Positions 1-64,000 of a DNA stretch of 64,000 bases are shown in pieces. Within the stretch, counting starts at the first letter, position 1. Each line of letters starts with the position of its first letter. This stretch comes from Scenedesmus sp. PABB004. Its lineage: Eukaryota. The translations under genes and the position numbers were made by a program. The stretch lies in contig JABVCE010000014.1 in the NCBI GenBank assembly GCA_014905635.1, positions 124,001-188,000 on the forward strand. The letters run 5' to 3'. The notes below the pieces were generated by a model. It worked only from the letters and a program-made list of their open reading frames with translations, was not told where the DNA came from and did not search any database.

Positions 1-3000
1 CCGACGCGCGCGTGCGCTCACTCTGGGTCGACCCGCGCGGCCGCCACGTGCTGCTGGGCGTGAAGACGAGCAGCCATGTGGAGCTGCTGTACTGGCACAG
101 CAGCTGGACCAAGCCGCGCCCCCTGGGCAAGCTCAAGGGCCTCGCTGTGAGCGCCGTGGGCTGGCAGAAGCAGCCCGCGGGCGGCGGCGGCGGGCAGGAG
201 CCAGAGGCGGAGGACGAGCTCGCTCTGGCCACCGGGTGAGCCTTAGGGGGGCGGGCGGCTGCATCGCGCGCGCCGGCAGCAGCGCCGCCGGCGCCGGCAG
301 CGCCCCCTCGCGCCGCCGCCTCACCCCCGCGCCGCGCAGGGACGTGCTGCTCGGCAGCGAGAGCGGGTCGCTGCACGTGACGGCGCAGGACGCGCGCGTC
401 AAAAAGGAGGGCGCGAGCACGCTGCTGCTGGACTTTAAGGACAAGCGCAAGTGCGTGCCACGCCGCGCGCGCTCAGGCGGGGCGGGGCGGCAGCGGCGGC
501 GCGACAGGCGGCGGCGGGGCAGGTGCGCGGCGCGAGCCGCCCGCGGCGCCTCCGCTCGCAGGGCCATCACGGCTGTGGAGCAGGAGGTGCTGCCGGGCGG
601 GCGGCGCCTGGTGCTGCTGGCCACGCCGTCGGCGCTGTTTGTCGCAGTCGGCGGCCCGGGGCTGCAGGGCGCGCTGGCACGGTGCGCTGCGCGGCGTGCG
701 CGGGGCTGCGCCGCCGCCGCAGGCGCAGGCGCAGGCGCTGGCTGCGGCCGCTAAAAGACCCCCCCCCCCCCCCCGCGCGCGTGCGCGCAGGTTTGCGCCA
801 GGCGGCGCGTCGTGGGAGCCGCTGCTGGAGGTGGTCTCGCCGTCCATGCACAGCACGCTGCGCCTGCTGCGGTGAGGCGGGGGGGGGGGGGGGGGCAGCG
901 GGCTCTGCGGCGCGCGGCGCCGTGGGCGTCCACGCCCGGCCCGGCCCGCCGCCGACGCCGGCTCCGCCGCCCGCGCCGCGCCGCCGCGCCCCCTGCAGCG
1001 GCGCGGGCGACGTGGGCGCGCTGCCGGGGCGCTTTGCGTGGCTCGTGGGCGGCATGCTGCTGCACGGCCACCTGCTGCTGGACGAGCTCGCCGGCGACGC
1101 GAGCGTGGATGACGGCGGCGAGCTGGTCGGCGACATGCGCCAGCTCGCGCTCGCCGGCGCGGGCGGCAGCCCCGAGGACGAGCCGCACGACCTGGTGCGC
1201 CGCGGCGGCGACGGCGCTCGCCCGCCCAGCTCGCAGCACGCGCGACGGGCTCGCGGCCAGCTCTCCCTCTCGGGGGCGCCGCGCCCTGCCGCTGAGCCCT
1301 GCCCTGCGCTCGACTGGCACTGCTCGTCTCTCCCCGCCCCGCCCGCAGGCGGTGAGCGAGCATCACTACCTGGTGCTGTATGCCGACCGCCTGGCGGCGG
1401 TCAACCAGGTCAGCGGGCGCGTCGCCGCCGAGGTGGCCTGGGGCCCGGGCAGCCACGTCGCGGGGCTCATCGGTGAGCGCGCGCACCGCAGCCCCGGCCT
1501 GCACGCCCGCGGAGGCGGCGCCGGGGGCCGGGGCGGCGCCGCCCTGCGCACGGCCGCGTCCGCCGACCGGCGCACGTCGAGTCACGTCGCATCGCCGTGG
1601 CGCAGGCACGCCGCTGGGGCTGCTGCAGGACCCCGCCGGCGGCGGCGTGAGCCTGTGGAGCGGTGAGGCGCTGCACGACGTCGCGCTGGCCAACGAGGGC
1701 CGCGACATGTGGCGCATCTATCTGGCGCACCAGGTGATCACTGTGACGCCACGCGCCCCAGGCCGCGGGCCGCGGGCCGCAGGTCACGGGCCAGGCCGCG
1801 CCCGGCGGTGCGCCGCCCCCGGCGGCCGCGCGCCGCGTCGCCCCCAGCGGCAGACAGCCCACGCGCGCCGCCCGCGCCCGCCTCCGCCGGCCGCCCGCGC
1901 GCGCGCGCGCGCTCAGGACTATGCCAACGCGCTGAAGCTCGCCGCGGGGGCGGCGCAGCGCGACGCCGTGTATCGCGCGATGGGCGACGCCGCGGCGGCG
2001 GCCGGCGACTGGGCGGCCGCGGGCGCGCGGTACGGGCGCATCGTCGGCGGCGCGCCGCCGTTTGAGGAGCTCGCGCTGACGCTCGTCGAGAGCGGCGCGC
2101 CCGACGCGCTCACAGCATTCCTGACGACCAAGCTGCAGGTCGGCCGGGCCGGGCCGGCGGCAACACGCCCGCGCGGCGGCGCTGGCGCTCCCCCCGCGCG
2201 CCGGCCCGCGCGCCGCCGCCGGCCGACGCGCGCCGCGTGCGGCGCGCACAGGTGCTGGCGCCGGGCGACAAGGCGCAGGCGACGATGGTCGCATCGTGGC
2301 TCACCGAGCTGCTGCTGGACCAAATCAACGCCGACCTGCTCGCCGGCGGGGGCCAGCACACGCCGGCCTACACCCAGCACGTCGCGCAGCTGCGGTGCGC
2401 GCCCCCGCCGCCCGGGGGGAGGGGGGCCTGGGGCGCCGCCCTCCCCCGTGCCGCGCCGCGCTGGCCCCCGGTGGCGTGCGCCCGCGCCCGCGCCGGCGAC
2501 CCCTCCGCGCGCCGGCGGCCCCCTCGCGTCGCCCCGCCAGGTCGTTCCTGAGCGAGCGCGCCGACACGCTCAACTGGGGCACCACCACCGCGCTGCTGGA
2601 GAGCTACGGGCGGCTGGAGGAGCTCGAGGCCTTTGCCGCGGCCAAGGGCGACCAGGAGGCGCTGCTCGAATACCTCATGCGCCACCCCGGCGGCGCGGTC
2701 AGGTGCGCGCCCGCGCCCGCGCCGCCTCTTGCGTCCGCGTTCGCGTCCGCGCCCTGCCTCCTCCTCGGGCGACCGCGCGTCCAGGTACCGAGCGCTGGCG
2801 TACCGAGCGCCGGCGCCCGAGCGTCGCGCCACGCCGCGCCGCGGCGCAGGGCGCTGGGCGTGCTGCGCAAGCCGAGCGTGGGGCCGGCGCTCGTGTACAA
2901 GTGCGCGCCCGAGCTGCTCGCGGCGGCGCCGGGCGAGACGGTGGACCTGCTCATCTCCGCCGGCGCGAGCCTCGACCCGCGCGCGCTGCTGCCGGCGCTC

Positions 3001-4421
3001 GTGCGCTTCGCCGAGCCCGGCACGCCGCGCGCGCGGCGCGAGGAGGCGCTGCGATACATAAGCTTCGCCATCGACCAGCTCCAGTGCGACGACAGGTGCG
3101 CGCCCGCGCCCGCGCCCGCGCGGCGGCGCGCCCTCTGAATTCGAGCTGACGCCCCCCCCCCCCCCCCGCGCCCCGCCCGCCCGCTGCCGCGACGGGACGC
3201 GCGACGCGACGCGCGCGGCCGCAGCGCGGTGGCCAACCTCGCGGTCGCGCTGCTGTCGCTGGACGAGGAGGGCGAGGGGCGGCTGCTCGAGTTCCTGGCG
3301 CGCGCGCGCGGCCCGGGGCGGCGCCCCTGTACGACACCAAGTACGCGCTGCGCCTCGCCAAGGCGCGCGGCAGGTGCGGCGGCGCTGTGTGTGTGTGTGG
3401 GGGGGGGGGGCTGCAGGGCTCCTGCTCGAGGCCCCCCGCTTCGCTCGCCGCCGCTGCTCGCCGCGGCATGGCGGCGCCGCTGGCTGCGCCCAACCACCGG
3501 CCGCGCCCGCGCCCGTGCCCGGCTGCGCCCGCGCGCGCGCGCGCCACGCACGCAGGCGCCAGGCGTGCGTGCGGCTGCTGTGCGAGCTGGGGCTGTTTGA
3601 GGACGCGGTCGGCCTCGCGCTCGGCGGCGACGGCGGGCGCTGCGACCTGGCGCTCGCGCAGGCGGTCGCGAGCGCGCCGGAGGACGACGACGGCCTGCGG
3701 CGCAAGCTGTGGCTCGCGATCGCAAAGCACGTGGTCCAGGGCGGCGAGCGCGGCGACGACGCGCACGGCGGCGGCGGCGGCGGCGACGACGCGGCGCCCG
3801 GCGGCGACCAGGCGGCGCGCATCAAGCTGGCGGTCGAGTTCCTCAAGGAAGCGGGTGCGCGTCCCCCCTCGAGGGTTGGGTTTGAGGGTTTAGGGTCAAC
3901 CCCTAAACCCACACGCCGACGCATGGGGGGCCGCCGCCGCCGCCACTGCCGCCCGCCCCCTCCCTCCCCTCGGGCCCCGCCCCACGCCTGCCCCGCGCCC
4001 CCGCCCCTGGCCCTCCGCCGCCTGGCCCTCCCGCCCCCGGCCCTGCCTCCCGTGCCACCGCTCTGCCCTCCCGCCCCACCTCTGCCGCGCCGTCCGCCCC
4101 CCTGCCCTTGCGCAGGCGGTCTGTTGGTGATTGAGGACGTGCTGCCCTTCTTCCCCGACTTTGTGACGATCGACAACTTCAAGGGCGCCATCACAGACTC
4201 GCTCGACCGCTACAGCCGGCAGATCGAGGCGCTCAAGGGCGAGATGGACGAGGCAACGGAGATCGCAGGTGTGACCCGCGCCCGCTACAGCCGCGCTTGG
4301 CCGCGCGGCGCGGTGCCGCGCCGCGCGGCCGTTGTGTGTGTGTGCGGGCGGAGCAATCAGCGGCGGCTGTCGCGGCGGCGGGGCCCCGCCCGCGCCCCAA
4401 CGAACCCTCGCCGCCGCCGCC

Positions 4422-4461
<40 letters not shown>

Positions 4462-4794
4462 GCGGCCGCCGCCGCCGCGTCGCCGCGCGGCAGAGGCGGT
4501 GCGGCGCGACCTGCGGCTCCTGGGCAGCCGCGCGGCGGTGGTGTCGAGCCGGCAGACGTGCGCGGCGTGCGGGCGCGCGATCCTCGACCCGCCGCCCAAC
4601 CCGCGCGGCCTGCCGGATGGCGGCGCGGTGCCGCCCTTCTACCTCTTCCCCACGGGCCAGGCCTTCCATATCCTCTGCGCCGCGGGCGAGGTCGTCGCGT
4701 ACGGCGGCGAGGCGCGCGCCGGCCGCGTGCGCAAGCTGCTCGGCAAGCTCGCGCGCGCGGAGCCGGCGCCGCCCGGCGGCCAGGCGTGCGGCGA

Positions 4795-4828
<34 letters not shown>

Positions 4829-5056
4829 AAGGCGCGGCTCAGAGGCGGCGCCGGCGGCAGCGAGCGGGGCGGCGGCCGCGACGGCGCCGGCGCTGGCACC
4901 GGCGGCGGCGGCGGCGTGGCGGCGCTGGCGGCGCGGCTGGAGGAGGAGGTCGGCGGCGAGGACCCGTGGAACGGGGAGCTGCTGGCGCGCGTGATCGACA
5001 TGCCCTTTGTGCAGCCCGACGGCGAGGCGGAGGAGGTGGAGAGCTGGCGCATCTGA
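1..5056 (+). CDS. VPS18: Vacuolar protein sorting 18 (Pep3/VPS18, HOPS/CORVET core subunit), multi-exon, 5' end outside window
   Basis: Spliced exons give VRSLWVDPRGRHVL...KPRPLGKLKG, SEHHYLVLY, NEGRDMWRIYL, PFEELAL, WLTELLLDQIN, LYDTKYALRL, RRKLWLAIAKHVV, IEDVLPFFPDFVTIDNFKGAI and a C-terminal RING-like CAACGR...FYLFPTGQAFHILC; about 14 GT-AG introns; stop TGA at 5054-5056. Apparent 1-nt frameshift near 3311-3328. Confidence 0.93.
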
Positions 5057-5065
5057 GCGCTCGCG

Positions 5066-5070
5066 TGTAA
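5066..5070 (+). promoter_or_regulatory. Putative chlorophyte polyadenylation signal TGTAA after VPS18
   Basis: TGTAA 10 nt after the stop; the motif is rare in this GC-rich sequence, but it is unusually close to the stop. Confidence 0.4.
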
Positions 5071-5822
5071 AGGCCGGCCGGGCGCGCCGGCGGCACGTGC
5101 GGCGCTGGCGGGTGTGCTGCCCGCTGGGCGGCGGCAGGACGAGGCGGCGCCAGGCACGGCGCTCGCGGCCAGTCGCGAGCGGTCACGCGACGCAGGGACA
5201 GCGACCGCTCGTTGGCGCGCGGGGTCTTGTCGCTCGGGCAGCTGGGGAGGCGGAGCAACCTCTTCACCCACGCTCGCGCGCGGGACGGCGTTGAGTCGTG
5301 GCCTGCGCACGCGCGAGCTCCCACCAACAACTGTCATCCCCGCGCCCGTGCAGCCTCCAGCGCACGCGCGACCGCCCACTCAAGCTCAAGCCGACAGCGG
5401 CCGAGCCCGCTGCGTGTTGCGCGGCGGCCACGACAGCGGCCCCCTTGCCTGCCGGGCCAACTGAGCCACGCAGGGCGGCCAACAGAGTGCGGACGGCACG
5501 CTGCAACAGGTGCGGGGCCACCCGCACGCCACTAGCCCACGCGGCCGCCTCGCGCCGCGCGGCGCCGCCTGGGTGGCCCAGCGTGCAAGTTTGTGCTCCT
5601 CCTGTGCCAGCGCGCGGTGTTTTGGCAGGGTCACGGCGCACGCGGCGCACGACGAGGCTGCCGTGGCCGGCGCCGCGCTGGCCACCGGCGTGCCCAGCGC
5701 CTGCGCGCAGCGCCCATCGTTCACGCCCGCGCGTCCGCTCGCCCTGCTGCGCTGCCGCCGCGCCCGCCACTGCCGCGCAGGGCCCGCGCGTGCTGGGAGT
5801 GAAGCCGGCGCTGACGACGACC

Positions 5823-7143
5823 ATGGCGACGGCAGGTGAGTGTTGCGGTGGCTGGAGCGGCAGCGGCGCGGCGCCCGCACCGCGCGCACCGGCGGGGTGC
5901 TTGACCGCCATGCCGTGCCGCACTGCGGCCGACCACGCCGCGCCCGCCCCCCGCGCCGCAGACGCGCTGCCCGCGCAGGCCGTCGCCGCGCCGGGCCTGA
6001 GCAAGGCCGCCGCCGACGCGCCGGCGTTCCCCGCTGCTGCCGCCTCCAGCGGCAACTCGGCCGACACCGGCGCGCACCACCTCGCCGCCGGCGCGCACGC
6101 CAGCACCAGCACCAGCCGACAGGCGACGGCGCCGGCGCTGGCGGCGCCCGCGTCGCCGCCCTCGCCGCCGGCCGCGGCGCCCGCCGCGGAGCCGGCCGCG
6201 GTCGAGCTGCCGCCGCTCGCGCCGCCGACGCCGCCGGGCGCGGACGAGCCGCCCGCGGTGCACGCTGAGTATGCTGCCTACCTGGCGCGCTTCGAGGCTG
6301 GCGACACGCTCGCGCAGCGCTGGCACCGCCTCGCCGCGGCCGGCCGGCTGCAGGGCGTGCGGCAGGAGTGGGACGACTGGCAGCACGACCTGCTGCTGCT
6401 GCAGCTGCAGGCGCAGCTCGCGGGCGGCCGCGGCAAGCGCCGCCGGCAGGACGAGGCCGCCGAGGCCGATGCGGACGCCCCCGCCAGGTGCGCGCGCGGT
6501 CGACCGTCGCGCGCGCGCCGCGCGCCCCGCCGCCCCCGCCGCCGCGCGCGCGCAGCAGCCCTCACCGCCCCGCGCCCGCCCGCGCGCCCGCAGACGCGCA
6601 ACCGGCGCGCGCCCAGCGCCCTGCAGGACTATCAGCTGGAGGCCCCGGCGGCCCCGGCGGCGGCGCGGCCAGCCCCGGCAGCCGCGAGGCCACGCCCGGC
6701 GGCCACGCCGCGGCGCACGCGGCCGGCGGCGGCGAGCCCGCGTCGGACGACGACGGCAGCTACAGCGAGGGCGCGGAGCACGAGCCGCACGCGCGGCCGG
6801 CGCGCGGCGCGGCGCGCGCGCGCGGCGCCGCCGGCGCGCGGGCGCGCGCGCCGCGCGGGCAGGCCGCGCGCGCGCGGCCGCGGCGGCGGCCGCCGCGGCG
6901 CAGCAGGCAGCGTGGGGGCGCTGGGCCGCGGGGCAGCAGCAGCAGGCCGCCGCGCTGCTGGGCGCCGGCCTGACCCCCGAGCTCATGGGCCAGCTGTACA
7001 GCATGGGTGCCCAGATCGGCTCCGCCGCGTCCGGCGCCGGCGGCGCAGGCGCGGCCGCGCCGCCCGCGGCCGCGATGGCGGCTGCGATGGAGATGTGCGC
7101 CCGCATGTGGGGCGGCGGCGTGCCCGCGCAGCAGGGCGCGTGA
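5823..7143 (+). CDS. Hypothetical low-complexity protein with several apparent frameshifts
   Basis: ATGGCGACGGCAG|GTGAGT first exon; coding-like segments AEYAAYLARFEAGDTLAQRWHRL...EWDDWQHDLLL, TRNRRAPSALQDYQLE and LTPELMGQLYSMGAQIG...QQGA* lie in different frames. Confidence 0.55.
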
Positions 7144-7752
7144 GCCGCGCGGGCCGAGCACCCGGACGCCTGGGGTGGGGGCAGGGCAGACAGGAACGGC
7201 GGGGGCTGGGTGGGTGCGTGCGCCTAGGCAGAGCAGGCTGTGGGCCCCGCAGGTTTGGCTGCCGCCCTCGGCGCGCTGGCATGGGCTCGGGCAACGGCGC
7301 CCGCATTGCAGTTGGCGAGTGCTCCGGCTCGTTTTTCCCCATGCACTTCGCAGTGCTGCGAGCGCGCCCCCCGCAAACGGGCGCGCGCTGCACTGGGCCA
7401 GTGTGGCTGTCCCAACGAGCTGCACCGGACGGCAACGCACGGCCGCGCGGACCGCAGGTGCAGTGCTGGGCACGCGTGGGGCACGCGTGGGCGCGGCGCG
7501 TGCAGGCCCCGCCCCGGGCCCGAGGTTTTGCAGGCCTAGATCGGAAGGGCGGCGGCGGGGCGGGGGCGATGTGCCGCCGGCCTGGTGTGTGTGTCTAGCG
7601 CAGCACGGTCTTGGTGGTGGCGGCGGCGGATTCAACGCCCGCGCGGCGTGTGTGCGTGCATTAGGGCTGCTCGCGCGGTCCATTGGCGGCTCGCCGCGAC
7701 GGCGTGCGGCGCGGGGTGCGGTCGCGCGCACGGAGTCCCGTCGTCGGCGTCC

Positions 7753-7757
7753 TTACA
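7753..7757 (-). promoter_or_regulatory. Putative TGTAA poly(A) signal of the S28 peptidase gene
   Basis: TTACA on + strand, about 385 nt downstream of the minus-strand stop at 8141. Confidence 0.5.
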
Positions 7758-8140
7758 ACAGTTTGTGTCGTGCTTTTGTGCGCGTGTGGTGCGGGAGGAG
7801 CACGGCGGGGGCCGCCGCGTGCGTGCATCGGGTTCACAGGGGCTCACGGGGGGTTCACAAGGGACAGGCGGGACGTCACGCTGCAACCGATACGGTCAAG
7901 AGACGGCGGCCGCGATCAGCCGGCTGCCAGGAGCGCGCGCGTGCGTTGGAGGCTGAAGCCCAGCCCAAGGCGGCTGCAAGCAGGTCAGTCGCGCAGCCGG
8001 CAAAAAACTGCACATCATGAAATGAGCAGAGCAGGCGTCGGGTCAAACGTCGGGTCAGGCAAACAAACGTTCCAGGGCGGTCCCGGTCTTGGTCCCGGCG
8101 CTGCCGGTCGTCAGCCACGTGGGCGCGCGGCGCGGCCGGG

Positions 8141-11100
8141 TCACTTTGTGCGCGCGAGCCTGGCGGCGGTGGTCATCGCGAGCGTGCGATAGAACTTGTA
8201 GATCCCAGTCTCGACGGGCAGCGGGTTGGCCCAGTTGTACGTGTGCGTGTCTGCCGCCGGCGCAGCCGGTCGCGCGAGGCGGGCGGGGCGGTCGCGTTGG
8301 CGGCGGGCGCGCTGCGCGCGCGCGCGCGCGCAGCCAGCCCCCCCCCCTCTCCCGCGCGCCGCACCGGTGCAGTGGCTGGCGCCCTCGTACTGCACGAAGC
8401 TCAGCCGCGGGTCGGCGCTCAGCGGCGTCGCCGGCGGCTTGCCCCAGCCGCCGCCGGCCCAAGCATCAAGGCTCCCTTGGGTAAAAACGACGGCCCCCGC
8501 CGCCTTGACCAGGGCCAGTGTGTCCGTCATCAGCTTCGGCGCCGCGAGCGGCGGCACGCCGGCGCCAAACACGGCGTTGCAGTCGGACGCGAGCAGCGAC
8601 GCGGGCACGTCGTACGCCGGCGAGACGCCCGAGGTGCTGCCGTCGCAGGGCAGGCCGGAGCTGTAGACCGACCCCTGCGTGCAGCACTGCGCGGCGCGGC
8701 GCGGGGCCGCGGCGTCAGACCCAGCCCACGCGACCGCGTGGTCCGGACCATGCTGCCCCTGGTTCACAGCCATGCCCTGAACCCTGCCCTGAACCCTGAA
8801 CCCTGCGCGGCCGCGCCTGGTAGGAGTAGGCCACGATGTCAGGGTCGTCCGAGATCGTGACGAGCGGCGACACCTCGGCGCACCACGACGCGGAGCTGTT
8901 GCTGCTCCAGTAGGCGTACGCCTGCGCGACCGCGTCCAGCGGCGACCCGCCCGGCGCGGCCGCGCCGGCGGCGAGGATGCGGCACGTCACGTTCATGGTG
9001 CCGAAGAGCGGGAGCTGGTCGTTGAGCTGCGGCCGCGGGCGCGGGCGCGTCAGCGGGCGCAGCCACAGCTCAGAGCGCTCTAGCGCTCGACTTGGCTCGG
9101 CTCGGCTGAGCTCCGCTGAGCTCCGCTCCGCTCCGCTCCGCTCAGGTCAGCTGGGCTCGGCTCGGGTCACAGCCTGAGGGCAGGCCAGCCTCGGCGCACC
9201 TGCACCCAGTTGTGGAACTGGCCATATATGTCCATGTAGGCTGCAAAGCCGCCCGCCTCGTCCTTGAGCACAGCGGCGGCGGAGCTGTTGCAGATGCGGA
9301 ACGTCTGCACGAGCTTCACCCGCCCCGCGGGCGTCTTGCTCAGCGCCATCGCCTCGTCGAGCCCGGCGCGCGCGACCGCGACGCACCTGGCGCGGGCGCG
9401 GCGCGGGCGCGGCGGGGCGGCTGTGGGCGCCGGGGCCGGCGCCCCCGCGCGGCGGGCGGCGCGCCGAGGCCCGTGTGCGCGCGCGCGCTCTCCCGCGCGG
9501 CCGCGCGCGCCGCCGGCGCCGCACTTGTTGCCGCCCCCGGCGCGCAGGCTGTCGGCGATGACGTTGTGATACTGCTGCGACGTGGCCGCCCACTGCTGGG
9601 TGCCAAACACATAGTCCACCGGCCTGCGCCGCGCACGCGGCGGTGAGCGGACGGGCCCACGGCGCGCGCGGGCCACGTGCGCGGGGGTCGCACCCGCTCG
9701 CGGCGATGGCGGAGTTGAAGACCGTGGGCTTGGCGACGCGGTGATACGTCGCGAGCATGCCGCCTGGTCCGAGGAGCAAGCCCCGAGGGGGCGGCCCGGG
9801 CGGCGGCGGCGCGGCGTGTGAGGCGAGCGCGCGCGAGAGCGCACGCGCGCGCGCGGGCCCGGCCCGGGCGCCGCGCACCGTACGAGCCGCCCAGGACGAT
9901 CGCGGGCGTGGCCGCGGGCACGCGGCGCGACTTGCGCACGGCGGCAAGCACGGTCGCGGTGTCTTCGATGACCTGCTCCACCGTCAGCCATTTGTACTCT
10001 GGGGTGGGCAGCTGCCCGCTCGGGGGCACCGGGAAGGGCACGGACTCGCCATAGTAGCTGCGCGCGCGCGCGGCGCGGGCGGGCGGCGCGGCGTGCCGCG
10101 TGACGCGCGCGGCGGCGGCGGCGGCGGAGGCGGGAGGGGGAGCCCTGCGCGCGCGCGAGCGCGGCACGGCGCGGCGCGGCCGCACCGGTGCTCGACGAGC
10201 AGGACGAGCGCGTTGAGGCGCGCCGCGTTCTCAAACACGATCGGCTGCTTGGGCACGCCGAGGGGGCCCTCGTTGCCGAGGAACACGACCACGTTACCGA
10301 GCACCGCCTGCGCGCGCCTGTCGCGCGGCCACGTCGCGTCGCACACCCAGTAGACCTGCGCGGCGGCGGCGGCGGCGCGGTGTGTGGCGCGGCGCCGGCG
10401 GGCGCCGCTGCGCGGGCGCGGCCCGCGGGAGGAGTGGGGCCCTGCCTCGCGCGGGCGCGGGCGCGGGCGCGGGTGCGGGCGCGCGCGCCTGGTTGAAGGT
10501 CCGGCGGTCGGCGGGGTTGAAGTGGTCGAGGCGCTGCGTGAAGTTGAAGTCCTCGCACTTGAACTGCTCAAACACCGGCGGCGCCGCATTGGCGGCAGCG
10601 TACGCCGAGTTGAGAGTGTAGCCGCCGGCGGGGTCAAACGCCTTCGCGCAGTACCTGGCGCGGCGCGGCGCGGCGCGGCGGCGGCGGCGGGGGTGAGTGG
10701 CCGGCGGCACGCGCGGCCGCGCGGCTGCGGGGCCGCACCCCGGCAGCGCGGCGCAGAGGCCGCCGGTGCCGTTGATCGCGGCGACGAGCGCCGCCTCGAG
10801 CTCCGGCGCGCCCCAGTACTCGACGAGCGAGGTGTGGTTGCACACGCTGCCGGCGACGACGCTGTCCGCGGCAAAGGTCTGCAGGCGGCTGGTCGTGACC
10901 ACGACGTAGCCGCGGTACAGCAGCGCGCCGTAGCGGGCCCGGATGTCCTCGTCGAGCCAGAGGCTGATCTTGGAGTCGGAGAGGCACTTTGGCACGCGCG
11001 GCTCGCCCGCGGGCGTGGGCGCGGTCACGAGCTGGGTGATGGTGAAGAAGATGCTCCGCGGCGGGCGCGGGTGGTGGCCCTTGCCGCCACCGTGCGCGAC

Positions 11101-11562
11101 GGTCGCGGCGCCGGGCGGCGGCGCGAGCGCCGCGGCGGCCGCGGCGCGCGCGGCTGCGCGGGCGCGCGCGCGCGCGGCGGCGGCGGCGGCGGGCGGCGGG
11201 CGCGGCGCGGCGGCGATTGCGGCGGTTTGAGGGGAGCGCGCGCCGCGGCGCAGCGGGGGGCTCTCTCGGCCGGCGTCACCGGCAGCTCGCGCCGCTGCTC
11301 CACACGCGCGCCGCCGCCGCCGCTCACCGCGCAGCTCGCGCAAGGCGTCGGCGTCGGAGGTGATGGAGGCCTCTCCGGTGTAGCTGCGGGCGCGCAGAGC
11401 GGGCCACGTGAGCGGCGAGGCGAGCGGCGGCGCAGAGCTGCGTCGTCGCCGCAAGCCCGCGCCGCCAGCTCACGCGTCGCTGACGCCCGCCGCGTCGGCG
11501 TGAAGGGCCAGACCCAGAGCGAGAGCCAGGGCACACAGCAGCGCGGCTCGCGGACCAGCCAT
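8141..11562 (-). CDS. Secreted/vacuolar serine peptidase family S28 (lysosomal Pro-X carboxypeptidase-like) with N-terminal extension
   Basis: Signal peptide MAGPRAALLCALALALGLALHADA; FTQRLDHFN...TFNQ|VYW, FLGNEGPL, VEHR|YYGESVPF, LTVEQVIED, catalytic GGSY|GGML, FTQGSLDAW (Asp), GASHCT|D (His). Confidence 0.88.
9066..9170. repeat. Degenerate pentamer (GCTCG/GCTCC)n microsatellite in an S28 intron
   Basis: gctcggctcggctgagctccgctgagctccgctccgctccgctccgctcagg...gctcggctcgg. Confidence 0.8.
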
Positions 11563-11793
11563 TTCGGCGCGCGGTACTGTCGAAGCTCAGGGCAGCGCGC
11601 TCGCAGTGCGCGCAGATCGGGGGTCCGGCGCGGGTCGCGTCTGTGGCGCGGGTCAATAGCGGTCACAATGGCGGTACCGTCAGGCTTGGCGGGGGCTCGG
11701 GCGCGGCGCAGAGCAGCAGCCAAAACACGCGGAGGGCTTGTCGTCCCGCCCACCCGCGCGCCCGGTGCTTCGTGCGCGCCCAGATCGCCGCTC

Positions 11794-14098
11794 TCACGCC
11801 ACCGAGTCCAGCGCGGCGTCGCCGCCCTCCCCCGCGCCGCGCAGCGGCACGCGGCTCGGCGTCGGCTTGAGCGCCGCCGCCGGCGGGCCGCCGGGCGCGC
11901 CGCCGCCGCGCGGCGCGCCGGCCGCGGCGGCGCGCAGCGCGCGCGTGACGCAGGCCGCCGCGAGGCCGCCGGCGGCGGCCTGGATGCCGGCGAGGAGCGT
12001 GAAGTAGCGGCCGAGCCCGAGCGCCGCCACGCCCGGCACGCTGGCTATGATGATCACGGCCGCGCTGACAAACATGGCCGCGTGCATCGCCGCCGCCGCG
12101 GCGCCCGCGGCGGCCTGCTTGATCGTCGACACGTAGCCGAAGAGCCCCGGCAGGTACGCCGCCGACGCGACGCCGATGACAAAGTGGCCTGCGAGCGGGC
12201 CCACGAGCTGCGTGCGCGACGAGAGCGTCCAGCCGTAGAGCAGCAGCCCCGCCGGCATGAGCACCGCCGCGGCGGCGACGCTGAAGACGAGGCGCGCCTG
12301 CGGCGCGCCGCCGGGGCCCGCGCCCCAGCGCGCGGCCGCGACGTCCGAGAGCCGCCCGCCGACGGGCGAGCCTGCGGCGCGCGGCGTGCGGCGCGCGGCG
12401 CGCGGCGTCGGTGCGGCGTCGGCGCGCGGCGCGCTGCGTGGTGCGGCGCAGCGGGCGGCGCGGGTGTGCGGCGCGGCGCGGCGAGGCGCGGCGCGGCGCG
12501 GCGCCCACCGACAAACCCCGCCACGCCCATGGCCAGGTACGAGACGCCTGCGGGGCGGGCGGGCGCGGTGGTGCGCCGCCGTCGGCGCCGCTGGCCGGTG
12601 GCGGCGCCGCGGCGCGCCCGGCAGAGGGCCCCCCTCTGCCTGCGGCCGCACCGATCATCGCCTCGCTTAGGGAGTACGGCGGCGCGGCCATGGGCGCCGG
12701 CCACTCGGTCAGGCTGCCAAACATGCAGCCAAACGTGGTCATGACCTGCCGCGGCGCGCGCGGGTGGGCGCGGTCGGCGCGCGGCCCGGGCACGGCGGCG
12801 GCGGCGGCGGCGGCCGCGGCGGCGGCCGCGGCTGCCCCGCGAGTGCGCGCGGCGACGCGGCGCACCAGCAGGGCGTATGGCGCGATATCAAGCTCCACCA
12901 GGTAACGCAGCGGCACCTGGGGCGTGGGGGCGGCGTGAGCGGCTCGAGTGTGGCGGTGGCCACGCTGCGCCGCAGCTGGCGAGCACGGGTGAGAGAGGGA
13001 GCCTAGCAGGACCGCACCCGCCCGCTCACCCAGGGGGCCGCAAACACGCGCGGCGCCGCGAGGATGGCGGGCGCCTCGGCCAGCGCTGCGGCGGCCGCGG
13101 GGTCGACTCTGCTCAACTGCCGCACCACCCTGCGCGCGGGGCGGCGCCGCCGGCGGCGCGGCTGTGTGGGCCGGCGGCCGCAGCAGCGCGCCCCGCAGCG
13201 CGCCGCTCGCCGCCGCCGCGCACCGGTATTGCTGGGTCTCCGGCACCAGCAGCAGCAGCAGCGGCAGCACGACGCCGCCGGCAAACACGGCGAGGCAGAT
13301 GAACGTGCTGCGCCAGCCAAAGAGCTGGGAGAGCACGCCGCCGAGCACGGGCCCGGCCAGCGGCCCGACGAGCAGCGGGATCATGAACAGCCCGGTCGCG
13401 GTGCCGCGCACGGCGGGCGGGAAGACCTGCGCGCGGCGGCGTGGGCGGGCGCGCGGCGGGCGCGCCGCGGCCGGCCCGCCGCGGCTGGCCCAGCCGCCGC
13501 CCTCACGTCGGCGATCACGCCCGACCCGGTCGTGGTGTAGGCGGCGACCGCGACGCCCTGCAGCGCGCGGAACGCGACGAGCACGCCGATGGTGGGCGCA
13601 AAGATGCAGCCGACCGTGGTGCCCAGGAAGCCGAGGCTGGCCGCCAGGTACGTCGGCCGCCGCCCGAAGCGGTCCGCGAGCGGGCCCCAGAGCAGGGACC
13701 CGACGCCGACGGTCAGCATGTAGATGGCCACGCTCGCGGCGACGAGGGACGCGTCGGCGCTGAGGTCCTGGCCAACCTGCGGGGCGCGTCGGGGTCGCCG
13801 CCGCCCGCCGCCCGCCGCGCGGCGCCCCGGGCCCCGCCTGGCTCCCCCCGGCACCCCCGCGCCTGCGCGCACGCACCGCTTTGAGCGCAGGTAAGTATAT
13901 GGTATCGCAGAGCGGTACCATTACAGACGCGAGCGCGGCGACGCCGAGGATCGCCCAGCGCCGCCGCGGGCTGCGCAGGTCGTACACGCTCGCCGCGCGC
14001 GCCACAGGTGGCGCGGCGCCCATGCCGCCACCCACGGCGCCAGCGACTCGCTCCGGCCGCTGCGGCGGCGGCTGCGGCTGCGGCTGCGCGTGCTGCAT
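11794..14098 (-). CDS. Major facilitator superfamily transporter (DHA1 drug:H+ antiporter-like)
   Basis: RRWAILGVAALASVMVPLCDTIYLPAL, LWGPLADRFGRRPTYLA (MFS motif A), FRALQG, GVIAD|VFPPAVRGTATGLF, GPVLGGVLSQLFGWRSTF, VPET, GGRLSD; 7 GT-AG introns. Start codon uncertain. Confidence 0.9.
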
Positions 14099-14741
14099 CA
14101 ACTGCTGCGGCTGCGCCGCCGCGTGGCGCTGGTGCGCGGCGCCGACGTGCGGCGAGCGCGGCGGCGCGGACGCCACGGCTCCCCGTTCGTCCCTGCGGTG
14201 GTCAGAGGCGCGGCGAGCGGCGTGGGCTGCTGTCACTGCTGCCGCCGCCGCTGCTGTTGCCGCCGCTGCTGTGGCCAGTCGCCGCTCACTCAGCACGGCG
14301 GCGGGACAGCTCGTCGTCGGGGCCGTGGCCGCTGCCGCCGTGCATCGCGGACGCCGCGCAGCGGCGGCTGCGGCGGCAGGACGGCCTGGCGCTGCTGCTC
14401 GGACGCGCAGCGCGGCGTGGAGGGCCGGGGCGCGAGCGCGGGTGGCTGATCGCTGACCGGCGCTGACCGGCGAAGGGAGTGCCCACGGGGTGCACCACGG
14501 CAAGCAGGCGCGCGGCGGGGCGGCGGGGTCCAGCGGCATCGCGACTCAGCCGAGACGCCGGGGTCGTCGCTCCGGTCAAGTGAACCTGAGCCGAGCGCCA
14601 ACTGGCCTAGTTGCCAGGCTCGTCGCTCCCAAATGCCTGAGATTCGCCGCCACGGTGCTCCACCGCTCCGGAGCGCCGCTTGGCGAGCGCGCGGCAGCCA
14701 GTCCCGCGCACGCTCGCACTCGTGCGCGCCCGCGCGCCGAC

Positions 14742-16216
14742 TCACGGCGGCGGCATCAGCTCGAGCGCCGCCGCGGCCAGCGCCGCCACCGCGGCGTCAA
14801 AGCCCGACGGCGTGGCCGGCGCGAGCGCTCCGTCGTCGCTGCTGTCGCGGCCGCGCCCGCGGCCGCTGCCGCCCTGCGCCGCCGCCGCCGCCTGCAGCGC
14901 CGGCACGTCCAGCGAGACCAGCAGCTCTGAAGGCACATCGGGGTCGGGCAGGACCAAAAGCAGCGGGTCGGCAAGCAGCGCCTGGCGGAACGGCACGCCC
15001 AGGAGCTCGGAGCATGGCACACCCAGCTCCTGCGCGGCGGCAGCAGGGGGAGGCCCTGCGGCGTCTGCGCGACGGCGCGTGCGCCCCCCGCGTGCGCGCG
15101 GCCGGCCAGCGCTGCGCGCGCCGTGCCGCTCGGCCCACCAGGTTCACGCACGCCGCCAGGCGCGCGGTCCGTGCCGGCGCCACCGCCAGCTGCAGCGTGA
15201 CCAGCCGGCGCACGCGCGCCTCGGGCGAGGCGTTGCCGGGGGCAGCGCCGCGTCAATGGCAGCCGCCAGCTGCGGTGGCGCTGCCGCGTGCAGTGCTGCC
15301 GCTGACGCATGCGCGCCGCTGTCGCTGGCGGCGCCGTCTTTGATGTGCGCCGCCGCCGCCACGAGCAGCAGGGCCGGGCTCAGCGACACGCTGTCTGCGC
15401 TGTCCGACACGGCAAAGGCGGCGTCATGCTTGAGCAGCACGCGCAGCGACTGCTGCAGGCCGAGGCTCGCCGGGCTGCCGACCTCCTGTCGGGCGGGCGC
15501 GCGGCGCGCGGCGCGGGTCAGCGACAGGCGGCGGGCGCCCGCGGCCGGCGCGTCCTCGCCCTCCCCCGCACCGCGTACACGGAAGGCATGATGCTGGCGA
15601 GGCTCGCGCTGTGCGGCGGCTCCACGAGGCGCAGCGCGACCGCGTGCTTGAGCCGCACCGCGGGCGACGGGCTGTCGGCCGCCCAGACCGTGCGCGCCGC
15701 CACAGCCAAGCAGTCGCGCAGCTGCGCGGGCTGCATTGACTGCACCAGGCGCCGAGCCGACGCCAGCACGGCGCTCACCTGCATCGCGCTGTGCCCCCGA
15801 GTCGCCTCGGGCTCTGCCGCCAGCTGCGGCGGCGGCGCGCCGCCGCGGGCCTCGGCCTCCGCCGCGGCGGCGCGCAGCGCGCGCGTGTCCAGGGCAAACC
15901 ACAGCTCTGACACCTCGGCACGGGTGAGGTAGAACACGGGGCTGCCCAGCAGCAGCTCGCGCAGCGGCGGCAGGTCGCCGGCGGCCTGGAGCAGGCGAAA
16001 CGAGCGCCGCGTTTGCTCAAGAATCGACTGGCAAATAGCCGAAGCACGCGTGTTGCCGGGCCAGGCCAGCAGGTGCAGCGCCGCGATGCGGCGCACGCCG
16101 TTGGCGCTCCTCGGCGGGCCAGGGAACGCGCTGTGCACCGCAGCAGCAAGTCGGGCGTCCACCGGCCGCGGCTCGTCCGCCGGCGCCGCCCCAGGCGCGC
16201 CCGCGGGGTGGGCCAT
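14742..16216 (-). CDS. Hypothetical protein
   Basis: Coding-like exons (VRRIAALHLLAWPGN...LGSPVFYLTRAEVSELWFALD; QSLRVLLKHDAAF; VRRLVTLQL; ELLGVPFRQALLADPLLLVLPDP) joined by GT-AG introns; a frameshift at the G5 run 15238-15242 is needed. No family recognised. Confidence 0.55.
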
Positions 16217-16623
16217 CGCGCTGGCGGGCGTGGCCGCCGCCGCCGGCGGCGCGCGCAGCCGCGCCCTGCCGCGCTGCGCCGCCGGCGCGCTGCGCCGCTG
16301 CCGCTGCTCTGCTGGGCGCGGCGCCTCGCCGCCTGTTGCTGACGACGAGCCCAGGGAACGCGGGGTCGCCTCGGCGCGCGGGTGGTGGCGTGCGGGGCGG
16401 GCTGCGGCAGAGGGCGGGCACGGCGGGCGCGCGGCGGCGCGCTGCTGCGGCCGCCGCTGCGCCGCGGGGCAGCCGACGGGCGTGGGCGGCAGGGAGGGGG
16501 CGGACAGGCCGAGCGGGCGCGGGGATCACCGCCCCGCAAGCTGGCAGCGGCGGGGCTTGCGGTTTGGCGCTGTGTTACGCGGCACGTGCAGCGTGCGGCG
16601 CCGTGAATGAGCGCGCGGCCCGC

Positions 16624-16941
16624 TCAGCGCAGGTGCTTGCCAAAATGCGCGGCGATGAGTGCGACCGCTGCGCCAGCCGCCGCCGCGACGTCGGGCTTGG
16701 TGTAGTCGCCGCGCGCGCCGCAGAAGCCGTGGATCATGCCCTCCTCGCGCGTGAACACGCACTCGCCCGCCCACGGCTTGCCCGCGACCGCGTCCGCCAG
16801 CGACTCGAGCGGGTCCCCCGGCGTCGAGATGACCGCCAGCGGGCCGTGCAGCGCGGCCGCGAGCTCGGCGTCGCGGCCGAAGAGCGTTGGGTGCAGCATG
16901 CCGGTCGCGGCAAAGGTCCCGCCGTCGGCTGCCGCGCGGCG

Positions 16942-16976
<35 letters not shown>

Positions 16977-17804
16977 CGTGGGCGCGGGCGGGCGGGCGGG
17001 CGCGGGGGGGCGCGGGCGCGGGCGGGCGGGCGCGGGCGGGCGCGCGGGCGGGCGGGCGCTGCGCGCAGGGTGGCGGGTCCCCGGCGCGCGCGCGCGCGCG
17101 CGCGGCGCCGCACCCGCGGCCTGCGCGGCCATCACGGCGCCCCAGCAGAAGCCGAGCGCGCCGAACGAGGACACGCCGCGGCCGCGCAGCGCGTCCACGA
17201 CGGCGGTCACGTCGCGCGAGACCGCGTCCCACGTGTGGCTCTTGATCCAGCCGGGCAGGTCGTCCTCGGGCTTGGGAGGGAACCTGCGCGCGGTGCGTCA
17301 CGTGTGCCGCAGCGTGGGGGGCGTGCGTGCGGGCGGGCGCCGGCCGGCGCGGCCGGCAACCTAAACCCTATGCCCCCCCCGCGCGCGCGCGCGGGCCGCG
17401 CGCACCTGTCGAGCGACCAGGGCTTGCCGCGGAACACGTCCGGCGCCGCCACGACCGCGCCGGTCGCCGCGGCGAGGCGGTCGCAAAACTGCTGGAACTG
17501 CGCGGCGCGGCAGCGGGGGGCGGTGGCGGCGGCGCGGGCGCGTCGCCGGCGCGCGCGCGGCGTCGGCGCGAACGGCCGGGCTCCCTCCCGCCCTGGCCCT
17601 GCCGCCAGGGGGAGTCTCCCTCTGCGCGCGGCGCGCCTGGGGGTAGGCGAAGCCAAAGATGTCGTAGATGGCCACGATTCCCGCCTTGGCCCCCGCCGGG
17701 CCGGTCACGTAGACGGCCGCGCCGCCGTCGCCGATCGGCTCGAACGCGCCCACGGGCGTGTAGTCCGCGACCACCGGCGCGCCCGCGGCGCAGCAGACGT
17801 CCAT
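16624..17804 (-). CDS. Dienelactone hydrolase family protein
   Basis: MDVCCAAGAPVVADYTPVG, IVAIYDIFGF, VAAPDVFRG, nucleophile motif GFCWG, GMIHGFCGARGD; 3 introns. Confidence 0.9.
16943..16974. repeat. Poly-G tract (~32 nt) in a DLH intron
   Basis: Uninterrupted G run; shorter C/G runs at ~759-774 and ~879-895. Confidence 0.85.
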
Positions 17805-18384
17805 GGCGGCGCTGCGGGGCGGCCCAACGGCGGTGTGAGCAGCGCGCGCGGTGCCGCAGCCGCAGCCGCCTGCCGCCGCTGCGTCAGCGTGAGCGCCCTG
17901 CGCACCTCGACAGGCAGGCGACACTGGGTGCGGACGCGACGGCAGCGAACGCGCGTTGATGCGCGGCGCGGGCGCGGCGGACGAGGGATGCCGCCGCTGC
18001 TTCCGTGGCGCCGGCGATCGCCGTCAGGGCTGCGGTGCGTCACGCGCGAGCGTAGCGGTTGCCGGCCTGGCTCGGGAAGGAGCATGGAGCATGGCGGTCA
18101 GCCGCGGTTTGCGTCGCGAGCTGCGCCGCCAGGGGCCCAAGTGACAGCCGTTTCACTCCCCCCCTGCCGCGCGCCCTGCATGCCCCCGCCCTGGTCAAGC
18201 AGCGCACGCACGCGATACGAGCAAGGCCCCCCCGACGTCAGTGCCGCCCGCACGCCCACCGCTCACCGCGCGCGCTGCGTGGCGCGCCGCCCGCCGCCCT
18301 GCGCCCTCGACCCGCCCGGCGGCCGCACACGCACGCACGCCCCGCGCCGCCGCCTGCCACGCCGCGCGGTCACGCCGCGCCGCG

Positions 18385-21300
18385 TCAGTCGGTAAAGTTG
18401 AACGGCGTGAACGCGTAGCCGTCGCCGCGATAAAACTTGTTCTGGAACTCCACCCAGTGCAGGCGCAGGGCGTGCAGGAAGGCGGAGAGGCTCTCCATGA
18501 CCATCAGCACGCCCATGGTCGCACAGAAAAACACAAAGAACCCTGCGGGGCGGGGTGGGCGGGGGTTTGGGGTTAAGGGAGGTCACGCGTCGGGCGGGAG
18601 GGCTCAGTGTGGTGCTGAGGGTTTCCGAGGGAGCAGGGCAGCCGCCGGGGCCGGCGCGGAGGGAGCGCCGCGCCGCGCCGCGCCGCGCCGGATGCCGCCG
18701 CCCGCGCCGTGCGGCCAGCGCCCGAGCAGCAGCCCGGCGCCCCGGCAGCAGCCCCGGCGACCCGGCGGCGGCGGCGCGGCGCGGGTCGCCCACCGATCAT
18801 GATTGCGAGCGGGCTGTTGAGGCCGATGGTCATCATGAGCACGCGGTCGTAAAAGACGGCGCTGAGCTGGCTGTGCGCGAGGCTGAGCGCCCAGAGGCGC
18901 AGGTACGACGCGGTGTTGGAGACGGCGCCGAGCACAAACTCGATCGTGTGGATCATCTGGTGCACCACGACCTCGCCAAAGTCAAACCCGCCGCCGTGGC
19001 CGTGCCCGCCGTGCCCGCCGCCGCCGTGGTCGTCGGCTGCGCCGGGGCGCGCGCGGGGCGGGGCGCGCGCGGGGCGGGGCGCGGATCTCGGCGGGCGCCG
19101 TGGGGGAGCGAGCGCGCCGGGCGGGGCGGGGAGCCGCGCGGCGCGCGCGCGCGAGAGCGGGGGGCGGCGCGCGCACGCACCCGCGTGCGAGCTGCTGGCG
19201 TGCCCCGCGACGAGGCCGCGCCGCGCCTCCTCGTCCTCGTCGCCGTCCAGGCCGACCATGTCGTATGCGCGGCGCTGCGCGCGGCGCGGCGGGGCAGGAC
19301 GGGGCGGCGGTGAGCCGGCCGACCGCGCGCGCGGGCTGTGGCCCGCCCGCGGGCTCCGCTGCCGCCGCCACGCGCGGCCCCGCCGCCGCCGCCCGTAAAC
19401 CTGAGCCCTGCCCGCGCGCGCCGCGCCTGGTTGAGCGACGCCTCGTGGCGCTTCTTGAGGATGAGCGGCTTGGGCAGCAGCATCCACGGCACCGCCGCAA
19501 ACGCAACGAGCAGCAGCACCACCTGCGGTGCCGCGCGCGCGCGTCCGTTCGTCGGCTCCCCGCCGCCGCGCCCGCTCCTCCCTCCCTCCCTCCTGCTCCT
19601 CCCGCGCCGCGCCCCAGCTCGCCGCGCCCGCCGCGCCCGCCCACCTGCAGGCCGGCCTGGCCTGGGAAGAGGTAGCCGGCCTCGTCGACGGTGCCTGGCG
19701 AGAGGAACATGTAGATCATCACGTGGTACAGGTCCGTCTTGGCCGCGCTCAGCCACTTGTACACGATCGCCAGGCAGAGGTAGCCAAAGAGGGCGTTGAG
19801 GAAGATCATCTGTGGGTACGGGGTGGGTTGAGCGGGCGGGGTGGGCGGGCGGAGAGGGCGGTCGGGTGGTCGTGAGTGCGCGCGCGAGTGCGCGTGCGTG
19901 CAGTTGGGCGGTAGCGGGCAGGCGGCGGCGGGGCGGGCCCGCCCCGCCCCGCCCGGGCCGGGCCGGGCCGGCGCCGCAGCGCGCGGCGCCGCGCGGGCGC
20001 GCGCCTGGGGCACGAACTCGCAGAGCGTGGAGAGCCTGTCCCTGAAGTAGAGGTTGTTCCAGAGGGACATCACGATGCCCAGGTTCATGTGCACCACGCC
20101 CAGCAGGATCGACCTGCACCCGCGGGGCGGGGCGCGGGTGGGCGGGTGGTGTGAGGGCGCGCGCCGCCGCAGAGGGGGCTTCAAGCGTGGCTCCGAGGGG
20201 CCCCCGAGAGAGCCCCGAGCCTCCCCCCTCCCCCTGCAGCGCTGGACCCATGGCCTCACTCACATCTTCATCTTCATGCTGTTGAGGAAGGGCAGCTCTG
20301 CGGGGGAGATGGGGCGGAGACACGGGCAGGCGTGCGGGGCGGGGAGAGGCAGCGCTCAGGGGCGTGCCGGCGCGCACAGCGCGCTGCGCGGGCCGCACGC
20401 TGTGCGCAGGCGGGGCGCCGGCGCCCGCGCCGCGCGGCGCGCACCCGACTTGGTGCCGTGCCACACGGGGTCGACGCCGAAGGGGTAGGGCGGCGCGCCG
20501 GGCGGGAACGCGACCTCGCCGCCGAGCTCGGGGCACGCGCGCATGTCGGTCACGTCCTCGCGCACCGACCCGTTGACAAAGCACTGCGCAGCACGGCGGC
20601 GGGACGGGGCGGGGGCTCGGGCGGGGCTCGGGCGGGGCTCGCGCCGCCCCTGCCGCCGCGCGCTCCCCCACCCCGCCCGCGGCCGCCGCCCCGCGCCCGC
20701 GGCCGCCGCCGCCGCCCGCCGCCCGCCGCGCGCCGCCCCGCGGCCGCGGCGGCGGCGCCGCCCCGCGCCCGCGCGCGCTGCGCACCCGGGCGCGCGTGGG
20801 GCCGAAGAGCAGCGTCATGGGCATGCTGAAGAACTCGTTGTATATGAGCCCCGTGAAGATGGAGAACGTGGCCATGAGCACGATGCAGTAGCGCCCGCCA
20901 AAGAGCATGCCGAAGATCTCGTCCAGCTGGGAGCGCAGCAGGGCCTTCTCGTTGACCAGCAGGTAGGACGCAAACGCCATCATGACCAGGCCGTGCCCAA
21001 AGTCGCCTGCCGCGGGCGGGGCGGGTGGTGCGTGGTGTGGGCGGGCGCGTGGTGGCGTGAGTGTGTGGGGTGAGTCGTACACATCAAGTGAATGAGTGAG
21101 TGCGTGCGTGCGTGAGTGAGTGAGCGAGCGAGTGCGAGCGGGCGGGCGGCGGTGCGGGCGCGCGTGGCGAGGCGTGGCGGCGCACCAAACATGACGGCGA
21201 AGAGGAAGGGGAAGGTCACGATGGTGAAGACCGCGGGGTTGACCTCGCGGTACCGGGCCACGCCGTACGCGTCCACGATCGCCTGCGGGCGGGAGGAGGT

Positions 21301-23553
21301 GGAGGAGGGAGGAGGAGGGAGGAGCAGGTGGGCGCGCCGGGGGAGAGGGGGGAGGGAGGGAGCGGGGCGGCGCGGCGACGGCGCGCGCGCCCGGCCGCAA
21401 CGGCGCCACGCTCGCAGGGCCGCAGCGCTCCGCAGCTGCGCCCGCGCGGCCGCTGCGCATGCTGCGCGCAGTGCGCGCTGCGCGCTGCGCCGCGCCGCGC
21501 CTGGAAGCACTCGGTGAACATGTCGGTCTTGAAGTACGTCGGCGGCGGGTCGCCCGTCGACAGGGGCTGCAGCACCGTGTGCACCTGCACGGCGCGCCGG
21601 GGCGGTGCGCCGGGGCGGCGTGGGCGGCGCGCGCGGCCCTCGCGCGCGCAGCGCGGCTGTGCGCCCCCGCCGGCGCAGCGCAGCGCGCGCGCAGCGCGCG
21701 GGCGCGCGCCTGGGTGGACGACGCGTGCGCGGCGAGGCGCAGCGCCTCGTGCACGCGCGGCTTGGCGTTGGTGGGGCACCACGCCTCTGCGACGAGGACC
21801 TTGCGGCTGGTGTCCATGCTGAGCTTGTTGAGCGTGTGGTGCACCGCCTTCTCGCGCTTGACCTGCGCGATGGGCGTGTGTGGTTGCGGACGTGGTGTTG
21901 GTTGGGGCCCGGCGGCGGCTCCCCGAGGGAGGGCTCGTCGCTCAAGGGCTGTGGCCCGCCGCCGAGCTGTGCGGCCCCCGCGCCGCCCGCTTCCCCCCCC
22001 CCCCCTCTCACACACACGCACGCATGCACGCACGAACACGCAGCCGCCCACCTGCGTGGCCCAGCCGTCGAGGTTGAACGCGATGTTCTGCAGCACCGCC
22101 TCGCGGTGGCGCTCGCCCGCCTCGATCGTCGCGTGCAGCTCGCGCAGGCGCGCGGTGACCTCGCCGTGCATCGCGCGCTGGCGCCCCGGGTCCTCGGGGA
22201 AGGGGTAGCGGTTGGCAGCAAAGGCCTCGCAGATCTGGGGACGCGCGCGGTCGTGTGTGTGACACGAGCGAGTGACGGCGCGAGCGAGACGGAGTAGCGG
22301 CGTAGGCACGGCGGGCGGGCGGGCGGGCGGGCGGGCGGCGCGGGCGGGCGGGCGGGCGGGCGGGCGGGGGCGGGCGGGCGGGCGGCGTCAGGGACCGGTG
22401 CAGCCGTCCCGAACGACCCCGCCGCCGCGCGCGCCGCGCCCCGGGCCTCCCTCCCGCGGGGCCTGCCGCCGCCGCGCCCGCCGCGCCCGTCGCGCGCCCT
22501 GCCGCCGCGCGTGCGCCCCCGCGCGCGGCGCACCTTGAGGACCTTGGTCCGCGCGCGCTCGCCGGCGTAGAAGACCACAAAGACGTGCTTCTCCTGCTGC
22601 TCCCCGCTGCCCGGGTCGCGCACCGCGCCGACGGGCGTCTGGCGCAGGAACATGTTGCCGCGCGTCGCGCGGAAGAGCAGGCGCTCAAAGCCGTTCAGCT
22701 TCTCCTGCGGGATGAGCCCCGCGACAAAGCCCAGCCGCCCCGCGCCCGCCGCGCCCGACTGCGGCGGCCGACGGCGGCGGCCGGCGCGGCGGCGGCGGCG
22801 GCGTGAGGCGCGCGCGGGGGCGTGCGCGGGCGGCGCCGACGCGCTGCCCGCGCGCCGCGTGCGCCCGCGCCGCCGCACCGGCAGCGCGCTCTCGAGCAGC
22901 GGCGCGTCGATGGCCTCGGGCACCGAGTAGGAGCGCTCAAAGCTCTCCGCCTGCGCGTCGATGCGGGCCTGGTCGAAGAAGCTGCCAGCCTTCTCCAGCA
23001 CGAGCTGCAGCTCCACGAGCTCGTTGTAGCTGCGCGCGAGGCGCTCGCTGTTGCCGTTGACCTCCAGCATCTCCGCCTCCAGCTCGTCCAGCTTGCCCTG
23101 CGCGGCGGCGGCGGCGGCGGCGGCGCGGCGGGGCTCGCGCGGGGCTCGCGCGGGCTCGTGCCGCTGCAGCAGCTGCGGCGCGGCGAGGCGCTCGTGCTGC
23201 GGCGCGGCGAGGTGCCCGTGCTGCGGCGAGCGCGGCGCCCGCGCCCCCCGCGCCGCGCGCACCTCCAGCTCGTCCATGTCCACGGTCTTGTCGGGCAGTG
23301 AGCGGATGCCCACAGTGAGGCCGCCCTTCTCAACCTGCTCGCGGGGAGTGCGCGCAGCGGCAGCGGCGGCGGAGCGCGTTGGCGCCGCCGAGCCGCGCCG
23401 CGCCGCGCCGTGGCCCACAGCCGCGCGGCGGCGGCGCGGGCCGTCGCCCGCGGGCAGTGGCGGCCAGGGGGGCCCCCGCGGCGCACCTGCTCGTGGAAGA
23501 AGCGGATTTTGCGGGCCATCTCGTCGCAGCGCTTCACCTGCGCGCGCGCCGCG

Positions 23554-23586
<33 letters not shown>

Positions 23587-23929
23587 GCGGGCTGGGCGGG
23601 CGCCGGGGGTTGGGGGGCGGCGACGGTGGGGCGACGGGGCCGCACCTGGCTGGCGTAGGTGCGCTGGAAGGCGGACTTGTCGGCGTTGAGATCCTTGAAC
23701 TGCAGCAGCCCCACGTCGCCCAGCGCGGCGATGGTGTCGTGCGCGCTCTCCGCCGGGATCATCAGCTGCGCCCCGGGACGGCGTGGGCGGGGCGTGAGGG
23801 GCGCCCGGTCCTGCGGGCCGGCGCCCGGGCGCCCCGGGGCCTGCGCCGGGCGCGCACCTGGACCAGCTGCATCTCCTCGCTGCGCCATAGGTCGATGTTG
23901 TTGAAGCCGAAGTCCAGGAGGCCCGGCAT
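18385..23929 (-). CDS. VHA-a: V-type H+-ATPase V0 subunit a
   Basis: [139 protein letters not shown]; about 17 introns. Confidence 0.97.
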
Positions 23930-24843
23930 GGCGCCGAGGGCGCGGCCGCGCGCCCGCGGGCGCGGCGGCGGCGTGCGGGCGCTGCTGCTCGGCGCGCGGG
24001 CGCGCCTGCTGCTGCGGCGGACGCCGCTCGTCCCTCTGCTGCGTGCCTGCCGGCGGCGGCGGCTGCCCAGCGGTGTGGCGGCGCAGTGGCGGCGCGGGAA
24101 GGAATCTGCGGACGCAACGCTGTACACGGCGCGCCAAAGACCTACGCGCGCGAATCGCGCCCGCCGCGCCCGCCGCGCGCGCCGGCGCCGAGTCCCACCA
24201 GCCCCTGCACCGCCACCGCCGCGCCGGCAGCGATCGGCCTCGCAACCCCCGCACCCGACGCCGACAGCGCGCGGCAGCGGCGCGGGGTCGTGCGCGCGCC
24301 GCCGTGTGTGGCGCGGCCGGCGACGGCACGCCATAGATGCACGCCACGTCTCGGTGGGCTGCGCAGCGGGGAGGGGCGCGCCGCGCAAGCCGTGGGGCCC
24401 GCGTGCGCTGCGCCGCCGCGAGCGCACGCGCGCGCGTCCACGACCGCCGCCGCGCCCGCGCGGCCGCCCTCTTTTCATGCTGCTGTGCAGGTTCTCCGCA
24501 ACCGCTCGCGCCACCAGCCTGCTTCACCTCGCCCGCCGCTGCTTCACCTCGCCCGCCGCTGCCGCGCCGCGCGTGTGCCGGTTCTACCCGCAGCGTGAGT
24601 GCGGCCGGGGCGTCCTGGTCGGAGGGCGCGGGGCGGGCGCGGCAGCCTGGGCGCGGGGCGCCGCCGAGTGCACGCTCGGGGCAATCTGGGGCCCCTCCCG
24701 CCGCCTGCGGGGCCCTAGGTCCAGCGGGCGGCGCGCTGTTGCCTTGATCACATCGCCGGCCGCGCTCAGGCAGCTGCACGGCGCCTCTCCGCCGCCCGCG
24801 CGCGAGCGCAGTGCCCCGGCACCGGCCCTCGCCGCTCGCGACC

Positions 24844-27800
24844 ATGGCCGCCAAGATCAAGGTCGCCAACCCCGTGGTGGACCTGGACGGCGATGAGATG
24901 ACCAGGCGCGCCGCCGCCGCGCCGGGGTCGCCGCGCTGTGGCGGTTGGCGCCGGCCGCCGCCGCTGCGTGCCCACGCCGCCCGGCCGCCCCGCCCCCGCA
25001 GGGTCATCTGGACCATGATCAAGGACAAGGTGCGCCGCAGCAGCAGCGGCAGCGGGAGCAGGAGCCGCAGCAGCCAGCCAACGCGGCGCAGCGCGCTCGC
25101 CGCTGGGCGTGACGCGCCCGCGCGCCGCGCTGCGCCTGCGCGCCGCGCCGCGCAGCTGGTGCTGCCGTACCTGGACCTGGAGATCAAGTACTTTGACCTC
25201 GGCCTGCCCAACCGCGACGCGACCGACGACAAGGTCACGATCGAGGCCGCGGAGGCGATCCTGGTGCGGAGAACGCGGCGCGGCGCGGCGCCGCGCCGCG
25301 CGGCCGGCCGCGCCCCGCAGGGCCCGCCGCCGCTCACCGCTTCGCGCCGCGCCCTCCCTCCCCGCGCCGCCGTCGCCGCCGCCGTGCTGCTGTGCTTCTG
25401 TGCGCGCGCAGAAGTACAACGTCGGCATCAAGTGCGCGACCATCACGCCCGACGAGGCGCGCGTGGAGGAGTTCAAGCTGAAGAAGATGTGGAAGTCGCC
25501 CAACGGCACCATCAGGCGCGCGGCGCGGCGGCCCGGGACGCGCGGCGGACGCGCGGCAAATGCACGCGCGGACGCGCGGCAAAGACGCGCGCGCGCGCGC
25601 GGCCCGCCCAACCGGCCGCAAGCTGCGGGCGCAGCGCCGTGGCTGCCCAGCGGCCGGCGCTGCCGCCTGGGCGTGGGAGGCGCCGGGGCGCGCGCGCGCC
25701 CGCGACCCGCGGCCGGTTGGGCCGGCGGGCGGCGCCGGGTGGCGGCGCGGCGGGGGGGGGGGGCCGCGCTGCGCGCGCGGCGGCGCGCGGCAGCGTTCCG
25801 CCGAGGCCCGCGCGTCCCGTTCTCTGGCGCGCAGGAACATCCTCAACGGCACGGTGTTCCGCGAGCCGATCGTGATCAGCAACATCCCCCGCCTCGTGCC
25901 CGGCTGGACCAAGCCCATCGTGGTCGGCAGGTGCGGTGCCCGCCCGCCCTGCCCTGCGCCGCGCGGCCCGCGGGCGCTGACCGCCGCGCCGCGCCGTGTT
26001 GACCCGCTGCGCCGCGCCGACCCGCCCGCCCCTGCGCCTCCCCTGCGCCCCCGCAACTCTCCCCGCAACGCTGCCAGGCACGCGTACGGTGACCAGTACC
26101 GCGCGACCGACCTGCGCGTGCCGGGCCCCGGCCGCGTGCGCATGATCTACGAGCCCGCCGACGGCTCCGCGCCCCAGGAGTGAGCGCGGCCCCCGCGCCG
26201 CCGCACGCCGCCGCCGCGCCGCCCGCCCCCCGCCCGACCCCCGCCTTGCCACCTGCCCTCCTCCCGACCAACCGGCCCACCCAACCGCCCTCCCGCCCGC
26301 CCGTCTCCCAACCGGCCCACCTCCCGCCTCCCGCCCAACCAGCTATGAGATCTTCACCTTTGACGGCCCCGGCGTCGCGATGGGCATGTACAACACCGAC
26401 GACTCCATCCGCGGCTTTGCCAAGTCGTGCTTCGAGTTTGCGCTCGCCAAGCGCTGGCCGCTCTACCTCTCGACCAAGAACACCATCCTCAAGGCCTACG
26501 ACGGCCGGTGTGGCGGCACAGCGCGGCGGCGCGGGGGCTGCGGGCGGCGGCGCCGCGACGCCGGGCGGGCGGCGGGCGGCGGCGACGCGGGGCGGGCGGC
26601 GGGGCTGGGGCGCCGTGCGTGCGCCCACGGCCGCCCCACGCTGCCGCTGCCCGCAGCTTCCTGATGATCTTTGCCGAGATCTACGAGGCGCAGTACAAGG
26701 CTGCGTACGAGGCGGCGGGCATCTGGTACGAGCACCGCCTCATCGACGACATGGTCGCCCAGGTGCGTGGGGTGTGTGGGGCGCGGGAGGGCACACGCAC
26801 GCGCGCCTCGGTGGCGGCGCGGCGGCCGCGGCGCGCAGCAGCGGGCGCGCGCCGGGGCGCCCGGCGGCGCAAGGCGGCGGCCGGGCGGCGGGGCGCCGGC
26901 CGGGCGGCGGCCGAGCGCGACCCGCCCGCCCGCCCGCGCGCGCGCGCGCAGTCGCTCAAGTCGAGCGGCGGGTTTGTGTGGGCGTGCAAGAACTACGACG
27001 GCGACGTGCAGAGCGACATCGTCGCGCAGGGCTACGGCAGCCTCGGGCTCATGACCAGCGTCCTCGTCACGCCCGACGGCAAGACCGTGGAGGCCGAGGC
27101 CGCGCACGGTGCGGCGGCGGCGGCGGCGGTCGCGGTCGCGGCGCGCTGCGGGCGGTCGCGGCGGCACGCCCCGGGCGCGCGCTCAGCCGCCGCGCCGCGC
27201 GGCGCGGCGCGCAGGCACGGTGACGCGGCACTGGCGCGAGTACCAGAAGGGCAACGCCACGTCCACCAACCCCGTGGCCTCCATCTTTGCCTGGACGCGC
27301 GGCCTCGCGCACAGGCGCGCAGCTGCGCGGGCACGCAGCTGCGCGGGCGCGGGCGGCCGGGCGCAGCGCCCGGGCAGATGATCGGGCGCGCGTCGAGGGG
27401 GCGCGCGTCAAGGGCGCGCCGCGCGCGCCGCGCGCGCCCGCAGGGCCAAGCTCGACAGCAACGCCGCGCTCGCGGAGTGGTGCGACGCGCTCGAGGCCGC
27501 TGTGATCGCGACGATCGAGGCCGGCGGCATGACCAAGGACCTCGCCATCTGCGTGCACGGCACCACCAAGGCGCGCGCCGCCGCGCGCGCCGCGCTGCGT
27601 CCGCCGCCGCGCTGCGTCCGCCGCCGCGGGCCGCCGCCGCCGCGCGCGCCAGGCGCTGCGCTCTGCCCGGCGCGTCGGACGCCTCGCGCGCGCCCACCGG
27701 CTCACGCGCGTCCGCGTCGCCGCCGCCGCTGCGGCGGCGCGGCCTGCGTAGGTCACGCCGGACCAGTACCTCAACACCGAGGCCTTCATGGATGCAATCA

Positions 27801-27844
27801 GCGCCACGTTTGCCAAGAAGTGGGCGGCGCGCGCGAGCTCGTGA
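24844..27844 (+). CDS. IDH: NADP-dependent isocitrate dehydrogenase
   Basis: [128 protein letters not shown]; 11 introns; no obvious N-terminal transit peptide. Confidence 0.97.
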
Positions 27845-28517
27845 AACGAGGCGGCGGCCGCCGCGTCCAAGCTGTGACGCGCGCCGGCGCGGCGCGGCGC
27901 GGCGCGGCGGCCGCCACGGGCGCGCTGCGGCGCGGGCTCCGGTACTTTTTTTTGCTGCGCGTCGTCGCCGCCGGCCTGCCCCCCAGCGGCGCGAGCAGCC
28001 TAGCGCCGCGCCGCCGGGCGCGAGGGCGGGGGGCACCCTTGCACTGCCGCTGCGCCGGCGCTCATGCGCGCGCTGCGGGCGCGCCGCTGATCCGGCGCCG
28101 TGGCCGCGCCTTGTCTTTTGCTCGTCATCGCGTCGCAGCGGCTGTGCCGCAGCAACCTGGTAACCGCCAGGACGGGTTCAAGCGGGGCACGTTTACTCTG
28201 CGCGCCCCCGCGTGCATGTCAGCGGCGGGGCCGGGCATGGCTCCCCTGCCAGCGCCAGCGGGGTAAAGGCTGGCGGGTGGAGGGTGGCATGGCTCTGCTG
28301 CCAGCAGGCAGTGGCAGCACAAGATGAAAAGGCAGCGACAGCATCAGCTGTCTGGTCGCCGCGAGGGTGAAGCACAGCGGCGCAGCAGCAGCACGCGCGC
28401 CGCAAGCGGCCCACCCGCGGGGCACGGCGCGCCGGCGCGGCGGCGCCGGCAGGCGGGCCGGGCGTGCAGGGGGTGGAGGGAGGGGGAGAGGAGGAGGCGA
28501 GGCGCGGCCGACCGTCG

Positions 28518-30020
28518 TCAGCGCCAGACCTTCACCGTGCCGTCCACGGAGCACGTGAGCAGGCACGCCTCGGTCGGGTGCGCGGCGGCGCCGCACACGA
28601 CCGAGCCGTGCGCCTGGAACGCGCCCACGAGCGCCGCGTCCACCAGCTCCCAGTAGCACACGCGGCCTGCGCGCGGCGCGCGGCGGCGGCGTCGGCGCGC
28701 CGCCCGCCGCCGCGCGCGCGGGCGCGGGGCCGCCGCCGCGGCAGGTGCACCGTCGCTCACCGTCCTCGCTGCAGCCCACCACGTGCTGGTCGTCGGCGAG
28801 CAGCGCGCAGGCCATGCGCGTGGCCTCGTGCGTGTGGCCCCGGTACGACGCGAGCAGCTCGCCGGCCTGGATGTCGAGCAGGCGCAGGCACGAGTCGAGG
28901 CACGCCGCGAGCACGCACAGCCCGTCGTGCGTGAGCGCCAGCGCCGACACGGGGTGGTGCAGCTCGTCCGTGTACGTGCGCCCCATGCGCACGTCGAAGC
29001 GGCGCACCGTGCCGTCCACGCTCGCGCCGAGGATCGCCGGCCCCGCCGCGACGACGCTCGTGACGTCGTCCTGCGCCGCCGCGCGCGGGCGCCCGCGCGG
29101 CGGCGCGCGCGCGTGGGCGGCGCGCGTGCTGGGCGCGCGCGGGCAGCGCGGCGCCGACGCCCCACCGCCGGCAGCGCTGCCACGCGCGCTGGCGCTGCAG
29201 CTGCCACCGGCGCTGCCGCCGGCGCGCCTTGAAGTCGCGCATCGTCTGGATGGGGTCGATGTTGCGGCTGCGGCAGTCCCACACCTTGACCGCCTGGTCG
29301 GCGCCGCCCGTGACGAGCACCTCGTCGCCCGCCGCGTGCACCACCTGCGCGGCCGCCGCGGCGCCGCGGCTGAGCCCCTGCGCCCGCCGCCGCTGCTGCC
29401 ACCTCCAGTCGTAGCAGCGGCAGCTGAAGCGGCGACCGACGCAGGCGCACCGTGTTGATGGTCGCGTCGTGGCCGCGGAACTTGCGCAGCGTGCCGCCGG
29501 TCGCGACGTCCCAGAGGAACACCTGCTTGTCGCCGCCCACGGACGCCATCTTGCTGTTGTCGACGCTGACCGACACGTCGCGCACCTGGCGGCCCCGCCG
29601 CCGCGCGGCGCGCGCGCGCGGAGGCGCGGGCGTCGCCGCGGCCCCGCCGGGCGCGGTGCCGCAGGCGCTGCGCGCGCGTCCTGCGAGCGCGCGCGCACCT
29701 CGTAGCCGTGGCCGGTGTACACCTTGATTCCCAGCCCCTTGTGCGGGTTCCACAGCCGCAGCGTGCGGTCCTGCGAGCGCGGCGGCGGCGCGGCGTCGGC
29801 CGCCGCTGCCGTCGCCGCCGTCGCTGCTGCCGCCGCCGCTGCCGCCGCCGCTGCTGCCCCGGCGCCGTGCTTGCAGCCAGGGCCCTGGCCGCGCCTTGCC
29901 GCAGGAGACGCAGTAGGTGCCTTTGGGATTGAAGCGCACCGCCAGCGCGGCGCCCTCGTGGCCGGACAGGCTGTACACCAGGCTGGAGGGCAGCCCCGGC
30001 CCAGGGGCGGGGTCGTCCAT
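28518..30020 (-). CDS. WDR83: WD40 repeat protein WDR83/MORG1 homolog
   Basis: LSGHEGAALAVRFNPKGTYCVSCGK|DRTLRLWNPHKG, YTGHGYE|VRDV, LWDVATGGTLRKFRGHD, WDCRSRNIDPIQ, SVDGTVRRFDVRMG, LLASYRGH; 5 introns. Confidence 0.88.
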   Translation of the reverse strand: MDDPAPGPGLPSSLVYSLSGHEGAALAVRFNPKGTYCVSCGKARPGPWLQARRRGSSGGGSGGGSSDGGDGSGGRRRAAAALAGPHAAAVEPAQGAGNQGVHRPRLRGARALAGRARSACGTAPGGAAATPAPPRARAARRRGRQVRDVSVSVDNSKMASVGGDKQVFLWDVATGGTLRKFRGHDATINTVRLRRSPLQLPLLRLEVAAAAAGAGAQPRRRGGRAGGARGGRRGARHGRRRPGGQGVGLPQPQHRPHPDDARLQGAPAAAPVAAAAPARVAALPAVGRRRRAARARPARAPPTRARRRAGARARRRRTTSRASSRRGRRSSARAWTARCAASTCAWGARTRTSCTTPCRRWRSRTTGCACSRRASTRACACSTSRPASCSRRTGATRTRPRAWPARCSPTTSTWWAAARTVSDGAPAAAAAPRPRARRRAARRRRRRAPRAGRVCYWELVDAALVGAFQAHGSVVCGAAAHPTEACLLTCSVDGTVKVWR

Positions 30021-30404
30021 GGCTTACTCGACGTGCCGGATGTGAGGGGCCACCGCGGCTGCCTTTCCACCCAGCGCGGCTCAGGGCCGGCAGGCAGCAG
30101 CAGTCTGGGCCATCACCTCGACCCTGCGCCGTGCCGCAGCGGGGTCTCGGGCAGAGGTGCACACTGGCGGACGTGCGGTGCGTGAACGCTGCTTCTGAGG
30201 CGCTGGCAGCGGGTGCGGAGCTGTTTTCAGAGCGCCAGCCCGCGGCGCACCCCGCCCGCGCAGCTGCCCGCGCGCCCACAGCTCGGTGTGGTCCCCGGCG
30301 CCGTCCCGACAGCTAACGCGACGTTTGCCACGCCCCGCGCACTCCTCTGCGGCGCAGCGTGGCCCGGAGCGGCAGGCATCGCCGGCTGACCGCGAGCAGC
30401 AACC

Positions 30405-32301
30405 ATGATCGACGCCCAGGACGCGCCCCAGATCCTGGAGCACCTGCAGAAGAGCCTCACGCTCACGCTCTACGACACCAAGTGCGTGCCGCGCCGCCCC
30501 GCCGCCCGCGCCGCGCGGCGCGGCCGTTCCCGCCGCCCGCGAGCACCCGCCGCCCGCGCACGCCGCAGATGGGTGCCGGGCGCCGCCAAGTTCGTTGCGG
30601 TCGGCCAGCACGCCCGCGGCACGGGCGCCCTGCAGGTGTGGGGCGCGCGCGCGCTTGCTGGCGGCGCGGGCGCGCGGCGCGTGCAGCCTGGCAGCAGCGG
30701 CGGCCGCGCCGCAGAGGCGCCGCGACGACCGTCCTGTGCCGCCGGCTGCGCGCCGCAGGTCTACGCTCTGGAAGGCCCGGAAGCGGTGCTGGCGCGCTCG
30801 CTGGAGGGCCCCGCGGGCTTCAAGTGCGCGACGTTTGGCGCGAGCAGCATCAGCGAGCCGCGCCTCGCGGTTGGCACGTTTGCGGGCCGCCTGCAGGTCT
30901 GGGACGTCGAGGCGGGCAAGGCGCCGGCCTGGGACGCCCAGGCGCACGCGTCGATCGTCAACGCCATGGACGGCTTCGGCGGCAAGGCGCGGCGGCGCGC
31001 GGCCAGCGGCCGGCCGGCGGCAGCCCCTGGCAAGCGCGGCCGCGCGCGCGAGCTTGCCCGAGCTCGCGCCGCCGCGCGCCCGCGCACCCGCGCCACAGGC
31101 CTACGGCTTCGGCCCGCCGGAGCTGGTGACGTGCGGCCGCGACGGCTGCGTGCGCGTGTGGGACGTGCGGCAGCACGACGCGCCGACGGCGGCATTCGAG
31201 CCCGCCGATCCCACCAACGTCCGGTGCGCCTCGCGGCGCCGCGCGGGCGCCTGCGCAGCGGCGGCGCCAACCCGCGCGCGCGCCCGCCAACGCGCCCCGC
31301 CTGCGCGCACTGCCCGTGCCGCGCCGCCGCGCAGCGACTGCTGGTGCGTGGCGTTTGGCAACTCGTTTGACGACGAGGAGCGCTGCGTGCTGGCGGGCTA
31401 CGACAACGGCGACGTGAAGCTCTTCGACCTGCGCATGAACCGGGTGAACTACAACACGCGGCGGGCGGCTGCGACGCGCGGCAGCGCGCACGTGCACGGC
31501 CGGCGCCGGCGGGCGGCCCCGCGGGCCGCGCACGCGTCCCACGCCCGTGCGCCGCGCGCCGCGCTGCCGCCGCGCGCCGCGCAGCTGCGGTGGGAGGCCA
31601 ACGTGAAGAACGGCGTGTGCGGCGTGTCGTTTGACCGGCGCGACATCCCGATGAACAAGTTTGTCGTGACCTGCCTGGAGTCGCAGATGCACGTCTTCGA
31701 CGCGCGCACGCAGCACCCCCACAAGGTGCCCCCGGCGCCGCGCCGGGCCGCGCCCTGGGCGCTGCCGCGCGGGGCGCTGCGAGCGCGGGGCCTCACGCGC
31801 CGCCGGGCGCCGCGGCGCGCAGGGCTTTGCCAGCCTCACGCAGGTGGTCACGGGCGGCGGCGGCGGCGCGGCGGCGGGCGGCGGCGCCGGCGCCGGCGGC
31901 AGCACGGTGTGGGGCGCGCACCACCTGCCGCAGAACCGCGACGTCGCCATGGTCGCGGCGGGCGACGGCAGCCTGTCGCTCTGGCGCTACCGCTACCCAG
32001 ACCAGCGGAAGGTCAAGGTGCAGCTCGCGACGGTGGCGCGCGTGCTGCGGGCTGCCGGCGCAGCAGGCTCGTCCGCGAACGCCGCTGACTCACCGCCGCC
32101 GCCGCACACACGCGGCCGCAGGACCAGGACGGCAAGGAGCTGGGCGTGGTGGGCAGCATGCAGCAGCTCGCGAGCCGCACGCTGTCCAGCCAGCCGGTCA
32201 ACGGCTTTGACTGGAGCCCCGACAAGGCCGGCCTGTTTGTGTGCAGCGCGTTTGACCAGTGCCTGCGCGTCGGCTTCGTCACGCGGCTCAACAAGCTGTG
32301 A
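30405..32301 (+). CDS. WDR92: WD40 repeat protein WDR92/DNAAF10 (R2TP-associated axonemal dynein assembly factor)
   Basis: PQILEHLQKSLTLTLYDTK|WVP, FKCATFGAS, GFGPPELVTCGRDGCVRVWDVRQ, DCWCVAFGNS...AGYDNGDVKLFDLR, NVKNGVCGVSFDRRDIPMNK, HLPQNRD, YRYPDQR, FDWSPDKAGL...AFDQ...VTRLNKL; 7 introns. Confidence 0.92.
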
Positions 32302-32396
32302 CGGCGTGACGGTCACTCGCACACTCCTGCCGTCCGGCCCCCGCCCCGCGCGGGCAGCCGCAGCCGCGCGCGCGCCGCCCGCCGCAGCCGCCGCCG

Positions 32397-33272
32397 CTAC
32401 GACCGCCGCGCCGCGGCTGCCGCCGCCGCATCCGCCGCCGCCGCCGCCGCCTGCTGCGCCTCGAGCTCCCGCCACACGCGGCGCCCGAGCCCGCCGACGG
32501 CGGGGCCGCCCGCAAAGTAGACGGCCGCGATCCAGCTCGGTACCGCGCCCGCGACCGTGGGGTGCGCGTACGCGTACAGGCCTTCTCGGATGAGGCCGAC
32601 CTCGATCGCGGGGCCGCAGACTGCGGTGGCCGCGGCCATCGCGAGCCCCTGGGGCGTCCCGTCGGCGCCCGCCCAGAGCGCGAGCGCGGCGGCCCAGAGC
32701 CCCGCGTCGAGCAGCGGCACGGGGCCGAGCGCGGCGCCGAGGAGGGGCGCCTCGAGCACGCCGGAGGCGCCGTAGAGCGCGACAAAGAGCGCGATGACGC
32801 CCAGCACGCGCGGCCAGCCCGGGTCCAAGGCGCCGGCCGGCGCGCCGCCGGCCGCGCGCAGGCGGTCGAGCAGCGGCACCGACACGCCGAGGATGGCGCC
32901 CGCGACGCCAAACAGCAGCGGCACCCACCAGCACGTCTCAAAGCTCCACGCCACGCCGGCGGCGAGGGTCACGTGGGCGTCGACGGTCGGGTGCGCGTAG
33001 TGCAGCACGCCATTCTGGCTGTGCAGGCCGTCGCACCAGGGGCCCAGGGCCGCGCCGGCCGCAAACATCGCGACCGCCTGCTTCGGCGCGACCGCCGCCA
33101 GCTTCGGCGCGACCGCGGCCAGCGGTGCGCCGTGTTGCGCGCCGGCGGCAGCGCTGCCGCCGCCGTGCCGCGCCGCTCCGGCTGCCACGCTGCGCCGGCC
33201 CAGGGCTGCACAGCGGCAGGGCCTGCAGCCTGGGAGCTGGCGCACGGCCGCCGCGGGCCCGGCGGCGCGCAT
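32397..33272 (-). CDS. Intronless multi-pass membrane protein resembling plant/algal INSIG-like proteins, probable plastid transit peptide
   Basis: GAALGPWCDGLHS...VLHY, ETCWWVPLLFG, GPAIEVGLI...GLYAYAHP...VPSWIAAVYF; Ala/Arg-rich N-terminus. Family assignment from memory of similar plant proteins. Confidence 0.7.
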   Translation of the reverse strand: MRAAGPAAAVRQLPGCRPCRCAALGRRSVAAGAARHGGGSAAAGAQHGAPLAAVAPKLAAVAPKQAVAMFAAGAALGPWCDGLHSQNGVLHYAHPTVDAHVTLAAGVAWSFETCWWVPLLFGVAGAILGVSVPLLDRLRAAGGAPAGALDPGWPRVLGVIALFVALYGASGVLEAPLLGAALGPVPLLDAGLWAAALALWAGADGTPQGLAMAAATAVCGPAIEVGLIREGLYAYAHPTVAGAVPSWIAAVYFAGGPAVGGLGRRVWRELEAQQAAAAAADAAAAAAARRS

Positions 33273-33496
33273 GGCGGCGCGCGCTGCCGCTGCTTCGCTG
33301 CTGGCGGAGCTGCGCGCCGGGGCCGCTCGCAGCGCGTCTGTGGCGGCTGGCGCGCGAGGCGAGGGCGTGGAGGGGTGCGTGAATGCGCCGCGCAGTTGCC
33401 CACGACGAGCTCACCGCCGCGTCGCAGCGGCGAGAAACGCTGCGGCGCCCGCCGCCTGCCAGCCGTGTGCCACCGTCGCCCGCCGCTCGGCACACA

Positions 33497-34086
33497 TGTA
33501 CAACTCACAAGGCAGCAGCCAACGCGCCGTGCCACATACGCCGATGGCCTGCCCGACGGCGGCGATGAGCCGCTGCTGCGCCGCGCCCCGCTGTCTGCCC
33601 GCGGCGACGCGACCCGCGCGCGCGCGCGCCGGCGGCGGGCCCGGCGGCCCGCCGGGCGCGCCGGCAGCACGGCGGCCGTGCCAGGGCGCGCCTGCCGGGT
33701 CGTCTGGCGCCGCGCCGCGCCGCGCACGCCGCGCGCCCCGTCGGGTCGGCCGCCGACCGCCGCACCACCGCGCCCCGCGCCGCGCGCAGGTGGCGCTGCG
33801 CTGCGCGGCGCAGGCGGGCAGTGGCGGCGGCGGCGGCGGCGGCGGCGGCGCGGGGCGCCTGCTGAGCGCGGCGATCGCAAACCTCAGCGGCGGCACGGCG
33901 GCGCAGATCCTGGAGAGCGTGCGGCTGCGCCTCGGCTGGGAGGTCGTCCCCGTGCTGCGCAACCGGCAGCGGACGCTCATCTTTGGGGAGTCCCCGTTCG
34001 ACACCTTCGGCGACGAGCCGCCGCCGACGCCCGACTACGCGCGCGTCGACCTGGGCGCCCCGCGCTCGCAGCGCGGCGATTTTTGA
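33497..34086 (+). CDS. Possible small hypothetical protein
   Basis: Acceptor gcgcag| at ~33790 followed by coding-like LLSAAIANLSGGTAAQILESVRLRLGWEVVPVLRNRQRTLIFGESPFDTFGDEPPPTPDY...DF*; upstream exon and start unclear. Confidence 0.4.
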
Positions 34087-34191
34087 CTTTCGGCGTGGCG
34101 CGGCGCGGCGCCGGCGTGCTGGGACCCGCGCCGCCTGCAACCCCTGCGGCAGAGCCCCCGGCGCGGATCGGCTGGCACGCGCTGCTGCGCG

Positions 34192-34196
34192 TTACA
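34192..34196 (-). promoter_or_regulatory. Putative TGTAA poly(A) signal of heme oxygenase
   Basis: TTACA on + strand about 520 nt downstream of the HO stop. Confidence 0.45.
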
Positions 34197-34713
34197 CGCG
34201 CGCGCCGTGCGCATGCGCGCACGCGGCACGGCATGGCAGGCCCGGCGCGCCGCGCCGCTGCTCGCCCCGCGCGCGCCGCCACAACACGCGCGTGCACCCG
34301 CCGGCTGCGAGGCAGCCCGCGCGGCGAAGGAATGCCGTCGCCCGCGCCGCCGCCGCCAGCGCTGGCCCCCATCCAGCTAGTAGCCGGCCGCCTGCGCGCG
34401 CGCCGCCCGCAGCGCGCGCGCCTCGCTCAGCTCGCCCCGTCGCTCTGCGCGCACGCGCGCCACGCCCCCACCCCCGCACGCACTCGGCTCGCCGCAGTCC
34501 GCGCACGCCGCGCGCGCGCCGCACGCCCGACCGCTGCCGCCCAGCAGCGGCTCCAGGCGCCCGGCGGCGGCGCGGCGCCGCCTGCCGCCCGCTCCTGCCG
34601 CTGCCCGGCGGCGGCTCCCCCGCGCTGCCGCGGCCGCGGTGCTGCGGCCGCGGCGCTGCAGCTGCTGCTGCCGCGTCCGCGTCTGCCGCCGCAGCTGCTG
34701 CGTGCGCGTCCGC

Positions 34714-36243
34714 TCAGGCGTCCTCCGTCATGCACTGCATCAGCACGCCAGAGTACTGCGGGCGCCGTGGCAGCGGGCGACGACGCGCGCACGCGTCGGC
34801 GCCGGCGCCGCGCTGCTCCCCCCGCCCGCGGCCCGGCCAGCAGCCGGGGCGTGCCCGCGCGCCGCTCCCCGCCGCCCGGCCAGCGGCCAGCGGCGAGGCC
34901 CCAGCCCGCAGCGCCCGCGCGCGCGCCGGCGCGCACCTTGAACGCGTCCGCCGTCTCCTTGAGGCAGTGGTCCTTCTGCTCGCGGCTCCAGCCCTCCGCG
35001 AGCTCGTTGAGGCTGGCCCGCACGCCGTCCAGCAGCTCGTTCACGTCGCGCGCGTACTCGTAAAACGCGAGCGACTTGCCGCCCAGCAGCATCTCGCTCA
35101 CCTGCGCCCGAGCGCGGCAGCGGCGGCGGCGGCGGCGGGGCTCGCCGTGACGCCATGTCGCGCCCGCCCCCCTGCACCTGCGCGCGCAAACGCCGCCCGC
35201 CCGCCCGCCCGCCCGCCGTCCCCCGCCGCCTCCTCGCGCGCCGCCTCCCCGCCGCCGCCGCAGCCGCCGCGGCCGCCGCGGCGCCGCGCCTTGTTGCCGA
35301 TCATGCGGCCGCCCGCGGTGTGTGCAAAGTAGTAGTTGTAATAGTGGCAGATGAAGTACTGCGGGTCGTCGGCCGCAAGCTGCCGCAGGTGCGCCGCGTA
35401 GCGCGCGCCCGGGCCGTCCGGCGACACCGCCGCCGGCGCCAGGCCGTGCGCCGACTCGAGCCACGCGAGGTCGGCCGCGAGCGCGCCGGCGCGCTCGAGG
35501 CCGGTGTGCTGGAACTTGGCGTCTGCGCGGCGGCGCGGGGGCCCCGTGAGCGCGCGCGGCGCGGCGGCCCCGCTGCAGCGGCAGCGGCTGCCGCTGCCGC
35601 CGCCGCCTCGCTGCCGCCGCCGCCGCTGCTGCTGCAGCGGGGCCGCCGCGGTGCCGCGCGGGGGCTCACACTCGGGGTGCTCCGCCTTGGCCATGATGTC
35701 CTCGAACGCGTCGTACACGACCTTCGACTCGGCCAGGAACTGCTGGTAGCCCTTCAGCGTCGGCGCCCACTGACGGGCGCGGGAGCAGCGCGCGGCGGCG
35801 TGGGCGGCAGCGGCGCGCGGCGCCGCCGCGAGCGGCGGAGCAGCGGCGGCGGCAGCGCGCTGCGCGCGCCGCGGCGCGGGGGGCGTGCGCGCTTGCGTGC
35901 GTGCGCGCGCGGCGCCCACGCACCGCCTTCTTGGGCTTGGGCGCCTGAATCCCGCCCTCCTTGGGCGCCTGCTCGCGGGTGTGCAGCTTCATCGCGACCG
36001 CCCGCATCTCGCCCACGAAGCCTGCGGGGCCACGCGGGCGCGTGAGGGGCACTTCCAGGCCCGTCCAGCGCGCCTGGAGGCGGCAGCAGGGCGTGCCGGC
36101 GCCGCACCGGTCATCTTGAGGCCCGTGGCGGGCCCGCCATGCGCCAGCACGCGCAGCCCGGCCCGCCCCGGCCGCCGCAGGGCCGCGCATGTGTGGCCGC
36201 GCGACCCCTGGGCGCGCACGCCGTGCGAGCGGGCTGCCAGCAT
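34714..36243 (-). CDS. HMOX1: Plastid heme oxygenase 1 (HY1/HMOX1 type)
   Basis: Transit-peptide-like N-terminus; GFVGEMRAVAMKLHTREQAPKEG, WAPTLKGYQQFLAESKVVY, TGLER, FICHYYNYYFAHTAGGRMIG, WSREQKDHCLKET; 5 introns. Confidence 0.93.
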
Positions 36244-37418
36244 GCTGGGTGGCGCGGGTCGAGGGGTGCTGCTGCTGCTGCTGCTGCCTCGCGCGTCTCG
36301 CGTGCGTGGCGGGTCTGGAGGGGGCCTGGAGGCTGGACGCGTCGCCGGTGCGCGATCTGTGCGCGCGTGGGACCACGGGAGAGAAGCTGTGGGCGCAGGG
36401 CCTGGCGCACTCGAAGCGCCGGGGCTCTTCGACCGCCTCCCGCTCCGGCGGACCCCTGCGCCGGCCTGGGCAGTCGTACACGAGCAGCCTAACGAGTTGG
36501 GCGCGCTTCCGCGACCAGAGGGGTTGGCCAGTCGCCGCGAAACGCCTTCGCGGTATTCCACCGACGCCTGCAGCCGCGAGCGCGCCTGGCCGGCACCTGC
36601 GTCCCGTCTACAACTTCCCCCTGAAGCACCCGGCGCACTGCGGGCCTCAGCGGCGCGCCGTCTGAGCCGCGCCAGCGCCGCCGCTGCTGCGGTCAGCCCT
36701 GCCGCGGCGCACCTCGCCCAGCCATGCCGGCGGCGGCGGCGCGCAAGGCGGTGCTGACCATCGACACGCACTCGTGCGGCGTGGGCGACGACACGCTGTT
36801 CAGCCCGGGCGTCGAGACGCCGGGCCACGCGCTTAGCAGCGCGTTTGCGGTGCGCCGCGCGGCCGGCGAGCAGCAGGCGGCCAGACCAGCTCGCATCTGA
36901 GCCCGGCGCCCGCCCTCCGACCGCCCGCAGGACGGCCTCCCACTGGCGGAGCCAGCGGCGGGCGGCAAGGCGCGGCAGCCGCGCGGGTGCGCAGCCTTTT
37001 GCCGCTGGCAGCGGCGGTCGCGGTGCTGACCCGGCGCGCGCAGGCGCGCGGCAGCGGCGGTGGGGGTCATCGGTCGCGCGCGAGTGAGCGGGTTTACCAG
37101 GAAAGCAACCGCGCTCCACGCCGCCGCCGTCACCGAGTCTGCTCTCTCCGCCGTGCGCGACCTGACCTCGCATCGCGCTTTCATTCCCGCTCGCACCGAT
37201 GCGCTGCCGACGCGCGGCGCCCCAGCAACTGCCTGCGCCCAGCCCCGACAAGAAAAAAGAATGAATTGGCGGCGGCGGCGGCCCAGCCAATGCGGCCGCG
37301 CGCGCTGCCCGGCCTGCCTGCACTGCCTGCGCCGAGGTTTCCCCTACGAGCGAGCCCGCCCCCCTCGGACCGACGTCCACAGCCGCACACAAACACGCGC
37401 GCGCGCGCGGCACGCCTC

Positions 37419-40400
37419 TCACGCGTAGAGCTCGCGCACCGCGCGCGCCGAGATGCGGCTCAGCAGCTGCGCCGTGACCTGGGGCAGCACCTCGCGCGCG
37501 ACCGTCGGCAGCACGGGCAGCAGCTCGAGCAGCAGCCCGGGGTCGGGCCCGCCGCCGCTGAGGCTGCCCTTGGTGAGGAAGTTTACGATCTTGACCACGT
37601 TGTCCACGACCTGCCGGTCCTCCTCGCTCAGCGCTGGCGACAGCGGCACAAACGCCTGCCGCGCGCCCGGCAGCAGCACGGGCACGCGCACGCCGGAGAG
37701 GCCGAGGCGCTGCACCACCGCGACGAGCTGCTCGCGCGAGAGCGCGTCGATGGACTTGACCACCTCGTCGAGCAGGAAGGTGCGGAAGAAGGCGCCCTCG
37801 GGCGAGAAGATAAACCTGGCGGGGTTCAAGGGTTCAAGGGGTTCGAATGAGCGGTTTGAACGCGCAACCCTGGGCCCCGTGTGCATTCGGAGCAGCGCGG
37901 GCCCGCCTCGTGCCTGGGAGGGAGCGCAGCGCGCGCGCGCGCCGGCCGCACCTGAGCGCCTCGCGCAGCCGGCCCTGGCTGTCCAGCGTGCTCTGCTGGC
38001 GCAGGTCGAAGCGGTTGGCGGGCAGGCCGAAGAGGCCCACGCCGGGGCCGCCCGCGACCATGCCCGTGCCGTCGCCAAACGCGCCCGCCGGCGCCGGCAG
38101 CGGCAGCGGCAGCGGCAGCGGCAGCGGCAGCGGCAGCGGGAGCTGCAGCGGCGCGCCGCCAAAGATGCCGACGCCGCCGCCAAACGGCCCGCCGCCGCTC
38201 GCGCCGCTGCCGCCGCTGCTGCCGCTGCTGCTGCTCCCTGCGCCGGCGGCGGCGCCGCCGTCCATGTCGCCGCGCGACGACTGGCTTGCGACGGCAAAGC
38301 TCTCAAACGCGTTGAGCAGGTCGATGAGCCGGTCAGCGTCAAAGATGCCCGCCTTGCCGTACACCATGTAGCGCAGCGCGGCCTGGGCGCGGGCGCGGGC
38401 GCGCCGCATGCGTCGTCGCGTCAGCGCGGCGCGCGGCGGCGGCGCGCGGCGGGGGAGGCGGCGGGGGGAGCGGCGACGGCGGGGAGCGCAGCGCCCGCGC
38501 GGCGCGCGCCTGCAGGCGCGGCGACTCGTCGGTGAGCAGGCGCTTTGCGATGTACCTGCGGCGCGGCGCGCGGCGCGTCGGCCCGCGCCCGCCCGCCCGC
38601 GCGCCCGCCCGCGCCGGCCCCGCCGCCGCCCGTGCCGCGCCGCCGCGCGCCGCGCGCCGCGCGCCGCGTCTCACGGGTACGCCTCGTCCACGAGCGCAAA
38701 CCGGGGGTCGCCCACGAGCGCAATGCCCTCAAGCACGCCGATCGCGCGGATGATGAGCGCAAAGTAGGGCGGGATCCTGCGGGACCGCGGCGGCGGCGGG
38801 CGTTATTGGTGTTATAACGCTGTGACGACGGTTGAGCTTCAAAAGGTGTACGAACGCGGGGCCGCGCCCCGCACACCACGCCACACTCCCCCACACGCCC
38901 ACACGCGCCCACACGCACCCACACACCCAAACACCCACACAAGCACGCCCACGCACACCCACCTCCACACCCGATCCCCACACGCCCACACACGCCCACG
39001 CACACCCACGCCCCCACCTGAAGGGGTAGTCAAACGTGATCTGCGCCAGGTCGGCCGCGAGCTCCTGGAAGTTGATGTTCTTCGCGCCGCCGCCCTCGAG
39101 CGCCTGGTCAAACACCTTGGCCAGCACCGGCAGGATGGGCTTGAGGTCCGTCCCGGGCGGGATGAACTGCAGCGTCACAAAGTCCTGTCAGTGACAGCGG
39201 TGTGGGCGGGGAGGGGGAAGCGGCGGCGGCGGGGCTCGGCGGGGCTCGGTGCGCGCGCGCGCGCGGGCGGGCCAGCGCCGCCGGCCGCGGCGCGCGGCGG
39301 CGCCCCGCGAGCCGGGGGCACGCCTGCCCGCACGCGATGGCTCGCGCGCAGTCCCACGCGCGCGCCCACCTGCACGATGGCCTCGTAGTCCCTGTGAATG
39401 AGGTGGCTGATCGCCTCGATCATGCCAAACTTGATCTCATCGTCAACCTGGGTGGTTGATTCGTTGGTGGTTGGTGGTTGATGGTTGATGGTTGGTGGGG
39501 GCGGTGAGGCGGCGCGGCGGCGGTGCGTGCGTGCGCGCGCGCGCGCGCGGCGGTGGCAGGGCGCACCCGCCCCCCGCCTGGGCGGGGCCGGACGGCCGCC
39601 GCGCCCCGCCTCGCGCCCCCGCCCCGCACACAGCGCGCGCCCACCTGGGTCATCAGGCCAAAGTCGAGGATCGCCAGCCGGCCGTCGGGCGTGCGGATGA
39701 GGTTGCCTGCAGCGCAGCGCGCGCGGCGGCAACGGCGGCGGCAGCGGCTGCACGTCAGCGACGCCGGGGGCCCGCGCGCCACGCCCTGCGCCCCGCGCGC
39801 CGCCGCTGCCCCAGGGCCGCGCCCGGCCCCGCCCACGCCGCGCCGCGCACCGGGGTGTGGGTCTGCGTGAAAGAAGCCGGTGTCCAGCAGCTGCTTGAGG
39901 TAGCTGATCACGCCGATGTTCACCAGGTCGCCCACGTCGGCGGCCTTGGACTGGCTCAGCTTCTCGCCCTCCAGCCAGCTCACCGTGAGCACGCGGCGAC
40001 TCGTGAGCTCCGAGTACGTCGTCGGCACAACGATCTGTGTGCGCCGGCGGGGGCGCCGCGCGGGGGGCATGCGGGGGTCGGCGGCGCGCACAGACCGCCG
40101 GGCGGCGCAAAACCGGCGCCGCGCGCGGGGGCGCAGACCGGCGGCGCCGGCCGCGCGGGCGGCGCCGGCAGCCAGGCGCGCCTGCGGGAGGTCTGCCGCC
40201 ATCTGCGCGGCAAAGAGCGTCGCGTTCTGGCCCTCCTTCACATAGTCGAGCTCCTCAAAGAACCGCGCCGCCCACTCGTCCAGCAGCGCGACGACGTCGG
40301 TCGTCACCTGCGCCGCACGCGCGCGCGCACACACGCAGGGCGGGGCGGGGCAGGCGCGCGCGCGTCGGGCGGGCGGGGCTCCCCCGCCGCGCGACCAGCG

Positions 40401-42451
40401 GGCGGGCGGGCGCGCGCGCGCGGCGCCGCCGCGTGCGCCGCGCGCGCCGCTGTGCCGGACCTGCGGGAACTTGCGCAGCGCGAGGCCGAGCTTGCGGATG
40501 ATGTAGAGGTCAACCGTCACCGTCTCCTGCGGCGTTCAGCAGCAGGGGTTCAGCAGGGGTTCAGGGGTGCAGGTCGAGCGCGACGGGGATCGGGGCTCGG
40601 GGCTTTGACGGCCGCGGCGCGGCGGCAGCGCTGCGCGCGGGGCCAAGCCCCGCGGCGGCAGCGGGGCGCGCCTCCTCACCAGCACGCCCGGGCGCTGCAC
40701 CTTGACCGCCACCTCCTCACCCGTCTTCAGCCGCCCCCGGTACACCTGCCGGCCGGGCGCGGCGCGCGCGGGCGCGCGGGCGCGCGGGCGTGAGCGCGGG
40801 GGGCGCGCCGCGCCCCTCACGCAGCGCGCGCCCGCCGCCCTGCCCCCGTGCGCACCTGGCCGAGGCTGGCCGCCGCGATGGGCTCGGGCGTGAGGTCGGC
40901 GTAGATCTCATACCACGGCGCGCCGAGCTCGTCGTTGATGACCTGGCGCGGCGAGAGCAGGGGCGGGCAGGCGGGCGGCCGGCGGCGCGCAGGGCTGTGA
41001 GGCTGTCTGCGCGCGCAGCGGGCGGCGCGGCGAGTGCGCTCGGCGGCCGTGTGCGGCCGCGGCCCGCGCGCGCACCTGCATCGCGACGGCGCTGTCAAAC
41101 GAGGGCACCTTGTCGCAGAGCTTCTGCAGCTCGTTCATCGCCGCGGGGCTGAGGATGTCCGGCCGGATGCTGCGCGCGCGCGCCGCGGGTGCAGCGGCGG
41201 TCGGCACCGGCCGCGCGCCGGCGCCGCGCCGCCGGCGCCGCCCCGCCGCCCTCCCCCGCCGCGCGCCCCCGCGCCATTGCGCCGCCGCGCGTCGCTGCCC
41301 CTGCCGTGCCGAAAGCGGCGGCGCACCTGAGCGCCTGGCCGAGCTTGATGTAGGCTGGGCCGAGGCTGGTCACGATGTCACGCAGCTGGATCGCGCGGCG
41401 GACCTCATTGTCCTTCAGCTTGCCTGCGCGCGTGGGCGTGTGCGTGTGTGCGTGAGCGGACGCGGGCGCGGCGACCGCGCGGCGGCGCCCGCCCCGCCCC
41501 GCCCACCGCCCACGCCGGCCGCTGCTATAGCTGCGCCGCGCCGCCGCGCCGCGCCGCCGCGCCGCGCCGCGCCGCGGCGCACCGCGCGCGACGTCGCTGG
41601 CGATGCCGCCGAGGAAGGAGCCGGCGATGCCGAGCAGCTGCGTGATGCGCGTGATGACCGCGGTCGGCCGCGTGTCCCAGTATCTGCATCGACACGCGCG
41701 CGGCAGACGACGCGGGAGGGTCGGCGGGCCGCGGGCGCCCGCGCCGCGCCCGCCGCCGCGCGCCGCCGCGCGCCGCCGCCGCGCGCGCGCCCCGCCGCCG
41801 CTGCTGGGCGGGGCCGGAGCGCCCCACGCACTGGTTGATGGCGTCCGGGTCGTACGCGAGCGGCAGCGCGGCGTCGAGGCCCTCGTCCTGGGCCTCGGTC
41901 ACGAGCCGCATGCGCACGCCGGCGGACGCAAAGTCGCTCTCGTCGAGGTTGGCGCCGCGGAAGCCGGCCATGAGCACCTTGAGCTGCTCGTCCTCCTCCA
42001 TGCTGCTGCGCATCTGCGGGCGCGGCCCCACGCGCGGAGCGTGCGCGCGTTGGTGCGCGGAGCGGCGTGCGCGCGCCGGCGCGGCGCCGGCGGGCGGCCG
42101 ACCGCGACCGGCGCGCGCGGGGCGGGCGCGCGCCTCGCGCATGTTGGCCGACATCTGAGACACGGACGTGGACTGCGGCGGCGCCGCGCGGCGCACGTGT
42201 CGGCGCGGGGCAACGCCTGGCCGCGACGGCGCGCGCTGCCGCTCGCGAGGGCGCCGCCGCTGCCGCGGGCAATTGCTGCGCCTGCCGCCGCCCGCACGGG
42301 GCCGGGCGCGGCACAGGAGCACGCTGCGATCGCCGCACACCTTGGACGCCGCGCGTGCGGCCACAGCGCGGCGCGCCAGGCCCGACTGCTGCTGGCCAGG
42401 CGCGGGCGCGGCGCCCCGCCGGCCCGGCGCCTGCGCCCGCGAGCCCAGCAT
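37419..42451 (-). CDS. ABC1K6: Plastid ABC1/UbiB atypical kinase, ABC1K6-like
   Basis: LPLAYDP, LRDIVTSLGPAYIKLGQALS|IRPDILSPAAMNELQKLCDKVPSF, PIAAASLGQ|VY, VAVKVQRP, DEWAARFFEELDY, YLKQLLDTGFFHADPHPG|N, ILDFGL; about 17 introns. Subfamily assignment by recalled similarity to plant ABC1K6. Confidence 0.9.
38096..38137. repeat. (GGCAGC)n hexamer repeat encoding (LP)n in an ABC1K exon
   Basis: ggcagcggcagc... gives LQLPLPLPLPLPLPLPAP on the minus strand. Confidence 0.8.
38872..39016. repeat. Degenerate CA-rich (cacacgcc) low-complexity tract in an ABC1K intron
   Basis: Repeated ccacac/cacacgcc units. Confidence 0.7.
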
Positions 42452-42492
42452 GGCGCGGAGCTGCGGCACGAGGGGAAGCGCGGGCGGCCGCG

Positions 42493-43476
42493 GCGCGCGC
42501 CGGCTTGTGCGAGCGGGGCGAGCAGGTGCCTGGCGCTGCCTCCGTCCGCTGCCGCGTCTCCGGCTGGTGCGTCCCGTCCGAGTGGCAGCACAGCGCCTGG
42601 GCGGAGGGGGCAGGGCGAGCGGCGGCGCCGCGCGCATCGACCGCCGGCGCGCCGCGACGTGTCGGGGCGGCGCGAGCCCTGCGGCGCGGGTCATGGTGGG
42701 CGGCGCCTCGCCGCGCTGCGGCCGCCCTCCCGTGAGCCCGTTTGCTCAAGAACTGGGGCCAAGAGCTCCGCCAGCCTGTCACGCGCCGCCCTTGTCCGCG
42801 CCAGCCCGCCGGCGCGCCGCGCCGGCCGTGGCGGCCACCTGCAGCGGCCAGCAGCCGCTGGCAGCGCGCGGAGTGGCGCGGCGCGCCCCGCCAGCTGGCG
42901 CCGCCCGGCGGCGCGCCTCGGCCTGCGGGGGCAGACACACTCAAAACTGGGCCGGCGGCGCGGTGCGACGACGCGTGTCGGGGCGGCCGGCGCCAAGGCT
43001 CGCTGTTCGTGCTTTCCCCGAAAGTCCCGCGCGCTGCGGCGCAGGCAGGCGCCTCGAGCTCGCTCGTCAGCCGCGAGCTCTCCAGCTCCGCACAGCCAGC
43101 TCGGACCAGGCCGGCCAGCCCGCCGGCACGCTGCGCCGGCGTGTCGCGCCTGCCAGCGCCGCCGGCAAGCGAGCGCGGCGTGCCCGCGCGCCGCGCCCGC
43201 CTGCCCGCCGGCGCGGGCGGCGGCGCAGCCTCTCGCGTCGGCGTTGGCGAGCGGTGGAGGGCAGCAACCGAGCCAAGATAGGCGCGAGATGCGAGCCAAG
43301 GGTTCTGCGGCTTAATCTGCTGTCCAGCCGACCTCGCGCCACGCGCACGGCCCCGCACGCACTGCGGCTGCGACCCACGCCCCCGGACCCACGCCCCCGC
43401 CCCCACGCCGCCCTGCCCACCATGGCGCTCACCATGAGGACCTCCCTGGCCGGCCGCGTGGCGCCCTCGGCCGCGC
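42493..43476 (+). repeat. Block A (~984 bp): inverted duplicate of 57113-58099; ABC1K/LHCA2 upstream region plus first 18 codons of LHCA2
   Basis: For example agccaagataggcgcgagatgcgagccaagggttctgcggcttaatctgctgtccagccgacc here is the reverse complement of ~57250-57313; colinear over the whole block with scattered substitutions and indels. Confidence 0.95.
43422..43476 (+). pseudogene. Truncated LHCA2 5' stub ([18 protein letters not shown]), continuing into a chimeric 45-codon ORF ending at 43559
   Basis: Identical to the start of LHCA2 (57167-57113, minus strand), then similarity stops abruptly. Confidence 0.9.
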
Positions 43477-43496
43477 ACCTTGGACGCTGCGCGTGC

Positions 43497-43788
43497 GGCC
43501 ACAGCGCTGCGGGGGTGCCGACGCGCACCGACCCCGGCCGGCGTGTACATCAAGCATAAGCAGCTTCAGCAGGGCGGCCGCGCACGGGCTCTGACGGGCG
43601 GGCGGCGGCGTGTGCCGTGCGGCAAGTGAGAGTATGTTGCCTCCCACTCCCGCTCGCTCGGTCAGCGTTCCAGCAACCGATCGGTCCGCCGCGCGCGCCA
43701 ATGCGGCGTCCGCGCGCCACTTGCTAAAGTACAGCCGTCGGCAAGGCGGGCGCCGCCCGCATGGGGGCTGTGCAGGCGCGGCGCGCGC
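43497..43788 (+). repeat. Block C (~292 bp): inverted duplicate of 58102-58394
   Basis: ggccacagcgctgcgggggtgccgacgcgcaccgaccccggccggcgtgtacatcaagcataagcagcttcagcaggg... is the reverse complement of 58394 downward; diverged with indels in the middle. Confidence 0.93.
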
Positions 43789-44004
43789 GCCGCCGCCGCC
43801 CCCGCGCGCGCTCGCTGCCGGGCGCGGCACGCGGCCAATGGTGCAAACAAAGAACCGGTGCAGAGGTTTGGGGTACAGAGAGAGGGGGAGAAAGGAGAGA
43901 GGGCCGCACCCCGACGCGCGGCGCCCTGCCACGGCCTGCGGCGCGCGGGCGCGGCCGCCGCGCTCGGCCGCGTGGCCCGCCCCGCCCCGGCCGCGTGGCC
44001 CGGC

Positions 44005-44639
44005 TCAGCTGGGCGGCCAGAAGCTCGACGCGACCTTGATGCCGGACAGGCGGATGCCCAGCACGATCGTGAGGCCGACGATGATGCAGCAGACGTCGCC
44101 GAAGAGGCTGTCGCCCATGAGGTTGTCCAGCAGGCTCCACACGCCACGCCAATAGATGATCACGCCCGTCACCGCGGTCAGCTGCGAGGGCGCCGCGCGG
44201 CGGGCGGGCGCGGGTGGGCGCGTGCTGCGGCGTGCGCTGGCGCGTCCCGCGGCCGCGGGGACGCGGGACGCGCGCGCACCGTGACCGCCACGCTCTGCAG
44301 GTCGGCCTCGAGCTTGTGCTCAAACTCCAGCAGCAGCTCCTGGGGCACCTCCAGCTCCAGCTGCTGCTCCCCGAGCGCCGGCTCCAGCCCGCCGGCGTCG
44401 TGCGCCGCCGCCGCCGCCGCTGCGGGCGCGCCGCCGTCGCTGCCATCGCTCGCCGGCGCTGCGGACCTGGTGGCCGGGGGCAGCGGGCTGCTGGCGACGG
44501 CGCGCACGCGCAGGCCCGCGCGGCCGGGCCGGGCGCTGCTGCGGGCTGGCCGGGGCGCCGCTGCCCGCCCGGGCTCGCGGTGCGGCCGTGCCGAGAGCTG
44601 GGGCGTCTGGTGGCGGTGCGAGGCGAGGCCCGCGGCCAT
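44005..44639 (-). CDS. Small putative plastid membrane protein with two TM helices and a WRGVWSLLD (Fuseless-like) motif
   Basis: Transit-peptide-like N-terminus (GLRVRAVAS), then LEADLQSVAVT|LTAVTGVIIYWRGVWSLLDNLMGDSLFGDVCCIIVGLTIVLGIRLSG...FWPPS*; one GT-AG intron. Confidence 0.7.
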
Positions 44640-45025
44640 CAGGCGCGGCGGGGCGAGGCTCGGCCGGGATGCTGACGGCCGCAGGCGCTCGCCTGCGCGC
44701 TGTCGCGGCGCGCGGCCCGGCTTGGCTGCGCCGTCTGGGCACGCTGCGCGTCGGGGTGCGCGCGGGAAGCAGGGGAGGCAGGGTTGAGGGCAGTTGAGGC
44801 TCGCAAGACCGCGCTGCTGCCCTCGGCCGGGCGTGGAGCTGGGGCCGCCACAACTGGCCCTCGCTGCCCACCGCTGGCACCCAGGAGCTCCCTTTGGCAC
44901 GCTCACAGCTGCGGCCTGCCGATTGCCGCCGCCGCCGCCGCAGCCGCCGCCGCCCGCGGCTGACGCTGCCGCCGCAGCCCGGTGCAGCCGGTGCAGCCGC
45001 GGCAGCCGGCGGCCCCTGACGCTGC

Positions 45026-46528
45026 ATGCTGGGCGCGGTCCGCCCGGCCGGCCTGCGCGCCGCGCGCTCCGGCGCGGCCATGGCGGCGCGGCCCCGCGGC
45101 GGCGGCCGCGCGCTGGCTGCGGGTGCGGGCGGCGCCGGCGGCGCGGCGCCGCCGTACAAGCCCACCAACATCGCCGACGCCGAGGGCTCGCCCTTCTTTG
45201 AGCTGGGGCTCAAGGAAGTGCAGGAGGGGGTGAGCGCGCGGCGTGCCGCGCCTGCCGGCGGCCGCAGGCCCCCGGGTGCGTGCCCCGCGACACGCCGCGC
45301 GCGACCGCCGGCGGCCCGCGCGCCGCGCGCAGGCGGGCCGCGTGCGCGTGCGGCAGCACGTCAACCCGCTGTCCAGCGCGTTCCAGACGCCCACGCCGGC
45401 GCCCGACTGGCGGGCGTCGTACGCGGACCCGACGCTGCCGCTCTTTGTCGACTGCGGCTGCGGCCCTGGGCGCTTCCTGCTGCTGCTCGCGCGCCACGAC
45501 GGCCGCGCGGGGCGGGACATGAACTACCTGGGCCTGGAAATCCGCCAGCCGGTGCGCCGCGCGACGGCCGCGGCGGCGCAGCAGCGCCGGCAGCGGCGCG
45601 GCCGCCGCGCAGCGCCCCCACCCCCAGCCCGCGCGCGCCGGCGCGCCGCACTCACCTCGCCCGCCGCCGCTGCCGCCGGCGCGGGCGCGGGCGGCAGCTC
45701 GTCGAGCGCGCGAACAAATGGGCGGCGGAGCTGGGGCTGGGCGGGCGCGTGCGGTACGTGTTCACCAACGTGTCGGTCTCCCTGGCGGGCCTGCTGGCGA
45801 GCTACCCCGGCCCAGTCGCCGGCCTGTCCGCGCAGTTCCCCGACCCCATGTTCAAGCGCCGCCACCGCAAGCGCCGCATGGTGCAGGCCAGCGTCGTGCA
45901 GGCGGCGCGCGAGCTGCTCGTCCCCGGCGGTGCGCCGCGGCGCACGGCGCGCGACGGGGCCGGGCGCCGCGCGGCCGCGCCGCTGCGTGCCTCTCGACCG
46001 CCGCGCCGCGCCCGACGCCGCCGCGGCCGCCGCCGCGCCGCTGCCGCGGCCGCCGCAGGCACGGTGTTCCTGCAGTCGGACGTCTACGGCGCGGCGGTGG
46101 CGATGCGGGACGAGTTTGAGCAGCACGCGGGCGACGTGCTGGAGCTCTCGCCGCTGCACGCGAGCGCGCGCGTCTTCCAGTGGACGCCGGAGCAGGCGGC
46201 GGCCGAGGCGGCCGCCGCGGCGCAGGAGCAGCAGCGCCAGCGCGCGGCGGCACGGCAGCGGCGCCAGGGCGGCGGCGCACAGGACGGTGCGCAGGGCGGC
46301 GCGGAGCAGCAGGACGGCGGCGCGGAGCAGCAGCAGGACGAGGCGAGCGAGGAGCCGGACGGCGGCGCGGAGCAGTCGCAGCAGGACGGCGGCGAGGCAG
46401 CGTTTGTGTCGCGCTGGGCCGCCGGCGGCTGGCTCGCCGACAACCCGCTCGGCGTGCCCACCGAGCGCGAGCATTACGTGGCCGCCACGGGCGGGCGTGT
46501 GTATCGGGTGCTGCTCGTCAAGCGCTGA
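45026..46528 (+). CDS. trmB: tRNA (guanine-N7)-methyltransferase TrmB, bacterial/organellar type
   Basis: RVRVRQHVNPL, VDCGCGPGRFLL, NYLGLEIRQP|LV, FPDPMFKRRHRKRRMVQ, VFLQSDV, NPLGVPTEREHYV; 3 introns. Confidence 0.92.
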   Translation: MLGAVRPAGLRAARSGAAMAARPRGGGRALAAGAGGAGGAAPPYKPTNIADAEGSPFFELGLKEVQEGVSARRAAPAGGRRPPGACPATRRARPPAARAPRAGGPRARAAARQPAVQRVPDAHAGARLAGVVRGPDAAALCRLRLRPWALPAAARAPRRPRGAGHELPGPGNPPAGAPRDGRGGAAAPAAARPPRSAPTPSPRAPARRTHLARRRCRRRGRGRQLVERANKWAAELGLGGRVRYVFTNVSVSLAGLLASYPGPVAGLSAQFPDPMFKRRHRKRRMVQASVVQAARELLVPGGAPRRTARDGAGRRAAAPLRASRPPRRARRRRGRRRAAAAAAAGTVFLQSDVYGAAVAMRDEFEQHAGDVLELSPLHASARVFQWTPEQAAAEAAAAAQEQQRQRAAARQRRQGGGAQDGAQGGAEQQDGGAEQQQDEASEEPDGGAEQSQQDGGEAAFVSRWAAGGWLADNPLGVPTEREHYVAATGGRVYRVLLVKR

Positions 46529-47515
46529 GCACACCGATTAAAGCTTATTCTGCCCGACCGACCCCGCCATGCTGCCGTTGCCGCCCCCAAAATGGTGCCG
46601 CTGCTGCCGACCTGGCTGAATTCAGCCGCGGCCAAACGAGGGGGCGCGCTAAGGAAAACCCCCGCCCGCCGCCCGCGGGCGGCGCCGGCGTGCGCACGAG
46701 TGCACGGCCTCGCGCGCGCGGGCCGCGGACAAAATGCTTGGCCGTGGGGTCGAATCCCCAGGCCAGGCGCAAAGGAGAAGAAGCGGGCCCGCCGACGCGG
46801 CCGCGCCGCCCTGCAATCGTGGCGGCCCGGCCCGCCGCCGCCCGCCCAGCCGCCCGCCCCCCCCCCCCCCCCGCACAGGCCTGGCCGCTGCGCAGGCCGC
46901 TCCGACCTCCCAGTCTAAACCGCCCTGACTAGACCGTCGACAACGGCAGCTGCATAACAGCCGTGATGCAGCGCTCGTGATGCAGCGCTCGCCGCCCGGT
47001 CGCGCGAAGCAGCGCGCCGGTCCGTGCACGGCACACTCACGCGCCAGCGCAGCAGCATAACAGCACAGCAGCACAGCAGCACAGCAGCACCGGGCCCAGC
47101 CGCCCGGCCGCCGGCACGCGGCCCCTCGGCCTCCCTCGCCCCGCCCTCTGCGCGCGCGGGCAGCGCTGCGGCGCCCTGGCGCCCCGCGTGCGATCAGGCC
47201 CTGAGCGTTTCTTCAGCCGCCGCAGCACAAGATTCAGTCAGTCAGTCGGGTGCCAACCCTGTGTGTGGGTGTGTGCGTGGGTATGCCGCCGCGTGCGCTG
47301 CGCCGCACGGCGTGGCATGGCGCGGCGCCCGCGCGGGCGGGCGCGCGCGCTGCTGCTAGGTTGGGTGCGGCCGGCACGCTCAGGGTGCGGCGGCCGTGCA
47401 GACAGAAAAGGCAGGGCCGTGGTCGCAGTGCGGACGCCCGACCGGATCAGGGGGCCCGGCCGGCGCGGGCCGCGCGCCGGCTGGCGCCGCAGGTGCAGCG
47501 GCTGTTCACGTGGGC

Positions 47516-48104
47516 TCAGCGCCGGCTGGGGCTGAGGCTCTTGCTCTCCATCTCCTCCACCAGGCGGTCCAGCTCCGGCCCCGCGCCGATCGCCTCGAGC
47601 TCCTGCGGCGTCGGCAGCGGCGCGTGAGCGCCCGCCGCCCCGCGCCGCGCGCCCCGCGCGGCGCGCGCGCGCGCGCGCGCGCACGCGCACGCGCACGCGC
47701 ACGAGCACACACACGCGCACGGCCGCACCTGCGGGCCGAGGAAGAGCCCCCACGGCACGCCGCCGTACTTCTCGCTGTGGTGCAGCCGGTGCGCGACGGT
47801 CACGCGCTTCATGTACGGCAGCTCCGCGATCGGCCCGGTCGGGAAGCGCTTGTGCACGAGGCCGTCGTGCACAAACATGTAGGCGATGCCAAAGAGCGTG
47901 ATGCCGAGCCCCGCGCCAAACGCGAGCGAGCCGGGCAGCGTGGGCGAGAGGAAGCCGTAGAGGCAGAGACCGATCGCGGGCGCGGCGTTGACGAGCGCGT
48001 ACACGTCGTTGGCCTGGCGGCGGGACGGGCGGACGGCAGGGGCGGGAGGGCGAGGGAGGGAGGGAGTGAGAGGCCGCGGCGGCCACGGGCGTGGCGGCGC
48101 AGCG

Positions 48105-48145
<41 letters not shown>

Positions 48146-49123
48146 AGAGAGCGCGGCGGCGGCGGCGGTTGGCGCACCTCGAACGGGCCGACGCGCGGCT
48201 CGTGGTGGCTCTTGTGCAGCGACCACCCGGGCGCAAAGTCGTGCCAGAGCGCGCGGTGCGCCCAGCGCGCCCACATCTCCATGCCCACCACGCCGCCGAC
48301 GACGAGCGCGAGCGTGCCTGCGCGCGCGCGGCGGTGGCGGCGGCGTCAGGTTGGCGCGCGGGGGCGCGGGGCGCGCGCCGCCGCCGCCGGGAGACTCGCG
48401 GAGAGGCGAGGGGCGGCGGCCGCGGCTGCAGCAGCAGGGCGCGCACCGGCCATGTCGATCCAGGGGAACGCGGCGTCGGGGCCGGCCATGTGGCGGCTAA
48501 ACTTGTAGTACGTCGCGAGCACCGCGAGCGCCGACACGCCCGTCGTCGCCGCGATGGCGCTGACCTGGTACGTCAGCTGCTGCCTGCGCGGCGGCGGCGC
48601 GCGGCGGCCGCGGCGGCTCGGACGGGCGCGGCGCGCGTGCGTGCGCGCGCTGCGGCGCTGCCCGCGGCGCTGCCCACCTGCGGCGCGCCAGCCGCCGCGT
48701 GGCGGTGCGCTTGGCGAACTCCAGGTTCTCCGCCAGCTGCTGCACGTCCGCGCCCAGCGACTGCTGCGGCTCCTGCGGCGCGGTGCGGCGGGGCGGCGGG
48801 CGGCGCGGCGGCCAGGGTGGGCGCTCGCCCGGCGGCCGGCGGCGCGGCCGGCGCGCAGGGGGAGCGTCCCACACGGCGGACAAGCTGCATCCGGGCGCGC
48901 GCGCCGCGCTGGCGCCGCATTGTGAGCTCGGGCCGGTGCGCACCGCGCGTTCATCTGCTGCCGCCCGCGCGGCCACGCCCGCGCCCGGCCGGCAGCGGCG
49001 GTCGGCGCTGGAGCCTGGGCAGGGTGCCAGGGCAGCTACCAGCAGCCTCCGCTGGGCGCCGGGCCCGCAGCGGGACAGCAGCGCCTGGTGCGCTGCGGCC
49101 GGGTGGCTGGCCAGCGCCGCCAT
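47516..49123 (-). CDS. CHYB: Beta-carotene 3-hydroxylase (non-heme di-iron, CHYB/BCH/CrtZ)
   Basis: VGMEMWARWAHRALWH, LHKSHHEPRVGPFE|ANDVYA, GLGITLFGIAYMFVHDGLVHKRFPTGPIA, AHRLHHSEKYGGVPWGLFLGPQ|EL; His boxes intact. Confidence 0.96.
48106..48150. repeat. (GA)n microsatellite in a CHYB intron
   Basis: gagagagaga... run; a similar tract lies at ~60987-61032 in a starch synthase intron. Confidence 0.85.
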
Positions 49124-49568
49124 GCCGCTCCGCCGGCTGCTGCGTGCCCGCGGGCGAACTGCGCGACGACGACGGGCCGAGCTGTGGCCGCCGCGCGCGG
49201 GTTGGCGGGCGCGGGCGCTGGTCCACGCGCAGCGCGTGGCCACGACGCTGGCGACGCTGGCGACGCGCTGGCGACGCTGGCGAGTGTCCGATCTGAGCGA
49301 CGCACCGCAGGGGCACGCAGCGCGGGCCTGCGCGGGTCACTGGCTCGGACCGCAGCTGACAATCGCCGCACGCAGCCAGGCTCGCTGCCCGGCGCCTTGT
49401 CAGTCACTTCCCCTCCCGCCCGCCCTCCCAGCCGCAATTGGCCCCGTCAACTCCCCGATCCGCCCCAGATCCGCGCCGCCGCGCGCGCCGGCCGACGGCG
49501 CCGCGCTCGACGCCCGCCGCCGCCGCGCAGCTGCCGCCGCAGCGGCCCGCTCCCCGGCGCGCCGCCGC

Positions 49569-49996
49569 ATGATGCAGGCGCTGGCCGCCGCAGCGGCCGC
49601 GCTGGGGCCGCTGGAGGGCGCGGCGCTCGCTGGCGGCGCGGCGCTGCTCGCGCTGCCGCGGCCGCGGAGCCTGCTCATCGGCGCGCTCGACACGGTCCTC
49701 GCCACGCTGCTGCTGCTGTGCCTGGTCGCCGCCCTGCTGGCGCTGCCGCTCGGTGCGGCACACCGCAGCGGCGCAGCCGGCGCAGCGCCGGCGCAGCCGG
49801 CGCGCCGGCGGCGCTGCCGTGTGTGCAGCGGCGCGCGCCACCACCGACGGCGCCACCGCCACCACCACTGCCCCCGCCGCACGCAGGCGCGCTGTATTTG
49901 GCGCTCCGGGGCGCGGCGTTCGTGCTGCGCTCCGCGGCCACCCTGCCGCGCGTGGCGGAGCTGGGCGCCGCGCTGACGGCGCTCGTCAAGTCGTAG
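49569..49996 (+). CDS. Small hydrophobic membrane protein (~95 aa), 2 exons
   Basis: MMQALAAA...LLIGALDTVLATLLLLCLVAALLALPLG|ALYLALRGAAFVLRSAATLPRVAELGAALTALVKS*; intron gtgcgg...cgcag ~49753-49886. Confidence 0.6.
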
Positions 49997-50491
49997 GCGC
50001 AGCGGCGCGGGCCCCGCGCGCACCGCGCACGACGGCAGGTGTATATGCACTGCGGGTATGCGCGTGGGCCGCCCCGATTGATTGGGTGATTGGTCGCCGG
50101 CGGCGGCGGCGCCTGCGCGCGCCGCGCCGCGTCACTGAGCAGGCCGTTGGAACGCGGGCCGCGTTCGAGCAGGACTTGAGGCGTGTGTGTTGCGTTCTTG
50201 TGTGTTCGGACAAGCTGTGCTTGTCCGAACCGCTCCTGCTCTCAGTTCAGCCGGGGGCCGGCGGCCCATGCGTGTGCGTGACTGATTGTGTTATGCGCGT
50301 TATGCGTGTGCCCGCGTGCGCACGGGCTGAGCACGTGCGCGCTGTGCCTGCGCGCGCTGCCGCGCCCTGGCGCCGCTCGCGGTGTGGATGTGGGTGTGCG
50401 TGCGCCAGCTGCAGCTGGGCAGGCGCGCGCCGCAGAGGCGCGCCCGGGCCTGCGCACAGCTGTGGCACTGACGTGTGTTTAACAAGCTCGG

Positions 50492-53400
50492 TCACAGCGC
50501 CGCGCGGCCGCGCACCGAGGCAGGCGCCGCGTCGACCGACGCGCCGCCGGCCTCCCCAGCGGCGGCCGCCGGCGCGTCCCCGCCCGCGTCGCCGTCGCGT
50601 GCGTCGCCCCAGTCGCCCGCGTCGTCCCAAGCAAAGGTCTCATCGCCGGGCAGCTGCGGCCCGGGCGGCTGCAGACTTGGGCCCACCACCAGATTCTGCG
50701 CGGGCGACGCCTCGGCGAGCGGCGCCACGGCGCCCGCGCTGTGCCGCGGCGGCTGTCGCGGCGACGCCGGCCGCGCCGCGGCGTCCTGCAGGCCCAGCGC
50801 GCGCGTCTGCCGGCTCAGCCGCGGGCCCGCCGCCGCGGCGGGGGCGGTCGCAGCCCAGGCCAGCGCGGGCGCCGCAGGCGCGCCGCCGCCGCCGTCGGCC
50901 AGCTGGGGCGCCGAGCGGCGCGCCAGTCGCCGCAGCAGCGGCACGCGGTCGGCCGCGCCCGCGCCCGCACCTGCGGCGACCACGTCCGCCGACGCGCAGC
51001 GTGGCATCGCCGCGAGCGGCGACGGCAGCGGCCGCCCACTGCCGCCGCCCACCGGGCCGTCGCTGGCCCAGCCCTGGAGGCCGCCGCCGCCGGGCTCCGC
51101 GCAGAGCAGCTGGACGTCGTCACGGCTGACTGTTCTGCTGCTGCCCCTGCTGACCGAGCCGGCGTCGCGGGCGAGCGCCCGTCCCGGCGGCGCCTCGGCC
51201 GTGGAGCGGGCGCTGCCCGCGGCGCTGCCGAGGCGGCTGCTGCCAGCGCTGGTGCTGCCGAGCAGGCGCCGCAACACGCCGAGCAGCCCGCCCCGGCTGG
51301 GCGGCGGCGGCCGCTGCTCGCCGCCTGCCCCCGCCTGCCCGACCGCGTTCCGCCTCGCCGCTGTCGTCATGCTCTGTGCTCCGCCGGCGGCGGCCGGCAG
51401 CGACCAGCCCGGCTGCACGCGCGTCGCGCGGGCGGCCTCCGCGCCGCCAGTGGCGAGCGCCGCGGCCTCGGCCCAGCGCGCGGGCACGGCGGGCGCCCTG
51501 TTGCCCGCCGCCGCCGCCGCGGCGGCCGCCTCGAGCTGCGAGAGGCGGCGCGGCCGGAAGGGCTCGCAAGCCGGCAGCGGCAGCTGCCGCGCCTGGTCGT
51601 CCAGCCCCTCTGCCGTCAGCCGCGCCGAGCCTGGCAGCTGCAACTCGTGTCCCGCGCAGCCCCGCGGCTGCTGCTCCTCCTGCGCCGGCCACCGGTCCCC
51701 CTTTCGCTCCTGCTCGACGCCCTGCTGGTCTTCCGCGCCGGCGCTCGCCCGCTCGCCCGCCGCCGCCGGCTCCTCCCCGAGCTCCTGCGACGGCGCCGGC
51801 TGCGCTCGAGCGCGCTCGGCAGCCTCGTTCACCTGCAGGAGCGGCGCTGCCTCCTCCTCAACCCGGGCGCGCAGTCACACCACGACCGCCCACGCCAGCA
51901 GCGCCGCGGCCAGCAGGCCGCCGAGCACGCCGCCGGCGGGCGCGAGCCACCGCAGCGCGGGCAGCGCCGCGCCGCCGCGCGGCGTGGGCGCCCGTGGCGG
52001 CGGCGCGGGCGGCCGTGGCGGCGCGGGCGCCTCTGGGAAGCCGCGCTGCGGACCGCCGTCGCCAGGGCGGCAGGCCACGCCGCCCCAGCAGGAGGCGTTG
52101 ACGCCGCGGCCAGGCACGAACGGACCCCAGACACTGATGCTGCCGTCGTCCCCGGCGGGCGCGCCGCTGCCCGCCGCGCCGCCGCGAGCTGGTCCGCCGC
52201 TGCCGTCCGCGCTGCCCCACTCCACCACCGCGACGCGGCCCACGACCGGCAGCAGCTCGGCGCCGGCGGCCGCGGCCCCGCCGCCGCCGCTCGCGCCCGG
52301 CCGCGCGCCGGCCAGCCGCCTGCTGGGTGGCGCCCCGGGGCGCCACGCGTCGTCGTCAAACGGGTCGGGCGCCAGCGCCAGGCCGCCGCTCCAGTCGTAT
52401 ACGCCGCTGAACCCAGGGCCCGGATAGCGCGGGCTCAGCAGTGTGAGCGCGCCGCGCACCGCCGGCGCGAGCGTGGCGCCCGCGCCGCCGCCCGCGCCGC
52501 CGCCCGCGGGGCCCGCCGCCGCCGGCGCGGCGGCGCACCGCGTGAACAGGAGGGTGCCGGCGACCTCGAGACCTCGTAAACGCGCCGGCCGCGCCGGCCG
52601 CGGGGTCGAACGTCCAGTTGATCGCGCGGCGCAAACTGAAGTTGCCCGCCACGGGCACGGCCAGCCCGCCCGCCAGCCCGCCGCCGAGGCGCGTGAACGC
52701 GAGGCTGCCGTTGAGCGCGGCGCGGCGCGCCGCGCTCGCGCCGGCGGGCATCAGCGCCGGCCCCAGCGGCGTCACCGTCACGCCTGCGCGGCGCGGCGTG
52801 GGGCGCGGCGTGGGGCCGGGGCGTGGCTGCGCCCGCGTCGGCCGCCGCCGCGCGCGTCGGCCAGCAGCGCCGCCTCGCGCTCGGCCACGGCCGGGCAGCG
52901 CGGCCGCCGGGCAGCGAGCGGAGCGGCCGGGATCTTCGCCGCCGGGCTGCCTGAGCGCGCAGGGCTTGAGCGAGGCAGCAGCCAGGCAGTGGCGGCGCGC
53001 ACCTGACAGGCTGAGATTGCCTCCAATGACCATGGCTGCCGAGCCGCCGGCTGCAGGGGCGTCTGGCGCAGGAGGTGGTGGCGACGCGTCCGGAGGCGGT
53101 GATGCCAGCGGGCTTGTTGGCGGCGGCGGTGGCGACTCGGGCTGCGGCGGTGGAGGGGCGTCGGGGGCAGGAGGTGGCAGCCACGCGTCCGGCCGGGGTG
53201 ATGCCAGCGGGCTTGTTGGCGGCGGCGGTGGCGACTCGGGCTGCGGCGGTGGAGGGGCGTCGGGGGCAGGAGGCGGCGGCGACGCGTCCGGAGGCGGTGA
53301 TGCCAGCGGGCTTGTTGGCGGCGGTGGCGACTCGGGCTGCGGCGGTGGAGGGGCGTCGGGGGCAGGAGGTGGCGGCGACGCGTCCGGAGGCGGTGATGCC

Positions 53401-54698
53401 AGCGGGCTTGGCGGCGGGCTCGCCGGCGCGGGCGGCGGCGGGCTCGGGGGAGGCGGTGGCGGCACCGGCGGCAGCGGAGGCGACGGCCTGCAGGTCAGCA
53501 GCGGCAGCGGCGCGCGCGGTCAGGCGCGGTCAGGCACGGCAGGCTGGCGGTGGGGCGCGCGAGGTCAGCTCAACTTGCGCGGCCGCCCGCGGCGGCCCCC
53601 GGCCGCGCCGCGCCGCGCACACTCACGGCGGCGGCCTTTGCGGCGGCGGCGGGGAGGGCGGCGGCGGCGGCGACAGCGGGGTGGAGATGCTGCCGTCGTG
53701 GGTGCCGCAGACCGCGGTCAGTTTGATCTTGCTGGGGTTGTAGCACGGCGTGCCGCACGACGACGCCTGGACCTGCTTGCACAGCACCGTCACAAAGCTG
53801 CGGCCGCGGCGCGCGCGGCGCGCGGCGCGCGGCCCGCGCGGCGCCGCGGCCGCGGCGCGCGCACGTGCGGCAGGTGGTCGTCGCCGCGCCGGCGCTGCAG
53901 AGGTAGTTGATGCTGGGGCAGGCGCCGCCGAGGCTGAGGCACACGCGCGAGCCGTTGGCGGTCGAGAGGTCGAGGCGGGTCGTGAGGTTCAGCACCCTGC
54001 TCGCGCCCGGCGCGGCGTAGGTCACGCCGCCCGTGACGTCGCTCGCGCCGCCGCCGGCGCTCGCGTTGTACAGCGTCGCCGACGCGACGCTGCCGGCGCA
54101 CGCCGTGCCTGCGCCGCATGGCGCGGCGCGGCGGGCTCGCGCGCGGCGCGGCGCGGCGCGGCCGGCCGGGTGCGCGCCCGCCCGCCTGCCCGCCGCGCGC
54201 GGCCGCGGCTGCGCAGCCGCGGCATGCGGCGGCCCACCCATCTCCAGGCCCATGCCCAGCACGTCCACGCGCTCCAGGCTCCACGCCGTCGTTGGGCACA
54301 GGCTCGCGAGGCTGCCACCGGCCTGCACGAGCGTGAAGCACGCCACTGCCCCCGCGCCGCTCGTCCACTGCAGGCTGACGCCAAACGTGCTCGCGCACTC
54401 CCCGCTCACGTCCGCCTCCCACGGCCACGCCACCGTCGCGGCCGCGAGGCGGCGCAGCGGCCTGCGACGGTTGCGGCGGTTGCGACGGTTGCAGCGCAGT
54501 TGCGACGGTTGCGGCGCGGCGGCTGCGCGCGGCACGAGCCCGCGGTCGCGGGCCGCGCGCCGGCCGGCGGCGCGCAGCCGCCCACCCGCGATCGCCGCCG
54601 GGCGCCGGCGGCGGCGTCCGTTCTGCGGCGGCGGCGCCGCTCGCGAGCGCGCAGGCGGCCAGCAGCAGCGCCAGCCGCCGCGCCGCTGCCGCGCGCAT
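50492..54698 (-). CDS. Pherophorin-domain, proline-rich, single-pass membrane glycoprotein; 3' half interrupted (possibly partly pseudogenised)
   Basis: Signal peptide RRLALLLAACALASGAAA; pherophorin-like VLNLTTRLDLSTANGSRVCLSLGGACPSINYLC; SPn repeats; TM GGVLGGLLAAALLAWAVVV; frame change near 52570 and in-frame TGA at 51875-51877. Confidence 0.65.
53056..53410. repeat. Coding tandem repeat, ~96-99 bp unit, ~3.6 copies (PPPPQPESPPPPPTSPLASPPPDASPPPPAPDA)
   Basis: Recurring gacgcgtccggaggcggtgatgccagcgggcttgttggcggcggcggtggcgactcgggctgcggcggtggaggggcgtc. Confidence 0.9.
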
Positions 54699-54988
54699 CG
54701 CTGCCGGCGGTCGTGCGGCGCCGCGCGGATGCCGGGCGCGCCCAGATGCGCGAGGCCTTCGAACGAGGGCCCCCGTGCGCCCCTCGTGGGCGAGCTGCGC
54801 CGCCGACGGCGGCCGCAGCCGGCGGCCGCGTCGGCGGCGCCGCGAGCGCCACGCGGGCGCGCCGGTCGCGCGAGCGATCGGCGCCCCTCTTTCCCCCCGC
54901 TGCCTTGTGCGCCAGTCGCTGGCACGGGCCGGCGCAAGCCGCCGCTGGCGCGGCGCGCGCGGCGGTGAACCCCGGGGAGACGCACAGG

Positions 54989-54993
54989 TTACA
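54989..54993 (-). promoter_or_regulatory. Putative TGTAA poly(A) signal of LHCA2
   Basis: TTACA on + strand about 265 nt downstream of the LHCA2 stop. Confidence 0.55.
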
Positions 54994-55256
54994 ACACACG
55001 CCGGCGACACTCTTGTCTTGGTACAGAGGCGCGGTGGGTGGGCAGCGCGCGCGCCCACACGCGCTCGCCCGCTGCCTAGAGCCTAGACCACGACCGGGGC
55101 GCTGCCGGCTGCAGCGCCCGCGCCAGCGGAGCGCCGGGGGCCAAAACCTGGCGCGGCGGCGGCCGCCGGGGGCCGCCGCCGCAAAACTGCTGCGCCGCCG
55201 CACGCCTGCGGCGCGGCGCGCCCGCAGGGCAGCAGACGGGGGCCACGGGTGCCCGC

Positions 55257-57167
55257 TTACTCCGCCTTCCAGGGCTGGTTCCAGGGGAACAGCGGCACGC
55301 TCTCGGGCTTGCCCTTGTTGAGGCTCTTGGTGGCTGCGCGCGCGGCGCGGCGGCGGGCGGTGAGCGGGCGCTGGCGCGGGGCCGCGGGCGCCGCCGCGAG
55401 CTGGCCGGCGGTGAGCGGGGCCGCGGGCTGCTGCCGGCCGCGACGCTGAGCGCGCGCGCGCGCACCCTCGATGATGATGGGCCACACGCACAGCAGGGCG
55501 ACGGTGACGCAGGTCTCCTTGCCCACGGAGCTGGTGTAGACTGCGGCGGGGCGGCGGGGCGGGGCGGCGCGCGCGTCGGCCGCGGGCTGCTGCGCCGTCG
55601 CCGCCGCCGCCGCCGCCGGCCCTCCCGCCGGCCGCTGCCGCCCGCGCACTCCTGGCTGCCCGGCCCTCCACACCCTCCAGCCCACGCCCCCCCCCTCTGC
55701 CGCGCATCCAGCTAGCTGGCTACTCACTGTTGTTGTTCCAGGGGTCGGCGATGTGGTCCTTGAGGCAGTCGATCGGGCCCTTGCCGCGCACCGCGGCCTG
55801 GCTGCAGAAGCCAATGAACGCGAGCATCGCGAGCCGCCCGTTCTTGAGCTCGTTCAGCTTCGTCTTCTCGCTGCGCATGCCCATGGGGTCAAACGGGAAG
55901 CTGCCCAGGAAGCCGGTCTGCGCGCGGCGGCACCAGGCGCGGGCGCGGCGTGGGCGCGGTGCGCGTGGCGCCTGCCGCCGCCGCCGCCGCCGCCTGCGCC
56001 GGCCGCCGCCTGCTGCCCCCGCTCCGCTCCGCTGCGCTCCGCTCCAGCCTCCAGCTGCCGCCGCCGCAGGCTCTGCCGGCTGCCGCGCCCGCCCGCCGCC
56101 TCCTGGCGCCGCCGCCGCCCGTGCCGCCGCGCCGCCTGTCCAGCCCTTCCCCGGCGCGGGCTCGCACCTCGCCGGTCTTCTTGTAGCCCTCGTAGCGCTT
56201 GCCCTCCAGGATGGCCATGACCACGACCTCGATCGCCAGCAGCACCTTGTTGTCAATCGGGTACTCCTGCAAGGGAGGAGAGGAGGCGCGGGGCGCGCGT
56301 GGGCGCGCGGGCCCCCCGCGGCCAGCCGCTGCTGGCCGGGCCGCAGCACGGGGCGCCGCGGCTGAGGGCGGCGCTGCCGTGACACGAGCGCGGCGGCGGC
56401 AGCTGCTGGCTGCGCCGCCCCGGGCGGCCGCGATCTGGCGCTCCTGCCGCCGCCGGCGCCGCCGGCCAGCTGCCCGCCGCTGCCGCTGCCGCCGCCGGCC
56501 AGCCGCCCGCCGCCGCCGCCGCCGCGCGCGCGCGCGCGCCGCGCAGAGATCGCGCCGCGCTCGCCGCCGGTCTGCCCGCGGCCGGCGCCGCCCCGCGTGG
56601 CGCCGCCGTCGCCGCGCCCCCGCTGCGCGCGTGCGCACCTCGGCGCCCGCGAGCCAGAACTTGGGGAGGCCGACCAGGTCGGTGAAGAGGATGCCCGCGA
56701 CCGCGGCCATCGCCCAGCGGCCGTTGGTGAGCTCGCCCTCGCGGTAATACTTCAGGTTCTCCGGGTTGGTGCCCAGGCGCAGCGGGTCGAAGCCTGGGGC
56801 GTCGCCGGCGCGCGGCGGGGCGTCGCCGGCGCAGCGCGCGGCGCGATCGCCGCGCCGCGCTGCTGCGCTGGCGCCGCCGCGCGCCGCCGCGGCCGCGCCG
56901 GCGCCGGCAGCCCCCGGCAGCGCGCACCGTAGTCGCCCAGCATGGAGCCGTCCAGGTGCTTGGGCGGGGTGGCCCCGGGGTACCTGCGCGGGGCGGGAGG
57001 GGCGTTGATGGGCCTGGATGGCCCCCGCCCGCGCTGCACCGGGATCTGGGCGCGGCGACCGCGGCTCACCAGGTGGGGCGGGACGCGGCGCGCACCACCA
57101 CGCTGCTGCGGCGCGCGGCCGAGGGCGCCACGCGGCCGGCCAGGGAGGTCCTCATGGTGAGCGCCAT
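55257..57167 (-). CDS. LHCA2: Photosystem I light-harvesting protein, chlorophyte Lhca2 type (extra C-terminal TM helix)
   Basis: [80 protein letters not shown] and C-terminal [24 protein letters not shown]...[10 protein letters not shown] characteristic of Chlamydomonas-type Lhca2; 6 introns. Confidence 0.93.
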
Positions 57168-58099
57168 GGTGGGCGGGGCGGCGTGGGGGCGGGGGCGTGG
57201 GTCCGTGGGTCGCAGCCGCGTCGCACGCGGGGCCGTGCGCGCGGCGCGAGGTCGGCTGGACAGCAGATTAAGCCGCAGAACCCTTGGCTCGCATCTCGCG
57301 CCTATCTTGGCTCGGTTGCTGCCCTCCACCGCTCGCCAACGCCGACGCGAGAGGCTGCGCCGCCGCCCGCGCCGGCGGGCAGGCGGGCGCGGCGCGCGGG
57401 CGCGCCTCGCCGCGCCGCGCTCGCTTGCCGGCGGCGCTGGCCGGCGCGACACGCCGGCGCAGGCGTGCCGGCGCGCTGGCCGGCCTGGTCCGAGCTGGCT
57501 GTGCGGAGCTGGAGAGCTCGCGGCTGACGAGCGAGCTCGAGGCGCCCGCCTGCGCCGCAGCGCGCGGGACTTTCGGGGAAAGCACGACCAGCGAGCCTTG
57601 GCGCCGGCCGCCCCGACACGCGTCGTCGCACCGCGCCGCCGCTCCAGTTTGGAGTGTGTCTGCCCCCAGGCGGACCCGCGCCGCCGGGTGGGCGCCAGCC
57701 GGCGGAGCGCGCCGCGCCACTCCGCGCGCTGCCAGCGGCTGCTGGCCGCTGCAGGTGGCCGCCACGGCCGGCGCGGCGCGCCGGCGGGCTGGCGCGGACA
57801 AGGGCGGCGCGTGGCAGGCTGGCGGAGCTCTGGGCCCCAGTTCTTGAGCAAGCGAGCTCAGGGGCGGGCGGCCGCAGCGCGGCGAGGCGCCGCCCACCAC
57901 GACCCGCGCCGCAGGGCTCGCGCCGCCCCGACACGTCGCGGCGCGCCGGCGGTCGATGCGCGCGGCGCCGCCGCTCGCCCTGCCCCTCCGCCCAGGCGCT
58001 GTGCTGCCACTCGGACGGGACGCACCAGCCAGAGACGCGGCAGCGCACGGAGGCAGCGCCAGGCACCTGCTCGCCCCGCTCGCACCAGCCGGCGCGCGC
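57113..58099 (-). repeat. Block A' (inverted copy of 42493-43476), containing the LHCA2 promoter region and start
   Basis: Reverse-complement colinearity with block A. Confidence 0.95.
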
Positions 58100-58101
58100 A
58101 T

Positions 58102-58394
58102 GCGCGCGCCGTGTCTGCACAGCCCCCATGCGGGCGCGCCCGCCTTGCCGCGACACGACGGCTGTACTCTAGCGAGTGGCGCGCGGACGCCGCATTGGCG
58201 CGCGCGGCGGACTCTGATCGGCTGCCTGGAACGCTGACCAAAAGCGGGAGGCAACATACTCTCGGTTGCCGCGCGGCACACGCCGCCGCCCGCCCGTCAG
58301 AGCCCGTGCGCGGCCGCCCTGCTGAAGCTGCTTATGCTTGATGTACACGCCGGCCGGGGTCGGTGCGCGTCGGCACCCCCGCAGCGCTGTGGCC
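58102..58394 (-). repeat. Block C' (inverted copy of 43497-43788)
   Basis: Reverse-complement colinearity with block C. Confidence 0.93.
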
Positions 58395-59350
58395 CCGCCC
58401 TCCTCCTCCTCGTCGCGCGCCGCTGCTCTCCCTCCAGCCCCCAGCCGCCTCCCTCCCGCTCCTCGGACACCGTGGGGCGGGCGCCGCCGCGGGCGCCTCC
58501 GCGCTCGTCCTCCTCCTCCTCTGCCTCCTCAAGAGCCGCGCGCGCGCGGGTCGCTCAGCCAAGTGCAGTTCTCTGGGCCCCGGCGGCGCCGTGCACCGCG
58601 CTGGGCGTGGTGAGGGGCGCCACGGGGACCACACCGGTCGAAAACACACAACCGCCACGACGGCGACACGGGGGGCCGGCACGGGGCGGCGGCGGGCGCG
58701 CCGGGCGCGCGCCCGCCGCCTGCGCGCTCCTCCGATGGTGGAACGCGCGTGCAAGGCACGCACACACGGCACGAGGCCAACGGCGACAGAGGGACCCACC
58801 ACCACCACCAACGCGGCATCGAGCCGCACGTTTTGCTGCACACACACACACGCCTGCGCGCCGCGCTGCGCGCGCGCGCGGGCTGGTGGGTGGTGCGGGG
58901 TTGGGAGCGGCGCCGGCGGGCGCCGCGCGCGGCGGGCGCCCCGCCGGCGCCGCATGCAGCCACACACACGCACAGTGCAGCCCCCACGTTCGCGTTGCAC
59001 GCGGTCGCAGCGGTCAAGGAAGTCAGTGCGGCCCTACGCTGGGGGCGGTGCGTTTGCAGGAGCAGCAGTGAGGGAGCAGGCTCTGGGAAACACGCACGCC
59101 ACACGCCGGTCGGCCCCCCGATAGCCCACACCGCAACGCTACCAGCGACTGACGACGGACGGACGACAAGCTCGGCGGCGCGCGGCGCCGCGGCCGTCGC
59201 CGGCCGCGCCGCGCGCCGTACCCAGCGCCCGGGGGCGCCTAGTCAAATGAAGCGAGGCCGCGAGTCAACTGCGCCGCCCGCGGCGGGCTGGCAGGCCGCG
59301 CGCGCGCCGCGCGGGGGCCGCCGCCGGCGCTGCCGCCGTGCCGCCGCTGC

Positions 59351-62300
59351 TCAGGCGTAGGGCGCGTCGAGCAGCGCCCACTCAAAGATCCGCTCGTACG
59401 CCTCCGCCGCGCCGTTCCAGCTCGAGTCGCGCTCCATGCCGCGCCGCTGGATGCCCTCAAAGTCCTGCGCGGCGCGGCGCGGCGCGGGTGCGGGGTAAGG
59501 ACGCGGGCGCGCCGGCGCGCCGGCAGCCGCCCGCGTGCAGCAGGGCCTCCGCTGCGCGTGCCAGCCCCACCGCCGCGCGTGCCAGCCCCACCGCCGCGCC
59601 GCGCCGCGCCGCGGCGCACCTTGGGATAGTCGCGCAGCGTCGCGAGCGCGAGGCCGGTCGCGTGCATCAGCCCCGCGGCGTCGCAGCTGCCAAACGTCCA
59701 GCCCGTGCCGCTCGGGCCGGTGGGGTCAAAGTCGATGACCGTGTCGCGCAGCCCGCCTGGGCGCGCGCGCGGCGGCAGCGGGGGCGCGCGTCGGCGCGGG
59801 CAGCGGCGCGGGGGCCGGAGGAGCGCGCACGCCCCGCGCGGCGCGGCGCGGCGCGGCGCGGCGCGGCGCGGCGGCGGGGGGGCCAGGCGGGCAGCGGCTA
59901 GCTGCGAGCAGCGGCGGGCCGGGCGCACCCGTCGCGTGCGCCACGGGCACGGTGCCGTAGGCCATCGCGTAGAGCTGGTTGAGGCCGCACGGCTCAAACC
60001 TGGCGGCACGCGGCGGCGCGGGCGGCGGCGCGGTCGGCACGCGCGGCGTGCGCACGCGCGGCGCCGCCGCACGCAACCGGCGCGCCACGGCCCCGGGCCC
60101 GGCGAGCCGCCCCAGGCGGCCGGCCGGCCGGCCAGGCGGGGCCGCGCACCTGCTGGGCATGAGCAGGATGTCGGCGGCGGCGGTGATCTTGTGGCTCATC
60201 GCCACGTTGAACCCCACCCACCCGCGCGCCTGGTCGCGGTACGCCGCCTCCAGCCAGCGCAGCCCGTTCTGCGCGCGGCGGCGGCGGCAGGGAGCGCGGC
60301 GGCGGCGGGGCGACGGCGCGGCGTGGGCGGGGCGCGCCGCCGCGGCGAGGCGGCAGCGGGCGCGCGCGCGGCGTCGGCGGCGGCGCCGTCGGCCGCACCT
60401 CGAGGTCTGTCGTGCCGGTGCCGAGGCACACGAGCTGCACGCCCTGGCTCATCATCCACGGCGCCGCCTGCAGCACGATGTCGGCGCCCTTCTGGTAGTC
60501 GAGGCGGCCAATGAAGGCGATGAGCGGGACGTCGGGGTTGACCGGCAGCCCCAGCTCCGCCTGCAGCGCCGCCTTGCACGCCGCCTTGCCCGCCTTGAAG
60601 CTGCTCGCGTCGTAGTTGACCGGCAGGTGCTGGTCGACCGCGGGGTTCCAGTCCCTGCGCGGCCACGGGCGGCGCGGTCGGCGTCGGCGCTCGCGCCGCC
60701 CGGGGCGCAGCCGCCCGCGGCCGGCGCAGTGCTGCGCCCCTGCCGGCCCCGCGCGCGCGCGTCGCGCGCGCCGCGGCTCACGAGTCGTCGATGCCGTTGA
60801 CGATGCCGTTGAGCACGGGGCCGCGCGCGTTGAGCATCCCCTCCATGCCCCACCCGCCGAGCCAGGTGCGGATCTCCTCCGCGTAGCCGGGGCTCACCGT
60901 CACGATGCGGTCGGCGACCGCGATGCCCGCCTGCGCGCCGCGGGGCGGGCGGTGTGCGCGTGTGCGTGCGCGGGCGCGCGCGTCAGGGAGAGAAGGAAGA
61001 GAGAGAGAGAGAGTGAGGGGGGGAGAGAGAGTGTGTGAGGAGCTGCGCGCGGCGCGGGCCGGCGCGGCGCGCGCGCCTTGAGCGTGTTGACAGAGCGCCC
61101 CTCCTCCGCGTACGAGCCCTGCCGCAGGTGCGGGGGGTACTGGTACTCCAGCGCGTCTGCGCGGCGCGCGGCGCGGGCGCGGGCGTGGGCGCGGGCGTGG
61201 GCGCGGGCGGGGGCGTGGGCGCGGGCGCGCGCGCGGCGCGGCAGGGTGCGCGGCCGGCCGCCGGCGGCGCGGGCGGCACTCACGGTACCAGTCGGCCGGC
61301 AGGCCGAGCGAGGCGTAGGTGGAGGGCGGGAAGACGCCCTGGTGGCGCAGGTTGTGGATGGCCATGACGCTGCGCGCGCGCTCGTACACGCCGTGCGGGC
61401 GGTACTTGGCCGCCAGGTACACCGGCACGAGCGCGGCGTGCCAGTCGTTGGCGATGAACACGCAGTCCTGCCCGTACAGGCCGTCCGGGCCGAGCGGCAG
61501 GTTGAGCGGCGCCTCGAGGCCCGCGAGGCTCAGCAGCATGTAGCGGAACTGCGCGGCGGCGCGGCAGCGGCGGCGCGGCGCGGCGGCGGCGGCTGTGAGC
61601 GGGCGGGCGGCTCGGGGCGGGCTGCACCGCGGCTGCCGGCGCCAGCGGCCGCCGTTTGCCGCTGCCGCTGCCACCGCTGTCGCTGCCACGGCTGCCGCTG
61701 CTGCCGCTGCTGCCGCTGCTGCCGCTGCTGCCGCTGCTGCCGCCGCCGCCGCTGCCGCTGCCGCTGCTGCCACGCGCCGCGCGCGGGCGCGCCGCACCTG
61801 GTTGTCGCCGTACACGCCGTGCTTGTCGGCGTAGATGCCGCCGGGGCGCGGGAAGGCGGGGTGGTCGACAAACACCCAGTCGACGCCGCGGTGCTCGTGG
61901 TGGAAGAAGCCCACCTCGGCGCCCATGATGTCAAGACGCATCTGGGCGCGGCGCGGCGCGGCGCGGCGCGGCGGCGCGAGCGGGCGGGGCGCGGCGGGGT
62001 GAGCGGGCGGGGCGGGGCGAGCGGGCGTGCGGGCCGGGCAGGGCAGGCAGGCGGCGGGGGCGTGCGCGCGGCGGGGGCGCAGCGCGGCGGGGGCGCTGCG
62101 CGTGCGCGCACCCCGGTGTCGATGGCCTCGGGGTAGTTTGCGTAGCGCGGCGTGACGACCATGACGCGGTGCCCGCGCGCCGCGAGCGCCTGCGGCAGGC
62201 TGCCCAGCACGTCGCCGAGGCCGCCCGTCTTGCTCCAGGGCGCGACCTGCGCGGCGGGTGGCGGCGCGCCGCCCCGCGTCGGGGCTGCGCCGCTGCTGCA

Positions 62301-62722
62301 GCGCCCGGGCGCCGCCGCCGCCGCGCGCGCCGCATGCGCCCCGCTGCGCGCCTCCGGCGCACCTCGCTGGTCACGAACACCAGGTTGCGCGCCGTGGCGG
62401 CCTGCGAGACCGTGCGCGCGGGGGCCTTGGTCGCTGCGGGCGCCTTGGCGGGCTCCTCCTCCGCCACCTCCGGCTCGTCGACGCTGTCGCTGGCCTTGGT
62501 GGGCACCACGACCGTGAGCTCGCCCGTCGCGGGGGGCGCCGTGCTGGGCGGCTTGGTGGCCGGCGCCGCGGGCGCCGCGACCGCCTGCGCCGTGCTCGTC
62601 TCCTGCGCCGCGGCGCGCAGCAGCCAGGGCCGCGCGCCCAGCGACGCTACAATGCACGGACGAACCGTCACGCGCCGGCCGTGGCCGGCCACGCGCGCCG
62701 GGCGCGCCAGCGCTCCTCGCAT
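59351..62722 (-). CDS. SS1: Soluble starch synthase I (GT5), plastid
   Basis: [125 protein letters not shown]; about 10 introns. Confidence 0.95.
61660..61772. repeat. (GCT/GCC)n trinucleotide repeat in a starch synthase intron
   Basis: gctgccgctgctgccgctgctgcc... tract. Confidence 0.85.
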
Positions 62723-63287
62723 CGCGAGCTCCGGCCGGTGCCTGCCGACAGTTGGGGCCCGTGCGGTCCACCGGCGGCGGTGATCTCGCCTGACGGACGC
62801 TCCGGCCGCGGGCGTGGACGCGCAGCGGGTGCGGGCGGGCAGGGGAGAGGCGCTGCCTGGGTGCCGGGGCGCGTGCAGCGGCGGGGGCGCGCGCGCGGGC
62901 GTGCGGGGGCTGGCGGCGGGACACGCGCGGCGTTGGCTCTCTCGACAGCGCCGGGCGCGGCGCGCGGCGGGTCGCGGGAGAGGGAGCTGGAGGGTTTGGC
63001 CGCTCGCCCGCGCGCCTGCCGCACGCCGGCCGCGCGCCGGCGCCGCCCCGGGGCAGCCCACGGCCGCCCTGCAACGCCCCCGGCCGCCGCACAGGCCCGC
63101 CCGCGCCTTCCCGCACTTGAACGCCCGCCCGCTGTCTGTCGGCGCCGCGCCGCGCGGGGAGGCCCCCGCCGCGCTCTTCACGGGTCCAGGGCGGTCCAGC
63201 ACCGCGCGTGGTCGCTAGTCAGGCCGCGGCGGGAGCTGCGTCGAGCGGCGGCAGCGGCGGCGACGGCGGCGCCGTCCTCGCGCCGCG

Positions 63288-64000
63288 ATGTCCGACCCGC
63301 AGCCGCCCCAGCAGCGGGAGCTGCCGGCGCTGCCGCAGTGGAACAGCCGGCTGCGCTTCTCGGCGCAGAAGCCCTGCGGCGACGCGGCGCCGCCCGCGAG
63401 CGCGCGCAAGACGCCGGGCCTGGGCGGCCCGCGCCGCGTGCCCGTGCCGACCGGCAAGACGCCCGCCGCGGCCAAGGTGGGCAGGCGGGGTGGCGCCTCG
63501 CCGCCGGCGCCCGGCGCCTGGCTGGGCGCCGCGACCCGAGCGCCGCCGCCGCCGCAGGCGCCCGACGCGGCGGGGGCGCCCGCGGCGGCGCCCGAGGCCG
63601 ACAAGACGCCGACGGCGTGCCTGTTCGCCAAGTTTGAGAGCCTCAGCCTCTTCACGCCCGCGACGCACCGCGCGGCGCCTGACGGCGGCGGCAGCGCCGC
63701 CCCGAGCGACCCCGCGGCGGCGGCGCGCGGCCGCAGCGTCGCGTTCGCCTCGCCCGCAGTCCTCACCTACACGCCCGCCGGCGCCGAGGGGGCGGGCGGC
63801 GCGCCGGCGGGCGGCGAGGGCACGCCGCTGTGGTCCAACGCGGGTGCGGCGGCGCGAAGACGTCGCGCGGGCCGGGCCGGCGCGTGCGGCGCCGCAAGTG
63901 GGCGCCGCCGAGCGCACGCACGCGCGCACCGCCGCGCAGGTCACACCCCGTACAGCCTCGAGGGCGGCGCGCAGGGCGGCGGCTGCGTGCGCGAGGCGGG
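63288..64000 (+). CDS. Hypothetical protein, 5' part (runs off window)
   Basis: MSDPQPPQQRELPALPQWNSRLRFSAQKP...KTPGLGGPRRVPVP...DKTPTACLFAKFESLSLFTP; GT-AG intron ~63844-63939; multiple TP/SP sites. Confidence 0.55.
   Translation, partial: MSDPQPPQQRELPALPQWNSRLRFSAQKPCGDAAPPASARKTPGLGGPRRVPVPTGKTPAAAKVGRRGGASPPAPGAWLGAATRAPPPPQAPDAAGAPAAAPEADKTPTACLFAKFESLSLFTPATHRAAPDGGGSAAPSDPAAAARGRSVAFASPAVLTYTPAGAEGAGGAPAGGEGTPLWSNAGAAARRRRAGRAGACGAASGRRRAHARAHRRAGHTPYSLEGGAQGGGCVREA

Follow-up and report, generated by a model that had tools for sequence, protein, structure and literature searches.

Frequent GC-AG introns in a strict donor context within a 64-kb window of the GC-rich green alga Scenedesmus sp. 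PABB004

Introns of the GC-AG type make up about 1% of introns in plants and animals, according to the available text of two surveys (PMC6310983, PMC7072748), one of which also reports that genome GC content correlates with the GC content of splice sites (PMC7072748). The locus studied here raises the question of whether such introns can be common in an extremely GC-rich alga and, if so, what maintains them. The window, by which we mean the whole 64-kb stretch of Scenedesmus sp. PABB004 DNA that was analysed, has a GC content of 78.6% over its full length, and the assembly stands at 78.5% (table, PMC12571836). GC at third codon positions is 95%, and the proportion C/(C+T) at neutral intron sites is 0.86. 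An original prediction had placed GC donors at 19 junctions, all with the motif AG|GCGCG.

The motif was found on the expected strand at all 19 coordinates, five on the plus and 14 on the minus strand (Table 1), and each of these introns starts with GC and ends with AG. Acceptor scores are positive in all 19 cases and the acceptors match those of GT introns, as does length, with a median of 139 nt for GC-AG and 144 nt for GT-AG introns. Enrichment of the motif was considered as evidence and dropped: counted over both strands, the window contains AGGCGCG 77 times, where a first-order Markov model predicts 100 +/- 9. Since it is not over-represented, the evidence must come from gene structure.

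Table 1. Putative GC-AG introns of the window and the evidence bearing on each donor.
Gene	Coordinates	Strand	Donor	Evidence
S28 peptidase	8687..8816	-	CAG|GCGCGGC	ab initio only; first-ranked, best GT 21 bits lower
S28 peptidase	10356..10488	-	CAG|GCGCGCG	ab initio only, ranked first, high-confidence set
Dienelactone hydrolase (DLH)	17498..17636	-	CAG|GCGCGCC	ab initio only, ranked first, 37-bit margin, high-confidence set
VHA-a	19275..19426	-		5/7 homologs; 4/7 with any donor dinucleotide
VHA-a	19810..20004	-		7/7 homologs in both donor modes
VHA-a, protein position 393, phase 0	21283..21500	-		7/7 homologs
VHA-a, protein position 365, phase 0	21585..21709	-		6/7 homologs
NADP-IDH	24906..25001	+		exact P0025 mapping; 8/8 non-self homologs
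NADP-IDH	25516..25834	+		P0025 mapping; 8/8 homologs
NADP-IDH	27315..27443	+		P0025 mapping; 8/8 homologs
NADP-IDH	27571..27751	+		P0025 mapping; 8/8 homologs; 6/8 with any donor dinucleotide
WDR83-like	29071..29227	-	AAG|GCGCGCC	ab initio first, 28-bit margin; only 6/36 generic WD40 proteins
WDR83-like	29771..29894	-		28/36 generic WD40 proteins; ab initio first
WDR92	30987..31098	+		flanking exons meet at 123|124 of 3i2n_A
Heme oxygenase	35102..35289	-		flanking exons meet at 160|161 of 7cka_A and 170|171 of 7eqh_A
ABC1K	38383..38509	-		8/8 homologs
ABC1K	40035..40181	-		8/8 homologs
ABC1K, N-terminal part	42014..42133	-	GAG|GCGCGCG	3/8 homologs (P0177, P0182, P0176)
Starch synthase I (SS1)	60931..61076	-		barley SSI exon-length fit; ab initio first

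The claim that a GC donor is needed to restore conserved protein held for 13 sites, at which homologous proteins demand it (four in IDH, four in VHA-a, three in ABC1K, one in heme oxygenase and one in WDR92). In the spliced alignments GT and GC donors were penalised equally, and most homology-supported sites were unchanged when all 16 donor dinucleotides were permitted. The NCBI protein P0025 maps to the IDH gene at 100% identity with 13 introns, four of them GC-AG at the listed sites, and exactly one GT/GC-AG solution exists per junction. At ABC1K 42133, three of the homologs that did not choose the site begin downstream of it, the three that chose it have N-termini long enough to reach it, and splicing here yields a product that aligns collinearly, gap-free, with the N-termini of Chlamydomonas and Chromochloris. 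When alignments were restricted to GT donors, mean scores fell from 1661 to 1514, from 3112 to 2958 and from 2618 to 2490, and junctions were misplaced. One further VHA-a intron, near 19180, was tried as GC-AG and rejected; homologs disagreed on the GC donor there and inspection showed a GT donor, CGG|GTGCGTG.

The same claim is weaker at 29894 and 61076. In the WDR83-like gene the GT introns adjoining 29894 are chosen by 31 and 34 of 36 generic WD40 proteins; a search of the large exon against a representative library yielded giant multi-WD40 proteins along with three fragments of exon size, and no match spanned a junction. At SS1 61076, in the numbering of 4hln_A, residue 350 opens the downstream exon and residue 322 closes the exon two places upstream, so that agreement with barley SSI is within one residue, by exon length only; the intervening 26-residue exon had no match in the PDB search. 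At 8816, 10488, 17636 and 29227 it is only coding and signal models that point to the GC donor; the PDB search with two S28 exons was empty, and per-exon Pfam coordinates at the S28, DLH and SS1 junctions were too coarse or empty.

Ab initio scoring placed the listed GC donor first among frame-compatible GT/GC-AG pairs at all 19 junctions, with a margin of 15-82 bits over the best GT pair where one exists (at 10488 there is none). The GT alternatives had donor scores of 6.4 bits or less, usually negative, and in a control with 36 verified GT introns the true donor came out on top in 35. This score is partly circular because the weight matrix for GC donors was trained on further GC donors that share the motif. 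The unfiltered gene finder predicted 308 introns, many antisense or intergenic, and fused neighbouring genes; given this poor specificity it was used only for local ranking and, after filtering, for a set of 90 introns. Seventeen of these 90 are GC, comprising 14 listed sites and three dubious ones without the listed motif (32036, 46196 and 48710), of which 32036 is probably wrong, as its translation suggests an in-frame GT upstream. The original reader may have recognised only those GC donors that carry AG|GCGCG.

The earlier estimate of about 15% GC-AG introns fits the three fully resolved genes, where they number 10 of 46, or 11 of 47 counting 42133. Against a norm of 1.2%, 10 of 46 has a binomial probability of 1.7e-10, which bears out an excess far over the usual 1% in this window. 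We regard frequent GC-AG introns here as confirmed at the level of gene structure read from DNA, with a share of roughly 16-23% that belongs to this one 64-kb window and need not represent the genome. That transcripts are spliced at these sites is what protein homology and coding statistics suggest.

The GC donors occur in a far narrower context than the GT donors. All 19 GC donors have AG at -2/-1, as opposed to 18 of the 36 verified GT donors (Fisher p = 7e-5), and the difference persists for GC donors picked without knowledge of the motif (10/10 versus 18/36, p = 0.004). GCG at +3 to +5 is likewise found in all 19 GC donors as against 22 of 36 verified GT donors, and the full context (AG before, GCG after) in 19/19 versus 12/36. 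The observation that GT donors are mostly GTGCG was upheld, in these 22 verified cases and in 54 of 73 filtered ones. Sixteen GC donors lie in phase 0, three in phase 2 and none in phase 1, compared with a division of 36, 18 and 19 for filtered GT donors (p = 0.008). Classically, GC-AG introns are said to carry a stronger consensus at the remaining donor positions, a feature reportedly described by Burset in 2000 and by Thanaraj and Clark in 2001. The extreme composition invoked by the original interpretation is real, as is the excess of GC-AG introns, but the idea that 5' splice-site recognition is "relaxed" is not supported in that wording, as GC donors stand only in the strictest context.

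We consider it probable (about 0.75) that these are ordinary U2-type GC-AG introns that have been multiplied by GC-biased T-to-C change and tolerated only at donors whose remaining positions make up for it. Strong GC-biased substitution pressure, through mutation bias and/or biased gene conversion, would convert T to C at donor position +2, and the C would be kept only at donors otherwise matching the local consensus [C/A]AG|G-GCG, where pairing of a normal U1 with the exon end, +1, +3 and +5 could compensate for the mismatch at +2. Because A is needed at -2 in a genome whose third codon positions are 95% GC, GC donors would be restricted to phases 0 and 2. Of the verified donors with the perfect context, 10 of 22 have C at +2, as do 19 of 45 in a broader set; this is near parity with T as compared with 86% C at neutral sites, and hence T at +2 is still favoured, if only weakly. 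The window serves as a clean and quantitative example of a core splice signal being worn down by pressure on base composition.

The direction of change, which we infer to be T to C, can be viewed against relatives represented by metagenome loci of 55-64% GC, in which two orthologous VHA-a intron positions were compared. At position 365 (21709) the donor is GT in three loci (L001, L005 and L007) and GC in one (L006); at position 393 (21500) it is GT in both loci compared (L001 and L005). Pooled, GT is present in five of six cases from these less GC-rich relatives, and the exon-end CAG is kept at both positions in every relative compared. The GC in L006 indicates that the change at position 365 may be older or recurrent. 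A tblastx comparison of the window's neighbouring genes with 13 metagenome loci found synteny absent.

A spliceosome adapted to a 78% GC genome, in which a variant U1, U6 or 5' splice-site protein reads GC as a second regular donor class, would also account for the frequency of 10/46, and the GT consensus GTGCG is atypical in itself; changes in snRNAs were raised as possible and worth exploring for Ostreococcus lucimarinus, whose donor consensus is GTGCGTG (Irimia and Roy 2008, PMC2483917, available text). Nevertheless, strict flanks in 19 of 19 donors would be needless if C at +2 paired well, and they are what a normal U1 mismatch in need of compensation would be expected to produce, which argues indirectly against an adapted U1. 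We therefore hold this explanation to be unlikely and take U1 and U6 to be presumably normal in this lineage; an Rfam search of the window gave no match, so neither gene lies within the 64 kb. Were the spliceosome co-adapted, no other genome among green plants and algae would carry as large a GC-AG share, and this one would provide a natural system for splice signals tracking base composition. Decidedly unlikely, in our assessment, is that GC donors are selected as weak sites for regulated intron retention instead of arising passively from GC pressure. GC donors in Emiliania huxleyi have been linked to frequent intron retention (PMC4028052) and plant GC-AG sites to lower usage (PMC6310983), in the available text of both reports, but the host genes here are functionally unrelated housekeeping genes (IDH, VHA-a, SS1, heme oxygenase) and relatives mostly carry GT at the two orthologous positions.

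It could also be asked whether the GC donors are artefacts, either of mis-traced exons with real GT donors nearby or of T-to-C assembly errors. AGGCGCG is frequent by chance, GC dinucleotides are ubiquitous, and the aligner used does put spurious GC "introns" into poorly conserved stretches. We judge this very unlikely, as GT-only alignments cost 128-154 score units per gene on average and gain or lose conserved residues, the GT alternatives score poorly as donors, the flanking exons adjoin exactly in heme oxygenase and WDR92, and errors would have to strike +2 of perfect-context donors alone. A U12-type or otherwise non-spliceosomal origin has nothing in its favour beyond the non-GT start and is extremely unlikely: GCGCG at +1 to +5 differs in a single base from the U2-type GTGCG of the local GT donors, and acceptors and lengths resemble those of GT introns.

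Returning to GC-biased change at ordinary U2-type donors, enrichment of GC-AG introns in GC-rich algal genomes is already known from a haptophyte and from pelagophytes. In the available text on the haptophyte E. huxleyi, 56% of introns are GC-AG, GC content is proposed as the cause, and GT-centred gene finders are said to mis-predict junctions (PMC4028052). E. huxleyi and PABB004 both have GC-rich algal genomes with many GC donors and a canonical AG acceptor; however, the E. huxleyi figures are 56-60% GC junctions at 65% GC with EST and RT-PCR support, whereas the present chlorophycean green alga shows about 16-23% at 78.5% GC, with junctions known from DNA and protein comparison. The pelagophytes Aureococcus anophagefferens and Pelagomonas calceolata, with approximately 14-17% predicted GC-AG introns in the accessible part of a preprint (bioRxiv 10.1101/2024.10.30.620910), are similar in GC-AG share, in short introns and in high genome GC as the explanation; they differ in being stramenopiles with few introns per gene, and no context rule appears in that part of the preprint. 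O. lucimarinus shares the atypical GTGCG core of the GT donors but is a prasinophyte with few introns, and "GC-AG" is absent from the available text of PMC2483917. Ordinary plant and animal GC-AG introns, in the surveys cited above, are likewise U2-type with an AG acceptor, although the frequency in the window is 15-20 times higher. A literature search returned no report of GC-AG frequency for PABB004 or green algae; the per-species tables of PMC6310983 and PMC7072748 might hold numbers. With this window the trend known from published work on haptophytes and pelagophytes extends to a green alga, and a graded comparison could draw on relatives of 55-72% GC.

The expectation that standard gene finders mis-annotate such genes was borne out unevenly. 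The deposited GenBank model of IDH (P0025) already implies all four GC-AG introns listed for that gene, while the VHA-a and ABC1K exons of the window, used as protein queries, returned no PABB004 protein; the assembly lists only 7,092 genes. A gene finder or aligner confined to GT would misplace approximately one in five junctions in this window, with conserved enzymes gaining or losing 5-30 codons.

Frequent GC-AG introns, as claimed for this window in the original prediction, are confirmed: AG|GCGCG is present at all 19 positions where a GC donor had been placed (5 on the forward strand and 14 on the reverse), and the junctions hold in homology and ab initio tests within the window. Counted on both strands under a first-order Markov model, AGGCGCG occurs 77 times against 100 +/- 9 expected, i.e., below expectation, and AGGTGCG 43 times against 20 +/- 4. 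Since AGGCGCG is not above chance, the test is whether protein structure needs the GC donors.

We wrote a protein-to-genome spliced aligner that penalizes GT and GC donors equally and has two further modes, one restricted to GT and one permitting any of the 16 donor dinucleotides. The aligner recovered exactly the mapping of P0025, the NCBI NADP-IDH protein (466 aa) named for Scenedesmus sp. PABB004, which is 100% identical to the window across every exon. P0025 requires 13 introns, each junction having a single GT/GC-AG solution, nine with GT and four with GC (24906, 25516, 27315, and 27571). Each of these four was picked by all eight non-self homologs aligned (out of 120 listed), and with all donor dinucleotides permitted they were picked by 8/8, 8/8, 8/8, and 6/8, respectively. 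For VHA-a (7 of 19 listed homologs aligned), 21709, 21500, 20004, and 19426 were picked by 6, 7, 7, and 5 of the seven, and the gene has 18 introns, 14 GT and 4 GC. A further VHA-a intron near 19180, at which the aligner gave shifting GC donors, was rejected as a GC case, its donor being CGG|GTGCGTG at 19180. In ABC1K (8 of 120 listed homologs aligned), 40181 and 38509 were picked by 8/8 and 42133 by 3/8; three of the five non-picking homologs begin downstream of the latter site, and splicing there gives a product that lines up gap-free with the N-termini of the Chlamydomonas and Chromochloris proteins. When only GT was allowed, mean scores in these three resolved genes fell from 1661 to 1514, 3112 to 2958, and 2618 to 2490, with junctions shifting to poor GT sites and conserved residues gained or lost. 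The warning that such genes would be mis-annotated by standard gene finders therefore stands in so far as a GT-only alignment misplaces junctions, but the existing IDH protein P0025 already implies four GC donors.

Structural homologs (PDB chains) support further junctions. In heme oxygenase, the exon that stops at 35290 can be aligned as far as residue 160 of 7cka_A, and its successor starts from 161; in 7eqh_A the join falls between residues 170 and 171. The WDR92 exons meet between residues 123 and 124 of 3i2n_A. In starch synthase I, the alignment to 4hln_A stops at residue 322 for the exon two upstream of the site and resumes at 350 for the exon downstream of it; the intervening 26-codon exon, itself without a match, fits by length to within one residue. 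The WDR83 sites were aligned with generic WD40 proteins alone (36 of 150 listed), of which 28 picked 29894, with 31 and 34 picking the adjacent GT introns, and just 6 picked 29227. The sites 8816 and 10488 in the S28 peptidase gene and 17636 in the dienelactone hydrolase (DLH) gene are predicted from coding and signal models.

These codon, donor, and acceptor models were trained on the three resolved genes and carry a coding signal of 1.33 bits per codon. All frame-compatible GT/GC-AG pairs between flanking exon cores were ranked, with the site's own gene excluded from training, and the predicted GC donor took rank 1 at 19/19 junctions, by 15-82 bits over the best GT; at 10488 there are zero frame-compatible GT alternatives. 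The same ranking, applied as a control to 36 verified GT introns, put the true donor on top in 35. The score is partly circular, because the other GC donors used to build the GC-donor matrix share the motif; the coding term by itself also prefers the predicted donor in the cases displayed. A simple gene finder built from the models recovers all 19 sites and is unspecific, calling 308 introns and fusing adjacent genes. A filter for introns with a strongly coding exon on either side kept 90 (73 GT and 17 GC), and 14 of the 17 are among the 19 predicted sites. The other three, at 32036 (+), 46196 (+), and 48710 (-), lack AG|GCGCG and are doubtful, and in the MFS transporter gene the gene finder also called a GC donor with this motif, at 13862 (-). 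The window may hold a number of GC-AG introns other than 19.

GC-AG introns make up 10 of 46 in the three resolved genes (11 of 47 counting 42133), with a binomial p of 1.7e-10 against a rate of 1.2% and 8e-5 against 5%, and the share first estimated, 19 of about 120, is bracketed by 10/46 and 17/90. GT-AG is reported to average 98.7% in plants (PMC6310983). Two pelagophytes are reported to have 14-17% GC-AG introns, compared with 0.3-2% in plants and metazoans (bioRxiv 10.1101/2024.10.30.620910), and Emiliania huxleyi 56% GC-AG junctions, which GT-centred tools mispredict (PMC4028052). In the literature that we searched, there was no account of GC-AG frequency in PABB004 or green algae.

The strict context attributed to these donors is also evident. 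All 19 have AG at -2/-1 (CAG 12, AAG 6, GAG 1) and GCG at +3 to +5, compared with 18 and 22 of the 36 verified GT donors (both in 12) and 31 and 54 of the 73 filtered ones (both in 26). GC donors chosen by the aligner, which is blind to the motif, have AG in 10/10 cases (p = 0.004), so the rule is more than a product of the selection of sites by eye. Given the shared flanks, the GC donors differ from the local consensus CAG|GTGCG by a single change, and a GTGCG core is reported for Ostreococcus GT donors (PMC2483917). Sixteen GC donors are in phase 0, three in phase 2, and none in phase 1, versus 36, 18, and 19 among the filtered GT donors (p = 0.008). The absence of phase 1 is explained by the required A at -2: in phase 1 this base would occupy the third position of a codon, and A amounts to 1% there.

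We consider it most likely that these are normal U2-type introns, in which GC-biased substitution would turn T at +2 into C, a change that selection would tolerate solely at donors whose exon end and positions +1, +3, and +5 keep their pairing with U1. The role given to GC pressure in the original prediction is supported by a window of 78.6% GC (zero Ns, uniform along the 64 kb) and by GC donors one change away from CAG|GTGCG; GC reaches 95% at third codon positions and 86% in intron interiors of the verified genes, the PABB004 assembly is described as 39.8 Mb with 78.5% GC and 7,092 genes (PMC12571836), and splice-site GC is reported to correlate with genome GC (PMC7072748). Within the AG/GCG context, C occupies +2 in 10 of 22 donors (or 19 of 45), and C/(C+T) at neutral intron sites is 0.86. 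The suggestion of variant U1 or U6 snRNAs is mildly disfavoured: the strict context implies that C at +2 is a cost needing compensation, and this is an indirect argument against a GC-adapted U1. No Rfam match to RNA genes was obtained anywhere in the 64-kb window. We infer RNA splicing, the direction of the base change, and the snRNA sequences.

Relatives of VHA-a at 13 metagenome loci, each aligned with one protein, were compared; the loci with compared introns have 55-64% GC. At residue 365, phase 0 (the position of 21709), four loci have an intron, with GT in L001, L005, and L007. The fourth, L006, has a GC donor there, CAG|GCGAGTG. At residue 393 (21500), both L001 and L005 have GT, and the exon-end CAG is retained in every compared intron. 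Introns corresponding to 20004 and 19426 are absent from all 13 loci.

Exons in the window are short and dense (median 102 nt) and introns span 92-319 nt, with a median of about 150.

Genes of the window, assigned from Pfam and homologs (window coordinates)
Gene	Position	Sites in gene	Strand	Basis
Vps18-like	3 to about 5300		+	
S28 peptidase		8816, 10488	-	
MFS transporter		13862	-	
Dienelactone hydrolase (DLH)		17636	-	
VHA-a	18385-23929	19426, 20004, 21500, 21709	-	
NADP-IDH		24906, 25516, 27315, 27571	+	
WDR83-like		29227, 29894	-	
WDR92		30987	+	
INSIG-like	32400-33158		-	Pfam
Heme oxygenase		35289	-	
ABC1K	37419-42600	38509, 40181, 42133	-	
Methyltransf_4	45.3-46.5 kb		+	
FA_hydroxylase family	47.5-48.8 kb		-	
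Pherophorin-like	53861-54106 (exon with DUF3707 match)		-	
Chlorophyll a/b-binding protein (LHC)	55.3-57.0 kb		-	
Starch synthase I		61076	-	

The INSIG-like gene is one long open exon covering family profile positions 2-210 of 211 (E = 4.8e-11); its product is a green-algal membrane protein of the insulin-induced-gene-like type. A PABB004-named protein was matched for the IDH exons and none was among the matches listed for the VHA-a or ABC1K exons. The best Tetradesmus obliquus matches of the latter two, OEZ85_002783 and OEZ85_002788, share a 6.7-Mb contig, suggesting that gene order is conserved. An inverted duplication of ~1.2 kb (42493-43648 and 57110-58419; six collinear pieces, 92-97% complementary) brackets a 14-kb segment, its arms lying just upstream of ABC1K and of the LHC gene. 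Near the pherophorin DUF3707 exon, a 96-99 nt unit is repeated four times in tandem (53018-53441, 71-100% identity). An uninterrupted run of ~33 G at 16941-16975, followed by (GCGGGC)n-like repeats, falls within a predicted intron (17113-16929), immediately upstream of the final exon predicted for DLH.

Follow-up and report, generated by a model that had tools for sequence, protein, structure and literature searches.

A paired-duplication inversion with a templated junction insert at the ABC1K/LHCA2 locus of Scenedesmus sp. PABB004

In the 64-kb stretch of Scenedesmus sp. PABB004 DNA analysed here (hereafter the window), a gene for an ABC1 atypical kinase (ABC1K) lies beside a stub of LHCA2, and the intact LHCA2 lies at the far end of an intervening segment whose flanks recur as inverted copies. 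What kind of event built this arrangement, and what did it do to the genes on either side? A preliminary description of the window had proposed a staggered-break inversion of ~13.3 kb. Here we draw on the copies, their junctions and the gene order of relatives to answer these questions. The locus is a paired-duplication inversion (dupINVdup) of the staggered-break type; since this event class is already well known from flies and humans, its value is that of a clear example and not of a new mechanism.

Architecture of the repeats and their junctions

Self-BLASTN of the window returned two outstanding inverted pairs, A/A' (42493-43479 versus 58099-57110; 999 columns, 94.7% identity, 1555 bits) and C/C' (43497-43788 versus 58394-58102; 302 columns, 89.7% identity, 400 bits), the next inverted or dispersed match scoring 103 bits within a low-complexity background. 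Because the final three BLAST bases of A belong to a templated insert (t), A and A' are delimited as in Table 1, which gives lengths of 984/987 nt for A/A' and 292/293 nt for C/C'. The pairs and their coordinates in the preliminary description were borne out by both BLAST and the junction check. The order is A-t-C-(13,324 nt)-A'-AT-C', the parts of which sum exactly to the interval 42493-58394. Both breakpoint sequences are thus present twice and inverted, in the arrangement X-A-rc(D)-rc(I)-rc(A)-D-Y that distinguishes dupINVdup, or staggered-break, inversions. The order A-C-interior-A'-C' is, as first described, not nested, which rules out a nested transposon or hairpin. The earlier figure of ~13.3 kb holds for the unique part, whereas the inverted piece including its duplicated ends measures 14.6 kb (43497-58099). 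A is gene-specific DNA, A and C each occur twice in the window, and a rare-word scan of the window found no third copy of either.

Table 1. Coordinates of the repeat blocks, junctions and genes in the window
Feature	Position	Strand	Basis
ABC1K; start inferred, 41 nt outside A	37420..42451	-	Pfam ABC1; homologues
Insert template: 20 nt + 11-nt microhomology, ~codons 28-38 of ABC1K	42339..42369	+	39/42 match
A, left copy: ABC1K/LHCA2 intergenic region + first 55 nt of LHCA2	42493..43476	+	Sequence comparison
LHCA2 stub: 18 codons identical to intact gene, then 45-codon chimeric frame across t and C	43422..43559	+	
t, 20-nt templated insert, left junction	43477..43496	+	19/20 identical to 42339-42358
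C, inverted copy of right-hand block; first 121 nt identical to C'	43497..43788	+	Sequence comparison
Unique inverted interior, 13,324 nt	43789..57112	none	
Fuseless-like (WRGVW) gene, orthologue of Cz12g15220	44005..44639	-	Pfam Fuseless E=0.0017, below cut-off
TrmB-type methyltransferase gene	45080..46528	+	Pfam Methyltransf_4; ends read from sequence
Beta-carotene hydroxylase-like gene (CHYb); start inferred	47516..49123	-	Pfam FA_hydroxylase, below cut-off; C-terminal part of P0072
Pherophorin-like gene region, approximate bounds	50500..54700	-	Pfam Pherophorin
Intact LHCA2; exon 1 begins inside A'	55257..57167	-	LHCA2 chains top the single-domain PDB matches
A', right inverted copy of A	57113..58099	-	Sequence comparison
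Right junction: 2 inserted bases (58100-58101) at centre of 22-nt perfect palindrome	58090..58111	none	
C' (D), right copy; presumed ancestral position and orientation	58102..58394	+	
Starch synthase I (SS1); start inferred	59351..62722	-	Pfam Glyco_transf_5; best PDB match starch synthase I, E=3e-32

Among the best 120 of 759 matches to ABC1K are its orthologues Cre04.g215400, Cz12g16050 and OEZ85_002788, and identity to the Tetradesmus protein reaches 92% over 658 columns. The 18-codon LHCA2 stub of the preliminary description is real: the stub proper occupies 43422-43476, with 0 changes in 55 nt of coding sequence against the intact copy, before the frame runs on to its end at 43559. Joining the left A to the reversed interior seamlessly restores the 33-codon exon 1 of LHCA2 in frame and with a GT donor, and the upstream region is present both in A beside ABC1K and in A' beside the intact LHCA2, so that each gene has its own copy, as had been claimed. 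Within the interior, the gene at 47516..49123 is taken to be CHYb-like from its motifs, and the pherophorin-like region contains a 99-nt tandem array (53018-53482). We also considered C as a two-way terminator and rejected this, as candidate poly(A) words (Chlamydomonas motifs) lie nearer both genes, outside C.

The spacer t between A and C had been overlooked and is new in this analysis. It duplicates a piece of ABC1K coding sequence that lies 1.14 kb upstream, the runner-up to its best match reaching 16/20 nt; over a wider interval, 42332-42373 matches 43470-43511 at 39 of 42 positions, against 30 of 42 for the runner-up. An 11-nt word joins t to C and has three occurrences on both strands of the window, exactly at the template and the two C ends, and for random joints in 40-61 kb the probability of reaching 11 nt is 3e-4 and that of reaching 12 nt is 1.6e-4. 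The locus has three joints: insert-to-C, with 11 nt of exact microhomology; A-to-insert, with ~7 nt including a mismatch; and A'-C', with a 12-nt GC word common to the parental ends plus two extra bases. This GC word has 29 copies in the window and was not collapsed to one, unlike the product of simple microhomology joining. Since 26 palindromes with arms of at least 9 nt occur in the window, we do not claim a hairpin origin for the right joint. The templated insert and the rare 11-nt word point to microhomology-primed template switching over plain end joining. The staggered-break model therefore stands as regards the inverted duplications at both ends, but plain staggered breaks with blunt joining are an incomplete account because the junctions hold microhomology and a templated insert.

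The copies differ by 29 substitutions in 977 columns of A/A' (3.0%) and 10 in 283 of C/C' (3.5%); these equal rates (Fisher p=0.70) fit one age for both duplications. C, however, is richer in indels (7 in 283) than A (8 in 977; p=0.054), and the totals come to 39 substitutions and 15 indels. The differences are clustered (dispersion p=0.007 in A and 0.025 in C), so that later conversion or selection blurs dating, and long identical tracts measure 159 nt in A (p=0.05) and 121 nt in C (p=0.0014). AT-ward differences in the LHCA2-proximal half lean 7:1 toward the left copy, the one expected to decay, a weak bias (p=0.07); the AT-ward ratios of 7:1 and 8:5 (left:right) in the two promoter halves do not differ significantly (Fisher p=0.34) and so do not demonstrate reciprocal decay.

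Gene order in relatives

ABC1K and LHCA2 are consecutive in 3/3 assemblies of T. obliquus (WIA14251/2, WIA34426/7, SZX79187/8) and in Chromochloris (Chrzof1 3212/3213), where CHYb bears the next gene number. They stand head-to-head, 436 nt apart, in metagenome locus L002, whose lineage falls within Sphaeropleales but not within Scenedesmaceae. At the left breakpoint, Tetradesmus, Chromochloris and L002/L003 thus have the uninverted order, although L003 is not independent of L002, from which it differs by one base. Together with the reconstruction of LHCA2 exon 1, this gene order supports the head-to-head ancestry proposed at the outset. The exceptions to adjacency, judged by numbering, are Scenedesmus NREL 46B-D3 (both genes on one contig, 7 accessions apart in protein-id numbering without coordinates), Hariotina (P001488 versus P008944, far apart) and the Chlamydomonadales rows. 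The right breakpoint was compared outside Scenedesmaceae, in Chromochloris, L001, L002 and L006, and in these four the Fuseless-like gene was not seen adjacent to and convergent with SS1, the arrangement that the preliminary description predicted: two genes lie between them in Chromochloris, and in L002 they are 6.7 kb apart on the same strand. The downstream neighbour of the Fuseless-like gene is WDR75 in L002, L006 and, weakly, L001. Read from these sequences, the outgroups support the left half of the presumed ancestral order.

The metagenome scan yielded 29 loci, of which L001-L008 were analysed and the other 21, weak partial matches (E 3e-5 or worse), were dropped; nucleotide matches to A or C were absent from all 29, the weak ones included. 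The tree of relatives is a quick version, and 0/6 gene ids were present in the supplements of PMC6913025. A literature search, whose coverage left out most subscription journals, found no green-algal case of such a structure.

Origin of the rearrangement

We consider it probable that X-A-t-rc(D)-rc(I)-rc(A)-D-Y arose from X-A-I-D-Y in one complex repair event. A 3' end that halted at 43476, within exon 1 of LHCA2, would have annealed to ABC1K coding sequence 1,137 nt back through ~7 nt of imperfect match and been extended there by 20-31 nt. The 11-nt microhomology would next have let it move onto the other strand, at the distal end of D; synthesis would then have run back through D, the interior and A, over 14.6 kb, and the end would have been rejoined to D at the common GC-repeat word. 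The weak point is the first switch, which relies on ~7 nt with one mismatch. As to the route, template switching at a collapsed fork (MMBIR/FoSTeS type), to which the microhomology and inserts at human dupINVdup junctions are ascribed (PMC6286558), is tentatively and only slightly preferred; the other candidate is a pair of staggered nicks, spaced 1 kb and 0.3 kb, that were closed through synthesis-dependent joining of the polymerase-theta type. The break lay in LHCA2, but with the entire intergenic region and the beginning of the exon duplicated, both ABC1K and LHCA2 retained an upstream region; the product presumably survived because no gene lost anything, and the copies would have drifted by ~3% since.

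Three known systems come closest to this event. In the Drosophila melanogaster group, 17/29 inversions carry inverted breakpoint duplications, six of them from both breakpoints, of 46 bp-1.9 kb (PMC1885836), and inversion 2q of D. mojavensis carries 1-kb and 4.3-kb copies (PMC3355041). The algal locus likewise has breakpoint DNA, single-copy in the flies and apparently so here, in inverted duplicate at both ends; the model for those flies is nick fill-in with non-homologous joining, and a word search of PMC1885836 met no passage on filler, whereas the algal locus, with its 13-kb segment and green-algal host, has a templated insert at one joint and microhomologies. Human dupINVdup events share the topology, with joints of at least 3 nt of microhomology and inserted sequence, and in one a broken and an intact gene copy lie on the same allele, as for LHCA2 here (PMC5338099, PMC6286558). 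The human case described there with sizes arose de novo with duplications of ~280 kb, while those of the alga span 1 kb and 0.3 kb and have had time to diverge by 3%. Green-algal rearrangements with ~900-bp duplications from staggered nicks are known in Chlamydomonas reinhardtii, but these duplicated stretches stand in direct orientation on either side of a LINE, and Crypton or Replitron elements lie at the breaks of the inversions (PMC9977147); at the Scenedesmus locus no element was recognised.

A two-step alternative is that an insertion with a long direct duplication was followed by homologous recombination between the resulting inverted repeats, flipping the block. The intermediate would hold either t and rc(D) between a direct pair of A copies or, alternatively, rc(t)-rc(A) between two copies of D; all three joints would exist in either form, so that sequence alone does not separate this history from the single event. 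The duplications at Dualen LINE insertions in Chlamydomonas have a median of 900 bp (PMC9977147), near the 984 nt of A, and the long identical tracts (159 nt in A, 121 nt in C) fit exchange between copies, but constraint explains them equally well, two rare events are required, and a poly(A) or repeat tail on C was not seen by eye. We regard this history as unlikely.

A real event may instead have linked a pair of homologous chromosomes, in a zygote or a diploid cell; the differences between the copies would then be allelic, and the inversion could be very recent. About one quarter of Scenedesmaceae strains are diploid, apparently via fusion of divergent cells (PMC13315243), the 94.7% identity of A/A' falls within the 94.5-96.5% that mostly holds between the haplotypes of diploid Tetradesmus obliquus (bioRxiv 2022.11.30.518549), and the coding stub is unchanged over its 55 nt. 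However, zero changes in 55 nt are expected at 3% divergence too, an event on the sister strand is less restrictive than one in which a homologue, in inverted orientation, serves to mend both breaks, and the weak 7:1 AT-ward bias falls in the left, decay-expected copy, so that we judge this origin improbable. The same haplotype identities weaken the earlier argument that copy divergence speaks against an assembly duplication, as divergence alone does not rule out a two-haplotype origin. Nevertheless, an assembly artefact, by haplotype misjoin or chimeric reads, is very improbable despite the diploidy known in the family (PMC13315243): it needs three false joins with overlaps of at most 12 nt, one of which also adds a 20-nt copy that carries a substitution; copies made through chimeric molecules should be identical, whereas these differ by 39 substitutions and 15 indels; and the flanking genes are all collinear with the relatives' proteins. 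That C is a small mobile element whose two opposite copies recombined or transposed aberrantly is very unlikely, for although transposons lie at the breakpoints of 70.6% of inversions and translocations in one Chlamydomonas mutation-accumulation strain (PMC9977147), C has two copies only in 64 kb, no special fold (z=0.47), no Rfam match and, by eye, no terminal repeats, tails or target-site duplication, and such an element would account neither for A, with its gene-specific DNA, nor for the fact that A and C have diverged equally.

Consequences of the inversion for the locus

Could the segment still flip? No recombinase family was found among 71 + 146 reading frames of the window (short frames excluded), and the repeats are long and diverged rather than short conserved sites, so that a programmed, recombinase-driven switch is rejected. 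It is also very unlikely that the locus is a live lossless switch whose orphan LHCA2 promoter still fires and whose repeated toggling explains the NREL 46B-D3 spacing. Were it so, a crossover in A or C would restore the ancestral gene order, and deletion between the newly direct repeats would then return the ancestral locus, with all genes whole in every state; toggling would move LHCA2 and CHYb relative to ABC1K and SS1; transcription from the left promoter would cross the stub and enter C, in antisense orientation to the Fuseless-like gene; and the gap of 7 in NREL 46B-D3 would mean that the block has toggled repeatedly in Scenedesmaceae.

Overall, the locus records at base level that, in a compact algal genome, an old head-to-head gene pair can be split losslessly, by copying the whole shared upstream region. 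The templated insert bears on the repair route behind such inversions, and the two diverged copies lend themselves to a natural test for a single bidirectional promoter in the LHCA2/ABC1K spacer.

Repeat structure and divergence of the copies

Self-comparison of the window, which is nuclear DNA of a green alga with a GC content of 78.6%, yields the two long inverted pairs claimed in the preliminary description, A/A' and C/C', at the coordinates listed in the table. The paired-duplication inversion (dupINVdup) that they outline is real in the assembly. The conclusions drawn here are based on this assembled sequence and on comparison with relatives.

Repeats and genes at the inversion locus, in window order (ends of A, A', C and C' are exact)
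Feature	Position	Strand	Description
ABC1 kinase (ABC1K) gene	left of A	minus	
A	42493-43476		left copy
t	A to C		spacer, 20 nt
C	43497-43788		left, inverted copy of C'
Unique interior			13,324 nt
Interior genes			Fuseless-like, TrmB-type methyltransferase, beta-carotene hydroxylase-like (CHYb), small frame, pherophorin-like region, LHCA2
A'	57113-58099		right inverted copy of A
Gap	A' to C'		2 bases
C'	58102-58394		right copy
Starch synthase I (SS1) gene	right of C'		

Over 977 aligned columns, A and A' show 29 substitutions (one of them, at 43477, within the insert described below) and 8 indels; for C and C' the figures are 10 substitutions in 283 columns and 7 indels. The substitution rate does not differ between the pairs (Fisher p=0.70), and the difference in indel density is borderline (p=0.054). 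The differences are clustered in both pairs: the first 121 bases of C are identical to C' (p=0.0014 versus uniform placement) and the LHCA2-proximal part of A contains a 159-nt identical tract (p=0.05), which could result from either gene conversion or constraint. Reciprocal decay of the promoter halves of A and A' was not demonstrated in the copy differences.

Gene order at the two breakpoints

Block A has one end 41 nt upstream of the start of ABC1K and the other in LHCA2 codon 19; hence, the left copy retains only an 18-codon LHCA2 stub and the intact gene begins in A', as had been proposed. Joining the left A to the reversed interior regains a 33-codon LHCA2 first exon with its GT donor, which places the left break within LHCA2 exon 1. 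The window kinase, putatively ABC1K6, falls in a six-row Scenedesmaceae clade (support 100) in a quick tree; the orthologues tested were Cre04.g215400 of C. reinhardtii, Cz12g16050 and OEZ85_002788.

The earlier proposal that ABC1K and LHCA2 were ancestrally head-to-head is supported by metagenome locus L002, from a Sphaeropleales lineage outside Scenedesmaceae, where the two genes are head-to-head with 436 nt between candidate starts. It is also supported by numbering, which carries no strand information (the strand comes from L002): the accessions are consecutive in three T. obliquus assemblies, and in Chromochloris the JGI models of the two genes are numbered 3212 and 3213, no gene is listed in between, and CHYb (Cz12g16080) comes next in the gene numbering (PMC7161124, supplement rows). 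Other relatives count against the proposal. In Scenedesmus NREL 46B-D3, LHCA2 and ABC1K (KAF6256350.1, KAF6256357.1) share a 291,631-nt contig, but their accessions are seven apart; this gap, similar to that in the window's derived order and unlike the spacing in the sister Tetradesmus, may mean that the locus was rearranged independently, that additional gene models lie in between or that the numbering does not follow position, and breakpoint reuse is possible. In Hariotina the numbers are far apart, as they are in Volvox africanus and Chlamydomonas UWO 241.

At the right breakpoint, the predicted convergence of the Fuseless-like gene with SS1 was not seen in relatives. Two genes separate them in Chromochloris (Cz12g15220, Cz12g15250), and in L002 they lie 6.7 kb apart on the same strand with WDR75 in between, trmB being the convergent partner of SS1. 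WDR75 is also downstream of the Fuseless-like gene at metagenome locus L006 and, weakly, at L001. The exact adjacency on the right is inferred from the window itself, where C runs on into the interior and C' into the right flank; C' would then hold the ancestral position, D. LHCA2, ABC1K, the Fuseless-like gene, WDR75, SS1, trmB and CHYb form an old cluster whose members have stayed together through repeated reshuffling, their order differing between Sphaeropleales lineages (L002 3400-20171; Chromochloris Cz12g15220-Cz12g16080). In C. reinhardtii, SS1 and CHYb presumably have numbers near that of ABC1K.

Several other features of the window were recorded. The Fuseless-like gene (44005-44639), which matches Pfam only weakly, has a single C-terminal WRGVW domain that is strongly conserved among green algae (91 representatives). 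Public protein model P0072 (1412 aa, filed under Scenedesmus sp. PABB004) is collinear with the LHCA2, pherophorin-like and CHYb regions and joins them as one protein (47516-57167), a fusion that looks like an annotation error. Positions 9000-36300 carry genes for peptidase S28, an MFS transporter, a dienelactone hydrolase-like protein, V-ATPase subunit a, isocitrate/isopropylmalate dehydrogenase, a WD40 protein and an INSIG-like protein. A candidate heme-oxygenase-like gene (34.7-36.2 kb; identified by eye, without a Pfam hit) comes after ABC1K in the window, L002 and metagenome locus L005.

Junction sequences and mechanism

The spacer t is non-random: 43470-43511 matches 42332-42373 in the same orientation at 39 of 42 positions (30 at the runner-up site). 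This template belongs to the ABC1K coding sequence; it lies beyond A, separated from it by 123 nt, and 1,137 nt behind the break. The template and C meet at GGCCACAGCGC. Counting both strands, the window contains this word three times: once in the template and once at the outer end of each copy of C; random joints in the region share at least 11 nt with P=3e-4. Entry into the template involves about 7 nt with one mismatch. The right joint lies at a 12-nt GC word common to the parental ends (29 copies in the window) and retains two extra bases, the centre of a 22-nt palindrome that is one of 26 in the window with arms of at least 9 nt. Since GGCCACAGCGC is rare, the entry short and mismatched, and the GC word and palindromes common, the sequences provide strong evidence for microhomology-primed synthesis at the insert-to-C joint and are only compatible with it at the other two. 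With the two extra bases, an ATG also arises immediately beyond the orphan upstream region on the ABC1K side; the frame that it starts (58100-58237, plus strand) has 45 codons, as many as the left stub frame, probably by chance.

We consider it reasonably probable that a single repair event made the dupINVdup, and one event with three switches is the simplest account. Synthesis would have stopped within LHCA2 exon 1, copied briefly from ABC1K, then copied D, the interior and A at length in reverse, and returned to D. A collapsed fork would give this product directly, and staggered nicks with synthesis-dependent joining would give an identical one. The length of DNA to be unwound is a difficulty for the nick model noted in the Drosophila study itself (PMC1885836); nick spacing of about 1 kb is possible in green algae, as Dualen insertions in Chlamydomonas are described as leaving duplications of median 900 bp (PMC9977147).

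An insertion followed by recombination is an unlikely route to the same arrangement. An event between divergent homologues, although rated less likely still, merits weight because diploidy is described as common in Scenedesmaceae (PMC13315243) and the divergence reported between T. obliquus haplotypes (bioRxiv 2022.11.30.518549) is on a par with that of A from A'. Misassembly is very unlikely, and the dupINVdup is probably real in the chromosome. That C is a mobile element is highly improbable; a rare-word scan found no further long complex duplications in the window, bar a 99-nt unit repeated four times in the pherophorin-like gene (53018-53482), where it encodes a proline-rich linker.

Relation to known inversions and possible flipping

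The structure matches those described for staggered-break inversions in Drosophila (PMC1885836, PMC3355041) and for the human dupINVdup class (PMC5338099, PMC6286558); the inversion belongs to an already known kind of rearrangement. No green-algal case of the structure was found in the largely open-access literature covered. The reading frames scanned in the window include no recombinase. Geometrically, flipping of the block could in principle still occur: a crossover within A or C would bring back the earlier gene order and leave every gene intact.
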